Positions 1 to 32,000 of a DNA stretch of 32,000 nucleotides are shown here, in pieces. Numbering within the stretch: position 1 is the stretch's first letter; every line of letters starts with the position of its first letter. The stretch spans positions 3,150,001 through 3,182,000 of the forward strand of contig NC_003272.1 of the NCBI RefSeq assembly GCF_000009705.1. Direction: 5' to 3'. The position numbers and the translations under genes were made by a program. Source of the DNA: Nostoc sp. PCC 7120 = FACHB-418 (GTDB lineage: Bacteria; Cyanobacteriota; Cyanobacteriia; Cyanobacteriales; Nostocaceae). The notes under the pieces were generated by a model. That model did not search any database. It was given only the letters and a program-made list of their open reading frames with translations, and had not been told where the DNA came from.

Positions 1-3000
1 AATGTCAGAAATGGACACATCAATATGTTGACAAGTCAAATTCGGGTATTCTTGGGGAATTACCTTCACTAAACCCAGAATCGTAGCATCATCAGGGTTA
101 AGATTTTCATTTCCCAGAACATTCTGTACTTGCTGAGTCAGTACATAAATTGACAGGGATGAGGAAGATAAAGCCTGAGTGAGCCAAAGTAAACTGTAAA
201 AACCCAGATTTTGCTGTTGTTGAAAATTTGTGCGCTCTTGGAGAGTCCAGGAATGTATAATTACATCAGGTAACTTATCATCTGTTTGTAATTGTAACCA
301 CAGTGTTTTGTAGTCTTCAGGGTTATGAGGTGCGATCGCATAATTATCACCTTCTTGAGTAAATCCCTCTCCCGGTTTGACAGTTACTACTTCCTGTCCC
401 GTTTCCTGAAGATGTTGTACTAATCTTTCCCCAGCATTCCCAGCATGACAAAATACTAAATATCGCTGTTTATTTAACGGTGCAGCAGAACGCAACAGGG
501 GTTTTTGTCTCCAAGAGGGCAAATAAAACCAATTTGAGATTTGTTCCTGCTTCTGGAGCGTTTTAGAGGTATTAGAAGTAGTTTCTGGTAATGTATCCCT
601 TTCTACCCAATAGCGTTGACGTTCAAAGGGGTAAGTTGGGAGGGGTAATCTTCGGCGTTGCTGTTGGGTATAAAGTTCTGACCAGTTGATAGTCACACCC
701 CTGAGCCAAAGTTGTCCCAAGGTTTTGCAAATCAAAGCTACATCAGATTGGGTGTCTTGGGGATGTCGTCCAGATGATAAGGTGGGGGGTGCATCGGGAA
801 ACTGTCTGACGAAGGTACTTAAAGTTTGACCAAAACCAACCTCTACAAAAATCTGATTGGGTGTTTGTTGGAGTTCGGTAATTCCTTCAGCAAATAACAC
901 TGGTTGACGTAAATGGGTAGCCCAGTAATTAGGGTTTGTGGCTTGTTCTGGAGTTATCCAAGTTCCCGTAACGTTGGAAATGAAGGGAATTTGTGGCGGA
1001 TGGAGGGAGATATTTTGTAATATTTGCGTTAAGGGAGTAACAGCAGTTTCCATCAAGGGTGAATGGAAAGCATGGGAAGTATGTAAACGTCGATGAGTAA
1101 TATTTTGATGTGTGAGCAGTTTTTCTAGTAGAGTAATTGCGGCTTCTGTTCCCGATACGACGCATAACTCAGGTGCGTTATGGACAGCGATGACTAAATC
1201 ATCAGTCAAAAACGGTTGCAATTTCTCAGGCGCAAGGGAAACCGAAAGCATGACTCCCGATGGACATTGTTGCATCAATTTTCCGCGCTGTGCCACTATT
1301 GCCAAAGCATCAGCTAAGGTGAAAACACCCGCCAAAGTTGCAGCCACATATTCCCCAATGCTGTGACCAATCATAGCCTGTGGCTGAATACCATAGGATA
1401 ACCAGAGTTTCGCTAGGGCGTACTCTACGGCGAATAGAGCAGGTTGGGCGTAGGTGGTTTGGGTTAGTAATTCGTAATTCGTAATTCGTAATTCGTAATT
1501 GAGATTGGGGACTGGGGATTGGGGACTGGGTGAATTTTCGTTGTCCTGTTTAAATAGGATGGAAGGTAAATCACAGCCTAGATGTGGTTGTAATAATTCG
1601 CTGCAATGGTCAATTTCTTTGCGGAAAACTGGTTCGGTGTTGTAGAGTTCTTGTCCCATGTTGAGGTATTGGCTACCCTGTCCAGGGAACATAAAAACTA
1701 TGCTGGGTTCGGTGTTTTCTGGGGAATAACTCAACAGTTGGGAAGCATCAACTCCTGTGAGGATTTCAATTGCTTGGGCAGGGGTTTGACAAACTAAGCA
1801 ACGACGATGGTTAAATGCTCGTCTACCAATTTGGAGAGTGTAAGCTACATCTGCAAGGTTTAATTCTGGATGCTTTTGTAAATGTGTAGCAAGGTTGATT
1901 GTTGCTTGCTCAAGTGCTTTCTCACTTTTAGCTGATAAACATAATAGATGATAATTAATTTTGAATTTTGAATTTTGAATTTTGAATTGTGTTGGTGCTT
2001 CTTCTAAAATTGCATGAGCATTAGTTCCACCCATCCCAAAGGAACTAACTCCAGCCCTTCTTGGGTGTTGATGATTTATCCAAGGTGTCAACTGAGTATT
2101 AACAAAAAATGGACTATTAGCAAAATCAATTTGCGGATTCGCCGCCGTAAAATTTAAACTTGGAGGAATTTGTTTGTGTTTGAGAGCCAAAGCAGTTTTA
2201 ATTAAACCACTGATACCCGCAGCCGCATCTAAATGACCAATATTAGTTTTAACTGAACCAACAGCACAGAATTGTTTTTGATGAGTATGTGGTGAAAATG
2301 CTTTAGTTAAAGCTGCAATTTCAATAGGATCACCTAAAGCTGTTCCTGTTCCGTGAGTTTCAATATATTGAATTGTCTCTGGATTTATCTTAGCTTTTGT
2401 TAACGCAGTAGTGATAGCTTTTGCTTGTCCGGTAACACTGGGTGCAGTTAAACCTACTTTTTGCGAACCGTCATTATTTATTGCTGTTGCTTTGATAATT
2501 GCATAAATATGGTCGCCGTCTTGAATAGCATCCCGCAGTCTTTTCAAGACAACAATTCCCACACCATTACCGAATACTGTGCCTTTCGCGTTAACATCAA
2601 AAGCCCGACAATAACCATCTGGAGAAAGTACACCATCTTCTTGATAAAGATAACCTGCTTTTTCCCCTATACCGATAGACACACCACCAGCAAGTGCTAT
2701 ATCGCATTCTTTATTTAATAAACTTTGACAAGCAATATGTACACTGACCAAAGAAGTAGAACAACCAGTTTGAATACCACAACTCGCACCTGTCAAATTC
2801 AATTTATAGGAGACACGAGTAGGCATTAAACCCATAACATTGCTGATCACGACTTGAGTGCGATCGCTATTTTCTCGATAATTAGAATTACTCGCTAAAT
2901 TCACCAAATAACTATTCAGTGCAGCCCCACCATACACAGCAATATTACCCGAATACTGCTCTGAATCATAGCCAGCATTTTCTAAAGCTTCCCAAGCACA

Positions 3001-3384
3001 TTCTAAAAACAACCGATGCTGAGGATCGAGAATTTCCGCTTCTCTAGGAGAATAACCAAAAAAACCGGCATCAAACTCATCAATTCCCGCCAAACTAGCA
3101 TAAGCCCGGACATAATTTTGTTTTTCTAAATCCTCCGCCTTTACCCCATTTGCTAATAAATCTTCATTACTTAAAAACTTAATCGAGTTAATACCATTTT
3201 TCAGATTATCCCAAAACTCATCAACATTTTTAGCCCCCGGAAACCGCCCCGCCATCCCAACAATAGCAACTTCCTCAGACCTTTCTAATTCCACCGCTTC
3301 TAACTTAGTCCGAGCCTCCTTAAGCGCAGCCAAAATACGCTCAGATGCAGGGTGATTTTTAATATCATCAATGGAATAAGACAT
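1..3384 (-). CDS. Type I polyketide synthase, N-terminal part (docking helix-KS-AT-start of KR-like region); 3' end beyond left edge
   Basis: Absent from the ORF track because it has no in-window stop. Reverse-strand translation from ATG 3384-3382 gives MSYSIDDIKNHPASERILAALKEARTKLEAVE... and stays open to base 1. I checked the frame codon by codon over 1441-1560, 1951-1992 and 1-60. KS motifs: GIQTGCSTSLV (Cys codon 2761-2763), ETHGTGTALGDP, KTNIGHLDAAAG. AT motifs: GHSIGEY (Ser codon 1360-1362) and HAFHS (~1058-1082, malonyl-type by the HAFH rule). Post-AT linker YPFERQRYW. The last residues ...ILGLVKVIPQEYPNLTCQHIDV look like the start of a KR region. Confidence 0.85.
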   Translation of the reverse strand, partial: MSYSIDDIKNHPASERILAALKEARTKLEAVELERSEEVAIVGMAGRFPGAKNVDEFWDNLKNGINSIKFLSNEDLLANGVKAEDLEKQNYVRAYASLAGIDEFDAGFFGYSPREAEILDPQHRLFLECAWEALENAGYDSEQYSGNIAVYGGAALNSYLVNLASNSNYRENSDRTQVVISNVMGLMPTRVSYKLNLTGASCGIQTGCSTSLVSVHIACQSLLNKECDIALAGGVSIGIGEKAGYLYQEDGVLSPDGYCRAFDVNAKGTVFGNGVGIVVLKRLRDAIQDGDHIYAIIKATAINNDGSQKVGLTAPSVTGQAKAITTALTKAKINPETIQYIETHGTGTALGDPIEIAALTKAFSPHTHQKQFCAVGSVKTNIGHLDAAAGISGLIKTALALKHKQIPPSLNFTAANPQIDFANSPFFVNTQLTPWINHQHPRRAGVSSFGMGGTNAHAILEEAPTQFKIQNSKFKINYHLLCLSAKSEKALEQATINLATHLQKHPELNLADVAYTLQIGRRAFNHRRCLVCQTPAQAIEILTGVDASQLLSYSPENTEPSIVFMFPGQGSQYLNMGQELYNTEPVFRKEIDHCSELLQPHLGCDLPSILFKQDNENSPSPQSPVPNLNYELRITNYELLTQTTYAQPALFAVEYALAKLWLSYGIQPQAMIGHSIGEYVAATLAGVFTLADALAIVAQRGKLMQQCPSGVMLSVSLAPEKLQPFLTDDLVIAVHNAPELCVVSGTEAAITLLEKLLTHQNITHRRLHTSHAFHSPLMETAVTPLTQILQNISLHPPQIPFISNVTGTWITPEQATNPNYWATHLRQPVLFAEGITELQQTPNQIFVEVGFGQTLSTFVRQFPDAPPTLSSGRHPQDTQSDVALICKTLGQLWLRGVTINWSELYTQQQRRRLPLPTYPFERQRYWVERDTLPETTSNTSKTLQKQEQISNWFYLPSWRQKPLLRSAAPLNKQRYLVFCHAGNAGERLVQHLQETGQEVVTVKPGEGFTQEGDNYAIAPHNPEDYKTLWLQLQTDDKLPDVIIHSWTLQERTNFQQQQNLGFYSLLWLTQALSSSSLSIYVLTQQVQNVLGNENLNPDDATILGLVKVIPQEYPNLTCQHIDVSISDI
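1467..1501. repeat. (GTAATTC)x5 heptamer array (last unit degenerate) inside the PKS AT domain
   Basis: Counted directly. Read in frame as NYELRITNYELL. Confidence 0.95.
1504..1531. repeat. STRR1-type array (ATTGGGG/ACTGGGG)x4 inside the PKS AT domain
   Basis: Counted directly. The coding strand is CCCCAGT/CCCCAAT, read as SPSPQSPVPN. Confidence 0.95.
1957..1991. repeat. (AATTTTG)x4 plus one degenerate unit in the KS-AT linker
   Basis: Counted directly. Read as QFKIQNSKFKIN. Confidence 0.95.
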
Positions 3385-3435
3385 AATTTTTCTACTCTTA
3401 AAATCTCTAATATGGAACTAAGAAAACTTATAAAT

Positions 3436-3466
3436 CTCACTCTGCGCTTCTGCGTCTCTGCGTGAC
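3436..3466. repeat. CTCACGCAGAGG-family repeat (CTCTGCG orientation) forming the 3' end of the 191-aa ORF
   Basis: ctcactctgcgcttctgcgtctctgcgtgac. Confidence 0.85.
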
Positions 3467-4012
3467 ACATTTCTCCAAATTCTCAGGATTAATAAACTGA
3501 CAACGACTACGAGCAAAAGCATCTAAAACATCAACAGCACAACTACGCTCAAATCTTAAACTACCAGCCTCCTCCCCACCGAACTTTTGACAAACTGCTC
3601 GATGAGACTTAGCCAGATAAAGATAAGCATCAACAAACCCTTGATGTTCAGCTTTTAATTCTGTTGGTAAATTAGCAAAATGAGGTCGTAACTGTTTCCA
3701 AACTTTAATCAATACTGAATGTTCCCAAGACATCAACCCACTAAAATCATGAGATTTAACATGAGGAGGCATCATCGAAGGACGAATTTCAGCTTCATAT
3801 AATTCTGGGCTTAAGCTACCTGCTAATTCCATTGATGCACCAGAAGCTAACATTAATTTCGTAGCTGTTTTTAACTCTATTTGTGCTTGTTGTAAATTTC
3901 CGTCTATTAATTCTAAATTAAAGCGATGCAAACAAATAATTAATCCTTGAATATTGATAAAAAATGACCAATGGAAACCTTGCCAAATTTCCTGGGGTGT
4001 GAGTTTTAACAT
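3437..4012 (-). CDS. Hypothetical protein, 191 aa, His-rich and apparently helical; no family recognised
   Basis: ORF in the track, same strand as the cluster. It lies 52 nt upstream of the PKS start. Its ATG overlaps the stop of the preceding ORF (ATGTTAA, 4012-4006). The last ~10 codons (VTQRRRSAE*) are encoded by a CTCTGCG-type repeat at 3436-3466. Confidence 0.6.
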   Translation of the reverse strand: MLKLTPQEIWQGFHWSFFINIQGLIICLHRFNLELIDGNLQQAQIELKTATKLMLASGASMELAGSLSPELYEAEIRPSMMPPHVKSHDFSGLMSWEHSVLIKVWKQLRPHFANLPTELKAEHQGFVDAYLYLAKSHRAVCQKFGGEEAGSLRFERSCAVDVLDAFARSRCQFINPENLEKCVTQRRRSAE

Positions 4013-4455
4013 GACTCTAAGTTAAGTTGAAATACTCTGTCTAAAAGATAGACATAATTTTTAAAGCCTTCTCTTTGTAGTTCAATTTGAGTAATATCTA
4101 GATTTAAATTGTCTTGTTGGAGATACAAGAAGGTTTGACAAGCTGATAATAAACCTTTGACTAAGCACAATTCTGGTTCATTGCTTTGGACGTGTTGGAC
4201 ATGAAAGTAGGTGTCAAAGTCTTCTATTTCCCAGTATTTTAAGGTTGTTTGTGTAGAAATTGTTTCTAGGGGGAATACATCATATATTTCTAGTTCAGCT
4301 ATTGCAGTTTCAATGTTGTTGATGGCTTGTTGAATATCGGGTTTATTTAATGCTGTTAATAGTTCTGTGAGGATTTTTTTGAGTTTAATTTGGGTGGGTG
4401 GGGTTAGCTGTTGTTGGATGGGGAGTTCTGCGGGGTTTAAGAGTTCTAGGAGCAT
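4006..4455 (-). CDS. Hypothetical protein, 149 aa; no family recognised
   Basis: ORF in the track, co-directional, with a 7-nt overlap with the 191-aa ORF that suggests translational coupling. No catalytic motif recognised. Confidence 0.55.
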   Translation of the reverse strand: MLLELLNPAELPIQQQLTPPTQIKLKKILTELLTALNKPDIQQAINNIETAIAELEIYDVFPLETISTQTTLKYWEIEDFDTYFHVQHVQSNEPELCLVKGLLSACQTFLYLQQDNLNLDITQIELQREGFKNYVYLLDRVFQLNLESC

Positions 4456-4464
4456 ATTTTTTTA

Positions 4465-4506
4465 ACGCAAAGGGGCGCAGAGGGAAACGCGGAGGGGCGC
4501 GGAGAG
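4465..4506. repeat. CGCAGAGG-family repeat, intergenic
   Basis: acgcaaaggggcgcagagggaaacgcggaggggcgcggagag. Confidence 0.85.
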
Positions 4507-4510
4507 AAGA

Positions 4511-5998
4511 TTAGTTGTTAATAAATCCTTCGTTGCGTAGTTCGTTAATACTGTCGATAAAGGCTTTTTTGATGAGATTAATATCTTCTTCGGTGTGTGC
4601 TGTGGAAAGAAAACCGCCTTTGTCTCCTTGGCGCAGATGTATTCCTTTTGTGATGAGGTGATAAGAGAGTAAGTTTATCGCCATTGGGGGAACTGCGCTT
4701 TGGGAGGCTGCTACAGCAAAAAATGAGCCAAAGCTAGTAAACTTGATAGCTATACCCTGCTGTGTCATGTGAGTATTTAAATCGTTGACGAGTTGCGTAG
4801 TCCGTTGATTTAATTCGTTGTGTAATTCAATACCTGAAATTTTGAGGTGTTGTAAGGTGGCACGGGCGGCGGCGAGGGCGAGGGGATGTTTGCAAAATGT
4901 TCCAGCAAAGAAGGTTGTGGGAACTTGAGGCGTGGAATCATCTCCAAATTGCCATTGTCCACCGTCTATGTAGTTCATGTAACTAGCTTTCCCAGCAATT
5001 ACCGAAAGCGGTAGACCTCCCCCAACGATTTTGCTATAGGTTGCAATGTCGGCTTTTACACCAAAGTGTGCTTGCGCTCCTCCTGGGTGGATGCGAAAAC
5101 CTGTCACCATTTCGTCAAAAATCAGGACTATTCCTAGTTCTTGGGTGATTTGTCGTAGTTGTTGCAGAAATTCACGCGGTTGCAGTTCGGGACAACGGCT
5201 TTGTACTGGTTCTACTAAGACGGCGGCGAGTTCTCGGCGATGTTTGCGAATCAGCTTTAAAGAATGTTCGTTACCGTACTCTAAAATCAGTACGTCAGCA
5301 GCTGCACTGTTGGGAATACCTGGGGCTGCGGGTACGGCTTTGGGATTGAGGTTGGCTGTGAAAAGGGCTTGAATTGGTTGGGCTAGTCTACCGATAAAAC
5401 TACCAGATTTAGCGGCGATGATGCGACGGGCGGCTTTTTTAGCATATTCTGTCATTGTTGCCCGGACAAGTACAGAATCAAAGTGTCCGTGGTAGGAGTT
5501 GGTGAAAATCGCTATTTTTGGGCGTTTTGTGGCGGCGCGGGCGATACGCACGGCTGTCATGACGGCTTCTGTACCTGTGTTACTAAAGGTGACTCTTTCT
5601 GCACCTGTTAGTTCGCTGATGAGTTGGGCTACTTCGCCAGCTAGTGTATTTTGGACACCGATGTGCATTCCCTGTTGTAGTTGTTCGCTGATGGCTGTTT
5701 GAATGAATGGGGGGTTATGTCCAAATAAGTTAATTCCTAGTCCCATGAGGATGTCTATGTATTCGTTTCCATCGACATCCCACAGGCGAGAACCGTTGGA
5801 TTTTTCGATAGCAATTGGGTAGCAGAGTTCTTTGGTTTCTGGTGCAAAGTTGAAACCTATTGAGGTTTTATCGGCTAGTATTTGGCGATTTTGTTGGGCT
5901 ATTTTTTTGGAGGTTTGGGTGCGTTGGTTGTAGTTTTGGATGAAGTTTTTTAGGTGGTTTTGTTGGGGGGTTGTTTGGGGTTTTTGTGTTGTTGTCAT
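4511..5998 (-). CDS. PLP-dependent class-III aminotransferase of the glutamate-1-semialdehyde aminomutase-like 'AMT' type found in PKS/NRPS lines (stand-alone here)
   Basis: The N-terminal stretch FIQNYNQRTQTSKKIAQQNRQILADK...KELCYPIAIEKSNGSRLWDVDGNEYIDILMGLGINLFGH is typical of AMT domains (MycA/McyE type, from memory). Other motifs: SNTGTEAVMTAVRIARA, IFDEMVTGFR. Putative PLP-lysine in ATYSKIVGGGLP (Lys codon 5030-5032). Confidence 0.88.
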   Translation of the reverse strand: MTTTQKPQTTPQQNHLKNFIQNYNQRTQTSKKIAQQNRQILADKTSIGFNFAPETKELCYPIAIEKSNGSRLWDVDGNEYIDILMGLGINLFGHNPPFIQTAISEQLQQGMHIGVQNTLAGEVAQLISELTGAERVTFSNTGTEAVMTAVRIARAATKRPKIAIFTNSYHGHFDSVLVRATMTEYAKKAARRIIAAKSGSFIGRLAQPIQALFTANLNPKAVPAAPGIPNSAAADVLILEYGNEHSLKLIRKHRRELAAVLVEPVQSRCPELQPREFLQQLRQITQELGIVLIFDEMVTGFRIHPGGAQAHFGVKADIATYSKIVGGGLPLSVIAGKASYMNYIDGGQWQFGDDSTPQVPTTFFAGTFCKHPLALAAARATLQHLKISGIELHNELNQRTTQLVNDLNTHMTQQGIAIKFTSFGSFFAVAASQSAVPPMAINLLSYHLITKGIHLRQGDKGGFLSTAHTEEDINLIKKAFIDSINELRNEGFINN

Positions 5999-6011
5999 AG
6001 GTGATTTTTAG

Positions 6012-6063
6012 CTCACGCATTCGACGAAGTCGTTCTCGAAGAGTAGGCGCAAAGACGCAAAGG
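6012..6063. repeat. CGCAGAGG-family repeat, intergenic
   Basis: ctcacgca...ggcgcaaagacgcaaagg. Confidence 0.75.
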
Positions 6064-6071
6064 AAGAAAGG

Positions 6072-6950
6072 TTAGATGTTTACGGGTTTACGACAAAGGA
6101 AGTAGGCTGAGTGTCTATCGTCTATTGTGGGGTTTCCTTCTAGGGTGAGGATTTGAATGTCGGTGAATCCTGTTTGTTGTAGGGCTATTTTGATTTCTTC
6201 GGGGATATGTCCTCTAACAAAATATTTTTCGTCCATTCTTTGCCAGTTTTTTTCTTTGGCTTGAAATACGGATAATAGTTTTATACGGAGTTTATATAAA
6301 AGGTTGTGGTTTAATATTGGGGATAATAAACGCCAAATTATTTTTATTATGCGGGCGGATGATGGTTTGGTTTTTTTCTGAAACATGGTGACTTGAAAGT
6401 AGCCTTGACGTTCTTCTGGGTTGTAATTTGGTGTCACCATCCAAGCGTATTTATTTTCTATTTCTCCTTCGGCAATTTTTCCTCTCCACCAGCGTTGCAT
6501 TTGTTGATGATGGTTGATGTCAAAGAGAAACCAGCCGTTTTCTTTGAGGGCGGAATATACTCTTTGAAAGACTTGCTGGAGTTCGGGAATTGTCATGATG
6601 TGGTTGAGGGCTGCGCTTGTGGAAAATGCTGCGTCGAAGGATAGGGGAAGTTCAAAGTAACGCGCATCTGCTAGGAGAAATTGTCCGTTTGGGGCGTTTT
6701 TACGGGCGTAATTTAACATTTCTGAGGAGTTATCTACGCCTGTTATTTGATATCCTCGATTGATTAAAGTTTGGACTAGTTGTCCTGTTCCACAGCATAA
6801 GTCTAAGATTTTGGCGTTTGGTTTTATTTGGGGGAGAAGGATTTTTTCTAGGGGTTTTAGTTGGTTTTGGCTATATTCTGGCCCCATTGTTTGGTTGTAT
6901 AGCCATGCCCAGGTGTCGTATTCTGTATGGTTTGGGTTGTTGGAAATCAT
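6072..6950 (-). CDS. Class I SAM-dependent methyltransferase
   Basis: Motif I ILDLCCGTGQL (~6783-6811), acidic post-I GVDNSSEML, motif II-like FDAAFSTSAALNH. 292 aa, co-directional, 27 nt after the preceding stop. Confidence 0.85.
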   Translation of the reverse strand: MISNNPNHTEYDTWAWLYNQTMGPEYSQNQLKPLEKILLPQIKPNAKILDLCCGTGQLVQTLINRGYQITGVDNSSEMLNYARKNAPNGQFLLADARYFELPLSFDAAFSTSAALNHIMTIPELQQVFQRVYSALKENGWFLFDINHHQQMQRWWRGKIAEGEIENKYAWMVTPNYNPEERQGYFQVTMFQKKTKPSSARIIKIIWRLLSPILNHNLLYKLRIKLLSVFQAKEKNWQRMDEKYFVRGHIPEEIKIALQQTGFTDIQILTLEGNPTIDDRHSAYFLCRKPVNI

Positions 6951-6958
6951 GTTTTTAA

Positions 6959-7000
6959 ACGCAGAGGTACGCGGAGGTTAACGCAAAGGTGCGCGGAGGT
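6959..7000. repeat. CGCAGAGG-family repeat spanning the intergenic gap and the last codons of the hydroxylase-R gene
   Basis: acgcagaggtacgcggaggttaacgcaaaggtgcgcggaggt. Encodes ...NLRAPLR*. Confidence 0.85.
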
Positions 7001-8100
7001 TTGAGGGAGGTTTTTGGATGAGGTTTTTTTGGATGAGGTGGGAGAGGTAGGTTTGAATTAGGGTTTCGTTGATGGTTGGTGGGGGGATGAGTTGGTTTAG
7101 TATGGTTTGGGTTTTTCTGTTGTCAATTTGTAGTTTGTTGTTGGTTGGTGTTTGGTTGGTGGTTCTTTGTCTGGGTAATAGGGGAATTAGAGGATATAAG
7201 ATGTGTTCTGGGGAGTTTTGGGCTATTTGTAAGATTTGGTTGCGCCATTGATGATATGAGGTTTTCTTAATTTCAATGCCGACTTTTTTTAGTTGTTCAA
7301 ATACTATGTCTGAGGTTGTTGCTTGTGGTTGGATGATATGGAATATTTGTTGGTTGGATGTTATTTTTGATAGTTCAACAATGGCGCGACAAACATAATC
7401 TACTGGTAAGATTTCTAAGGGCATTGGTGTATCTGGAATGCTGCCTAATTGGACGTAACCTAACAGCAGTTTATAGAGGAAATCGTTTTGATTAAATACT
7501 CCTGTTTGACTGTCTCCTGATACTGCTCCTAAGCGATAAATTTTTACGGGTATTCCGCGTTTTACTGCTGTTATCGCTAGTTTTTCTGCTGCCCATTTAC
7601 TCTGAGGATAGCCACCAATAGGTATGCCATAATCATCTAAGTTAGCATCTTCTGTCACCTGGAAATTACTATTTTTATTACCTGCCAAAATACTGATTGA
7701 GGAAATTAAATGTACTGGTTTTAGTTTGCTCTGGCTGGCTAGGCGGAAAATTTCTTGAGTACCTAAAACATTCGCTGGTTTTAAGCGGCTGTAAGGTTCT
7801 GTGTGATTTACTCGCGCTCCGTTATGATAAATTACGTCTATCTGGTTGGCTAGGTTTTGAAATTTTAGTTCAGATAGTCCTAGTTTTGGTTGGGCTAGGT
7901 CGCCTACTATGGGAATAATTCTATCTGAGTATGAGCTATCCCAAATTTGGTAATCTTGTAAGGTTTTGATGATTCTTTGGGTGGCTATTTCAAGATTATT
8001 GGCTTTAATTAAACAATAAACTGATGCTGTGGTTTTGTTGAGTAGTTCTCTTAGGAGAAATGCGCCGATAAATCCGGTTGCACCTGTTAATAATAATGAG
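6978..8100 (-). other. Thioester reductase (SDR-type R) domain
   Basis: TGATGFIG nucleotide-binding motif, YCLIKA, YxxxK as YPQSK. Borders are approximate. Confidence 0.8.
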
Positions 8101-10037
8101 GAATATGAGGAAGGTAAGGCAGATGGAGAAGGAGGAATAATTGTCGAGTCAAGGGTTGTTTCTTGTTCCCAATCTATTGCTAGTTTTGGTTGTTGACAAC
8201 TCTGTAAAAATTCGATGATTTCAGGTTTGCGTTCTTGTAATTGTGCTTTTAAGTGCGGGGTTAAAACTCCTTTGGGCGCATTACATCTTAGTTTGGGGAT
8301 GCTCTCAGTATCTTCTAACCAAATCCGAATATCTAAATTTTGTAATTCTGAAAGTAATGATTGAATTGAAGTTACCCCTCCCCAACCCTCCCCTTGTAAA
8401 AGGGAGGGAGTTTTAATATTCGCTAGGATAAGTGATGGTTGAGTGTTGGGTGTAAGGAAGATTTCTTCACAACCATAGAGGCGTTTACTGAGTATTTCTT
8501 GGCTATGACAATATTCAATGAGTTTGTTAGATTCAATTATAGCTAGGGATTCTGGTGTATATATAATTGAGGTGATGAAGGTCAGCCACGGTTCTTGACC
8601 CATTGCATAAACGTAAACTTGCTGAGGTTTCAGTTGTTGCACTAGGGCGATCGCTCTGCTACTATTAGAACCGTCTAACCGTCGCGTTTGGGCAATTTTT
8701 CGCGGTACTTGATTGGTTAATAATGCTCCATACGCCCATGTATAAGGCGCACCTTCGCATTCCATCCCAATAAACAAGACATCTATATCCCCAAAGATTT
8801 GCTGTAGGTGGCTGTACAATTGGGGTGCAATATTATTAGAATCGGCTGCACATAAGATTGAACGTCCTTTAAGATTTACTAAATACGCAGCTTTCGCACC
8901 TATATTTAAATCTCCATGTTCTCCTAAAAATGGCAAGGCGGTAATATATCCGTCTGTCAGATTAATTACTTCTAACTCGTCAATTTCCCGGATATCTGCA
9001 AAGCCAATTTGTTGCAGCATCAATTTTAAGGAAGGGTCTATTAATATTCCCTTATTGCTTTTAGGAACTACCACTGTTTTAACTTTGTGGCGTAACTGCA
9101 ACAGCGTTTCTAACATTACATGGTCTTGGTGATTGTGGGTCAGAATAACGTAGTCAATCACACGGGGTAAATTCTCGTAGGTGTAGCGATTCATCCCCGA
9201 ATCATGGGGATAGCTAATGATGGGATCACAGAGAATATTGACTGATTCGGTTTGAATTAAAACACAAGCATGACCAAAGTAGCGAACTCTTACAGCTTCC
9301 TCTGTGTAGTCGGGTTCTAGGTTGGGGGGTGTGGTGGTAAAAAATTCGGCAAATAGTGATTCTTGATGAGGTTGAATTTGCAGGGTGTCTCGAATATCGT
9401 TGTAGGGTTGGGGAGTGTGACGCATTTGTGAGAGTTGGTCAAGACGGCGATCGCTAAATGCTATTTTTAGATGTATACTCTCGTCATCTGGTAAGCGCGG
9501 TGTACTCAAAACAAAAGCGCGTTTATCCCCGTCACCCAAGTACAAATTTACCGATTGATTGGCAGGATTATAATATGGACTGCGATATAGTAGCCCTTCA
9601 ATAAAGCGAATTGAGGGGTGATTGTTACTATCCTGTACCAATTCTACGTAACCCCGTAGCGGTTGAGGAATTTGACTATACAAAGGTTCTAGAGAATAAC
9701 CCTGGGGGTGTGCAGCTAAGAGTTTTTCTAAATCTTGAATTGCTTGCGCTAGTTCTAGCATTTGCGCTTGCTGCTTTTGCGTTGTCTCCAGTAATACCCG
9801 AATATCCTCAACTTGACTGGGATTATGGTTGATGAAGGGGCTACCAGTCATCGCTGGATTTTTTAAAGCATCGTGGTGTACCTGCGGCGCAGCAATGAAT
9901 GATTGCATAATTGGTACATGAGAATTAGCAATGTACATTGCGGCTGTGGCGGGAGAAATTAAATATGACCAGGCGTACCACTGATTGAATAGTGGTTCAA
10001 TGATGACATTGGGTTTGAGATACATTGGTTGTGTCAT
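6978..10037 (-). CDS. Tri-partite enzyme: CmlA-like di-iron metallo-beta-lactamase-fold hydroxylase + internal TubC-type docking domain + thioester reductase (R) domain; no carrier domain
   Basis: YFGHACVL (~9262-9285). HxHxDH as LTHNHQDHV (~9118-9145). Docking-like LDIRIWLEDTESIPKLRCNAPKGVLTPHLKAQLQERKPEIIEFLQ (~8202-8370). R domain LLLTGATGFIGAFLLREL (~8060-8095) and GGYPQSKWAAEKL (~7590-7620). No GGxS carrier motif. The start lies 2 nt after the NRPS4 stop. Confidence 0.85.
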   Translation of the reverse strand: MTQPMYLKPNVIIEPLFNQWYAWSYLISPATAAMYIANSHVPIMQSFIAAPQVHHDALKNPAMTGSPFINHNPSQVEDIRVLLETTQKQQAQMLELAQAIQDLEKLLAAHPQGYSLEPLYSQIPQPLRGYVELVQDSNNHPSIRFIEGLLYRSPYYNPANQSVNLYLGDGDKRAFVLSTPRLPDDESIHLKIAFSDRRLDQLSQMRHTPQPYNDIRDTLQIQPHQESLFAEFFTTTPPNLEPDYTEEAVRVRYFGHACVLIQTESVNILCDPIISYPHDSGMNRYTYENLPRVIDYVILTHNHQDHVMLETLLQLRHKVKTVVVPKSNKGILIDPSLKLMLQQIGFADIREIDELEVINLTDGYITALPFLGEHGDLNIGAKAAYLVNLKGRSILCAADSNNIAPQLYSHLQQIFGDIDVLFIGMECEGAPYTWAYGALLTNQVPRKIAQTRRLDGSNSSRAIALVQQLKPQQVYVYAMGQEPWLTFITSIIYTPESLAIIESNKLIEYCHSQEILSKRLYGCEEIFLTPNTQPSLILANIKTPSLLQGEGWGGVTSIQSLLSELQNLDIRIWLEDTESIPKLRCNAPKGVLTPHLKAQLQERKPEIIEFLQSCQQPKLAIDWEQETTLDSTIIPPSPSALPSSYSSLLLTGATGFIGAFLLRELLNKTTASVYCLIKANNLEIATQRIIKTLQDYQIWDSSYSDRIIPIVGDLAQPKLGLSELKFQNLANQIDVIYHNGARVNHTEPYSRLKPANVLGTQEIFRLASQSKLKPVHLISSISILAGNKNSNFQVTEDANLDDYGIPIGGYPQSKWAAEKLAITAVKRGIPVKIYRLGAVSGDSQTGVFNQNDFLYKLLLGYVQLGSIPDTPMPLEILPVDYVCRAIVELSKITSNQQIFHIIQPQATTSDIVFEQLKKVGIEIKKTSYHQWRNQILQIAQNSPEHILYPLIPLLPRQRTTNQTPTNNKLQIDNRKTQTILNQLIPPPTINETLIQTYLSHLIQKNLIQKPPSNLRAPLR
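8202..8370 (-). other. Internal TubC_N-type (beta-hairpin) docking domain
   Basis: Aligns by eye to the NRPS4 N-terminus: L-D-[IV]-[RK]-[IL]-W-[LV]-E-D...LRC..P..VLT..L...L..RK.EII.FL. Confidence 0.75.
8371..8412. repeat. C-rich imperfect palindromic element (hairpin-A type) forming the linker between the MBL and docking domains
   Basis: gttacccctccccaaccctccccttgtaaaagggagggagtt, read as TPSLLQGEGWGGVT. Related to the PPSLVGKG(V/A)(R/G)GLG-coding elements at 27189 and 29031. Confidence 0.8.
8450..10037 (-). other. CmlA-like hydroxylase half (N-terminal ~245-aa domain plus MBL fold) of the 1019-aa protein
   Basis: HxHxDH, YFGHAC, GEHGD and GMECEG segments. The layout (extra N-terminal domain followed by an MBL fold, inside an NRPS cluster) matches my memory of CmlA-family beta-hydroxylases. 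Borders are approximate. Confidence 0.6.
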
Positions 10038-10039
10038 GG

Positions 10040-13000
10040 TTAAATTTCAAACTCCTCTCGTTCATCATCGCTGGTATCAGATATTACTGGAATTTCTGCC
10101 TTTAGTTGTCGTTGTAAAATTCGTTCCGCTAAACCTGCTACTGTTGGTGCATCAAACAAATCCATGACGGTAAGTTCGACTTGAAATACCTGCAAAGCTT
10201 GGGCGATTAATTGAGTGGCGATGAGAGAATGTCCCCCCAATTCAAAAAAGTCATCCTGAATACTCACCTTTTCTAACTTGAGTATCTGGGCGTATATATC
10301 GGCTAATTGCGCTTCGATATCTGTACGGGGGGCGATAAATTCAGCGTTTGCTAGGACTTGTTCGGGTGCGGGGAGTGCGTGGGTGTCTACTTTACCGTTG
10401 GGTGTCAGGGGTAAATCAGTCAGTAGCACAAACGCCGACGGAACAAGATATTCGGGTAACTTCTCTCGCATGAAAGCTCGGAGGGATTGGGGATTGGGGA
10501 TTGGGGACTGGGGATTGGGGATTGGGGATTGGGGAAATTTTTGCTCCCCTCCTTCCTCATTGGGAATGACGTAGGCGACTAAACGCTTCTCCCCTGGTTG
10601 GTCTTCGCGGACAATTACTACTCCAGCACGCACCCCAGGATGTTGACATAATAAGGTTTCCACTTCTTGCGGTTCAATGCGAAAACCGCGAATTTTGACT
10701 TGGTTATCAACCCTTCCTAAAAGTCTGATGCGACCATCAGGTAAGTAATAAGCTAAGTCACCGGTTTTATAAAGTCTGGAATCACTGTTGACTGTTGACT
10801 GTTGACTGTTGACTAAGGACACTTCTTTTCCCAGTCCCCAGTCCCCAGTCCCCAGTCCCCAGTCCCTAATAAATCTTTCGGCTGTTAAATCTGGGCGATT
10901 TAGATAACCTCGCGCTAAACCTATTCCACCAATGTAGAGTTCACCAATTACGCCGATGGGGACGGGTTGTAAATAATTATCTAATATATATAGTTGTTTG
11001 TTGGCACTGGGGCGAATGGTGGGAACTAGGGGATGACCGTTTCCACAAAGTACCATGCTGGCGTTGACTGTAACTTCCGTTGGGCCGTAAGCGTTGATAA
11101 AACGTCTTCCTTGTGACCATTTGGCGATTAATTCAGGTGATGGTGCTTCACCTCCTACTAGTACCATTCGCAAATGTGGTAAGTCTGCTGAGGGGAGTAG
11201 GGATAGGGCTGAGGGGGTGATAGTTATATGAGTAACTGCGTTGTCCCGTAGCAGTTTTAGTAAGGTTTCTCCTGGTAGTAAAGATTCTGATTTGGCTAGA
11301 CAAAGTTTTGCACCGCTTCCCAAAGCCATGATGATTTCGGGGATAGAAGCATCAAAGCTGAGTGAGAAAAATTGCAGTACACAATCACCGGGATGAACAT
11401 CACAAACTTGTATTTTATGTTGTGTGAGGTTGGTTAAGCCGATGTGGGGGATTAAAACCCCTTTTGGTTTACCAGTAGAACCGGAGGTGTAAATTAAATA
11501 AGCTAAATTTTCTGGTTTAACTTCACTTTCTGGGTTTTCTATACTGCATTGAGAAATTGTTTCCCAGTCTGTATCTAGGTAAATTATTTCGTAGCTTGAG
11601 GAAGTGGCAACTTTCAGGCTTGTTTCTGTTAGTAAAATTGGTACTTGGGAATCAGCCAACATATACCCCAGGCGTTCTGGGGGATAATTGGGGTCGAGGG
11701 GGAGATATGCACCACCAGCTTTGAGGATACCAAGTAAAGCGATGATCATTAATGGGGAACGCTCTACACATAATCCCACAATTACCTCTGGTTTCACCCC
11801 TTTTTTTTTGAGGTAATGAGCAACTTGATTACTTTTTTGATTGAGTTCTGTGTAAGTAAGAGACTGATTTTCAAAGATAATCGCTACTTCATCTGGTGTT
11901 TTTTCTACCTGCGCTGCAAATAAGTCTTGAAAGGTTAAATGGCTAGGACATTCTACTTGGGTTTGATTCCAATCAATGAGAATAGTTTGTTTTTCTTTAT
12001 CTGTCAGTAATGGTAATTCGGAAATCCGTTTTTGTGGATTCTCAACAATCGCCGTCAATACCGTTTGAAAATGTCCTACCATTCGGTTAATTGTCTCTGG
12101 TGCAAACAAATCTCGGTTATATTCAAATGCACCTACAAAACCCTCTGATGTTTCGTACATATCCAAACTTAAATCTAGTTTGGCACTTGCTTCTGTCCGA
12201 TTTAAAGGTCTGAGAGTTAACCCTGGTAATTCTAATTTTTCTGTAGGGGCATTTTCTAACCGAAATTTTACCTGAAATAGTGGATTAAAACTTAAATCTC
12301 TTTCCGGTTGCAGGACTTCTACTAATTTTTCAAAAGGTATATCTTGATGGTCGTAAGCTTGCCAAGTTGTATTTATTAGCTGCTGTAATAATTCCTGAAA
12401 ACTGGGATTATCTGCTAAATTTGTCCGCAATACTAATGTGTTGACAAAAAAGCCAATTAAAGCTTCTATTTCTCGACGATGGCGATTAGCTACGGGAGTC
12501 CCAACGAGGATATCTGTTTGTCCGGTATAGCGATGCAGGAGAATTTTATAAGCCGTGAGGAGGGTAACAAAAGGCGTGACACCTGCATTTTTTGCGAGTT
12601 TGATAATACCTTGACTCAATTGAGGAGAGAGAGAAAAAGATTCAATTGCACCCCGAAATGTCTGTACTCTTCCACGGGGGTAGTCGGTGGGTAATTGTAA
12701 TACTGGGAGGATACCGCCTAATTGTTGTCGCCAATAGTCTAGTTGAGTTTCTAAAACTTCTCCTTGTAACCATTGTCTTTGCCAAATTGCAAAATCAACA
12801 TACTGAATTGCTAACTCTGGTAAAGGGGATGGTTGATTACCACTAAAGGCAGTATAAAGGGTTGCTAATTCTTTAACTAAAATTTCCATTGACCAACCAT
12901 CAGAAACGATGTGGTGCATGGTAAATAAAACTACATTTTCATCTTTAGCTAGTTGGAGAATTTTCACCCGCAATAATACATCTGTGGCTAAATCAAAAGG

Positions 13001-13534
13001 TGTTTGTGCTTCTTTTAAAGCCAGGTGACGGACTTCTTCATCTTGTTCGAGGAGATTAAAGGCTTGTAAATCTATCACAGCCAGGGGAAGGGTGACACTC
13101 GGCTGAATATCTAAAACAGGATTTCCATCTACAGTTTTGAAGTTTGTGCGTAGTAGCTCATGACGTTGGATAATGGTATTTAGCGATCGCTCCAATAATC
13201 CAACATCCAAAATCCCCGTCAATCTGACTGCTGTCGGTAAATTATAAGTATAACTATCGGGTTGTAATTGTTCTAAAAACCACAATCTTTGTTGAGCAAA
13301 AGACAGAGGTAGGTTGCCGTTGCGTGGTGCTGGGGTAATTGCTTGTGTATAATTTGTAGATGACTTAGCTTGACGTAAAAAAGTGATGATTTCAGATTTG
13401 CGCGATCGCAATTCTCCAGTCAGTTCATCCGTCAGCACATCTTCAGGAATACTACACCGTAAATTAGCATCTTCTACCCACAATTTAACATCAAGGCTGT
13501 AAAGGTGTGCCAGAAATTTTTCAATAGTTTTCAT
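10040..13534 (-). CDS. NRPS subunit 4: N-terminal TubC-type docking domain-C(LCL)-A-T
   Basis: Docking: LYSLDVKLWVEDANLRCSIPEDVLTDELTGELRSRKSEIITFLRQ. C: LPLSFAQQRLWF, MHHIVSDGWS (Met206 codon 12917-12919). A: LAYLIYTSGSTGKPKG (~11465-11515), YKTGD, NGKVD. T: FFELGGHSL (~10215-10250). Manual specificity code DAPTLGAVNK, which I cannot assign. C-terminal tail ...SDTSDDEREEFEI. Confidence 0.95.
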   Translation of the reverse strand: MKTIEKFLAHLYSLDVKLWVEDANLRCSIPEDVLTDELTGELRSRKSEIITFLRQAKSSTNYTQAITPAPRNGNLPLSFAQQRLWFLEQLQPDSYTYNLPTAVRLTGILDVGLLERSLNTIIQRHELLRTNFKTVDGNPVLDIQPSVTLPLAVIDLQAFNLLEQDEEVRHLALKEAQTPFDLATDVLLRVKILQLAKDENVVLFTMHHIVSDGWSMEILVKELATLYTAFSGNQPSPLPELAIQYVDFAIWQRQWLQGEVLETQLDYWRQQLGGILPVLQLPTDYPRGRVQTFRGAIESFSLSPQLSQGIIKLAKNAGVTPFVTLLTAYKILLHRYTGQTDILVGTPVANRHRREIEALIGFFVNTLVLRTNLADNPSFQELLQQLINTTWQAYDHQDIPFEKLVEVLQPERDLSFNPLFQVKFRLENAPTEKLELPGLTLRPLNRTEASAKLDLSLDMYETSEGFVGAFEYNRDLFAPETINRMVGHFQTVLTAIVENPQKRISELPLLTDKEKQTILIDWNQTQVECPSHLTFQDLFAAQVEKTPDEVAIIFENQSLTYTELNQKSNQVAHYLKKKGVKPEVIVGLCVERSPLMIIALLGILKAGGAYLPLDPNYPPERLGYMLADSQVPILLTETSLKVATSSSYEIIYLDTDWETISQCSIENPESEVKPENLAYLIYTSGSTGKPKGVLIPHIGLTNLTQHKIQVCDVHPGDCVLQFFSLSFDASIPEIIMALGSGAKLCLAKSESLLPGETLLKLLRDNAVTHITITPSALSLLPSADLPHLRMVLVGGEAPSPELIAKWSQGRRFINAYGPTEVTVNASMVLCGNGHPLVPTIRPSANKQLYILDNYLQPVPIGVIGELYIGGIGLARGYLNRPDLTAERFIRDWGLGTGDWGLGKEVSLVNSQQSTVNSDSRLYKTGDLAYYLPDGRIRLLGRVDNQVKIRGFRIEPQEVETLLCQHPGVRAGVVIVREDQPGEKRLVAYVIPNEEGGEQKFPQSPIPNPQSPIPNPQSLRAFMREKLPEYLVPSAFVLLTDLPLTPNGKVDTHALPAPEQVLANAEFIAPRTDIEAQLADIYAQILKLEKVSIQDDFFELGGHSLIATQLIAQALQVFQVELTVMDLFDAPTVAGLAERILQRQLKAEIPVISDTSDDEREEFEI
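10483..10534. repeat. STRR1-variant array (ATTGGGG x6, ACTGGGG x1) in the A8-A9 loop of the NRPS4 A domain
   Basis: Counted directly. Read as PQSPIPNPQSPIPNPQS. Confidence 0.95.
10784..10814. repeat. STRR3 array (ACTGTTG)x4 in the A6-A7 loop of NRPS4
   Basis: Coding strand CAACAGT, read as NSQQSTVNS. Confidence 0.95.
10830..10866. repeat. STRR1 array (CCCAGTC)x5 in the A6-A7 loop of NRPS4
   Basis: Coding strand GGGGACT, read as DWGLGTGDWGLG. Confidence 0.95.
13370..13534 (-). other. N-terminal TubC_N-type docking domain of NRPS4
   Basis: MKTIEKFLAHLYSLDVKLWVEDANLRCSIPEDVLTDELTGELRSRKSEIITFLRQ precedes the C domain. Confidence 0.75.
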
Positions 13535-16500
13535 AGCGATATCTCCTTACGACCTGATTGTTCAGACGGGGTAGTTTGCATTTGTTGAATACTCTGTTGC
13601 AGAATCATAATTCGTTCTGCAAGTCCGGCAATTGTGGGTTTTTCAAATACACTATGTAAAGGTAAATCCAATTGAAAAGCTTCTCTGAGTCTTGATGTCA
13701 CCCGAATTGCTGAAAGGGAATTTCCCCCCAATTCAAAGAAGTTTTCATCTACTCCCATGCGTTCTAGTCGCAACACATCGGCCAAAATGTTGGCAATAAT
13801 TGTTTCTGTAGAATTACGCGGTGCAATATAAGATTGATTTGCATGGCGTACAGTTTCAGGTGTCGGTAAAGCTTGACGATTGATTTTACCGTTAGGCAAT
13901 AAAGGTAATTCTGACAACATCACAAATACAGAAGGCAACATATATTCTGGTAATTGAGATGCCAACAATTTTTCTAATTCGCTGGTGAAATCTGGCGACT
14001 CAAGGCTAGTTGATTTCTGCACCACATAAGCCCCTAAACGCTGATTATCAGCTTGTTTTGAGTCTAAAATCACCACCGCTTGCTGTACATCAGGATGTTG
14101 ATTAATTACCGCTTCAATTTCCCCTAATTCAATCCTCAACCCCCGAATTTTTACCTGATTATCCAATCGCCCCAAGTATTCTAAATTACCATCAGGCAAA
14201 TAGCGAGCAAGGTCGCCTGTTTTATAGAGAGTGCTGAGTGCTGAGTGCTGAGTGCTGAGTTGGGAGTTGAGAGTTGGGTTATTTTTTTCCCCAGTCCCCA
14301 GTCCCCAGTCCCCAGTCCCCAGTCCCCCAACAAACCTTTCCGTCGTTAAATCTGGACGTTTCCAATAACCTCTGGCGACTCCTACACCACCGATGTAAAT
14401 TTCACCTGGAATACCTAAAGGTACTGGTTGTAAATAATCATTTAAAAGGTAAATTTGGGTGTTAGTAATTGGACGACCGATAGGCACTGTATGTAAATTA
14501 TCTGTAGGCTGACATTGCCAATATGTGACATCAATTGCGGCTTCTGTCGGCCCATATAAATTGTGTAATTCTGCATCCAAATGCTGGAAGAAACGATTTT
14601 GAATTTCTATTGATAAAGCTTCACCGCTACAAATTACCCGCTTCAAGCTGTGACAACGTTCATTTAAATTTGGTGCTTCTAAAAACACTCCTAACATCGT
14701 CGGCACAAAGTGTAATGTCGTGATCTTGTGCTGTGCAATAATTTCTAATAAATAATTTGGATCTTGATGTCCTCCTGGTTTAGACATCACCAAACGACCA
14801 CCATTTAGTAATGTCCAGAAAAATTCCCACACTGAAACATCAAAACTAAAGGGAGTTTTTTGTAAAACAACTTCTCCTCTTTCTAAACCATACTGTTGCT
14901 GCATCCAATACAATCGATTACTCACACCGCGATGGGTGTTAATTACTCCCTTGGGTGTGCCTGTAGAACCAGAGGTATAGATAATATAAATTGCATCTTC
15001 ATGATTAACATTTGTGATGGGATTATTGTCAGGTTTCTGGGTGATTTCCTGCCAATCTGTATCTAAGCATAAGCACAAGGTTTTATTCAATACTTTGCTG
15101 GAGGCTTGGGAAGAGGTAAACCCTAGCAATTTTTCTAATAAACTTTCCTGAGTTAATACTACTGGGACTTGAGTTTCATTAATAATATATGTCAACCTAG
15201 ATGCAGGATAAGCAGGGTCAAGAGGAACATAACAACCTCCAGCTTTGAGGATACCTAAAATCCCAATGACCATTTCTAAAGAACGTTCAATATAAATCCC
15301 AACTGGTGTTTCTGGTTGTACTCCCCAGGTTTGCAAATAATGAGCTAATTGATTAGCACGTTGATTTAATTCTCTATAGGTAAGTTGTTGTTCCTCAAAG
15401 ACCACAGCAACATCATCGGGTGTTCTTTCTACCTGGATGTCAAATTGCTGATGAATACATTCTAGGGGATAATATGCTTCTGTTTGATTCCATTTGTGGA
15501 TGGTTTCATACTCTTGCTGAGTTAATAAAGGTAGGTTTCCTATTGTTTGCCCTGGTTGACTCATTCCTAATAACAAATTACAGAAATGCTCTAATAATTG
15601 AGTGATGGCATTATCTGTAAATCTGTTGCGGTCATATTTTACTTTTAATGACAATTGATTCCCTACAGAAACCAACATGGTTAAGGGAAAACTTGTCCAT
15701 TCTAAAGATTGAATATCAATAATACGTAAATCTTGGTTTTGGGAAATTCCCGATGTATCAACGGGATAATTTTCAAATACTAAAATACTGTCAAATAATG
15801 AAGTTCCTGGTGTAAGTTCGCTCCATTCTTGAATTTCTAAGAGTGATGTATATTCATATTCTAGAGCTTCTGCTTGTTGTGCTTGTAATTTTTGCAACCA
15901 CTCAACTAAATCATCTGTGGGTGATACCTGAACCCGCACCGGCAAAGTATTGATAAATAATCCCACCATTGACTCTACACCAGCGAGGGTTGCGGGTCGT
16001 CCTGATGAGGTTGCACCAAAGACTACATCGGTGGTGTTGCAATAGCGGCTTAATAATAAGGCAAAAGCACCCTGTAAGAGAGTATTCAGGGTTAATTGTT
16101 GCTCTTTTGCCCATTGTTGCAACCCAGTTGTTTGATTCGGGGTGAGACTGCGGGTTTGTTCTTGGGGTGTGAGGTTTTTGTTTTCTCTTTGGGCAAATCG
16201 TTGTATGACAGTGGGTGTAGTAAATCCTGCAAGTTGTTTTTGCCAGAATGTTTTAGCGGCAATTTTATCTTGTTGTTGTAACCAAGCTATGTAGTCACCG
16301 TAGGGGCGGGAATTAGGATAATAAGATGGGGAATTATAATAATTTTGAAATACTTCTTTAATTACTAATGCTGATGACCAACCATCGAGAATTAAATGAT
16401 GTTGTGTCCAGATAAGAATATATTTAGTTGCTGATAATTGAATTAGGGTTAAACGTAATAATGGAGGTTGTTTGATGTCGAAGGAGAAGGTGCGATCGCT

Positions 16501-16839
16501 CTCCAAAAAAATCTCTAATTCTACTTGCTGTTCCGCATCAGATATTGTCTGCCAATCTAAAATTTTCCAAGGTATTTCTACTTGGCGAAATACAACTTGA
16601 AAGGGTTTATCTCGCTGTTCCCAATAAAAGGCTGTGCGTAAAGCTGGATGGTTAATTACAACTTGATTCCATGCAGTTTTTAAGGCGTTTATATCTAGTT
16701 TTCCTTCCAGATACAAGCAAACCTGTGGCACATATACCCCTGCTTGGGGGGTTAGCAAGGTATGAAACAGCATTCCTTGCTGCATGGGTGATAGGGGATA
16801 GATATTTTCTATATTTTTGCGTTTATCCACAGGTTGCAT
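13531..16839 (-). CDS. NRPS subunit 3: DCL-type C-A(Ser-like)-T
   Basis: N-terminus MQPVDKRKNIENIYPLSPMQQGMLFH (DCL/COM-acceptor style). QHHLILDGWS (~16381-16410). A: AIYIIYTSGSTGTPKG (~14950-14995). Manual code DVWHISLIDK (the Ser code is DVWHLSLIDK). T: FFELGGNSL (~13711-13740). The stop overlaps the NRPS4 start (ATGA at 13534-13531). Confidence 0.95.
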   Translation of the reverse strand: MQPVDKRKNIENIYPLSPMQQGMLFHTLLTPQAGVYVPQVCLYLEGKLDINALKTAWNQVVINHPALRTAFYWEQRDKPFQVVFRQVEIPWKILDWQTISDAEQQVELEIFLESDRTFSFDIKQPPLLRLTLIQLSATKYILIWTQHHLILDGWSSALVIKEVFQNYYNSPSYYPNSRPYGDYIAWLQQQDKIAAKTFWQKQLAGFTTPTVIQRFAQRENKNLTPQEQTRSLTPNQTTGLQQWAKEQQLTLNTLLQGAFALLLSRYCNTTDVVFGATSSGRPATLAGVESMVGLFINTLPVRVQVSPTDDLVEWLQKLQAQQAEALEYEYTSLLEIQEWSELTPGTSLFDSILVFENYPVDTSGISQNQDLRIIDIQSLEWTSFPLTMLVSVGNQLSLKVKYDRNRFTDNAITQLLEHFCNLLLGMSQPGQTIGNLPLLTQQEYETIHKWNQTEAYYPLECIHQQFDIQVERTPDDVAVVFEEQQLTYRELNQRANQLAHYLQTWGVQPETPVGIYIERSLEMVIGILGILKAGGCYVPLDPAYPASRLTYIINETQVPVVLTQESLLEKLLGFTSSQASSKVLNKTLCLCLDTDWQEITQKPDNNPITNVNHEDAIYIIYTSGSTGTPKGVINTHRGVSNRLYWMQQQYGLERGEVVLQKTPFSFDVSVWEFFWTLLNGGRLVMSKPGGHQDPNYLLEIIAQHKITTLHFVPTMLGVFLEAPNLNERCHSLKRVICSGEALSIEIQNRFFQHLDAELHNLYGPTEAAIDVTYWQCQPTDNLHTVPIGRPITNTQIYLLNDYLQPVPLGIPGEIYIGGVGVARGYWKRPDLTTERFVGGLGTGDWGLGTGEKNNPTLNSQLSTQHSALSTLYKTGDLARYLPDGNLEYLGRLDNQVKIRGLRIELGEIEAVINQHPDVQQAVVILDSKQADNQRLGAYVVQKSTSLESPDFTSELEKLLASQLPEYMLPSVFVMLSELPLLPNGKINRQALPTPETVRHANQSYIAPRNSTETIIANILADVLRLERMGVDENFFELGGNSLSAIRVTSRLREAFQLDLPLHSVFEKPTIAGLAERIMILQQSIQQMQTTPSEQSGRKEISL
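13543..13548 (-). promoter_or_regulatory. Shine-Dalgarno-like AAGGAG for NRPS4, embedded in the last codons of NRPS3
   Basis: Minus strand reads GTAAGGAGATATCGCTATGA. AAGGAG ends 8 nt before the ATG at 13534, and the ATG overlaps the upstream TGA. Confidence 0.5.
14229..14277. repeat. (GAGTGCT)x4 + (GAGTTGG/A)x3 heptamer array in the A6-A7 loop of NRPS3
   Basis: Counted directly. Read as PTLNSQLSTQHSALST. Confidence 0.95.
14289..14328. repeat. STRR1 array (CCCCAGT)x5 in the A6-A7 loop of NRPS3
   Basis: Read as GGLGTGDWGLGTG. Confidence 0.95.
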
Positions 16840-16877
16840 GATTTTTGGTAATGTTGTGATGCAAGTATTTAATTAGG

Positions 16878-16952
16878 CTCACGCAGAGGCGCAGAGACAC
16901 AGAGAGTAAGAGAACTCTGCGTACCTTTGCGTTACCTCCGCGTACCTCCGCG
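16878..16952. repeat. CGCAGAGG-family units in inverted arrangement (intergenic NRPS2/NRPS3)
   Basis: ctcacgcagaggcgcagaga...ctctgcgtacctttgcgttacctccgcgtacctccgcg. The left and right halves are imperfect reverse complements. Confidence 0.85.
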
Positions 16953-16969
16953 TTTCAAAAAAACTCCTC

Positions 16970-19900
16970 TCATAACTCTCCCAACAACTTATCTAATTCA
17001 TCTTGACTGAAATCCATTTGCGGGAAGTCAGAGGGAGTAAAGCCGCTAACTTCAGGGGTGAGACAATGCTGAATTAATGAAAGTAGTATCTGTTGATAGT
17101 TTTCTGCTAAGGTGGCGATGGTTTGGCGATGATGCAGTTGTTTGCTGTATGTCCAATCACATCGCAGTTTTCCTCCTGTGACGATGCTGTTAATTTCAAT
17201 CAGAGTGTTACGTTTCCCTCTAGAACTACGGCTATGTCCGATAGATTCACTGGCTGGGGTAAAGAGTGAATTTTCCGAGAAAATTTGGTCAGATTGTCCT
17301 AAATAGTTAAATCTGACTTGTGGTAAAGGTATTGCTTTGATAGTGTCTCGAATTGTTGGCGATGCTAAATAGCGCAACAACCCATAGCTAATTCCTCGGT
17401 CTGGAATTTGCCGTAGTTGCTCTTTGATAGCTTTGAGGGAAATCCCTAGATCGGCAGAGGGATATATATCTAATAATACTGGGAATAGGCTGGTAAACCA
17501 ACCCATTGTTCGAGATAAATTAATACTTGGAAACAAATCTTCTCTTCCATGTCCTTCTAGTTCTACTAACAAGCGATTTTCACCCGTCCATGTTTGGAAG
17601 GCTAAGACTAAGGCTGTTAATAAAACATCATTAATTTGGGTACGGTAGGCGTGAGGAACTTCTTGCAGGAGGTTTTGGGTATCTGTGACGCTGAGAAATG
17701 TAGAATAGGTGTCTACATCTGCCATTGTATTAGAACCTGGGGCATAATCTACGGGGAGAGGTGGTATTTGTTGCCAAGTGGGGGATGTCCAGTAATTGAA
17801 GGCTGCTTGTAAATCGGCACTCCAGGTATGTTCTTGTAGTTTATTTGCCCACTGTTGATAGGATGTGGTTTTGGGTGGGAGTTGGATTTGCTGTCCTTGG
17901 CTAAGTTGTTGGTAGGCTAGTTGCAAATCTTCGAGAAACACCCGCCAGGAGATGCCATCAATGATTAAGTGATGGAAAATCAGAAGTAAGCGATGATTTT
18001 GAGTTTCACCACAGTCAAAATAGGCTAAACGTAGCAATGGCGGTGTTTCTAGGTTGAAACTGGCTTGTAAATCATTGGCAATATTAGCTATTGTGTCTGA
18101 TACTTTTTCTGGGTGAAGGTTTGTCAATTCTGACATATCAAAATAATAAAACCCCTCTCCAAGCCTCTCCCCCAGAGGGAGAGAGGCTTTGATTTCTCCC
18201 CTTCCCTTGTAGAGAAGGGGTTGGGGGTTAGGTTTCTGCGTATTATGTAATTGATTGATGTCTGCTACAAATTGTCGCCAACCGTCGGGGGTTTGTTGGA
18301 AGTGCGATCGCAATCCATCATGGTGTGCTAATAGTTGATCTAATGCTTGCCGTAAGTAATCAGGGTTAAGAGATTGGTGTACTTCTAAAAGAATGGCTTG
18401 ATTCCAATGATGTGCATCTACTAGATTTTGCTCAAAGAACCATTGCTGAATAGGAGTGAGAGGAACTTCCCCTGTGATTGGTGTTTGCTCACTAGATAAT
18501 GTGGTATCAGTGTCCACAATGGCTGCTAGTTCTGCCACTGTTTGATATTGGAACATCTGCCGGGGTCGTAAAGCCAAGCCTTGTTGATTCGCTTTGGCTA
18601 CTGCTTGAATGGCTAAAATTGAATCACCACCCAATCTAAAGAAGTTATCATGAATGCTGATAGATTCTACCCCTAAAACCTGAGTCCAAATATTAATTAA
18701 TTGTTGTTCTATGGGTGTGCGGGGTGCGGTTGTGGTGGTGACTGGCGATAAATCAGGTATGGGTAAAGCAAAACGGTCTACTTTACCATTAGCTGTTAGA
18801 GGTAAAGTTTCCAGGATGACAAACGCTGTCGGTAGCATATAAGCAGGAAGTTTCGCCGCTAAAAATTGCCTTAATTCTGCTGCTTCAATGTGAGATTTGG
18901 GAACAACATAAGCTACTAGGCGGCTATGTTCTGGCGTATCATTGCGAACAATGGCGACAGCCTGCGTTAACTCTGGATGTTGATGAAGTAACGCTTCAAT
19001 TTCCCCCAATTCAATGCGAAAACCACGCAATTTCACCTGATGGTCGAAACGCCCCAGATATTCAATATTACCATCTGGAAGATAACGAGCGCGATCGCCT
19101 GTTTTGTAGAGAGTGTTGACTGTTGACTGTTGACTGTTGACTGTTGACTGTTTAATAAACCTCTCGTCCGTCAATTTTGGACGCTTCCAGTAACCTCTTG
19201 CTAACCCTGCGCCACTGAGGTAAATTTCACCGGGTATGCCAACGGGAACGGGTTGCAGGTTTTGGTCTAGGATATAAACTTGAGTGTTGGCGATGGGTTG
19301 ACCGATTGTCGGGGCTTGTTGACTATTGCGGGGAATGAGCGCATGGGTAGAGTAGGTGGTATCTTCTGAAGGCCCGTAAAGATTATATACGCGCTCAATT
19401 GTGGATTGTTGATAGAGTTCGTCTACCAACGATTTCGGTAAAGGTTCGCCGGCTAAGTTTACTGTCTGTACTGTTGCGGCAATACCATTTAAACGTAGCA
19501 GTTCTCTGGCGGCTGAGGGGACTGTATTGATTAAAGTAACTTGTGCGGCTGCTGGTAATTCTGGTAGTTGTAGGGCATTATCAGCGAGGATGACGCAACC
19601 TCCCCAACTTAGGGGAACGAAGATTTCAAATATTGAAAGGTCAAAACAAATGGAAGTGGAAGCTAAAACACCTGTTAATTCTGCTCTTGTGTAAATTTCT
19701 CGCGCCCAATACATCAGCGTTACCGGACTTTGATGAGTAATGGCGACTCCTTTGGGAATGCCTGTAGTGCCGGAGGTGTAGATGATGTAGGCTAGGTTGG
19801 TTGGGGACTGGGGACTGGGGACTGGGGATTGGGGACTGGGGATTGGGGTGTCTAGGGAAATTATGGGGATTTGGAGTTGGGGGAGTTTAGTTAATTGTTT

Positions 19901-22900
19901 TTGCTGGGTGAGTAACACCTGCATTTGGGAATCTTCAATAATAAATGCTAATCTGGCTTCGGGATAAGTGGGGTCTAGGGGAACGTAAGCACCGTCAGCT
20001 TTGAGGATAGCCAATAAGCCGATAATCATATCTAGGGAACGGTCAACGCAAATTCCCACGGGCGTTTCTGGCTGGACACCTAAACTTTGCAGATGACAGG
20101 CTAATTGATTGGCTTTGGTGTTTAATTCTTGATATGTTAGCTGTTTTTCACCCCAAATCACTGCTATCTTTTCCGGGGTTTGTCTCACCTGTGCTTCAAA
20201 TAACTCATGTAAACACTGCTGAGGATACTGGCGTTGAGTGGCGTTCCATTGTGCGAGTTGCTGCTGTTCAACAGTGGTTAATAACGGTAATTCGTTAATA
20301 TGCTGTTCGGGATTGAGAACTACTGCTTGTAATAATGTTTCTAAATGTCCAGCTAAACGCTCAATAGTTGTGGCTGCGAATAAATCAGTATTATATTCCA
20401 ACTTACAGCTTAAGCCTTGAGCAGTTTCGCTCACGAACCAAGTCAGGTCAAATTTTGCTGTACCACTATCCGCCTCAATTACTTGCCATTCTATGCCCCC
20501 CATATCCAACTCTGGCAAAGGTAAATTTTGTAACACCAGCATCACTTGAAAAAGAGGCGAATGACTGAGCGATCGCACTGGTTGCAGCACATCTACCAAT
20601 TGTTCAAAAGGTAAATCCTGATGAGCATAAGCACCCAAAGCAGTTGCCCGAACCCGTGACAATAAATCAGCAAAACTAGGATTAGCACTCAAATCAGTAC
20701 GTAAAGCCAGAGTGTTAGCGAAACAACCAATTAACCCTTCCGTCTCTACACGATTGCGATTAGCTATAGGACTACCAACCACAATATCATCATCACCACT
20801 GTAACGATATAACAGCACATTCCAAACAGCCAACAAAGTCATAAATAAAGTGCTGTGATAACGCCGACTCAACCCTTGCAAACCCTGAGTCAATTCCGCC
20901 GACAAACCAAACCCATATACAGCCCCCCGAAAAGACTGTACAGCCGGACGGGGGTAATCAGTCGGTAATTCCAACATCACCGGCGCAGACTCCAACTGTC
21001 CGCGCCAATACTCCAAATGTTCCTCTAAAACCCTCCCCCGCAACCACTCCCTCTGCCAAAAAGCAAAATCCACATACTGAATCCTCTCCTCCTCTCTGCG
21101 TCTTTGCGCCTTCCCTGCGGGACGCTCCGCGAATGCGCGAGAAATTTCCCGAACCAACAACCCCACAGACCAAGCATCAGCAATAATATGATGCAAAGTC
21201 AACAATAATACCTGATTCCCCTCCCCCAATTTTACCAACCGCACCCGCCACAACAAACCAGCCAAATCAAAAGGCTGCTGCGCCTGAGTTCGCGCCAACT
21301 CCTGCACCTGCTGCTGTTGTTCAAATTCCGGTAATCCCTGTAAATCAATCACTGGTATATTGACATCACAAACATCAGCAATCCTCAAAACAGGCTGTCC
21401 ATCGACATTCAAGAAATGCGATCGCAAAATTTCCTGTCGCCGCACCACTTCCGTAAAACTGCGCTGCAAACTATCCAAGTGGATATCACCCCGAATTTGC
21501 ACCGCCAAAGGAATATTATAAAAAGGGCTATCCGGTTCTAACTGCGCTAAAATCCAAAAGCGTTGCTGGGCAAAAGATAGAGGTAAGTTACCAGTGCGAG
21601 CAATCGGTAATATTGGGTTAATTTCGTGGTGACTATGTTCTATTACTCTGGCTAAATCCGCAATTTTCGGACTTTCAAACAGATTACGTAATGGTAACTC
21701 TACACCAAATACCTGCCGTACTTGAGAAATTAACCGCGTCGCCAGCAGGGAATGTCCCCCCAAATCAAAGAAATTATCCTCAATACCCACCGACTCGACA
21801 CCCAACACCATCGCCCAAATACTCGCCAAAACTTCCTCTGTTGGTGTGCGAGGGGTTTCATTTACCTGTGATTGGGTATTGGGAGTGGGTAAGGCTTTAC
21901 GGTCAACTTTACCATTAGGTGTGAGGGGTAAGGCTGTTAATGTGACAAACACCCCAGGAATCATATATTTTGGGAGTTTGTTGGCGAGGAATTGCTGTAA
22001 ATCATTGCTTCCCACATCCTGAGAATTGGGGACGATGTAAGCGACTAAACGCTGTTCTCCTGGTTCATCTTCTTGCACGCTTACTACTGCTTGTGATATT
22101 TGGGGATGTTGTGCTAATACTGCCTCAATTTCTCCTAATTCAATGCGAAAACCGCGAATTTTGACTTGATAATCTAATCTACCCAAGTATTCTAGTTTAC
22201 CATCTGGGAGATATCGGACGCGATCGCCTGTTTTATATAAGGTGTTGACTGTTGACTGTTGACTGTTGACTGTTGACTGTTGATTGAGAAATCTTTCTGC
22301 TGTTAAGTCTGGACGTTGCCAATATCCTTTGGCAACTCCTGCACCACCAATATATAATTCTCCTGGTACGCCGATGGGGACTGGTTGTAAATGCTCGTCG
22401 AGGACGTAAAATTGGGTGTTGGCGATGGGATGACCGATGGTTACGGGTTCATCTATACTGAGTTTTTGGGCTGCTGACCAAATGGTGGTTTCTGTTGGTC
22501 CGTATAAGTTCCAGACTTCTTGAGTACAGGATAATAATTGTTGGGCTAGGGTGTTATCTAATGCTTCGCCGCCACAGAGAATTTTCAAGTCCTGTTTACC
22601 TTCCCAACCACTGGCTAAAAGTAACCGCCAAGTTGCTGGGGTGGCTTGCATAAAGGTGATTTGATGTTGTGCGATCGCTTGTGCTAATCTCTCTCCATCT
22701 AGGGTGACTTCCCTTTCTACTAAGACTAAACAAGCACCGACAATTAAGGGTAAGAAAATCTCTAAGGCTGCAATATCAAAGGCTAGGGTGGTGACAGCTA
22801 AAAGGTTATCTTCTGCTGTGAGTCCTGGTGCTTTGGACATTGCGGTTAAGAAGTTGCTTAAGCTTCTGTGCAAAATTTGCACGCCTTTGGGTGTTCCGGT

Positions 22901-24823
22901 TGAACCGGAGGTGTAAATTAGGTAGGCGAGTTGATTGGGGTGTGATAAATCATTGGTTTTGTCGGTGTTGCTGATGAGTGGGATGATTTTTATTTCACGC
23001 AGAGGCGCAGAGGCGCAGAGAGGAGTTTTAAGAGGTTTATTTAATGCTATTTCCTCTATGAGTGGGAGGTTGTTTAATAAGGAAGTTTGAGTTAATAAGA
23101 TTGAGATTTGTGAGTCGTTGATTATAAACTGTAAACGCTCTTGGGGATAGCCGGGGTCGAGGGGAACGTAAGCACCGCCGGCTTTGTGAACTGCTAATAG
23201 GGAGATTACCATTTCTAGAGAGCGATCGCAGCAAATTCCTACTCTTGTTTCTGCTTGCACTCCTATGTTTTGTAAATAGGCAGCTAGGTGATTAGCTTCT
23301 TGTTCTAGTTGCTGATACGTTAGGGATTTATTACCAAAAAGAACGGCAATTTTATCTGGTGTTTTTTCTACTTGTTGACTAAATAATTCATAAACTGTTA
23401 ATTCTGGAATATCTGTAAATGTATCGTTCCATTCTGTTAATAGATTTTGTTCTTTAACTGTTAATAATGGTACTTCATTAATAGATTGTTTGGGATTATC
23501 AACAATATTTGATAATAAAATTTGAAAATGTGCAATTAATCTTTCAATAGTAGCTTGTTCAAATAATTCTGTACTGTATTCCCAAGTTCCCCTTAAACCG
23601 TTTGGTGTTTCGTACATATCCAAGCTGATATCAAAGCGAGATGTAGAATGTTCGGTTTCTAGAGGTTCAATTTTTAATCCAGGTAAATTTGTCGTTTTAT
23701 TCGGTGTGTTATGGAGAACAAACATTACCTGGAATAAAGGATTTTGACTTAAATTTCGTTCTGGTTGCAGTTGTTCTACTAAATCTTCAAAGGGTAAATC
23801 TTGGTGAGATAACGCGCCTAAAACTGTTTCTTTTACTTGGTTAAGAAGTTCGATAAAACTGGGTTTACCAGATAAATTGGTGCGAAATATGAGATTATTA
23901 ACAAATAGACCAATGAGGTTAGCAATTTCTGGGCGATCGCGGCTAGTAACTGTAGAACCAACTAATATATCATCCTGTCCACTGTAGCGATATAATAAGA
24001 TATTAAATGCTGTTAAAAGAGTCATGAACAGCGTAGCATTATACTGTTGACTCAATTGTCGCAATTGCTCAGATAATTCTGGTGATAAAGTAAAAAATAG
24101 CCTTGCACCTTTAAAAGTTTGTATAGCGTTACGTGGATAATCTGTTGGTAAAGATAATTCACGGGGATAATTTTTTAGTTGTTCTTGCCAGTATAATAAT
24201 TGATTTTGTCTAGCTTCACTTTGCAGCCATTTTTGTTGCCAAGTTGCAAAATCTGCAAATTGAATTGGTAATTTTGCTAAGGTTTGACCTTGATAAAGTG
24301 AGATTAATTCCCGCACCAAAACACGAAATGACCAGTAATCTGTAATGATGTGGTGCATGACCAAAATCAATACAAATTCAGTATCACTCAGTTGTAGTAA
24401 CGCCACACGTAATAAAGGCGGTTCTGTAAGTTGAAACGGTTGCTCTGTGAGTAATTTAGCTTGCTGTATGACTTGTGATTCTTGATTTTCTGGTGATAAT
24501 TCCCGCAAATCAATTATAGGTAGATTTATTTTGACGTTTACAGCAATATTCTGTACAGGTTCATCATTAATTACAGCAAAACTGGTGCGTAAAATCTCAT
24601 GACGCAACAAAATTGATTGTAAACTTTGCTCTAGGCGCGTGACATCGAGATTACCCGTCAACCTTAAAGCCGCAGGTACGTTATAAACTGATAATCCTGG
24701 CTGTAATTTATCTAGAAACCACAATCTTTTTTGAGCAAAAGAAAGCGGAAAATGTTGTTTGGTGGCTTTTTGTTGTAGTAGTTTCGCTAATAGTTCGCGT
24801 TTTTGGGATGTGGAAATATTCAT
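16970..24823 (-). CDS. NRPS subunit 2: C-A(Gly)-T-C-A(Ala-like)-T-E
   Basis: C1 MHHIITDYWS (~24331-24360). A1 LAYLIYTSGSTGTPKG with manual code DILQLGLIWK (canonical Gly). T1 FFDLGGHSL (~21741-21770). C2 LHHIIADAWS (~21170-21200). A2 LAYIIYTSGTTGIPKG with code DLFNNALTYK. T2 FFRLGGDSI (~18611-18640, the GGDSI type that precedes E domains). E: PLTPIQQWFF, FHHLIIDGISW (~17945-17980). C-terminal ...FSQDELDKLLGEL (COM-donor style). Confidence 0.95.
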   Translation of the reverse strand: MNISTSQKRELLAKLLQQKATKQHFPLSFAQKRLWFLDKLQPGLSVYNVPAALRLTGNLDVTRLEQSLQSILLRHEILRTSFAVINDEPVQNIAVNVKINLPIIDLRELSPENQESQVIQQAKLLTEQPFQLTEPPLLRVALLQLSDTEFVLILVMHHIITDYWSFRVLVRELISLYQGQTLAKLPIQFADFATWQQKWLQSEARQNQLLYWQEQLKNYPRELSLPTDYPRNAIQTFKGARLFFTLSPELSEQLRQLSQQYNATLFMTLLTAFNILLYRYSGQDDILVGSTVTSRDRPEIANLIGLFVNNLIFRTNLSGKPSFIELLNQVKETVLGALSHQDLPFEDLVEQLQPERNLSQNPLFQVMFVLHNTPNKTTNLPGLKIEPLETEHSTSRFDISLDMYETPNGLRGTWEYSTELFEQATIERLIAHFQILLSNIVDNPKQSINEVPLLTVKEQNLLTEWNDTFTDIPELTVYELFSQQVEKTPDKIAVLFGNKSLTYQQLEQEANHLAAYLQNIGVQAETRVGICCDRSLEMVISLLAVHKAGGAYVPLDPGYPQERLQFIINDSQISILLTQTSLLNNLPLIEEIALNKPLKTPLCASAPLREIKIIPLISNTDKTNDLSHPNQLAYLIYTSGSTGTPKGVQILHRSLSNFLTAMSKAPGLTAEDNLLAVTTLAFDIAALEIFLPLIVGACLVLVEREVTLDGERLAQAIAQHQITFMQATPATWRLLLASGWEGKQDLKILCGGEALDNTLAQQLLSCTQEVWNLYGPTETTIWSAAQKLSIDEPVTIGHPIANTQFYVLDEHLQPVPIGVPGELYIGGAGVAKGYWQRPDLTAERFLNQQSTVNSQQSTVNTLYKTGDRVRYLPDGKLEYLGRLDYQVKIRGFRIELGEIEAVLAQHPQISQAVVSVQEDEPGEQRLVAYIVPNSQDVGSNDLQQFLANKLPKYMIPGVFVTLTALPLTPNGKVDRKALPTPNTQSQVNETPRTPTEEVLASIWAMVLGVESVGIEDNFFDLGGHSLLATRLISQVRQVFGVELPLRNLFESPKIADLARVIEHSHHEINPILPIARTGNLPLSFAQQRFWILAQLEPDSPFYNIPLAVQIRGDIHLDSLQRSFTEVVRRQEILRSHFLNVDGQPVLRIADVCDVNIPVIDLQGLPEFEQQQQVQELARTQAQQPFDLAGLLWRVRLVKLGEGNQVLLLTLHHIIADAWSVGLLVREISRAFAERPAGKAQRRREEERIQYVDFAFWQREWLRGRVLEEHLEYWRGQLESAPVMLELPTDYPRPAVQSFRGAVYGFGLSAELTQGLQGLSRRYHSTLFMTLLAVWNVLLYRYSGDDDIVVGSPIANRNRVETEGLIGCFANTLALRTDLSANPSFADLLSRVRATALGAYAHQDLPFEQLVDVLQPVRSLSHSPLFQVMLVLQNLPLPELDMGGIEWQVIEADSGTAKFDLTWFVSETAQGLSCKLEYNTDLFAATTIERLAGHLETLLQAVVLNPEQHINELPLLTTVEQQQLAQWNATQRQYPQQCLHELFEAQVRQTPEKIAVIWGEKQLTYQELNTKANQLACHLQSLGVQPETPVGICVDRSLDMIIGLLAILKADGAYVPLDPTYPEARLAFIIEDSQMQVLLTQQKQLTKLPQLQIPIISLDTPIPSPQSPVPSPQSPTNLAYIIYTSGTTGIPKGVAITHQSPVTLMYWAREIYTRAELTGVLASTSICFDLSIFEIFVPLSWGGCVILADNALQLPELPAAAQVTLINTVPSAARELLRLNGIAATVQTVNLAGEPLPKSLVDELYQQSTIERVYNLYGPSEDTTYSTHALIPRNSQQAPTIGQPIANTQVYILDQNLQPVPVGIPGEIYLSGAGLARGYWKRPKLTDERFIKQSTVNSQQSTVNTLYKTGDRARYLPDGNIEYLGRFDHQVKLRGFRIELGEIEALLHQHPELTQAVAIVRNDTPEHSRLVAYVVPKSHIEAAELRQFLAAKLPAYMLPTAFVILETLPLTANGKVDRFALPIPDLSPVTTTTAPRTPIEQQLINIWTQVLGVESISIHDNFFRLGGDSILAIQAVAKANQQGLALRPRQMFQYQTVAELAAIVDTDTTLSSEQTPITGEVPLTPIQQWFFEQNLVDAHHWNQAILLEVHQSLNPDYLRQALDQLLAHHDGLRSHFQQTPDGWRQFVADINQLHNTQKPNPQPLLYKGRGEIKASLPLGERLGEGFYYFDMSELTNLHPEKVSDTIANIANDLQASFNLETPPLLRLAYFDCGETQNHRLLLIFHHLIIDGISWRVFLEDLQLAYQQLSQGQQIQLPPKTTSYQQWANKLQEHTWSADLQAAFNYWTSPTWQQIPPLPVDYAPGSNTMADVDTYSTFLSVTDTQNLLQEVPHAYRTQINDVLLTALVLAFQTWTGENRLLVELEGHGREDLFPSINLSRTMGWFTSLFPVLLDIYPSADLGISLKAIKEQLRQIPDRGISYGLLRYLASPTIRDTIKAIPLPQVRFNYLGQSDQIFSENSLFTPASESIGHSRSSRGKRNTLIEINSIVTGGKLRCDWTYSKQLHHRQTIATLAENYQQILLSLIQHCLTPEVSGFTPSDFPQMDFSQDELDKLLGEL
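17000..18480 (-). other. Epimerisation (E) domain
   Basis: PLTPIQQWFF and HHLIIDGISW, preceded by a GGDSI carrier and followed by a DCL-type C domain in the next subunit. Confidence 0.85.
18150..18236. repeat. Double-hairpin MITE-like element, inverted relative to the 27189/29031 copies, inside the E domain
   Basis: cctctccaagcctctcccccagagggagagaggctttgatttctccccttcccttgtagagaaggggttgggggttaggtttc. Read as KPNPQPLLYKGRGEIKASLPLGERLGEG. Confidence 0.85.
19115..19152. repeat. STRR3 array (GTTGACT)x5 in the A6-A7 loop of NRPS2-A2
   Basis: Read as KQSTVNSQQSTVN. Confidence 0.95.
19801..19848. repeat. STRR1 array (GGGGACT/GGGGATT, ~6.5 units) just upstream of the A3 motif of NRPS2-A2
   Basis: Coding strand CCCCAGT, read as PIPSPQSPVPSPQSP. 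Confidence 0.95.
21085..21139. repeat. CTCTGCG/CTTTGCG-family repeat inside the second C domain of NRPS2
   Basis: cctcctctctgcgtctttgcgccttccctgcgggacgctccgcgaatgcgcg, read as FAERPAGKAQRRREEE. Confidence 0.75.
22244..22285. repeat. STRR3 array (GTTGACT x5, GTTGATT x1) in the A6-A7 loop of NRPS2-A1
   Basis: Read as NQQSTVNSQQSTVN. Confidence 0.95.
22995..23025. repeat. CTCACGCAGAGG-family repeat upstream of the A3 motif of NRPS2-A1
   Basis: tcacgcagaggcgcagaggcgcagagaggag, read as PLCASAPLRE. Confidence 0.85.
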
Positions 24824-24852
24824 AATTTAATCAAGTAAAATAATATTTTTTC

Positions 24853-24957
24853 CTCACGCAGAGGCGCAGAGGCGCAAAGAGGAGAAAAGAGAGATAGTTT
24901 GATTAGAAAATTATCTCCTCTCCTCCTATTCTTCGCGTCTTTGCGTCTTTGCGTGAG
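24853..24957. repeat. CTCACGCAGAGG-family units in inverted arrangement spanning the NRPS1 stop and the NRPS1/NRPS2 intergenic gap
   Basis: ctcacgcagaggcgcagaggcgcaaagaggag ... ctcctctcctcctattcttcgcgtctttgcgtctttgcgtgag. The right arm encodes ...LSHAKTQRREE*. Confidence 0.85.
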
Positions 24958-27900
24958 ATAAATCATCCTCTTCTAACTGCATTTTTTGAAGTAAAATCTC
25001 TACTTCTTCATCAGAAAGTTCATCTAAATTTGCCAGTAATTCTTGTGGATTAATACGTTCAATAGGTTCAATTGTAATTTCTTGTTTTGCTTCCCACTGT
25101 TGTTTGAGTAACTCAGCTTGTGCAGTTAAGGTAGGATTGAGAAAAAATTCCCGAATGGGTAAATCAAGTTGGAGATTTTGCCGCATCTGAGTAATTATTT
25201 GAGTAGCTGATAATGAATTACCTCCCAATTCAAAAAAATTATTGTGAATGCTAGAAACTTCTACATTTAAAATAGATTGCCATAGTTGAGCTAGTGCTAT
25301 TTCTAATTCTGTAGAGGGAGGTATAATAGGCTGTTCAGATTGGCTAAATTGATATTCTGGCTGAGGTAACGCACGACGGTCAATTTTGCCATTTGGTGTT
25401 AATGGCAGCGTTTCTAGGGGAATATAGAGGCGGGGAATCATATATTCTGGCAATCTTTGTTGCAGGAATTGCCGTAGTTTTTGGGTAATTAATTCGGCTT
25501 TTGTTACCTTGGTTTGAGCAGTTTCAGGTGATAACCAACGGGTTGTCCAATGGGGGTCTATAATACCGCCTACAAACCCATGTAAGAATATTTGCTGCTC
25601 ATGTAAAATGAAATGTTCGCGGATCGCATCAAATTCTAAATCCCCAATGGGACACAAGCCTAAATTTTGATTTGGTGCGGTTTCCATTAATAGTTGACCC
25701 ATATAACCCGCTTCTAGTAAACAGAAGTCCCTAGATTTATCACCATAAACTGGCGAAATTGCTTGTAAGTCACCAATTAAAAAGATGGCAAATGCTGCTT
25801 GTGTAAAAATCTCTTGATTGATGCCATAGATACTACTATCAATGTTTGTCTCATCACTTAACTGGATAAGTTGATGTTTTTGGGGATGATAGTAATAAAA
25901 ACCAGCCGCTAAATTTTCAACTCGATGGGGTTTTATATAGATATATGTTTGGACTGGATATAAACTACCAGCCGAAGCATAGCGATATTTTGGTAATGGG
26001 GAATTTTCTAAATGTTGCATTTGCAAACACTCGAAAAATTCACCCAAGGCATTTAGAGGGATAGTTTCTGCTAAAAACTGTCTGTAACTTTGTCGCCGCA
26101 AATTGACTTGAGAAGATTTAACCCCAGGTAAAGCTACAGAATGCACCCCAGCATCAAATTTTCTGACTCCCTTTTGTTGCAATTTGAAATCCAGTTGTGA
26201 GGAGGAGTTAAGAGTGTTTTGACTAGCAATTACTTCTGGTTGCAATACCAGATAAGCAACTAATTGCTGTTGAGATAGTGCATTTCCCGCAGTTGTCACC
26301 ACAGCTTGAGTTATGGCTGGATGTTGTTGTAAAGCGGCTTCAATTTCTCCTAATTCAATTCGATAGCCATTAATTTTGACTTGAAAATCCTCCCGTCCCA
26401 AAAATTCTATTGTTCCATCAGATAAGTAGCGTCCTAAGTCGCCAGTTTTATATAGGGGTGTAGGGGTGTAGGGGTGTAGGGGTGTAGGGGGGAAATTCTC
26501 TCCCATGTCCAATTGAATAAATTTTTCCGCCGTTAATTCTGGATTTTGCCAATATCCTTTGGCGACTCCTAAACCACTGATGTAGATTTCGCCAATAGCC
26601 CAGGTGGGACAGGGTTCTAGGGAGTGGTTGAGGACGTAAACTTGTTGATTAGTCAATGAATAACCGTAGGGAATACTTTTCCAATTGGGGTCGATTGTCT
26701 CTATGGGGTAGAAAATTGACCAGATGGAAGCTTCTGTAGCACCGCCTAAGCTAATAATTTGGGGATGATTAAATTGGCTGCGGATGCGTGGGGGTAATGT
26801 GAGAGGAATCCAGTCACCACTGAGTAAAATTAGGCGGAGTGTCTGGTTTTGGGTGGGGGAGGTGTCAAGTAAAAGCTGCATCAGGGCGGGAACTGTGTTC
26901 CATATTGTCACCTGATGTTGGTTAATTAACTGCATCCAATGGGTGGGATCATTACCGCTTTTAGGAATGATGATTGTTCCGCCAGCCGCTAAAATGCCAA
27001 AGATGTCATACACGGATAAATCAAAACTAAGGGATGACACCGCTAAAACTCGGTCATTCTCTGTTACACCAAAGCGTTGATTAATATCTAATATTGTGTT
27101 GACTGCTCCCTGATGATCAATCATCACACCTTTGGGTGTTCCTGTTGAGCCAGAGGTGTAAATTACATAGGCTAAATCTGTGGGTTGACCTAACCCCCCA
27201 GCCCCCTTCCCTACAAGGGAAGGGGGAGAGTTTAAGATTGGTTCTACATCCGAAGAATCAGAGGGAGAGGTTAAAGCCTCTCTCCTTGTAGGAGAGAGGT
27301 TTGGAGAGAGGTCAACACATATCCGAGTTAGATGATCAGCCCATTCTAAAGTTGTATCTAACCAAGATTGGGTAAGTATAATTTGTGCTTGTGTTTCTTG
27401 TAATAGATGTAGACGACGCTGGGCTGGTAATTGCGGGTCAATGGGTACGTAGGCAGCACCAGCAGTTAGAATTGCTAAGGCTGCTACTATTTGTTCCCAA
27501 CCTTTATCCATGACAATTGCTACTAATTGGTTGGGAATTACACTTAATTGTTGTAAATGTTCGGCAAGATGACAGACGCGATCGCTCACCTGTTGATAGG
27601 TTAAAGTTTGTTCTGTGGTGACGATTGCGGTTTGGTTGGGTTGTTTTGCTACTTGCTGGAAAAATAGGGTTTGGAGGCAGGAGGCAGGGGGGCAGGGGGC
27701 AGGGGGCAGGGGGATGTGATTGGTATCGGGTTCTACTAACTGGTTGAGGAAATTACAGTAGGTGCGGAACATTTCATCTAACATTCCTGGGGGGAAAAGT
27801 TCATCAATGGTGTCCCAGTTAAATACTAATGCGCCGGCAACTTCTCCTACTTGATGGTCAAAATACACTTGGGAGGTTTGGCTGAGGCTGTATATTAATT

Positions 27901-30900
27901 CACCTTGCCAATTGCGGTTATCTTCTGGTTGTTGATAATCTTGGGTGAGGGTACTGGTAAAAACTACAGGCATTAATGCTTCTGTTACCCGTTGTTGCTG
28001 ACGCGCTAGTTGACGCAGTACCTCTACACCACTGAAATAACGATGGTCTAAATCATCCCACAGTTGGCTTTGGATGCGGTGAGCTAGTTCGAGGAAGTTA
28101 TTACACCCTGCACTCTTCATTTCTAGCAGCAGAGACGCTGTGAAGTCTCCGACAATTTGATTGACTTCGGGATGTAGGGGTAGACGGTTAAATAAGGTCA
28201 GATTTAGGGTGAAATTGGGTTGTTTGCTCCACCGTGAGAGAATTTTGGCAAAAGCAGCCAAAAGTATGCCGGATGGTGTAATTCCTGCTTCGCTGGCTTG
28301 CTGTTTGAGTTTTTGCCATTGGGTTGGGGATAAAGTTCCACTGCGACGGGTGAAATGCGGTTCTGTAATTTTACTGAGGGGTTTAGTTAAAGGTAATTCT
28401 GGTGCAGGAGGCAGGGTAGTCAGGCGATTTTGCCAGTAGGCTTGAGAACGGTGATAAATCGCTGAGTCTTGTAATGTTTTTTCTGTGAGGACGTAATCTC
28501 GGAAAGTTAAGTTAATGGGTGGTAACTCGACCTCTGGATTTTCCATAATTTGGACTAATTCTCTCCCTAATAAGCGAAAACTCCAAGCATCGCCGATTAA
28601 AACATCAAAGCTGATGCAGAAGCGGGTTTTGTTGTCATTTAATAAAATTGCTTGAATTTCAAATAAAGGATAGCTGTCAGTGGGGCGAACTTGATGAGAA
28701 AGGCGTTGGCGGATATCCTGGAGTGCAGAAGCTACCCCACGCAAATCTGTCACCGCAATTTTGAAATCCGGTACTTGTGATAAAACCTTTTGCTGTCCAT
28801 CAGCTTGGACAATCACCCGCAGCATATCATGACGCTCAATCAATCGCTGCATCGCCATTTCTACCTGTGCAACACTTAACCCCACCGTCTCAATTTCTTG
28901 ATAACCATGAGTAGCAATGTTACCCAACTCAAAAGCGGCGTTACGTCCGATGAGGTAAGCTTGCTGAATATCTGTCAGGGGAAAAGGTTGATAGCGTTCC
29001 TGGGGTTGGGGTTGAATTTTGGGTAGTCCGAAACCTAACCCCCTAACCCCCTTCCCTACAAGGGAAGGGGGGAATGTCAAAGCCTCTCTCCTCGTAGGAG
29101 AGAGGTCAATCTGTGCGGCTAAACTGGCAATGGTGGGAAACTGAAATAAATACTTTAGGGGTAATTCTACCTGCAAGGATTCGTTAATTCTCGCTACTAA
29201 CTGCATCCCCAGAAGTGAATGTCCGCCCAATGTAAAAAAGTTATCATAAATGCCGATAGGCTCAACTAAAAGTATTTCTCGCCAAATCACCTCTAAAGCT
29301 TGCTCTGTAGCTGTGCGAGGTGCTACATAACCAATTCCTAATTCTGAAGATAAATTTTCAACTGCGGGTAATGCCTTACGGTCAATCTTACCATTGGGAT
29401 TACGTGGCAGTGCATCCAAAGTCATGAAATGAGCAGGAATCATGTATCCAGGTAATTTATCTGTCAAATAATGCCGTAAATCTGCAATATTGATATTTTT
29501 AGGAGCAATATAAGCAACTAAATTTTTATCACCTGATGATGTTTCACTAGCAATCACGACAGATTCTTGAATTTCTGGATACTGACTGAGTAAAGCGTCT
29601 ATCTCGCCTAATTCAATGCGATAACCACGTATTTTTACTTGATTATCTAACCTACCTAAGTATTCAATATTGCCATCAGGCAGATAACGAACGCGATCGC
29701 CTGTTTTATATAAAGTGTTGACTGTTGATTGTTGACTGTTGACTGTTGACTGTTGATTAATAAACCTTTCTGCTGTTAATTCTGGGCGTTGCCAATATCC
29801 TCTGGCGACTCCTGCACCTGCAATGTATAATTCTCCTGGAACACCAACGGGTACTGGTTGTAAATGTTTGTCTAAAATATAAACTTGAGTATTGGCGATC
29901 GCACGACCAATAGGAGGAGTAGGACTATTTGGGGTAATATCTTTCAGTTCTATGTAAGTAGAATAAGTAGTATCTTCCGAAGGGCCATAAAGATTATAGA
30001 TGTGCTGAACATGGGGGAGTTGTTGAAGTTGCTGTACTAATTTCCATGTCAGAGGTTCACCCGCTAAATTCACTGTGTTCACAGAATGAGGAATAGCATT
30101 AAAGTTGAGAAGTTGAGTTATCGCACTTGGTACAGTATTAATTAACGTCACCTCATATTTAGCAGGTAAATTCGGCAATTCCAGAGCATTTTCTGCCAAA
30201 ATTACCTTACCCCCCCAACAAAGCGGGACAAAAATCTCAAACACCGATAAATCAAAACAAATAGAAGTAGCCGCCAACACCCCAGAAATCGCCTCATCAC
30301 AAAAAACCTCACGCGCCCAGTACAATAAACAAACTGGACTGCGATGCTCAATCATCACCCCTTTAGGCTTACCCGTAGAACCCGAAGTATAAATCAAATA
30401 AGCCAAATTCCCCGGCGTAACATCCGTCACAGGATTAGTAACAGGATATTCCCCAACACTCTCCCAATCTCCTAAATCAACAACCTTCTTTTCTTCCTTT
30501 GCGTCTTTGCGCCTTTGCGTGAGCATTACCTCCACTTTCGCATCATCCAAAATATACTGTAATCTCTCATCAGGATAAGCCGGATCGAGCGGAACATAAA
30601 AACCCCCAGCCTTGAGAATAGCTAACATCCCAATCACCATTTCCGGGGAACGTTCCAGACAAATTCCCACAGGCGTTTCTGGCTTAACTCCCAAAGTTTG
30701 TAAATAATAAGCCAGTTGATTAGCCTTAATATTAATTTCTCGATAAGTAAAAGCTTCCTCACCAAAAATCAAAGCAATTGCATCAGGAGTTCTTTCTACC
30801 TGCGCTGCAAATAATTCATGAATACACTCATGAGTAGGATATTCCCGTGATGTCGCATTCCAATTATTTAATAATTCTGCTTCCTGAGCAGTTAATAAAG

Positions 30901-32000
30901 ATAAATCAGATATTTTTGCATCAATATTTGTCACTATACTTTCTAAAAGCATCTGCCAATGCTCTGCTATTTGAGCAATAGTAGCAGCATCAAATAATTC
31001 CGAACTATATTCAAATTGTCCCTTGATTCCCTGGGGAGTATCTTGTAAATTTAGACGTAATTCATATTTGGCATTATCATCATTAATTGGCAACCTTTCT
31101 ACAGATAATCCTGTTAGTTGAGGTGGTTGTACTGTTGCCAGTTGTAAATCAAATTTTACCTGAAATAAAGGCATCATTTGATTGAGATGACGTTCAGGAT
31201 TCAGAACTTCTACCAACTTTTCAAAAGGTAAATGTTGATGAGCGAAAGCACCAAGCGTTACCTCACGTACTCGTTTTAATAATTCTGCTACTGTGGGATT
31301 TCCGTCTAAATTGGTACGCAATACTACAGTGTTGACTAATAAGCCAATGAGATTTTCTGTTTCCTGGCGATCGCGGTTAACAATATCTGTACCAATTAAT
31401 AAATCTTCTTCTCCTGTGTAGCGATATAGTAATACTTGAAAACTTGCCAGCAGCAGCATAAATAAGGTGACACTCTGCTTGGCAGCTAAGGTTTTCAACG
31501 CTTGTGATAAAGACGGAGAAAGAGCAACTGTATATTGTGAGCCAGAGTATGTAGATACATCTTTACGCAGAGTAGGTAACTGTAAAACAGGCAATTCACC
31601 GCCTAATTTTTGTTGCCAATAATTAATTTGTTCTTCTAAAAATGCACCTTGTAATTGTTGTCTTTGCCACAATGCCCAATCAGCATATTGAATAGGTAAT
31701 TCTGATAAGGGTGCAGCTTCTCCCCGCACATAAGCGGAATATAATAGAGAAATTTCTTTGAGAAAGACACCGACTGACCAACGGTCAGAAATAATATGAT
31801 GGGTTGTGATTAATAAAATATGTTCGTTTTCAGCTAACCGGAAGAGGCTAGTTTTGAATAAAGGTTGAGTTAAATCAAAGGGTGTTTGTGCGGCTGTTAA
31901 TGCTATTTTTTCGATTTCTTCGGTTGTGTCTATAATTTGTAAGGTGATGGGTTGCCAAGGTTCGATAATTTGAATGGGTTGATTTTCGGAGTTGGTTGGG
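24926..32000 (-). CDS. NRPS subunit 1 (5' end beyond right edge): ...C-A(Ala-like)-T-Cy-A(Cys, with embedded FMN oxidase)-T
   Basis: The track's 'M' at 31729 is an internal GTG (Val). The frame stays open to 32000 (checked codon by codon) and includes the C-domain motif THHIISDRWS (31784-31804). A1 LAYLIYTSGSTGKPKG (~30365-30410), code DLFNNALTYK. T1 FFTLGGHSL (~29215-29240). Cy: FPLTDIQQAYLIGR, FDVLIGDAWS (~28583-28612). A2 LAYVIYTSGSTGTPKG (~27125-27175), code DLYNLSLIWK (Cys). Ox insert KYRYASAGSLYPVQ. T2 FFELGGNSL (~25205-25235). C-terminal docking-like LDELSDEEVEILLQKM. Confidence 0.95.
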   Translation of the reverse strand, partial: PTNSENQPIQIIEPWQPITLQIIDTTEEIEKIALTAAQTPFDLTQPLFKTSLFRLAENEHILLITTHHIISDRWSVGVFLKEISLLYSAYVRGEAAPLSELPIQYADWALWQRQQLQGAFLEEQINYWQQKLGGELPVLQLPTLRKDVSTYSGSQYTVALSPSLSQALKTLAAKQSVTLFMLLLASFQVLLYRYTGEEDLLIGTDIVNRDRQETENLIGLLVNTVVLRTNLDGNPTVAELLKRVREVTLGAFAHQHLPFEKLVEVLNPERHLNQMMPLFQVKFDLQLATVQPPQLTGLSVERLPINDDNAKYELRLNLQDTPQGIKGQFEYSSELFDAATIAQIAEHWQMLLESIVTNIDAKISDLSLLTAQEAELLNNWNATSREYPTHECIHELFAAQVERTPDAIALIFGEEAFTYREINIKANQLAYYLQTLGVKPETPVGICLERSPEMVIGMLAILKAGGFYVPLDPAYPDERLQYILDDAKVEVMLTQRRKDAKEEKKVVDLGDWESVGEYPVTNPVTDVTPGNLAYLIYTSGSTGKPKGVMIEHRSPVCLLYWAREVFCDEAISGVLAATSICFDLSVFEIFVPLCWGGKVILAENALELPNLPAKYEVTLINTVPSAITQLLNFNAIPHSVNTVNLAGEPLTWKLVQQLQQLPHVQHIYNLYGPSEDTTYSTYIELKDITPNSPTPPIGRAIANTQVYILDKHLQPVPVGVPGELYIAGAGVARGYWQRPELTAERFINQQSTVNSQQSTVNTLYKTGDRVRYLPDGNIEYLGRLDNQVKIRGYRIELGEIDALLSQYPEIQESVVIASETSSGDKNLVAYIAPKNINIADLRHYLTDKLPGYMIPAHFMTLDALPRNPNGKIDRKALPAVENLSSELGIGYVAPRTATEQALEVIWREILLVEPIGIYDNFFTLGGHSLLGMQLVARINESLQVELPLKYLFQFPTIASLAAQIDLSPTRREALTFPPSLVGKGVRGLGFGLPKIQPQPQERYQPFPLTDIQQAYLIGRNAAFELGNIATHGYQEIETVGLSVAQVEMAMQRLIERHDMLRVIVQADGQQKVLSQVPDFKIAVTDLRGVASALQDIRQRLSHQVRPTDSYPLFEIQAILLNDNKTRFCISFDVLIGDAWSFRLLGRELVQIMENPEVELPPINLTFRDYVLTEKTLQDSAIYHRSQAYWQNRLTTLPPAPELPLTKPLSKITEPHFTRRSGTLSPTQWQKLKQQASEAGITPSGILLAAFAKILSRWSKQPNFTLNLTLFNRLPLHPEVNQIVGDFTASLLLEMKSAGCNNFLELAHRIQSQLWDDLDHRYFSGVEVLRQLARQQQRVTEALMPVVFTSTLTQDYQQPEDNRNWQGELIYSLSQTSQVYFDHQVGEVAGALVFNWDTIDELFPPGMLDEMFRTYCNFLNQLVEPDTNHIPLPPAPCPPASCLQTLFFQQVAKQPNQTAIVTTEQTLTYQQVSDRVCHLAEHLQQLSVIPNQLVAIVMDKGWEQIVAALAILTAGAAYVPIDPQLPAQRRLHLLQETQAQIILTQSWLDTTLEWADHLTRICVDLSPNLSPTRREALTSPSDSSDVEPILNSPPSLVGKGAGGLGQPTDLAYVIYTSGSTGTPKGVMIDHQGAVNTILDINQRFGVTENDRVLAVSSLSFDLSVYDIFGILAAGGTIIIPKSGNDPTHWMQLINQHQVTIWNTVPALMQLLLDTSPTQNQTLRLILLSGDWIPLTLPPRIRSQFNHPQIISLGGATEASIWSIFYPIETIDPNWKSIPYGYSLTNQQVYVLNHSLEPCPTWAIGEIYISGLGVAKGYWQNPELTAEKFIQLDMGENFPPTPLHPYTPTPLYKTGDLGRYLSDGTIEFLGREDFQVKINGYRIELGEIEAALQQHPAITQAVVTTAGNALSQQQLVAYLVLQPEVIASQNTLNSSSQLDFKLQQKGVRKFDAGVHSVALPGVKSSQVNLRRQSYRQFLAETIPLNALGEFFECLQMQHLENSPLPKYRYASAGSLYPVQTYIYIKPHRVENLAAGFYYYHPQKHQLIQLSDETNIDSSIYGINQEIFTQAAFAIFLIGDLQAISPVYGDKSRDFCLLEAGYMGQLLMETAPNQNLGLCPIGDLEFDAIREHFILHEQQIFLHGFVGGIIDPHWTTRWLSPETAQTKVTKAELITQKLRQFLQQRLPEYMIPRLYIPLETLPLTPNGKIDRRALPQPEYQFSQSEQPIIPPSTELEIALAQLWQSILNVEVSSIHNNFFELGGNSLSATQIITQMRQNLQLDLPIREFFLNPTLTAQAELLKQQWEAKQEITIEPIERINPQELLANLDELSDEEVEILLQKMQLEEDDLSHAKTQRREE
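25500..26240 (-). other. FMN-dependent oxidase (Ox) domain inserted in the A8-A9 region of the Cys A domain
   Basis: About 245 aa lie between QLVAYLVL (26243-26266) and LPEYMIP (25432-25455). They contain KYRYASAGSLYPVQTYIYI and EAGYMGQLL, as in EpoB/BlmIII-type Ox domains (from memory). Confidence 0.8.
26453..26492. repeat. Octamer array (GGGGTGTA)x4 in the A6-A7 loop of the Cys A domain
   Basis: Coding strand TACACCCC, read as PPTPLHPYTPTPLY. Confidence 0.95.
27189..27313. repeat. Double-hairpin MITE-like element (long-spacer copy) upstream of the A3 motif of the Cys A domain
   Basis: Hairpin A: cccccttccct-aca-agggaaggggg (27202-27226). Hairpin B: cctctctcc-ttgta-ggagagagg (27277-27299). 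Read as LSPNLSPTRREALTSPSDSSDVEPILNSPPSLVGKGAGGLGQ. Confidence 0.85.
27673..27713. repeat. G-rich heptamer array (GGAGGCA/GGGGGCA, ~6 units) in the Cy-A linker
   Basis: Read as IPLPPAPCPPASCLQ. Confidence 0.9.
27720..29000 (-). other. Heterocyclisation (Cy) domain
   Basis: FPLTDIQQAYLIGR, and DxxxxD (DVLIGD) in place of HHxxxDG. Borders are approximate. Confidence 0.85.
29031..29106. repeat. Double-hairpin MITE-like element in the T-Cy linker of NRPS1
   Basis: Hairpin A: 29048-29072 (11-bp perfect stem, loop aca). Hairpin B: 29084-29106 (9-bp perfect stem). Read as LSPTRREALTFPPSLVGKGVRGLGFG. Confidence 0.9.
29717..29758. repeat. STRR3 array (GTTGACT x4, GTTGATT x2) in the A6-A7 loop of NRPS1-A1
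   Basis: Read as NQQSTVNSQQSTVN. Confidence 0.95.
30496..30523. repeat. CTTTGCG-orientation copy of the CTCACGCAGAGG family upstream of the A3 motif of NRPS1-A1
   Basis: cctttgcgtctttgcgcctttgcgtgag, read as LTQRRKDAKE. Confidence 0.85.

Follow-up and report, generated by a model that had tools for sequence, protein, structure and literature searches.

The classic description of the STRR repeats, whose canonical units we take to be CCCCAGT (STRR1), TTGGTCA (STRR2) and CAACAGT (STRR3), stresses intergenic copies. These heptanucleotide repeats of heterocystous cyanobacteria were reportedly treated by Mazel et al. in 1990. For another heptamer, TAACTGA, repeated in Beggiatoaceae and cyanobacteria, the forward orientation has stop codons and can only end an ORF, while the reverse one is translatable and is the sole orientation found within ORFs (MacGregor 2015, PMC4679880). 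A survey of GGGGA(C/T)T repeats in Nostoc PCC 7120 tabulated 89 G-rich repeats and gave 68% of such repeats as intergenic (Rehm et al. 2015, PMC4692102).

The window analysed here, a stretch of 32,000 nucleotides (positions 3,150,001-3,182,000 of the Nostoc sp. PCC 7120 chromosome), lies within the FurA-regulated siderophore cluster, which comprises all2641-all2645 and a PKS; all its genes are on one strand. TRF and an exact-period scan revealed 15 heptamer or octamer arrays, all in frame inside minus-strand NRPS/PKS ORFs (Table 1). Fourteen are heptamer arrays, head-to-tail, perfect or near-perfect, with 3.1-7.6 copies. Five consist of STRR1 or its CCCCAAT variant and four of STRR3; GAATTAC, CAAAATT, AGCACTC, CCCCCTG and the octamer TACACCCC are non-canonical units. 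The PKS ORF holding the arrays at 1467, 1503 and 1957 starts near 3384 and leaves the window at its left end. A preliminary description of this DNA had counted five STRR3 arrays, but a search allowing two mismatches recovered only those at 10784, 19114, 22243 and 29716. Each of the five STRR1 arrays has a run of four or more G4 tracts separated by A(C/T)T.

Table 1. Tandem repeat arrays of the window and the antisense ORF (positions counted from the first nucleotide of the window)
Feature	Positions	Strand	Encoded peptide	Location	Remarks
GAATTAC x4.9	1467..1500	-	NYELRITNYEL	PKS acyltransferase-domain loop directly before T..AQPALF	coding strand open; complement ...TCG TAA
STRR1 x4, coding strand CCCCAGT/CCCCAAT	1503..1530	-	SPSPQSPVPN	PKS loop shared with array 1467	open both ways
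CAAAATT x4.6	1957..1988	-	FKIQNSKFKI	start of KS-AT linker, directly after GTNAHAILEEAP	complement ...TTT TGA
STRR1 x7.6, coding strand C-rich	10483..10535	-	PQSPIPNPQSPIPNPQS	all2642, A8-A9 (LPxYM) loop	
STRR3 (CAACAGT) x4.4	10784..10814	-	VNSQQSTVNS	all2642, A6-A7 loop	
STRR1 x5.3, coding strand G-rich	10830..10866	-	DWGLGTGDWGLG	all2642, A6-A7 loop	
AGCACTC x4.6	14229..14260	-	LSTQHSALST	all2643, A6-A7 loop	
Imperfect CCAACTC-like heptamer x3.1	14257..14278	-	NPTLNSQ	all2643, A6-A7 loop	open both ways
STRR1 x5.7, coding strand G-rich	14288..14327	-	GGLGTGDWGLGTG	all2643, A6-A7 loop	
STRR3 x5.6	19114..19152	-	QSTVNSQQSTVN	all2644, second A domain, A6-A7 loop	
STRR1 x6.7, coding strand C-rich	19801..19848	-	PIPSPQSPVPSPQSP	all2644, loop directly before core motif A3 (LAYIIYTSGSTG)	
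STRR3 x5.9	22243..22283	-	NQQSTVNSQQSTVN	all2644, first A domain, A6-A7 loop	
Octamer TACACCCC x4.8	26453..26490	-	PPTPLHPYTPTP	all2645, second A domain (oxidase insert), A6-A7 loop	
Imperfect CCCCCTG heptamer x5.3	27676..27713	-	PLPPAPCPPAS	all2645, directly upstream of second A domain	open both ways
STRR3 x5.9, one variant unit	29716..29756	-	NQQSTVNSQQSTVN	all2645, first A domain, A6-A7 loop	
Antisense ORF, 98 codons	10278..10574	+			probably no gene; codons 69-86 from the STRR1 array, open both ways

The central claim of the preliminary description, that a tandem unit is kept within an ORF only in an orientation with no stop codon in any phase, was borne out: read on the coding strand, each of the 15 arrays is open. 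Three-phase translation found GAATTAC, CAAAATT, CAACAGT, AGCACTC and TACACCCC open and a stop in the complement of each, and in the window these five units occur in the stop-free coding orientation only. STRR1 is open both ways and is seen both ways, as GLGTGDW-type arrays at 10830 and 14288 and as PSPQSPV or PNPQSPI at 1503, 10483 and 19801. In being found both ways it is indeed unique in the window; in permitting both it is not, since the CCAACTC-like unit (14257), CCCCCTG (27676) and CCTCTGCG (22998) are likewise open both ways. For reading in all three phases to exclude an orientation, the stop triplet must occur three times: an array of exactly three ACTGTTG units leaves one phase open, and a 2.4-copy octamer at 29034-29052 has stops in two phases and is translated in the third. 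The STRR1 array accounts for only part of the antisense ORF (Table 1).

All eight window arrays of units open one way only stand in the open orientation (P = 0.004 if orientation were free, or P = 0.03 if the five unit types are counted as independent events). For intact ORFs, however, this result is nearly tautological: it could not have failed, and therefore carries little independent statistical weight. Moreover, across some 200 alignment columns the flanks of the STRR3 arrays share 84-100% identity, compared with 30-60% for most of the remainder of these A domains. To judge from these alignments, the four arrays probably did not arise independently of one another, and one or two events may account for them. 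The AGCACTC unit of the array at 14229, aligned in register, departs from STRR3 at two of seven positions, and the 3' flank is shared.

We regard it as very probable that the arrays are the ordinary STRR-type microsatellites that a heterocyst-forming cyanobacterium carries, here lodged in structurally permissive loops and linkers of the all2641-all2645 and PKS siderophore megasynthase genes, that they are translated as 7- or 8-residue repeats, and that their orientation is set by selection. As neither 7 nor 8 is divisible by 3, every phase of an array gets read, and our analysis shows that a working gene can therefore retain an array only if the coding-strand unit is stop-free in every phase and the net insert length is a multiple of 3. 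Insertion and expansion would be indifferent to orientation, slippage during replication, or else recombination of one array with another, would add or remove units, and purifying selection would eliminate stop-containing orientations and out-of-frame lengths. With selection acting after orientation-neutral insertion, the orientation rule would be a survivorship effect rather than a property of the repeat machinery.

The location of the arrays agrees with such a permissive site. All six adenylation domains carry an array in the A6-A7 loop, flanked by A-domain cores (RPxLTxERF ... LYKTGD) in one frame and within Pfam AMP-binding matches. The insert amounts to about 25 residues relative to the solved A domain of LgrA (6mfy); the canonical loop, IPNPFSxxPGAR, has 10-13 residues in most homologues and is kept in non-cyanobacterial ones. 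Four syntenic orthologous clusters are identical at about 75-80% of alignment columns, yet have different repeat peptides at corresponding loops: the STRR1 array 10483-10535 is missing from three orthologues, at the all2644 loop 19801-19848 the orthologues have STRR3 or another element, and the octamer TACACCCC recurs in A6-A7 loops of one orthologue (L121). The pile-up of arrays presumably reflects the tolerance of this surface loop, the AlphaFold model being too poor for judging its exposure.

Comparison of copy numbers revealed that the arrays change by whole units. The loop of the second A domain of all2644 is 45 nt long in PCC 7120 and 24 nt in the orthologue L123, an in-frame difference of three units (21 nt), and an in-frame 21-nt difference is also the sole gap between Nodularia spumigena P0012 and P0013. 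In contig L125 the STRR1 array at 14288-14327 is one unit shorter; this loss of 7 nt frameshifts all2643 and splits it into 883 and 222 aa. It is the sole indel over 22.65 kb at 99.965% identity, a span of which arrays cover 1.7%. Three-unit changes thus separate orthologues and a one-unit change breaks the frame, so that the arrays are probably hot spots of slippage on which stop codons and reading frame both act as filters.

The same allele raises the question whether the arrays are themselves selected, either as phase-variation switches or as G-quadruplex or linker elements tuning expression or domain dynamics, stop-free units then being favoured for permitting intragenic switching. We consider this improbable, although a truncating one-unit loss as the only indel would suit it, as would the recurrent use of one site in all six A domains and the fact that 7 of the 89 G-rich repeats of the whole 6.4-Mb chromosome fall in all2642-all2648. 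The variant is a single one, from a short-read metagenome assembly, and is as likely to be an assembly error or a dead-end mutation; over 23.5 kb the only other contig compared at the DNA level (L126) is free of indels; orthologues differ in what their loops contain; and neither reversibility nor a phenotype is known for array changes. It is equally doubtful that all2643, and perhaps other modules, are reversibly switched by one-unit slippage within the population, with the A6-A7 loop repeatedly re-colonised and the L125 allele as a snapshot.

An independent sample was obtained from other cyanobacterial loci. A scan for (CAACAGT)x3 returned at least 120 stretches, of which nearly all came from filamentous cyanobacteria of the genera Microcoleus, Tychonema, Calothrix or Nostoc, and among the matches listed we analyzed 128 STRR3 arrays at 120 loci, with genes defined by long-ORF heuristics rather than by annotation. 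As the preliminary description had anticipated, intragenic arrays are open (16 of the 16 STRR3 arrays in long ORFs among the 128 sampled) and intergenic ones are unbiased (33 open and 29 stop between co-directional genes at the loci sampled, p = 0.70; 25 and 26, respectively, with at least 4 copies). No STRR3 array in stop orientation was found inside an ORF among the matches listed (120 loci, heuristic gene calls). Among other heptamers at the sampled loci, units closed both ways form 41 intergenic and no intragenic arrays, and 4 of the 23 arrays of units open both ways are intragenic. Near the 3' end of a gene, intergenic STRR3 arrays mostly stand in the stop orientation with respect to it, and near a 5' end they are mostly open. 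This position-dependent orientation near gene ends is unexplained by a pure coding filter.

It could be argued that the shared orientation was set by the mechanism that makes or spreads the arrays, through a transcription or replication-strand bias, and that the absence of stops is coincidental. The single-strand arrangement of the window genes confounds transcription, replication and coding orientation, and the dependence of intergenic orientation on nearness to gene ends would also fit. However, STRR1 occurs in both orientations within these same-strand genes, the intergenic STRR3 arrays between co-directional genes are balanced, and the coding rule is obeyed by five unrelated unit types, so that we find a strand bias very unlikely, and keep to selection on neutrally inserted arrays.

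The preliminary description took the orientation to show that the arrays are genuinely translated. This conclusion is right, with better support from the in-frame A-domain motifs on both sides of the arrays and from peptides: all2643 was detected by 6 peptides, and the all2644 peptide TGDRVRYLPDGK (22231-22196) lies directly downstream of array 22243-22283 and shares its frame. The proposed search for array peptides yielded none covering a window array within the examined parts of the supplementary files; translated arrays would be expected to give FLNQQSTVNSQQSTVNTLYK, DWGLGTGDWGLGK and NNPTLNSQLSTQHSALSTLYK. That the arrays are not translated, belonging to decaying pseudogenes or being removed or bypassed, so that orientation says nothing about coding, would accord with this lack of array peptides but is hardly credible given ORFs that reach at least 2617 codons and lack none of their domains, conserved motifs in a single frame on either side, a cluster intact and syntenic in four genera, the peptides above, and the reported requirement of the cluster for siderophore production (PMC4005646, citing Jeanjean 2008).

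The finding is mostly ordinary, since the rule is expected from selection and is in print: a 2015 paper stated it for heptamer repeats (PMC4679880), and a table published in the same year already lists four of the five STRR1 arrays with their strands (PMC4692102). Our analysis adds the arrays in all six A6-A7 loops with different repeats in orthologues, the three-unit differences and the one-unit frameshift allele. In practice, QQSTVNS, DWGLGTG and PSPQSPV peptides flag permissive loops in NRPS/PKS enzymes, and the A6-A7 loop, which apparently tolerates 15-50 arbitrary residues, is of interest for engineering and tag insertion. As indel hot spots, the arrays can disrupt biosynthetic genes unnoticed, whether in culture lines or in assemblies, and should therefore be checked when a cyanobacterial cluster appears frameshifted. 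In annotation, spurious antisense ORFs are to be expected wherever units are open both ways.

Among the described systems, the G-rich repeats of Nostoc overlap directly with our set: repeats 44-47 of PMC4692102 are the window STRR1 arrays 10483, 10830, 14288 and 19801, each marked by strand, repeat 44 being listed as "all2642 (non-coding)" and repeat 45 as "all2642 (coding)", but three-phase translation, units that are not G-rich and the A-domain loop are not discussed there. The stop-orientation argument made for the TAACTGA repeats (PMC4679880) is identical to that made here; those repeats have a different unit and are located chiefly 5' of genes, and the paper does not describe a hot spot in an NRPS loop. 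Contingency loci of host-adapted bacteria, with their phase-variable simple sequence repeats, likewise have a non-triplet repeat within an ORF, where a one-unit change shifts the frame and truncates the product. In contrast to these, the window arrays lie mid-gene and not near the 5' end, the genes are biosynthetic and do not encode surface antigens, and the arrays, of which one frame-changing copy-number allele was seen, are not known to switch reversibly, at a high rate or with adaptive use. With the STRR repeats themselves the window arrays share the STRR1 and STRR3 unit sequences, tandem heptamer organisation and host group, and they differ in that all 15 are intragenic and in frame and that GAATTAC, CAAAATT, AGCACTC and the octamer fall outside the canonical three units.

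The positions listed in the preliminary description were recovered by TRF and an exact-period scan of the window: 15 arrays, 14 with a heptamer and one with an octamer unit, have between 3.1 and 7.6 copies, and all are intragenic and in frame. The hand-worked phase reading of that description agrees with our scripted three-phase translation: GAATTAC, CAAAATT, CAACAGT (STRR3), AGCACTC and TACACCCC are open (i.e. free of stop codons in all three phases) on the coding strand, and each of the complements has a stop. STRR1 (CCCCAGT, with the variant CCCCAAT) is open in both orientations and both are present: the arrays at 10830 and 14288 encode GLGTGDW, those at 1503, 10483 and 19801 PSPQSPV or PNPQSPI. 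It is not the only unit open both ways, as those at 14257, 27676 and 22998 share this property, and our count of STRR3 arrays is four rather than five. The underlying rule, according to which such tandem units are read in every phase, holds, but blocking every phase takes three occurrences of the stop triplet. The antisense ORF 10278-10574 had been attributed to the array; this explains 18 of its 98 codons, but not the remaining ones. The open orientation in 8 of 8 cases has P = 0.004 under free orientation, or 0.03 if counted by unit type. If the ORFs are taken to be intact, this result is inevitable, and therefore the informative tests are those outside ORFs and in other genomes.

The window corresponds to positions 3,150,001-3,182,000 of the Nostoc sp. 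PCC 7120 chromosome, as follows from the repeat coordinates in PMC4692102, and every long ORF in it lies on the minus strand. Pfam searches revealed C-A-T modules in four NRPS genes, of which one also encodes a nitroreductase-type oxidase. They further identified methyltransferase and aminotransferase genes, and a polyketide synthase (KS-AT) truncated by the left window end. The fusion of hydroxylase, docking and reductase domains in all2641 is unusual, and it is kept in the orthologous clusters. A frameshift as the cause of the short all2645 call was rejected, as the ORF continues past the right window end. The annotation of Anabaena sp. FACHB-709 carries a one-residue variant of the window's 1102-aa NRPS. 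The genes all2641-all2649 form a FurA-regulated cluster, for which siderophore synthesis is reported (PMC4005646).

Genes, array-bearing loops, predicted repeat peptides and 9-mer sites (window coordinates)
Feature	Position	Strand	Content
all2641	6978-10037	-	CmlA-type diiron beta-hydroxylase (N-terminal domain + metallo-beta-lactamase fold), TubC-type docking domain, terminal reductase
all2642	10040-13534	-	
all2643	13531-16839	-	
all2644	16970-24823	-	
all2645	24926 to past right window end	-	
Array-bearing A6-A7 loops	10757-10897, 14212-14358, 19094-19183, 22223-22315, 26453-26490, 29696-29788	-	
Predicted array-encoded peptides			FLNQQSTVNSQQSTVNTLYK, QSTVNSQQSTVNTLYK, DWGLGTGDWGLGK, EVSLVNSQQSTVNSDSR, FVGGLGTGDWGLGTGEK, NNPTLNSQLSTQHSALSTLYK
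ACGCAGAGG-like 9-mer sites	3447-3463, 4465-4495, 6055-6063, 6959-6989, 16881-16953, 24856-24954		
ACGCAGAGG-like 9-mers in frame within ORFs	22997-23013, 30496-30520		all2644, all2645

In all six adenylation domains of the window, arrays occupy one common loop, which lies between the core motifs A6 and A7; four types of unit are represented in these loops, and all six domains lack the canonical PNPF...R loop. Most homologues have an A6-A7 loop of 10-13 residues, typically IPNPFSxxPGAR, and those of cyanobacteria often have sequence derived from repeats in its place. PCC 7120 was aligned with three syntenic clusters from other genera, L121 (Trichormus), L123 (Anabaena CCY 9402-a) and L124 (Cronbergia). 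All four genomes agree in about 75-80% of alignment columns, yet the repeats in corresponding loops differ, so the loop sites turn over quickly. The AlphaFold2 model of all2643, built on a 23-sequence alignment, is poor (mean pLDDT 58, residues 762-904 below 50) and provides no basis for judging loop exposure. In the literature searched, which did not reach older subscription papers, we found no report of STRR inside NRPS adenylation domains or of a repeat hot spot in the A6-A7 loop.

The flanks of the four STRR3 arrays are 84-100% identical over ~200 alignment columns, against 30-60% for most other A-domain sequence; therefore, one or two founding events are possible, and the arrays may have spread from these by duplication or gene conversion. 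With flanks this similar, we rejected the four arrays as independent tests of the orientation rule. When aligned in register, the AGCACTC unit (array 14229-14260) differs from STRR3 (array 19114-19152) at two positions, and the 3' junction (CACTCTCTA[TC]AAAAC) is identical. To judge from the sequences, this suggests that AGCACTC is a homogenised derivative of STRR3, in which a mutated unit spread through the array. In the three A domains with an STRR3-only loop (LYKTGDR codons near 19095, 22225 and 29700), GDR is encoded by GGCGATCGCG; this sequence includes the HIP1 palindrome of cyanobacteria, GCGATCGC, and the array is a few bases away.

Changes in array length were found both with and without preservation of the frame. 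In all2644, the loop in the second A domain measures 45 nt in PCC 7120 vs 24 nt in L123, which is a difference of exactly three units, and the alignment of two Nodularia spumigena orthologues has a single gap, of 7 residues, at the A6-A7 loop. The near-identical contig L125 (ENA metagenome assembly ERZ926320) matches 22.65 kb of the window at 99.965% and departs from it by a single mismatch and a single indel; the latter is exactly one GGGGACT unit missing from the array at 14288-14327 (L125 12500-12560), and arrays constitute only 1.7% of this span. The one-unit loss, which may reflect genuine slippage or a misassembly, splits all2643 into ORFs of 883 and 222 aa. Over 23.5 kb, the only other contig read as DNA (L126) reaches 99.991% identity with zero indels, and no further length alleles of the all2643 array came up in a metagenome scan for its flanks separated by a gap of variable size.

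The best reading of these data is that arrays change blindly with respect to orientation, and that selection keeps those that are open and preserve the frame. Growth, shrinkage and spread, which we infer to proceed by slippage or inter-array recombination, would be indifferent to orientation; selection would retain only arrays that have no stop in any phase and that also restore the frame, and the survivors would pile up in permissive loops. An adaptive switch (phase variation) would also be in line with the frameshifted all2643 allele of L125, but it rests on this single allele, which comes from a short-read assembly.

A bias built into the array-making mechanism is another explanation for uniform orientation, on which arrays from other genomes bear directly. 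A (CAACAGT)x3 scan with one genome per species yielded at least 120 stretches, nearly all from filamentous cyanobacteria, in which a long-ORF heuristic served to call genes. The contrast predicted in the preliminary description (intragenic arrays open only, intergenic ones unbiased) was borne out among the matches listed: 16 of 128 STRR3 arrays are intragenic and 16/16 are open, whereas those between co-directional genes comprise 33 open vs 29 stop orientations (p = 0.70), or 25 vs 26 for arrays with at least four copies. For other heptamers in the same loci, again among the matches listed, none of the 41 arrays with units closed both ways is intragenic, and 4 of the 23 with units open both ways are. 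The lack of bias in intergenic arrays, scored relative to genes, and the presence of STRR1 in both orientations make a mechanistic bias unlikely and agree with selection acting on orientation-blind change.

In these loci (L001-L120, among the matches listed), intergenic STRR3 arrays lying at most ~40 nt from the stop codon of a gene mostly have the orientation that contains TGA when read along this gene, those just 5' of a start are mostly open, and a few supply the stop codon itself; this gene-end pattern may be partly an artefact of ORF calling. STRR3 is found in frame as QQSTVNS repeats in conserved housekeeping-type ORFs of other cyanobacteria (L090 1207-1248, L114 6402-6422, L095 1908-1928, L004 6886-6906), including a glycine dehydrogenase-like ORF with the repeat at the same site in L090 and L114, and a tRNA-synthetase-like ORF. 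One such case is from a Niabella (Bacteroidota) MAG.

Translation of the arrays, which had been proposed earlier, is supported by the frame continuity of motifs, a structural comparison and peptides. In five A domains RPxLTxERF and LYKTGD bracket the arrays in a single frame, and in the sixth FIQLDMGENFPP...PLYKTGD does; in a comparison with the solved A domain of LgrA, the array region of all2643 is a ~25-residue insertion with matching flanks. A proteogenomic study (PMC8557916) includes six peptides of all2643 and the all2644 peptide TGDRVRYLPDGK, which maps to 22231-22196, in the same frame and adjoining the array 22243-22283 on its downstream side. Among the peptides listed in the supplementary tables of PMC8557916, as available, we found no array-covering tryptic peptide of this window; the genome-search-specific peptides listed there include one of STRR1 type (...HGDWGLGTGDWGLR), which has no match in this window. 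That the arrays are not translated is contradicted by frame continuity, synteny and peptides.

The window contains further repeats. ACGCAGAGG-like 9-mers (23 observed vs 3.5 expected) are grouped at nearly all gene junctions of the cluster, and those at 24853-24957 make a 28-nt inverted repeat; this looks like a further small dispersed repeat family. The stretches 29034-29052 (all2645) and 18152-18241 (all2644) encode, in frame, peptides like FPPSLVGKGVRGLG and PLLYKGRGEIKASLPLGERLGEG. Similar strings occur as insertions in the L121 and L123 orthologues of all2644, near residue 1233 of the PCC 7120 protein, and in further NRPS loops from cyanobacteria (SPPSPLLTKERGAVGGVR). Their source seems to be a dispersed G/C-rich element and not a heptamer array.

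Thus, the orientation observation is confirmed and its interpretation is supported, as an expected consequence of translation that is already in print; the loop hot spot, the contrast between three-unit and one-unit changes, and the frameshifted allele are modest additions. Repeats 44-47 of PMC4692102, where genome coordinates equal window coordinates + 3,150,000, are the STRR1 arrays of all2642-all2644, given with their strand relative to coding, and 68% of such G-rich repeats are intergenic according to that study. The argument from stop codons and orientation was made explicitly for the TAACTGA heptamer repeats (PMC4679880), which follow the same logic as the arrays of the window.

Follow-up and report, generated by a model that had tools for sequence, protein, structure and literature searches.

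A putative docked hydroxylase–reductase end-piece in a Dmaq-type siderophore assembly line of Nostoc sp. PCC 7120

What is the role of a single protein that joins a hydroxylase, an internal docking domain and a thioester reductase, and that holds no carrier of its own? The locus studied here raises this question with one open reading frame of 1019 aa, which begins with ATG at the upper end of positions 6978..10037 on the minus strand of the window (the whole 32,000-nt stretch of DNA analyzed) and was divided into its three parts by profile searches; the plus-strand reading of 6978-10037 is full of stops. In Pfam, the protein matches CmlA_N over aa 6-237 (E 2e-95) and Lactamase_B_2/_3 over aa 250-425 (E 1e-10), followed on the C-terminal side by TubC_N at aa 558-612 (E 1.9e-17) and NAD_binding_4 at aa 650-886 (E 3.5e-71), and a motif scan placed YFGHACV at 253, HNHQDH at 301-306, TGATGFIG at 651-658 and YPQSK at 810-814. 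Such a three-part ORF had been put forward, with no strand given, in an original prediction made from the same DNA, and it stands, as do its di-iron MBL, docking and reductase assignments (upheld by Pfam, NCBIfam and PDB sequence matches) and all of the MBL and R motifs then claimed. The further claims that the fusion has no carrier motif and the window no TE domain were borne out: GGxS is absent throughout the protein (motif scan), as is any PP-binding match (Pfam), and thioesterase families had no match in any scanned ORF of the window. The PCP for the fusion lies on a separate protein, NRPS4, which, as had been predicted, ends (...DDEREEFEI-TAA) 2 nt ahead of the ATG of the fusion.

A join of this kind could be a sequencing or assembly artifact or a gene in decay, whether through the loss of a stop codon between two genes or through an inactive hydroxylase, and at three loci (L034, L038 and L057) the hydroxylase and the docking domain-reductase do lie in separate, overlapping ORFs. 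These three, however, are MAG contigs with roughly 2-4x coverage, whose out-of-frame ORF overlap has the look of a frameshift error, whereas the intact fusion recurs in at least 120 independent protein clusters of 45-92% identity (homologues from isolates and metagenomes, counted as clusters at 90% identity). Catalytic residues are retained in all three parts across the homologue alignment, and the interdomain linkers are unconserved, with mean identities of 0.12 and 0.25. Because the fused architecture is conserved across so many clusters and loci, we reject an assembly artifact and give next to no credence to this explanation as a whole.

The hydroxylase part consists of a CmlA_N domain (aa 6-237; 9327..10022, minus strand), matched by PF18456 over its full length (1-232/232), and a di-iron MBL-fold catalytic domain (aa 250-530; 8448..9290, minus strand), delimited by Pfam and by alignment to CmlA. 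Its full-length matches in the PDB include 8a90 (E 1e-141, aa 4-527), a stand-alone protein of 531 aa titled “Non-heme diiron monooxygenase” that is its nearest solved relative, and CmlA (4jo0, E 1.6e-110). Residues H301, H303, D305, H306, E373, D399 and E426 of the fusion align with CmlA H307, H309, D311, H312, E379, D405 and E432 (4jo0 chain numbering), which we take to be the di-iron ligands of the CmlA structure, and each of the seven is at least 97% conserved among 114 sequences. With its CmlA_N domain, MBL fold, HxHxDH motif and three carboxylates, the part can be assigned, at the level of sequence, to the CmlA type. Di-iron oxidative decarboxylase chemistry of the LynB7/BarH type was rejected, as that family is amidohydrolase/PtmU3-like and not CmlA/MBL. 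From the docking domain and the adjoining DOPA module, we infer that the CmlA-type part would beta-hydroxylate a carrier-tethered amino acid.

The thioester reductase domain (aa 648-1006; 7020..8096, minus strand) scored 339.8 bits with NCBIfam TIGR01746, for which the cut-off is 213.35, and its NAD(P)H motif TGATGFIG and catalytic pair Y810/K814 are invariant in the homologue alignment. It is not covalently attached behind the last PCP. The MxcG model matches it over the MxcG R region (E 5e-75), far under the equivalog cut-off. Reductive chain release is its probable function.

The pathway in which these parts would work is suggested by the neighboring genes, all on the minus strand, which run from a DOPA module through the fusion, a methyltransferase and an aminotransferase to a split SfmD-like heme peroxygenase pair. 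NRPS4 (10040..13534) has the layout docking domain-C-A-PCP (Pfam) and forms the terminal DOPA-type module; its extracted A-domain code, DAPTLGAVNK, is identical in 49/49 terminal modules (32 fused, 16 cis, including those of Agrobacterium and Anabaena cylindrica, and one with a standalone docking domain-reductase). Past the fusion come a class I SAM methyltransferase (6072..6950; Pfam and conserved synteny), proposed to carry out N,N-dimethylation, and a class III, GSA-aminomutase/GntE-like aminotransferase (4511..5998; profile searches and synteny), proposed to convert an aldehyde to an amine. The FbnL/M-like pair comprises a first small subunit of 149 aa (4006..4455), which aligns with cyanobacterial homologues and with the first member of the Agrobacterium “siderophore biosynthesis protein” gene pair, and a second of 191 aa (3437..4012), which is homologous to the C-terminal half of the SfmD heme peroxygenase (6vdp, E 5e-8), is 50-53% identical to Agrobacterium proteins and has homologues that carry PF27188 SfmD_perox; the Agrobacterium sequences used for comparison were plasmid-borne homologues from A. 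tumefaciens/vitis rather than those of A. fabrum C58. At the edge, a type I PKS gene, recognized by its KS motif, starts within 1..3384 and continues beyond the window; in L004-L007, a large ORF that contains PCP/ACP takes its position.

FbnL/M is a heme peroxidase of two proteins and produces L-DOPA for Dmaq, and the antiSMASH rule for Dmaq is the presence of FbnL and FbnM homologues (PMC12971057). Both homologues are present here, together with a DOPA-type terminal module (by its code) and a reductase, aminotransferase and methyltransferase (by synteny), and on these sequence grounds the gene belongs to a Dmaq (anachelin/fabrubactin chromophore) siderophore cassette. This pathway context, with its DOPA module, aminotransferase, methyltransferase and FbnL/M-like genes, was absent from the original prediction. 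A cyanochelin cluster was also considered, on account of oxazole/thiazole and hydroxylated residues, and was rejected, as cyanochelin B has other beta-hydroxylase classes (Asp) and a different architecture.

The terminal Dmaq module of anachelin (Anabaena cylindrica) and fabrubactin (Agrobacterium fabrum) runs docking domain-C-A-PCP-R and is followed by a methyltransferase, an aminotransferase and FbnL/FbnM. The present locus shares with these systems the cassette order, homologous methyltransferase, aminotransferase, L and M proteins (40-63% identity), the identical A-domain code, siderophore uptake genes nearby and an orthologous reductase, whose identity with its cis counterpart at the A. 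cylindrica locus is 53%; that locus is laid out as in the published anachelin cluster. In those systems, the reductase is covalently joined behind the PCP and there is no CmlA-like domain, whereas in the present locus a docking tail closes the PCP protein and the reductase is supplied in trans, fused behind the hydroxylase and the docking domain. Myxochelin is likewise a catechol siderophore for which reductive release, by the terminal R of MxcG, gives an aldehyde that becomes an amine through the aminotransferase MxcL, but the MxcG reductase is in cis, and hydroxylase, docking domain and methylation are all lacking.

How a reductase in trans would reach the carrier is indicated by the internal docking domain (aa 556-614; 8196..8372, minus strand; PF18563; code LRCNAPKG), a TubC-type beta-hairpin domain that sequence search matched to PDB 8aqq and 2jug and that comprises, in the AF2 model, helices at 558-567, 594-602 and 604-614 and strands at 571-575 and 582-586. 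A residue-for-residue alignment had been claimed between it and the docking domain at the NRPS4 N-terminus (aa 4-55; 13370..13525, minus strand; Pfam TubC_N, E 3e-19; code LRCSIPED); the homology stands and the closer agreement does not, with 24/52 aligned positions the same and 4 inserted residues in the hairpin loop. Nor does the rule then invoked, that such domains normally occupy the extreme N-terminus, hold for this protein or its relatives: the domain sits behind a 550-aa hydroxylase, and its internal placement is kept in all homologues among the matches listed.

Two pairings can be drawn within the window, of the NRPS4 C-terminal tail DDEREEFEI (10043..10069, minus strand), a proposed short linear motif, with the internal domain, and of the NRPS3 C-terminal tail GRKEISL (13534..13554, minus strand) with the N-terminal domain of NRPS4. 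The former tail is conserved as (D/E)REE(I/F/M/V)(E/A/D)(I/L/F)-COOH in all fused loci with an intact upstream gene end. Over about 50 interfaces across loci, tail position -5 and the docking-domain residue that follows the conserved AP carry opposite charges, acidic with basic in 35 pairs and basic with acidic in 14, and charge mismatches number 0; the Fisher p is 1.5e-12, a value that overstates independence, given the phylogenetic relatedness of the loci. The set takes in two cis loci, where an N-terminal docking domain has the “internal” code and the matching upstream tail, and one standalone docking domain-reductase behind an ...EEREEFEI tail. Established recognition in this docking class involves reversible-polarity salt bridges between the last tail residues and strand beta2 (PMC6195595; PMC9113145), and in the AF2 model the docking position that covaries is found 3 residues past beta2. 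Binding of the internal domain to the NRPS4 tail, as the original prediction proposed, is supported independently by this charge covariation, which predicts a salt bridge while leaving its exact register unfixed. The enacyloxin Bamb_5917/Bamb_5915 SLiM/beta-hairpin docking and the docking domain-thioester reductase pairs already catalogued (Kosol 2019, as reviewed in PMC9113145) are similar in that a short PCP C-terminal tail recruits a docking domain tethered through a flexible linker to a release enzyme and in that charged residues govern recognition, but the domains described there stand at the extreme N-terminus and not behind a tailoring enzyme.

We think it probable that the fusion represents the terminal part, split off as a separate protein, of the final module in an NRPS-PKS siderophore line of the Dmaq type (anachelin/fabrubactin-like), and that it beta-hydroxylates DOPA while docked and then releases the chain reductively. 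By homology, the two small SfmD-like proteins would convert tyrosine to L-DOPA, which the A domain of NRPS4, given the shared specificity code, would place on the NRPS4 PCP. The acidic tail (...EREEFEI) would then be bound by the internal docking domain, as the covariation implies, which would keep both flanking catalytic domains, on their flexible linkers, at the NRPS4 carrier. There, the CmlA-type domain would beta-hydroxylate the PCP-tethered DOPA residue, and, after condensation, the reductase would free the peptidyl thioester as an aldehyde; in line with the known Dmaq route, the aminotransferase would turn this into an amine and the methyltransferase would dimethylate it. Compared with an ordinary C-A-PCP-R terminal module, evolution would have placed a hydroxylase and a docking domain between the PCP and R.

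Chloramphenicol biosynthesis offers a parallel: CmlA acts on CmlP (A-PCP-R), where it hydroxylates an aromatic amino acid tethered to the PCP as a thioester, and the thioester is reduced after the beta carbon has been hydroxylated. Both systems set a CmlA_N + MBL di-iron enzyme beside a thioester reductase and a carrier-held aromatic amino acid. CmlA, however, is free-standing, without a docking domain, and its reductase is part of CmlP, whereas the partnership is inverted here, with hydroxylase and reductase in one protein and the carrier separate; the proposed substrate is DOPA at a peptide end, and an aminotransferase follows. The same parallel would favor a four-electron reduction to an alcohol, as by the R domain of CmlP, with the aminotransferase and methyltransferase acting elsewhere and the product ending in a beta-hydroxy amino-alcohol in place of a Dmaq-type amine, and some terminal R domains do reduce to alcohols. 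We regard this as very improbable, given that the methyltransferase, aminotransferase, L and M genes come after the R-bearing gene in fused and cis forms alike, that the reductase is close to its anachelin-type cis counterpart and that P0077 has the methyltransferase joined straight onto the reductase C-terminus.

Docked hydroxylation followed by release as an aldehyde would be expected to yield a Dmaq-like catechol end group with one more oxygen, at the benzylic position, such as 4-hydroxy-Dmaq or its open-chain form. The benzylic position is CH2 in the Dmaq of anachelin and fabrubactin, and no hydroxylated Dmaq is known to us, which makes the predicted oxygenated product hypothetical; no product of any fused-type strain was found reported in the literature. 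Even within the preferred reading, the hydroxylase could act on another carrier-bound residue or perform chemistry other than beta-hydroxylation. Separately, the docking domain may serve the reductase only, with the CmlA-like domain doing something other than DOPA beta-hydroxylation: it might hydroxylate a carrier-bound residue of the Ser, Ala or Gly modules that lie upstream, or perform a two-electron oxidation by which closure of the chromophore ring is driven. The absence of a benzylic OH from known Dmaq agrees with this, as do the standalone docking domain-reductases without hydroxylase in the same cassette at L066 and L072 and the catalogued pairs (PMC9113145). It nevertheless seems unlikely to us, as the hydroxylase domain always adjoins the DOPA module in the loci examined, even where neighboring assembly-line genes differ, and, among solved structures, CmlA and a di-iron monooxygenase are nearest to it. 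Ring closure, moreover, needs an amine that is installed only after release, while docking of the enzyme suggests a substrate held on the PCP, and cis-type clusters make Dmaq without a CmlA-like domain.

The original prediction had allowed that the architecture might prove common and already characterized. Common it is, with the clusters counted above and the fused cassette in 30/80 loci of species-representative genomes; characterization of the fusion was not found in the literature, and the primary fabrubactin paper (Vinnik 2021) may already discuss the variant. The gene order dd-C-A-PCP / Cml-DD-R / MT / AmT / L / M holds in these 30 loci and on a Gloeocapsa plasmid, and the cassette also occurs in Burkholderiales, Limnoraphis and metagenome contigs, beside TonB/ExbBD and TonB-dependent receptor genes. 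For a homologue on a Ralstonia megaplasmid, the gene neighborhood was uninformative owing to missing annotation and high-GC ORF noise. Cis counterparts (dd-C-A-PCP-R) have no MBL gene and are outnumbered by the fused form about 3:1 in the sampled cyanobacterial genomes. Fused and cis forms interleave in an NJ tree of reductase domains, which suggests more than one transition between them, although the tree, being unbootstrapped and midpoint-rooted, gives no firm conclusion.

We raise, tentatively, a broader possibility: most cyanobacterial Dmaq-type clusters may make an undescribed, benzylically oxygenated relative and not the anachelin chromophore, with one internal docking domain delivering both hydroxylase and reductase through a docking code that a K/E swap makes orthogonal to that of the neighboring junction. 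If this is true, a single docking domain set between two catalytic domains would serve as a natural device for bringing tailoring and release to the same carrier, and two orthogonal tail/docking codes would operate in one assembly line, which would be useful for splitting and rewiring NRPS modules. The “hydroxylate, then reduce” logic of chloramphenicol CmlA/CmlP would be connected to siderophore biosynthesis, and the commonest cyanobacterial form of the ancient Dmaq siderophore pathway would represent a chemotype not yet seen.

The 1019-aa ORF of the original prediction (6978-10037) is real and lies on the minus strand, and profile searches bore out the three domains assigned to it, a CmlA-like di-iron hydroxylase, a TubC-type docking domain and a thioester reductase. 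Specifically, Pfam matched CmlA_N at aa 6-237 (E 2e-95), MBL-fold models at aa 250-425, TubC_N at aa 558-612 (E 1.9e-17) and NAD_binding_4 at aa 650-886 (E 3.5e-71), and an NCBIfam thioester reductase model scored above its cut-off over aa 648-1006. The fusion is carrier-less, as had been claimed, with neither a PP-binding match in Pfam nor a GGxS motif. Upstream, the terminal module NRPS4 (10040-13534, minus strand; TubC_N-C-A-PCP) ends in ...DDEREEFEI-TAA, and two nucleotides separate this stop codon from the ATG of the fusion, which agrees with the gap first described. The hydroxylase half is matched over its full length by PDB 8a90, a “Non-heme diiron monooxygenase” (E 1e-141), and by CmlA (4jo0; E 1.6e-110), and residues H301, H303, D305, H306, E373, D399 and E426 align with seven CmlA positions that we take to be the di-iron ligands. 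Further, an AlphaFold2 model built from 63 homologues (mean pLDDT 86) divides the protein into three folded units, joined by linkers of low confidence (541-555 and 614-620), with the docking segment folding as alpha-beta-beta-alpha-alpha.

The original prediction did not recall this architecture, which proved to be common: at least 120 protein clusters (90% identity level) carry the same four Pfam families and are 45-92% identical to the fusion, yet no description of it was found in the literature searched, the primary fabrubactin paper lying outside that search. The homologues are mostly cyanobacterial (Nodularia spumigena, Nostoc sp. UHCC 0870, Gloeocapsa PCC 7428, Limnoraphis and Crocosphaera among them), with one Burkholderiales MAG, and their sole annotation is “thioester reductase domain-containing protein”. 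In an alignment of 114 sequences, conservation is at least 97% for the catalytic residues of the two enzymes and for the docking-domain core (L583, C585, A587, P588 and K589); the two linkers are unconserved (mean identity 0.12 and 0.25). The fusion is no artefact. Two variants were also observed. In a 1342-aa protein (P0077; L088:2910-6938), the cassette methyltransferase is fused to the C-terminus (hydroxylase-docking domain-reductase-methyltransferase), which links methyltransferase and reductase in function, and another (P0082; L053:2436-6134) has two tandem internal docking domains, each LRCNAPKG, between hydroxylase and reductase. Stand-alone CmlA-like proteins, devoid of the docking and reductase parts, occur on a Nostoc flagelliforme plasmid (H2; L084:11992-13593), flanked by the NRPS genes of a hybrid cluster that is unrelated, and on Ralstonia megaplasmids (H4-H40); they are 59% and 48% identical, respectively, to the hydroxylase half of the fusion.

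Our results demonstrate that the fusion gene belongs to a cassette of the Dmaq type, Dmaq being a quinoline siderophore chelator. The genes downstream of it, also on the minus strand, encode a class I methyltransferase (6072-6950) and a class III aminotransferase (4511-5998); after them come two overlapping small ORFs of 149 aa (4006-4455) and 191 aa (3437-4012), and the first part of a type I PKS gene, which continues past the window edge. The 191-aa ORF is related to the SfmD haem peroxygenase, whose C-terminal half it matches (6vdp, E 5e-8), and shares 50-53% identity with Agrobacterium “siderophore biosynthesis proteins”, with whose upstream neighbors the 149-aa ORF aligns. The terminal A domain has the ten-residue code DAPTLGAVNK in 49 of the 49 loci with that domain (32 fused, the window included, 16 with the reductase in cis, and one with a docking domain-reductase protein), with the code positions placed by motif anchors that we take from GrsA. 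This identity implies that NRPS4 loads the same substrate as the fabrubactin and anachelin terminal modules, which, according to a secondary source, is L-DOPA (PMC12971057). L-DOPA is made from tyrosine by FbnL and FbnM, which together constitute a two-protein haem peroxidase and initiate the Dmaq of anachelins and fabrubactins (PMC12971057). TonB-dependent receptors, ExbBD/TonB and periplasmic binding proteins adjoin homologous cassettes.

The other A domains of the window have the codes DLFNNALTYK, DLYNLSLIW-, DILQLGLIWK, DLFNNALTYK and DVWHISLIDK, presumably for Ala, Cys (leading to thiazole), Gly, Ala and Ser, respectively. A nitroreductase-type oxidase domain is embedded in the second of these, which is also the second A domain of NRPS1 (24926-32000, minus strand) and whose Cys-like code predicts a thiazole. 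No stop codon interrupts the NRPS1 frame before the window ends, and the GTG at 31729 that the ORF tool gave as its start is therefore probably not the real one. Perfect heptamer tandem repeats of four to eight copies (GGGATTG, CCCAGTC, TCCCCAG, TGGGGAC, TGTTGAC and others) lie within the NRPS and PKS coding regions (1467-1530, 1957-1988, 10483-10535, 10784-10814, 10830-10866, 14229-14327, 19114-19152, 19802-19848, 22243-22283 and 29716-29756); they are similar to the short heptamers repeated in tandem in heterocystous cyanobacteria and translate in frame into peptide repeats within A-domain regions, such as PQSPIPNPQSPIPN and GLGTGDWGLGTG. Gene junctions are marked by a repeat family of about 22 nt and 8 nt (AACGCAAAGGTACGCGGAGGTT; CGCAGAGG), at 4464-4508, 6958-7001, 16915-16954, 22998-23020, 24857-24876, 24930-24954 and 30497-30520, and the fusion ORF owes its final codons and stop (...NLRAPLR*) to one of the copies.

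Scanning species-representative genomes with an FbnM-like protein alignment yielded 80 loci, which we sorted by BLAST of the window domains against the ORFs of each. The fused form (docking domain-C-A-PCP, hydroxylase-docking domain-reductase, methyltransferase, aminotransferase, and the FbnL/FbnM-like pair) was found in 30 of these, 28 cyanobacterial and two from Methyloversatilis, and on a Gloeocapsa plasmid; the same cassette surrounds three more fused proteins picked for diversity (Burkholderiales, Limnoraphis and a metagenome). A cis form, in which the reductase directly follows the PCP of the terminal module (docking domain-C-A-PCP-reductase), the methyltransferase, aminotransferase and FbnL/FbnM-like genes come next and there is no MBL gene, occupied 14 loci, ten cyanobacterial (including Anabaena cylindrica and Acaryochloris marina) and four alphaproteobacterial, and was confirmed by Pfam in Agrobacterium and Acaryochloris. 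The A. cylindrica locus, which goes on to an MFS exporter, a sucrase/ferredoxin-like protein, a binding protein and a TonB-dependent receptor, agrees with the published description of the anachelin cluster; thus, both chemically known Dmaq producers have the cis form, without the hydroxylase. In two loci, whose cassettes are identical in all other respects, the hydroxylase is missing and a standalone docking domain-reductase protein is encoded ([Phormidium] sp. LEGE 05292, L066:5418-6863; a Planctomycetaceae MAG, L072:5444-6925), possibly an intermediate between the cis and fused forms. Three apparent splits between hydroxylase and docking domain-reductase are probably frameshift errors, since they lie on MAG contigs of 2-4x coverage and their ORFs overlap out of frame. 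The remaining loci, on contigs too short, were left unclassified. Dmaq-type cassettes also occur outside the Cyanobacteria and Alphaproteobacteria, in Methyloversatilis and a Burkholderiales MAG (L078, L081 and L086, all with the fused protein), in the Planctomycetaceae MAG, and in a Pedosphaera MAG (L071), where only the FbnL/FbnM-like pair and downstream NRPS/PKS ORFs were detected. In L078, L081 and L086 the downstream order (C-A-PCP, PKS, NRPS) matches that of Agrobacterium and suggests that the cassette was transferred horizontally.

The PCP protein ends in (D/E)REE(I/F/M/V)(E/A/D)(I/L/F) in all fused loci with an intact upstream gene end, and the sequence in the internal docking domain is LRCNAP(K/R)G. 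At the N-terminus of the terminal module, the docking domain has LRC(S/N)xP(E/D)x instead, and its upstream partner ends in ...G(R/Y)(K/R/Q)EI(E/S)L. An acidic residue at tail position -5 accompanies a basic docking residue after the conserved AP in 35 pairs, a basic one accompanies an acidic docking residue in 14, and no mismatch was found among these charged pairs; in four cases, one a truncated ORF, the tail residue was uncharged. Further, two cis loci (L033 and L037) have a QREEIEL tail upstream of an N-terminal LRCNAPKG docking domain, and in L066 the standalone protein (APKG) follows an ...EEREEFEI tail, while an APEE docking domain follows ...GRKEIEL in the same assembly line. In these three loci the code does not go with the internal position, an argument that the pairing is real. 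The covariation fits the established way in which docking domains of this class recognize their partners: the final five residues of the tail pair with beta2 as an additional strand, and two salt bridges of reversible polarity read them (PMC6195595; PMC9113145). Such domains are on record at the N-terminal side of thioester reductases, halogenases and other proteins (PMC9113145), so docking domain-reductase pairs are already known; what is unusual here is that the docking domain lies inside the protein, after a tailoring enzyme.

The fusion would dock onto the NRPS4 tail, where the di-iron domain may beta-hydroxylate PCP-bound DOPA. The C domain would then condense, and the reductase would let the chain go as an aldehyde, which the aminotransferase and methyltransferase could convert to a dimethylamine. 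Oxidation and ring closure would yield a unit that resembles Dmaq and carries an additional oxygen at the benzylic position. That cis clusters make Dmaq without the hydroxylase argues that this enzyme adds a modification and is not needed for Dmaq itself. The chloramphenicol pair CmlA/CmlP (A-PCP-R) follows the same logic of hydroxylation and then reduction.

Every part of the fusion is a member of a known family and the cassette is of a known kind; the arrangement and the implied product are new. The fusion leaves current concepts unchallenged, and it is a widespread and neat natural docking design that makes clear, testable predictions.

Follow-up and report, generated by a model that had tools for sequence, protein, structure and literature searches.

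The window analysed here, the whole stretch of 32,000 nucleotides, corresponds to positions 3,150,001-3,182,000 of the Nostoc/Anabaena sp. PCC 7120 chromosome and covers genes all2641-all2645, a siderophore-linked NRPS cluster. The NRPS genes of the window are all encoded on the minus strand:

24926..32000, minus strand: all2645, NRPS, C-A-T-C-A(Ox)-T, extending past the window end
16970..24823, minus strand: all2644, NRPS of 2617 aa with two modules
13531..16839, minus strand: all2643, NRPS, C-A-T
10040..13534, minus strand: all2642, NRPS, TubC_N dock-C-A-T

The first NRPS gene, all2645, has its true start at about window position 32305, outside the window. All six adenylation (A) domains match Pfam AMP-binding with E-values of 1e-83 to 1e-184 and belong to the NRPS adenylation domains of the ANL superfamily (PF00501 plus PF13193). 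A regular expression recovered the core motifs A3, A5, A6, A7, A8, and A10 in order, and the LgrA, McyA, and PheA structures match. A domain 2 of all2645 additionally contains an oxidase (Nitroreductase) insert.

The loop between motifs A6 and A7 holds tandem repeats, delineated with TRF, in every A domain:

29716..29756, minus strand: all2645 A domain 1, (CAACAGT)5.9, encoding the entire loop NQQSTVNSQQSTVNT
26453..26490, minus strand: all2645 A domain 2, (CCCCTACA)4.8, an octamer, peptide PPTPLHPYTPTPL
22243..22283, minus strand: all2644 A domain 1, (CAACAGT)5.9
19114..19152, minus strand: all2644 A domain 2, (CAACAGT)5.6
14229..14327, minus strand: all2643, (GGGGACT)5.7 at 14288-14327, a spacer, and a (CTCAGCA)-type array of 4.6 copies at 14229-14278
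10784..10866, minus strand: all2642, (GGGGACT)5.3 at 10830-10866 plus (CAACAGT)4.4 at 10784-10814

The first-pass annotation had placed arrays in all six loops, and TRF combined with translation yields exactly the peptides that it listed; in 6/6 A domains they are bounded by ..ERF(I/L/V) and LYKTGD (motif A7). Its remark that no domain keeps an NPF segment also agrees with the translations (0/6), and the GrsA/PheA loop that it used for comparison, VDNPFVPGEK, matches the sequence of 1AMU residues 373-452. The array positions stand, with a small correction to one unit: seven of the eight loop arrays are perfect or near-perfect repeats of period 7 (4.4-5.9 copies, 94-100% matches by TRF), but the eighth, in all2645 A domain 2, is built from an 8-mer. 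Four different units occupy the six loops. We take CCCCAGT and CAACAGT to be STRR1 and STRR3, respectively (names after Mazel 1990). Chance could be excluded, since (CAACAGT)3 with at most one mismatch has 12 matches compared to 0.00 expected in 100 shuffles; all 12 lie within four A6-A7 loops, in sense orientation. Stop codons would arise from antisense copies of 4/12 units (CAACAGT, CTCAGCA, CCCCTACA, and ATTACGA), all four of which occur in sense orientation.

Six further arrays accompany the eight loop arrays inside the ORFs of all2642-all2645, including the following:

10483..10535, minus strand: all2642 A domain, C-terminal subdomain, (CCCCAAT/CCCCAGT)7.6, PQSPIPN repeats, after motif A8 and directly before the LPEYLVP motif
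19802..19848, minus strand: all2644 A domain 2 A2-A3 loop, (CCCCAGT/CCCCAAT)6.7
22998..23020, minus strand: all2644 A domain 1 A2-A3 loop, (CTCTGCGC)2.9, an octamer; (CCCCTACA)n in the Trichormus MAG
30497..30520, minus strand: all2645 A domain 1 A2-A3 loop, (ACGCAAAG)3, an octamer
27676..27713, minus strand: all2645 linker from a condensation-type domain to A domain 2, (CCCCCTG)5.3

MITE-like hairpin elements were also present in the window, in frame and within linkers.

The proteins encoded by all2641, all2642, and all2644 are identical across independent records (BAB, BAY, MBD, and HBW), and all2643 shows one difference across the same records, T792A, outside the loop. At the DNA level, GCA_014696775.1 matches the window at 99.996% identity (1 mismatch, 0 gaps). 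Because these records of independent origin agree, the arrays are not assembly artefacts, a concern raised in the first-pass annotation.

Comparison with orthologs revealed a rapid turnover of the arrays. The ortholog cluster of a Trichormus MAG is colinear with and 93% identical to that of PCC 7120, and every loop seen carries an array, with units that mostly differ from those of PCC 7120; the (CCCCTACA) octamer of all2645 A domain 2 is conserved. All six A6-A7 loops belong to the approximately 30 divergent blocks that separate the two clusters within 32 kb. Whole-unit swaps affect 29712-29760, 22239-22289, 19109-19157, 1931-1997, and 1460-1502, in both coding and intergenic DNA. Slippage alone does not account for such wholesale unit swaps at one site, which intergenic DNA shows as well. 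The in-ORF length differences tallied against the MAG (+36, +3, +114, +66, +3, and +6) are all multiples of 3; the 10483..10535 array is 35 nt shorter in the MAG, compensated by +8 nt nearby. In orthologs from Nodularia (81% identical) and Trichormus M33 (84%), the loop content is unrelated and the flanks are >90% identical. At the other end of the scale, L083 and L082 differ across 27,854 nt by a single GGGGACT unit, located in the loop of all2643. The absence of this unit from the near-identical metagenome contig splits all2643 into 883 plus 222 aa, although an assembly error is possible. A second apparent unit-number frameshift was a 139-N gap in the NIES-23 assembly at the 27676..27713 linker and not a real variant.

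The distribution of units among modules points to exchange between them. CAACAGT is common to three loops in PCC 7120 (all2645-A1, all2644-A1, and all2644-A2) with identical 5′ and 3′ junction register, and the same trio has CCCAATG in the Trichormus MAG. Paralog-like substitutions were concentrated in the final 25-50 nt before the loop, which hold 6/8 and 5/8 of such sites, a small number of sites. A convergent case comes from Anaerolineales L066, in which 7/7 A6-A7 loops carry arrays (TRF) and the loops are 82.5% identical among modules, with flanks at 60-65%. In the trio and in L066, paralogous loops of one genome resemble each other more than orthologous loops of different genomes do, as expected under concerted evolution, which unit sharing and the paralog-like sites beside the loops together appear to indicate. 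Each loop could instead have gained its array independently by slippage or insertion, with selection alone explaining the shared site, and the four units in six loops, the arrays in other permissive segments, and the unrelated units that other Nostoc, Floridaenema, and Chloroflexota NRPSs hold at A6-A7 are all consistent with this. Such independence nonetheless fits poorly with the common register of the trio, its joint switch to CCCAATG, the clustering of paralog-like substitutions, the greater similarity of the L066 loops than of their flanks, and an occupancy that is near all-or-none per cluster; we therefore regard it as unlikely, even though the three CAACAGT loops have flanks of only 69-82% identity. 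This level of identity implies that any conversion tracts must be very short, and we infer that conversion, not parallel insertion, accounts for unit sharing. Recombination and A-domain replacement in the mcy NRPS clusters of cyanobacteria (PMC2174460, PMC2564945) similarly involve exchange between paralogous A domains of one cluster, but the mcy events swap whole domains or specificity regions, whereas the tracts suggested here would cover tens of bases, with a non-catalytic loop at their centre.

A survey of 81 NRPS sources placed these observations in a broader context. In Nostocales, 14/35 in-ORF arrays lie within the A6-A7 interval, equivalent to 1.85% of NRPS ORF bases (binomial p = 9e-16), and 6/21 do so without the window (p = 2e-6); the arrays of NRPS ORFs thus concentrate in this interval rather than landing randomly in coding DNA, the outcome that the first-pass annotation had named as fatal to its proposal. 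The remaining Nostocales arrays are found in A2-A3, A8-A9/A8-T, A10-T, and linkers, and sites rank with A6-A7 first, followed by A2-A3, the A8-to-T-domain interval, and interdomain linkers. Chloroflexota NRPSs display the same pattern, and no arrays were found in the sample of other bacteria, which included many Pseudomonas. Across 77 A domains from these other bacteria, the A6-A7 interval measures 19-26 aa (sd 1.2); its 90th percentile reaches 40-51 aa in cyanobacteria and Chloroflexota. Array occupancy of the loop is 100% in the PCC 7120 cluster and its ortholog clusters, compared to 7 loops with exact arrays (6 if judged by TRF) in 86 A domains of other sampled Nostocales NRPSs; because of this disparity, a purely neutral model must lean heavily on conversion.

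An active process depositing or replacing whole heptamer arrays at fixed acceptor sites, including the A6-A7 loop, might also produce such a pattern, either through a site-specific or template-directed enzyme or through recombination that a nearby motif, for example HIP1, promotes. HIP1 (GCGATCGC) lies directly downstream of the three co-evolving loops, in all loops no more than one codon separates the array from the ERF(I/L) codons, and entirely different units occupy orthologous sites of 93%-identical strains in coding and intergenic DNA. Nevertheless, direct reading of the six loops revealed plain tandem repeats, with neither the terminal inverted repeats or hairpins nor the target-site duplications of MITEs and small dispersed repeats, and the window shows no associated enzyme. 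The MITE-like hairpins nested in heptamer arrays, small dispersed repeats that Elhai and colleagues reportedly described in 2008, instead have their counterpart in the double-hairpin elements that Aliinostoc L049 and Nodularia L001 carry at A6-A7. The acceptance of hairpins and octamers by this loop, and the occurrence of unrelated units at the same loop in Chloroflexota, favour a protein property over one of the DNA target. Targeted installation, for which we found no positive evidence, is consequently very improbable. Of the three explanations offered in the first-pass annotation, gene conversion and a tolerance filter were retained, acting together.

The structural basis of this tolerance was examined in an AlphaFold2 (AF2) model of the all2642 A domain (mean pLDDT of 87). 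Residues 363-391 are coil flanked by strands (360-362 and 392-402), and the 10-residue blocks within residues 371-390 have a mean pLDDT of 45-46; the second all2642 array, in the C-terminal subdomain, is likewise coil of low confidence. The alignment of LgrA to all2642 ends at ERFI and picks up again at DSRLYKTGD, LgrA having about 5 residues at the loop compared to 28 in all2642. Mapping the loop on a structure, as had been suggested, thus places it at a predicted disordered hairpin tip. Because the repeats turn over very fast and get copied between modules, the loop is best read as a tolerated repository of repeats and not as novel molecular machinery. Interrupted A domains, in which a methyltransferase or oxidase is inserted between A8 and A9, similarly illustrate that the adenylation fold accepts large inserts at particular loops, and all2645 A domain 2 is an example. 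However, these carry folded catalytic domains at another site, in contrast to the low-complexity, predicted disordered sequence encoded by the arrays.

Taken together, the 6/6 pattern probably arises from an abundant supply of repeats, a filter of structural tolerance, and gene conversion of short tracts between modules. Ordinary STRR-type microsatellites with 7- or 8-nt units would have spread into one permissive hairpin loop of the adenylation fold and overwritten most of it, being read through there as low-complexity peptide. Nostocales and some filamentous Chloroflexota would constantly create, expand, contract, and replace such arrays in intergenic and genic DNA. Within an NRPS gene, an array would survive only if its unit is stop-free in every sense-strand frame, if the net length is a multiple of 3, and if it falls in a disordered surface segment, the A6-A7 loop being by far the most permissive, ahead of A2-A3, the A8-to-T interval, and the interdomain linkers. 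Short-tract conversion would then copy loop cassettes between modules of one cluster, since the most conserved DNA of the domain brackets the loop (..ACAGCAGAAAGRTTT.. and ..TAYAAAACAGGCGA..), leading to full occupancy and to units shared within a genome. The ancestral NPF segment may have been eroded by repeated expansion and deletion, as far as the first residues that matter. As a by-product, a change of one unit (7 nt) would frameshift the synthetase.

No evidence for a function of the arrays was found, and we infer that they are selectively neutral passengers. A selected role, whether as a flexible spacer, as a GGGGACT mRNA G-quadruplex (G4) causing a translational pause at the border of the large and small A subdomains, or as a 7-nt contingency switch, would account for why, turnover notwithstanding, at least three lineages retain some array in each loop, and GGGGA(C/T)T repeats of PCC 7120 form G4 in vitro (PMC4692102). 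Unit, peptide, and length (15-54 aa of insert) are all unconserved, though, G4 is impossible for CAACAGT and CCCCTACA, and arrays are absent from most cyanobacterial A domains and from all those sampled from other bacteria. The one-unit frameshift variant of the metagenome contig would suit a switch, but was seen once only, from an assembly. A selected function is accordingly most unlikely. In the contingency loci of Haemophilus and Neisseria, coding repeats are 5′-proximal in surface or restriction genes and switch at high, measured rates. As at these loci, the repeats described here lie within ORFs with units that are not multiples of 3, and a one-unit change shifts the frame (one variant); the cluster repeats, in contrast, are mid-gene and comprise 4-6 units. 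It is doubtful that the STRR arrays, instead of being passive products of slippage, are whole cassettes actively installed or swapped at fixed acceptor sites such as the A6-A7 loops, possibly in a template-directed or HIP1-associated manner, with 7-nt steps serving as heritable on/off switches of individual synthetase genes in a siderophore pathway.

The STRR heptamers of heterocystous cyanobacteria date back to Mazel et al. 1990, as cited in PMC2670836. The cluster arrays share with STRRs the head-to-tail 7-nt units (CCCCAGT/GGGGACT and CAACAGT), a heterocystous host, and many dispersed genomic copies; STRRs, however, are described and used as intergenic, whereas the cluster arrays are in frame within genes, at one fixed structural position of the protein fold. 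Rehm et al. 2015 (PMC4692102) described GGGGA(C/T)T repeats in Nostoc sp. PCC 7120 that form G-quadruplexes, and their supplementary table assigns 3160830-3160866, 3164289-3164328, 3160483-3160534, and 3169803-3169867 as intragenic in all2642, all2643, and all2644. Among the 89 arrays of that table we counted 25 as truly intragenic, of which 7 lie in all2642-all2648 (NRPS/PKS cluster). The paper regards intragenic arrays as under-represented exceptions and deals with neither CAACAGT nor the octamers; its passages considered here contain no mention of 7/25 in one cluster or of A-domain loops.

The origin and dynamics of STRRs are a question dating from 1990, and because whole arrays were exchanged while the flanks barely changed, the paired loci of PCC 7120 and its 93%-identical ortholog allow the replacement process to be studied directly. 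The arrays also call for caution, as they break short-read assemblies and generate false partial genes, and slippage by one unit can knock out a biosynthetic gene of a laboratory strain unnoticed. For NRPS work, the A6-A7 hairpin tip, with natural inserts of 5 to >50 residues in two phyla, represents a site whose tolerance of insertions nature has validated, of use for tagging or engineering, the A2-A3 interval and the C-terminal subdomain loop upstream of motif A9 being weaker candidates.

Every large open reading frame (ORF) in the window lies on the minus strand, and Pfam searches identified four NRPS genes built of C-A-T modules, with six adenylation (A) domains in total, one of which carries a nitroreductase-type oxidase insert. 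The same searches placed a CmlA-like hydroxylase-reductase fusion, a methyltransferase, and an aminotransferase downstream of the NRPS genes. Exact protein look-ups matched the genes to PCC 7120 proteins BAB74340-BAB74344, and the coordinates of a published repeat table placed the window at chromosome positions 3,150,001-3,182,000 and supplied the gene names, giving the following assignments.

6978-10037, minus strand, all2641
10040-13534, minus strand, all2642
13531-16839, minus strand, all2643
16970-24823, minus strand, all2644
24926 to past the window end, minus strand, all2645

The annotated all2645 protein comprises 2459 residues and starts at approximately window position 32305, past the window end; the ORF list placed its start at a GTG at 31729, yet the frame remains open up to 32000. 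The all2641-all2649 cluster is FurA regulated, and siderophore biosynthesis has been ascribed to it (PMC4005646, citing Jeanjean 2008).

The first-pass annotation had described tandem repeats at one site in all six A domains. As claimed, TRF recovered perfect or near-perfect arrays at the coordinates given there, and translation located them between ERF(I/L/V) and LYKTGD in all six domains, i.e., in the A6-A7 loop. None of the six loops retains the NPF found in VDNPFVPGEK of the reference PheA, a sequence cited in the annotation that agrees with structure 1AMU. On the coding strand, the units are distributed as follows.

CAACAGT: A6-A7 loops of all2645-A1, all2644-A1, and all2644-A2, and 3' half of the all2642 loop
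GGGGACT: 5' halves of the all2643 and all2642 A6-A7 loops
CTCAGCA-type unit: 3' half of the all2643 A6-A7 loop
Octamer CCCCTACA: A6-A7 loop of all2645-A2

Since 12 matches to (CAACAGT)3 were observed against 0 expected, a chance origin is excluded. An assembly artefact was also ruled out: three of the four proteins (all2641, all2642, and all2644) do not differ between independently derived records, all2643 shows a single substitution outside the loop, and a further assembly matches the window DNA at 99.996% identity. The arrays are thus real. None of the 12 units observed in ORFs contains a stop codon in the sense orientation; four would carry stops if antisense, and all four were found only in the sense orientation.

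HMMER alignments with LgrA structures break off at ERFI and restart at DSRLYKTGD; the loop spans about 5 residues in LgrA versus 28 in all2642. For the all2642 A domain, an AlphaFold2 model computed from 94 aligned sequences reached a mean pLDDT of 87. In this model, residues 363-391 form a coil between strands 360-362 and 392-402, with block mean pLDDT values of 45-46 for residues 371-390. The array is therefore predicted to be a hairpin tip in a fold that is otherwise modeled with confidence. A second array in this domain, in the C-terminal subdomain, was likewise modeled as low-confidence coil.

Arrays within the window ORFs extend beyond the A6-A7 loops but are restricted to permissive segments, as listed below.

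19802-19848, minus-strand NRPS ORF, A2-A3 loop
22998-23020, minus-strand NRPS ORF, A2-A3 loop
30497-30520, minus-strand NRPS ORF, A2-A3 loop
10483-10535, C-terminal subdomain, immediately upstream of the LPEYLVP motif
27676-27713, interdomain linker
29034-29052, interdomain linker

Other repeat types share the region. Octamer/22-mer repeats of the CGCAGAGG / ACGCAAAGG family lie at or beside nearly every gene junction of the cluster (3440-3463, 4464-4508, 6958-7001, 16881-16954, 24857-24891, and 24930-24954), and these octamers recur in A2-A3 loops; among A6-A7 loops, they were noted in Nodularia all2644-A1 and in all2647 from a Trichormus metagenome-assembled genome (MAG). Two double-hairpin (MITE-like) elements are located in frame within NRPS ORFs.

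29047-29105, all2645, downstream of the first T domain, encoding peptide PPSLVGKGVRGLG
18158-18220, all2644, downstream of the second T domain, encoding peptide PQPLLYKGRGEIKASLPLGERLGEG

Compared with the MAG, the window has 102 additional nt in the all2644 block surrounding the latter (18066-18278). Elements of this type also fill A6-A7 loops in Aliinostoc (L049, 7619-7692) and Nodularia (L001, 9287-9353).

Alignment with orthologs from related genomes, which the first-pass annotation had proposed, revealed that loop content varies between relatives while flanks are conserved. In Nodularia chucula (81% identical) and Trichormus M33 (84%), flanks are more than 90% identical but loop content is unrelated, consisting of an octamer array, hairpin elements, or remnants; the Nodularia all2642 loop retains SNPF. 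The all2644-A2 loop of Trichormus M33 (L002, 3360-3520) has a CAACAGT remnant (NQQST), then continues with about 30 inserted residues, in which no tandem or inverted repeat was detectable, and ends with LTISTL. The most informative relative was the Trichormus MAG (GCA_050633005.1), whose colinear sequence matches the window at 93% identity over 31.6 kb. Each of its A6-A7 loops that was visible carries arrays, yet their units are mostly unlike those of PCC 7120, the sole unchanged unit being CCCCTACA in all2645-A2. The remaining MAG loops read as follows.

all2645-A1: (TGGGGCA)5..(CCCAATG)4
all2644, both loops: (GGGGACT)..(CCCAATG)4
all2643: GGGGACT + (CCCCTACA)4
all2642: (ATTACGA)3 after a retained NPF

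When the window-MAG alignment was scanned without bias, about 30 divergent blocks emerged across 32 kb, including all six loops, and the remaining in-gene blocks corresponded mostly to other arrays and hairpin elements. Every in-ORF length difference tallied was a multiple of 3. One in-ORF all2644 block (21086-21135) measures 50 nt in PCC 7120; its MAG counterpart spans 197 nt (+147 nt, frame kept) and holds an additional hairpin element and octamer repeats. For the intergenic arrays at 1931-1997 and 1460-1502, too, the MAG has arrays of another unit in the same place (CAAAATT against AGCAGGGG and AATTACG against CCCAGTC), and whole-array switching is thus not limited to coding loops.

Unit replacement was concerted among modules. 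The three PCC 7120 loops sharing CAACAGT have identical junction registers, and exactly this trio has CCCAATG in common in the MAG. Recent long-tract gene conversion or module duplication was considered as their origin and ruled out, because flank identity within the trio is just 69-82% and synonymous differences are numerous. In the MAG, sites at which a domain departs from its ortholog but agrees with a paralog are concentrated in the 25-50 nt immediately preceding the loop (6/8 and 5/8 such sites), although these sites are few. In an uncultured Anaerolineales locus (L066), loop identity among six modules is 82.5% on average versus 60% over 636 nt upstream and 65% over 450 nt downstream; the loops are thus better conserved among modules than the catalytic flanks. 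Array occupancy is near all-or-none per cluster. Together, the shared units, paralog-like sites, L066 loop identity, and occupancy indicate that loop cassettes probably move between modules by short-tract gene conversion, aided by highly conserved DNA on both sides. Gene conversion between modules, one of the explanations offered initially, is thereby supported. The HIP1 palindrome GCGATCGC lies right after the A6-A7 loop, in the TGDR codons, in exactly the three concertedly evolving A domains (approximately 29690-29705, 22217-22232, and 19088-19103), in both PCC 7120 and the MAG, and is absent from that place in the other three A domains.

The arrays also appear unstable. A 174-kb metagenome contig differed from another assembly of the strain at one position in 27,854 nt: as assembled, its all2643 loop has one GGGGACT unit fewer, so that the gene is split and encodes products of 883 and 222 residues. 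This loss fits slippage, which may have removed the unit. Truncated all2645 proteins from NIES-23 and re-sequenced PCC 7120 (P0139 and P0140) were considered as a second frameshift polymorphism. For P0139 this was rejected, as the DNA has a 139-N scaffold gap precisely at the CCCCCTG array (NIES-23 AP018216.1, L086 2769-2907, equivalent to window 27683-27713), where all2645 is annotated as fragments; P0140, compared at the protein level, begins at this position too. Contigs of Nodularia spumigena (P0019-P0022) break off precisely where the all2644-A1 loop begins. The arrays thus also harm assemblies.

To survey array positions more broadly, genome contigs were scanned with all2643, yielding 80 NRPS loci and, with the window, 81 sources (1.13 Mb of NRPS ORF), in which each short-period array was placed relative to A domain core motifs. 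In Nostocales, the A6-A7 interval holds 14 of 35 in-ORF arrays while representing 1.85% of ORF bases (binomial p = 9e-16), a density of 1.74 per kb versus about 0.05 per kb elsewhere. Without the window, 6 of 21 arrays still fall there (p = 2e-6). This enrichment and the limitation of in-ORF arrays to permissive segments support the proposal that the position is a tolerated one; targeted insertion into the loops and a selected function of the arrays are conceivable but unsupported. A homolog search with one A domain returned mostly matches of 52-56% identity with normal 24-residue loops, and 8 of 108 loops were expanded or repeat-like.

The GGGGA(C/T)T STRR family comprises 89 arrays genome-wide in the list published for PCC 7120 (PMC4692102), which had already tabulated arrays of this cluster as intragenic G-rich repeats; by our own count from that list, 25 of the 89 are truly intragenic, 7 of them in all2642-all2648. 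From the table coordinates and the MAG contig, we infer that two of these seven, published arrays #49 and #50, occupy the A6-A7 loops of the two all2648 A domains. The full-text literature searched yielded no description of repeats in the A6-A7 loop, of their constant site within the adenylation fold, of rapid, concerted unit replacement among modules, or of a Chloroflexota parallel.

Among the 81 sources, non-cyanobacterial arrays in the surveyed A domain intervals came only from filamentous Chloroflexota. All seven L066 A domains (A7 positions 832-22894) carry two octamer arrays in the A6-A7 loop, of the GAGACAAG and TCTCCCCA types, and heptamer arrays occur in A2-A3 loops; comparable cases were found in three further loci (L050, L025, and L008). 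No such arrays were found in Pseudomonas, Acidobacteriota, or the other loci surveyed. In those other bacteria, the A6-A7 interval is almost invariant (19-26 residues, sd 1.2, n = 77), whereas cyanobacteria and Chloroflexota show a long upper tail, with 90th percentiles of 40-51 residues. Loop expansion is therefore tied to genomes that produce such repeats, while its position is tied to the protein.

Follow-up and report, generated by a model that had tools for sequence, protein, structure and literature searches.

Hairpin repeats resembling intrastrand triplex motifs are translated in frame at three sites of two Nostoc NRPS genes

Two NRPS genes of Nostoc sp. PCC 7120 contain, at three sites, short hairpin-forming segments that are translated together with the surrounding enzyme. 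The locus raises the question of which kind of repeat these segments represent and how they came to lie within coding sequence. The window, that is, the whole stretch of 32,000 nucleotides analyzed here, contains the following host genes.

16970..24823, minus strand: host gene 1, an NRPS of 2617 aa with two Condensation, two AMP-binding, and two PP-binding domains plus a terminal condensation-like domain.
24926..32000, minus strand: host gene 2, an NRPS that extends past the window edge, with the domain order C-A-T-Cy-A(nitroreductase/Ox)-T; its full length of 2459 aa was taken from a near-identical contig (99.996%).

The initial annotation of this DNA had proposed three copies of one 80- to 125-bp, MITE-like double-hairpin element. 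We scanned the window and 100 shuffles of it with the hairpin A pattern, CCCCTTCCCTnnnnGGGAAGGGG, allowing up to three mismatches. Hairpin A was detected at 18198-18220 (1 mismatch), 27203-27225 (0), and 29048-29070 (0), and hairpin B (CCTCTCTCCnnnnnGGAGAGAGG) at 18164-18186 (1 mismatch), 27277-27299 (0), and 29083-29105 (0); no match to either hairpin was found in the shuffled sequence. Both hairpins are thus present at all three proposed loci. The A stem is a perfect 11 bp at copies 2 and 3, whereas the copy at 18150-18236 is the reverse complement of the others and has one imperfect pair per stem. The B stem is a perfect 9 bp and extends to 12 bp if one G.T pair is counted. The hairpins were therefore correctly placed, but the sequence that had been taken for an end of the element is a third segment of the repeat, which mirrors the purine arm. 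Each complete unit runs in the order pyrimidine arm, loop, purine arm, approximately 3 nt, and third segment; the third segment is G-rich, and in the mirror relation A is answered by A or T. The repeat unit is a single hairpin with a mirror tail, approximately 40 nt long, and not an 80- to 125-bp double hairpin. The units fall into types A (CCCCCTTCCCT.../GGGGGTTAGGT) and B (CCTCTCTCC.../GGAGAGAGGT), which are usually arranged head to head with their tails outward. The six units of the window and the intervening codons are as follows.

18151..18187, minus strand: unit B1, arm GCCTCTCTCCC, loop TCT, arm GGGGGAGAGGC, CTT, third segment GGAGAGGGGT (18151-18160).
18198..18233, plus strand: unit A1, CCCCTTCCCT, loop TGT, AGAGAAGGGG, TT, third segment GGGGGTTAGGT.
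27188..27226, minus strand: unit A2, CCCCCTTCCCT, TGT, AGGGAAGGGGG, CTG, GGGGGTTAGGT.
27227..27272, minus strand: native coding sequence between A2 and B2, TSPSDSSDVEPIL, outside the repeat.
27273..27312, plus strand: unit B2, AAAGCCTCTCTCC, TTGTA, GGAGAGAGGTTT, third segment GGAGAGAGGT.
29033..29071, minus strand: unit A3, CCCCCTTCCCT, TGT, AGGGAAGGGGG, TTA, GGGGGTTAGGT.
29079..29106, plus strand: unit B3, hairpin only, AAAGCCTCTCTCC, TCGTA, GGAGAGAGGT.

The first loop is 3 to 5 nt (TGT, TTGTA, TCGTA, TCT) and the second 2 to 3 nt (TTA, CTG, TT, TTT, CTT). The third segment mirrors the arm at all 9 of 9 positions in B2 and, in B1, whose stem has one G.T pair, it contains GGAGAGGGG, which exactly mirrors GGGGAGAGG, the core of the purine arm. 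In A2, with its perfect 11-bp stem, the third segment fits the mirror/triad rule at 10/11 positions, and the mirror fit in A3 is likewise 10/11. A1 has one stem mismatch and two mirror mismatches, which marks it as a decayed copy. B3 has no third segment and, compared with B2, is missing the four codons LSPN; the segment was probably lost through a 12-nt in-frame slippage deletion.

As had been claimed, the units are read through in both orientations: all six fall within minus-strand ORFs (16970-24823 and 24926->32000), and none of them brings in a stop codon. The resulting peptides are LSPTRREALTFPPSLVGKGVRGLG at copy 1, LSPNLSPTRREAL...SPPSLVGKGAGGLG at copy 2, and KPNPQPLLYKGRGEIKASLPLGERLGEG at copy 3, and the units add 13 to 29 residues to loops and linkers. 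The codons across the two closely spaced pairs are given below.

18146..18241, minus strand: gene 1 codons across the B1+A1 pair, aa 2195-2226, TQKPNPQPLLYKGRGEIKASLPLGERLGEGFY.
29021..29110, minus strand: gene 2 codons across the B3+A3 pair, IDLSPTRREALTFPPSLVGKGVRGLGFGLP, in the T-Cy linker.

The domain context agrees with the proposed placement in an E-domain loop, a pre-A3 loop, and a T-Cy linker. Site 1 is a loop position approximately 75 residues ahead of HHLIIDG, within the terminal condensation/epimerisation-like domain. At site 2, unit A2 encodes (N)SPPSLVGKGAGGLG immediately ahead of the A3 core motif LAYVIYTSGSTGTPKG, and unit B2 encodes LSPNLSPTRREAL on the gene strand. Site 3 is flanked by a PP-binding domain and the Cy-type condensation domain. 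Copies 2 and 3 form direct repeats on either side of the Cy domain.

NRPS linkers vary, frequently with a high content of Pro, Ser, and Gly, and the segments might accordingly be native low-complexity linkers with a coincidental symmetry. Comparison with NRPSs lacking the element, which had been suggested as a check, speaks for insertion: at all three sites the segments are absent from homologous proteins, with the "empty" sites read from homologues at 50 to 80% identity that are not strict orthologues. At site 1, 23 homologues (48-52% identity) have no segment, giving an insert of approximately 28 to 29 residues, and in the two closest homologues that loop is occupied by an insert of another hairpin repeat. 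At site 2, the counterpart of 27227..27272 in homologous A domains is the xPSSSxPLEPI loop, and the DNA alignment agrees; the supposed 125-bp copy is two single units flanking approximately 45 nt of native codons. Of the three copies first proposed, the loci therefore stand, but 27189-27313 is not one element and B3 has no third segment. At site 3, the gene has 74 nt against 26 nt in the closest homologue, a net difference of 48 nt (16 codons); because the 26 nt are replaced, this is not a clean insertion. The same loops are occupied by different repeat families in relatives (P0009, P0121, P0122). Homologues with the same peptides and no hairpin symmetry, which would have pointed to native sequence, were not what we found, since the homologues have no such segments at all. 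Together with the zero matches in shuffled sequence and the hundreds of unrelated places with identical units, this leaves a native linker next to no probability, and we rejected it.

The closest described family, which the initial annotation did not mention, is that of the BoxC/PIT/intrastrand triplex motifs (PMC4666352). We estimate a probability of about three in four that the six units are dispersed non-coding repeats of this kind that were inserted into the NRPS genes. Holder et al. 2015 (PMC4666352) described the Y-R-R architecture for intrastrand triplex motifs; BoxC or PIT (potential intrastrand triplex) elements, also termed TM_ECO (Hoyne et al. 2000, via PMC4666352), are purine-motif triplex motifs of class II. 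Class II C-G-G motifs have a homopyrimidine and a complementary homopurine arm of 6 to 15 nt with at most one mismatch and two loops of 1 to 6 nt, and the window units have both. Four of the six units (A2, A3, B1, and B2) also have a third segment that forms G.G:C, A.A:T, or T.A:T triads and deviates at one position at most, whereas A1 has two mismatches and B3 has no such segment. BoxC/PIT/TM_ECO elements also share with the window units the layout of C-rich arm, 3- to 6-nt loop, G-rich arm, 3-nt loop, and mirror G-rich segment, conserved stems with varying loops, dispersal in many copies, inverted pairs of two unit types, and the lack of a known associated transposon. Each of the five inverted pairs of E. 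coli MG1655 joins a type A to a type B motif, and partial deletions that leave a hairpin, as in B3, are known among these motifs (PMC4666352). Many G/C-rich motifs were reported from Nostoc PCC 7120 and A. variabilis (PMC4666352).

There are also differences. On inspection, the TM_ECO/BoxC consensus, CCCTCNCCC-N3-6-GGGNGAGGG-N3-GGGNGAGGG, fitted none of the six units; judged from their sequence, the window units probably belong elsewhere among the G/C-rich class II motifs, outside strict TM_ECO/BoxC. All TM_ECO copies of E. coli MG1655 are intergenic, whereas the six window units are intragenic and translated, and TM_ECO was reported from proteobacteria, whereas the A-type unit is near-identical across several phyla. 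By analogy, a single-stranded unit could fold so that the third segment lies antiparallel on the purine arm as a purine-motif triplex; for the E. coli motif, the triplex was demonstrated in vitro and not detected in vivo (PMC4666352).

We next consider the distribution of the units. Hairpin A matched at least 120 genome tiles in a collection of 596 Gb, for which we calculated a chance expectation of approximately 4 matches for a uniform 19-base pattern; among the matches listed, all from genomes other than the source genome, several genomes gave 4 to 7 tiles each. The claim of dispersal thus holds, and the element is not confined to this cluster. The units occur in Cyanobacteria, Chloroflexota, Planctomycetota, Desulfobacterota, Armatimonadota, and others, and the family is not specific to Nostocales. 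The 121 A hairpins sampled from other genomes included 115 with the third segment, and a mirror match of at least 8/9 positions on one side was present in 34 of 37 B hairpins. Moreover, the mirror tracks the arm variant: GGAGAGGGG occurs with GGGG[A/T]GAGG, GGGGAGAGG with GGAGAGGGG, and GGGGAGGGG with GGGGAGGGG, and B1 and B2 differ in the same manner within the window. As this co-variation was counted over copies of shared descent, it is suggestive and not a formal proof. Most units elsewhere are outside genes, but approximately 30% of the sampled copies are within long open frames, and some are inside unrelated genes, even in catalytic domains; eight copies were checked by Pfam, with in-frame copies in genuine genes of other phyla among them.

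How the units move is a separate matter. If they formed a classical MITE, the double hairpin would be one 80- to 125-bp non-autonomous element with TIRs and target-site duplications, mobilized by an IS-encoded transposase elsewhere. The outer tails match imperfectly as inverted repeats (ACCTAACCCC versus the reverse complement of GGGGAGAGGT, 8/10 positions) and pair in the predicted RNA folds, closing the structure. The A-B spacing in Nostocales is 11 to 14 nt in 20 of 29 pairs, suggesting that pairs there probably propagate as one piece, and in many Nostoc loci the pair is at the center of a longer palindromic repeat. However, the two mismatches of the tails are central, and single units, which have no second end, made up 47 of the 115 tailed A units in the sample. 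The spacing is variable outside Nostocales, and native codons keep the units of copy 2 apart. No target-site duplication was visible at the three sites, where the homologues (66-80% aa identity) are too diverged to define boundaries. In 120 loci, which gave approximately 800 kb around 121 copies, no transposase-like family recurred that would point to an autonomous IS with matching ends; where copies flank a 2.9-kb segment (L033), the encoded protein is a protease/FGE-sulfatase protein and not a transposase. The E. coli relatives have no transposon link in the literature (PMC4666352). We therefore regard a MITE, as first proposed, as unlikely.

REP/REPIN doublets, spread by a REP-associated tyrosine transposase (RAYT), are likewise short, G/C-rich, dispersed hairpins that exist singly and as inverted doublets. 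RAYTs and REPINs are known in Nostoc punctiforme (PMC3116915), and intragenic REPs have been described (PMC3733652). In contrast to these, the window units have no stem-adjacent GTAG/CGTC tag, their flanks being CCTAACCCCC and GGGGAGAGGT. The GTAG of the Nostoc/Nostocales copies is within the loop, which varies freely across genomes, and the mirror third segment is foreign to REPs. No recurring Y1-transposase-like neighbor and no RAYT gene flanked by the repeats was found in 120 loci, although little weight attaches to this, RAYTs being single-copy genes. It appears quite improbable that the units are REP/REPIN doublets spread by a RAYT.

Other repeat families show partial resemblance. SDR1-8 of Nostocaceae are, like the window units, very small dispersed Nostoc/Anabaena repeats, often nested in larger ones. 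The SDRs of Elhai et al. 2008 are reportedly 21 to 27 nt long. They are stated to occur only in Nostocaceae (PMC5861425), whereas window-type units are approximately 40 nt and multi-phylum. Cyanobacterial MITEs (Nezha; Anabaena MITEs, Wolk 2010; mcy MITEs, Fewer 2011) are, as summarized in PMC3184786, non-autonomous repeats of Anabaena/Nostoc, some of which are inserted in ORFs or fused to them, NRPS/PKS (mcy) genes among these. With 127 to 224 bp, they have direct repeats, a parent IS, and TIRs that are clear, and the mcy insertions inactivate genes, whereas the window frames stay open. Rickettsia palindromic elements are similar as small in-frame palindromic inserts that lengthen the products of apparently functional genes by short peptides (Ogata et al. 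2000 via PMC3733652, PMC3184786). They differ in that their sequence is unrelated and carries a CGTC tag (PMC3733652), in their size of approximately 105 bp or more, and in their restriction to Rickettsia, and no mirror third segment is described for them.

RNA folding, also suggested at the outset, predicted stable hairpins of -42 to -63 kcal/mol with z-scores of -3.3 to -5.5. RNA does not form purine-motif triplexes (PMC4666352), so that the mRNA would form hairpins only. Such hairpins could have been retained for a function, either in ribosome pausing at domain boundaries (co-translational folding) or as recombination hot spots for NRPS domain swaps. The predicted stability is consistent with this idea, as are the sites (the T-Cy linker and two loops, i.e., domain boundaries or surfaces), the direct repeats around the Cy domain, and the association of E. 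coli triplex motifs with local genome instability (PMC4666352). However, the predominantly extragenic distribution, the presence in unrelated genes and catalytic domains, the decay of A1, B1, and B3, and the homologous NRPSs that work without units all argue against it, and the different repeat families in the same loops of relatives fit insertion tolerance better. We consider retention for function very improbable.

The reading as inserted triplex-type repeats would imply the following history. Units or pairs would have been inserted into three surface loops or linkers of the two NRPS genes, and they may have persisted because the insert length was a multiple of three, the frame in use was free of stops, and the Pro/Gly/Ser/Leu/Arg-rich peptides were tolerated. 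Translation of the units would be a passive by-product, and the copies appear to be decaying, as seen in the stem mismatches of copy 1 and the lost third segment of B3. The repeat type itself is already known; what differs here is its position inside genes and the occurrence of a near-identical unit in several phyla.

The window was scanned for hairpins A and B with up to three mismatches, with 100 dinucleotide-preserving shuffles as the control. Each hairpin matched at three places and neither pattern matched in the shuffles, which confirmed the three copies described in the initial annotation; a looser scan detected no further units within the 32-kb window. The copies occupy site 1 (18150-18236, units B1 and A1), site 2 (27189-27313, units A2 and B2), and site 3 (29031-29106, units A3 and B3), and their positions and host genes are as follows.

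18198-18220, 27203-27225, and 29048-29070: hairpin A (CCCCTTCCCTnnnnGGGAAGGGG), its only matches in the window at three or fewer mismatches
18164-18186, 27277-27299, and 29083-29105: hairpin B (CCTCTCTCCnnnnnGGAGAGAGG), its only matches in the window at three or fewer mismatches
16970-24823, minus strand: host gene 1, NRPS, domain order C-A-T-C-A-T-C/E
24926->32000, minus strand: host gene 2, NRPS, domain order C-A-T-Cy-A(Ox)-T

All copies are read through without a stop codon, those at 27.2 kb and 29.0 kb sharing one orientation and that at 18.2 kb having the reverse, so that the proposed in-frame translation in both orientations was borne out in these two minus-strand NRPS genes. In each orientation, the 76-nt copy (site 3) offers just a single open frame out of three, which is the one that the host gene uses. 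The predicted RNA folds of the copies range from -42 to -63 kcal/mol (z-scores of -3.3 to -5.5); the window scored below the gathering threshold of every Rfam family, with matches at chance level alone over the elements. The window is 99.996% identical to contig JACJQR010000002.1 (GCA_014696775.1), and the same NRPS gene is present on 12 contigs, among them GCA_003990585.1.

Using the aligned flanks of 121 hairpin A occurrences in other genomes, among the matches listed, we found that each hairpin is part of a larger unit, in which the purine arm is followed, after approximately 3 nt, by a G-rich third segment. This segment is GGGGGTTAGGT in A units and GGAGAGAGGT, GGGGAGAGGT, or GGAGAGGGGT in B units, and it is a mirror of the purine arm, that is, the arm reversed and uncomplemented, an A in the arm corresponding to either A or T. 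Of these 121 A hairpins, 115 carry the segment, and it is present at eight or more of the nine mirror positions in 34 of 37 B-type hairpins. The third segment also tracks variants of the arm: GGAGAGGGG occurs with GGGG[A/T]GAGG, GGGGAGAGG with GGAGAGGGG, and GGGGAGGGG with GGGGAGGGG. The same rule holds in the window, where arm and tail are both GGAGAGAGG in B2, and arm GGGGAGAGG is matched by tail GGAGAGGGG in B1. A mirrored purine tract of this kind beside its Watson-Crick partner is the signature of a putative intrastrand purine-motif triplex. A G-quadruplex or i-motif reading of the G-rich tails was set aside because a triplex motif better explains a mirror relation that follows the arm variants. 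Unit B3 is missing its third segment and therefore has four codons (LSPN) fewer than B2, a loss that would be expected from slippage between direct GGAGAGAGGT repeats and that resembles the partial deletions of triplex motifs in E. coli.

The window units share the unit architecture of BoxC/PIT/TM_ECO, namely, a C-rich stem, a 3-6-nt loop, a G-rich stem, a 3-nt loop, and one further G-rich stem (Holder et al. 2015, PMC4666352), so that the "double hairpin" is a head-to-head pair of units with the tails outward. In that study, inverted pairs always consisted of one type A and one type B motif, partial deletions leaving a hairpin were described, a transposon link was not found, and many G/C-rich motifs were reported in Nostoc sp. 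PCC 7120 and A. variabilis; the triplex of the E. coli motif was demonstrated for a single strand in vitro, not in vivo (PMC4666352). The window units lie inside working-looking genes, whereas TM_ECO is "always intergenic" in E. coli MG1655 (PMC4666352). The initial interpretation as one MITE-like element is thus partly supported: the copies are dispersed, inserted, and translated both ways, but the element is, judged by its sequence, a pair of known-type triplex-motif units and not a MITE. Beyond the descriptions that we found are the location of units inside genes, the apparent insertion of single units on their own, as indicated by homologues without the inserts, and the near identity of the A-type unit across phyla.

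The comparison with homologous NRPSs proposed in the initial annotation revealed homologues without the segments at all three sites. In the T-Cy linker (site 3), the window has AAQID-LSPTRREALTFPPSLVGKGVRGLGF-GLPKIQPQ where its two closest homologues, at 80% and 66% identity, have AAQID-QLQRHEIQL-GLPKIQPQ; the DNA measures 74 nt in the window versus 26 nt in the homologue, a net gain of 48 nt. At site 2, before the A3 motif, approximately 28 of 30 aligned homologues have CVDxxE-xPSSSxPLEPV-QQPSDLAY (the other two do not cover the site), and the window has CVD-[LSPNLSPTRREAL]-TSPSDSSDVEPIL-[NSPPSLVGKGAGGLG]-QPTDLAY. The "spacer" of this 125-nt copy is therefore native loop, and B2 and A2, of approximately 14 codons each, are separate insertions; the hairpins of the middle copy stand, but not its description as a single element, since two separate units flank native codons. 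At site 1, a segment of approximately 28 residues is absent from 23 homologous terminal domains.

Other hairpin-type repeats were observed at these positions. A Crinalium NRPS (P0009) carries a different one (PLSRGETNSLPLSRGE...PLIRGGLGWG; PLSRGE...PLIRGGLGWG) in the same pre-A3 loop, and the closest site-1 homologues, Nostoc commune NRPSs P0121 and P0122, carry another, PPLQGGIKGG, in the same terminal-domain loop. That these loops hold different repeats suggests positions that tolerate insertion, and not a function; the pre-A3 and terminal-domain loops seem to be sites of recurrent landing or tolerance. In the metagenome-assembled genome (MAG) contig DOPZ01000026.1 (locus L123, ~411-478), a rearrangement at copy 2 was considered and rejected, because an N-run scaffolding gap lies exactly at B2 (window 27293-27314) and the gene is called in two pieces; in practice, the repeats break short-read assemblies, as this gap exemplifies. 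For the NRPS cluster itself, the result is an ordinary one, namely, three tolerated loop insertions.

The cluster contains further short repeats. A tandem heptamer, TGTTGAC, occurs in 4-6 copies inside NRPS ORFs (19114-19152, 22243-22283, 29716-29756, and 10784-10814) and encodes QQSTVNSQQSTVN just before the LYKTGD motif in three A domains; that several modules have the array at an identical position suggests either that gene conversion spread it or that it was inserted repeatedly. An STRR-like heptamer, GGGGA(C/T)T / CCCCAGT, is present in 5-8 copies at 10483-10535, 10830-10866, 14288-14327, and 19802-19848, in frame in NRPS genes and encoding runs such as SPQSPVPSPQSP, and an intergenic array lies at 1503-1530. 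For PCC 7120, this heptamer has been described as forming G-quadruplexes and being under-represented in coding sequence (Rehm et al. 2015, PMC4692102). More in-ORF arrays at 26453-26490, 27676-27713, and 14229-14260 consist of the octamer TAGGGGTG x4.8 (PTPLHPYTPTPL), GGCAGGG x5.3 (PPAPCPPAS), and GAGTGCT x4.6. Related 8-22-nt repeats (AACGCAAAGG.GCGC.GAG / CTTTGCGT) at 4464-4508, 6958-7001, 16915-16954, 24857-24876, 24930-24954, and 30497-30520 are found at the majority of the cluster's gene junctions and, in one case, within gene 2, where they encode RRKDAKEEKK; they possibly represent a further dispersed repeat or a signal at junctions.

Hairpin A matched at least 120 8-kb tiles in the genome collection versus approximately 4 matches expected by chance for a uniform 19-base pattern in 596 Gb (our own arithmetic), which bears out a dispersed repeat. 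Among the matches listed, Nostoc sp. CHAB 5836, Anabaena minutissima FACHB-250, and Desulfonema limicola contributed 4-7 tiles each. By group, the listed matches comprise 46 from Nostocales, 14 from other cyanobacteria, 31 from Chloroflexota, 8 from Planctomycetota, and 7 from Desulfobacterota, and the remainder include Armatimonadota and Nitrospirota. Close relatives of the unit occur in at least five phyla, and the family is not Nostocales-specific. Contamination is unlikely because many listed matches lie on long contigs or complete chromosomes with GC-rich flanks and lineage-typical host genes. Viral contigs gave no hairpin A match, and a BLAST search of plasmids returned 6 records only, a weak search probably owing to the short query and low-complexity masking. 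Among the matches listed, a partner hairpin lies head to head with the A unit, at a distance of no more than 120 nt, in 68 of the 115 tailed cases (50 of the 68 partners with their own third segment), and the remaining 47 A units are single. The A-B spacing is 11-14 nt in 20 of 29 Nostocales pairs and variable elsewhere; at Nostoc loci, the pair is often at the centre of a longer palindromic repeat.

A stop-free stretch of at least 200 codons surrounds 38 of 121 listed matches, a figure that is an upper bound for GC-rich genomes. Nine such loci were scanned with Pfam; eight contained recognised domains, and in six of these the domain matches either span the element or flank it on both sides; locus L095 had no Pfam match.

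Pfam-positive loci (8-kb tiles from other genomes) with the element in a long stop-free stretch
L024, Gemmataceae: PSCyt2/PSD1 protein, element inside PSD1
L055, Nostoc: Peptidase_U32, orthologous copies in two further genomes
L099, uncultured cyanobacterium (MAG): NB-ARC/TPR protein, element inside NB-ARC
L032, Cyanobacteria bacterium UBA11372: P-type ATPase, element ~15 residues after DKTGT
L023, Anaerolineales: histidine kinase
L065, Calothrix: AAA_35/WD40 protein
L048, Desulfonema: UvrD helicase, element upstream of the helicase domain
L047, Nostoc: asparagine synthase, element upstream of the Asn_synthase domain

The orthologous in-frame copies in the Peptidase_U32 gene of three Nostocales genomes (L055 5971, L060 6548, and L088 7727) all have an intact unit A with differing loops; of their partner B units, one is intact, another has partly degenerated, and the last can no longer be recognised. 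Since a perfect A stem was a precondition of the search, the intact A units cannot count as evidence of selection. With the 30-residue site-3 peptide as query, exhaustive phmmer searching gave 43 clusters, most of which are spurious ORFs of 51-154 residues over intergenic copies. Four clusters are of 206 aa or more, and among the long ones are an FGE-sulfatase protein of 870 residues and the 1143-residue protein P0263; a peptide search of a 5.8-billion-protein set returned short spurious ORFs only. The repeats yield many spurious "hypothetical proteins" of 50-150 aa. P0263, which had no Pfam match, contains four copies of a ~130-residue repeat, each with a diverged translated B+A pair (NLSLNLSPKRRETLNFLPDSVGTGVRDLGF); decayed repeat DNA seems to have become part of the coding sequence here and to have been multiplied afterwards as a protein repeat.

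To our knowledge, BoxC/PIT/triplex-motif repeats, known since the 1990s, have no accepted function or way of spreading. No target-site duplication was seen at the window sites (sites 2 and 3 versus diverged homologues), no REP-type GTAG/CGTC tag was found in the aligned hairpin A flanks, and gene clustering at 120 listed loci gave no transposase neighbour but generic families (ABC ATPase, kinases, WD40, TPR, etc.). Locus L033 (Okeania sp. SIO2F4), with two copies 2.9 kb apart, was considered as a possible IS and rejected, as it encodes a protease/FGE-sulfatase protein. Two A+B pairs lie here (2251-5248) in opposite orientation, each adjoining an inverted repeat of 25 nt (GCGCGGATTCATC.GTTCCATG), and the 2.9-kb segment between them contains a small ORF and the trypsin-like/FGE-sulfatase protein; the segment may be a repeat-flanked cassette.

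The unit architecture, dispersal, insertion of the window copies, two-way translation, and decay are shown here. Single-stranded DNA of this design folds into a triplex of the purine-motif type, which RNA does not form (PMC4666352); mRNA would carry hairpins only. The copies probably persist in these genes because they are in frame, stop-free, and placed in loops or linkers. A possible route of movement would be a host function recognising the hairpin-plus-triplex fold in single-stranded DNA. We tentatively propose, with a probability of roughly one in five, that the A and B units are sequence-conserved, cross-phylum, triplex-forming mobile modules of approximately 14 codons, which insert singly or paired in and between genes without an element-encoded transposase and act as a source of peptide insertions and possibly of breakpoints. 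Homologues with unoccupied sites, and units both single and paired inside working-looking genes, provide useful material for three questions: how the units move, whether the third segment has a role, and how much short-peptide variation they add to proteins. If the proposal is true, large multidomain proteins such as NRPSs would owe short peptide insertions, and possibly also recombination breakpoints, to these units, a widespread source that has gone unrecognised.
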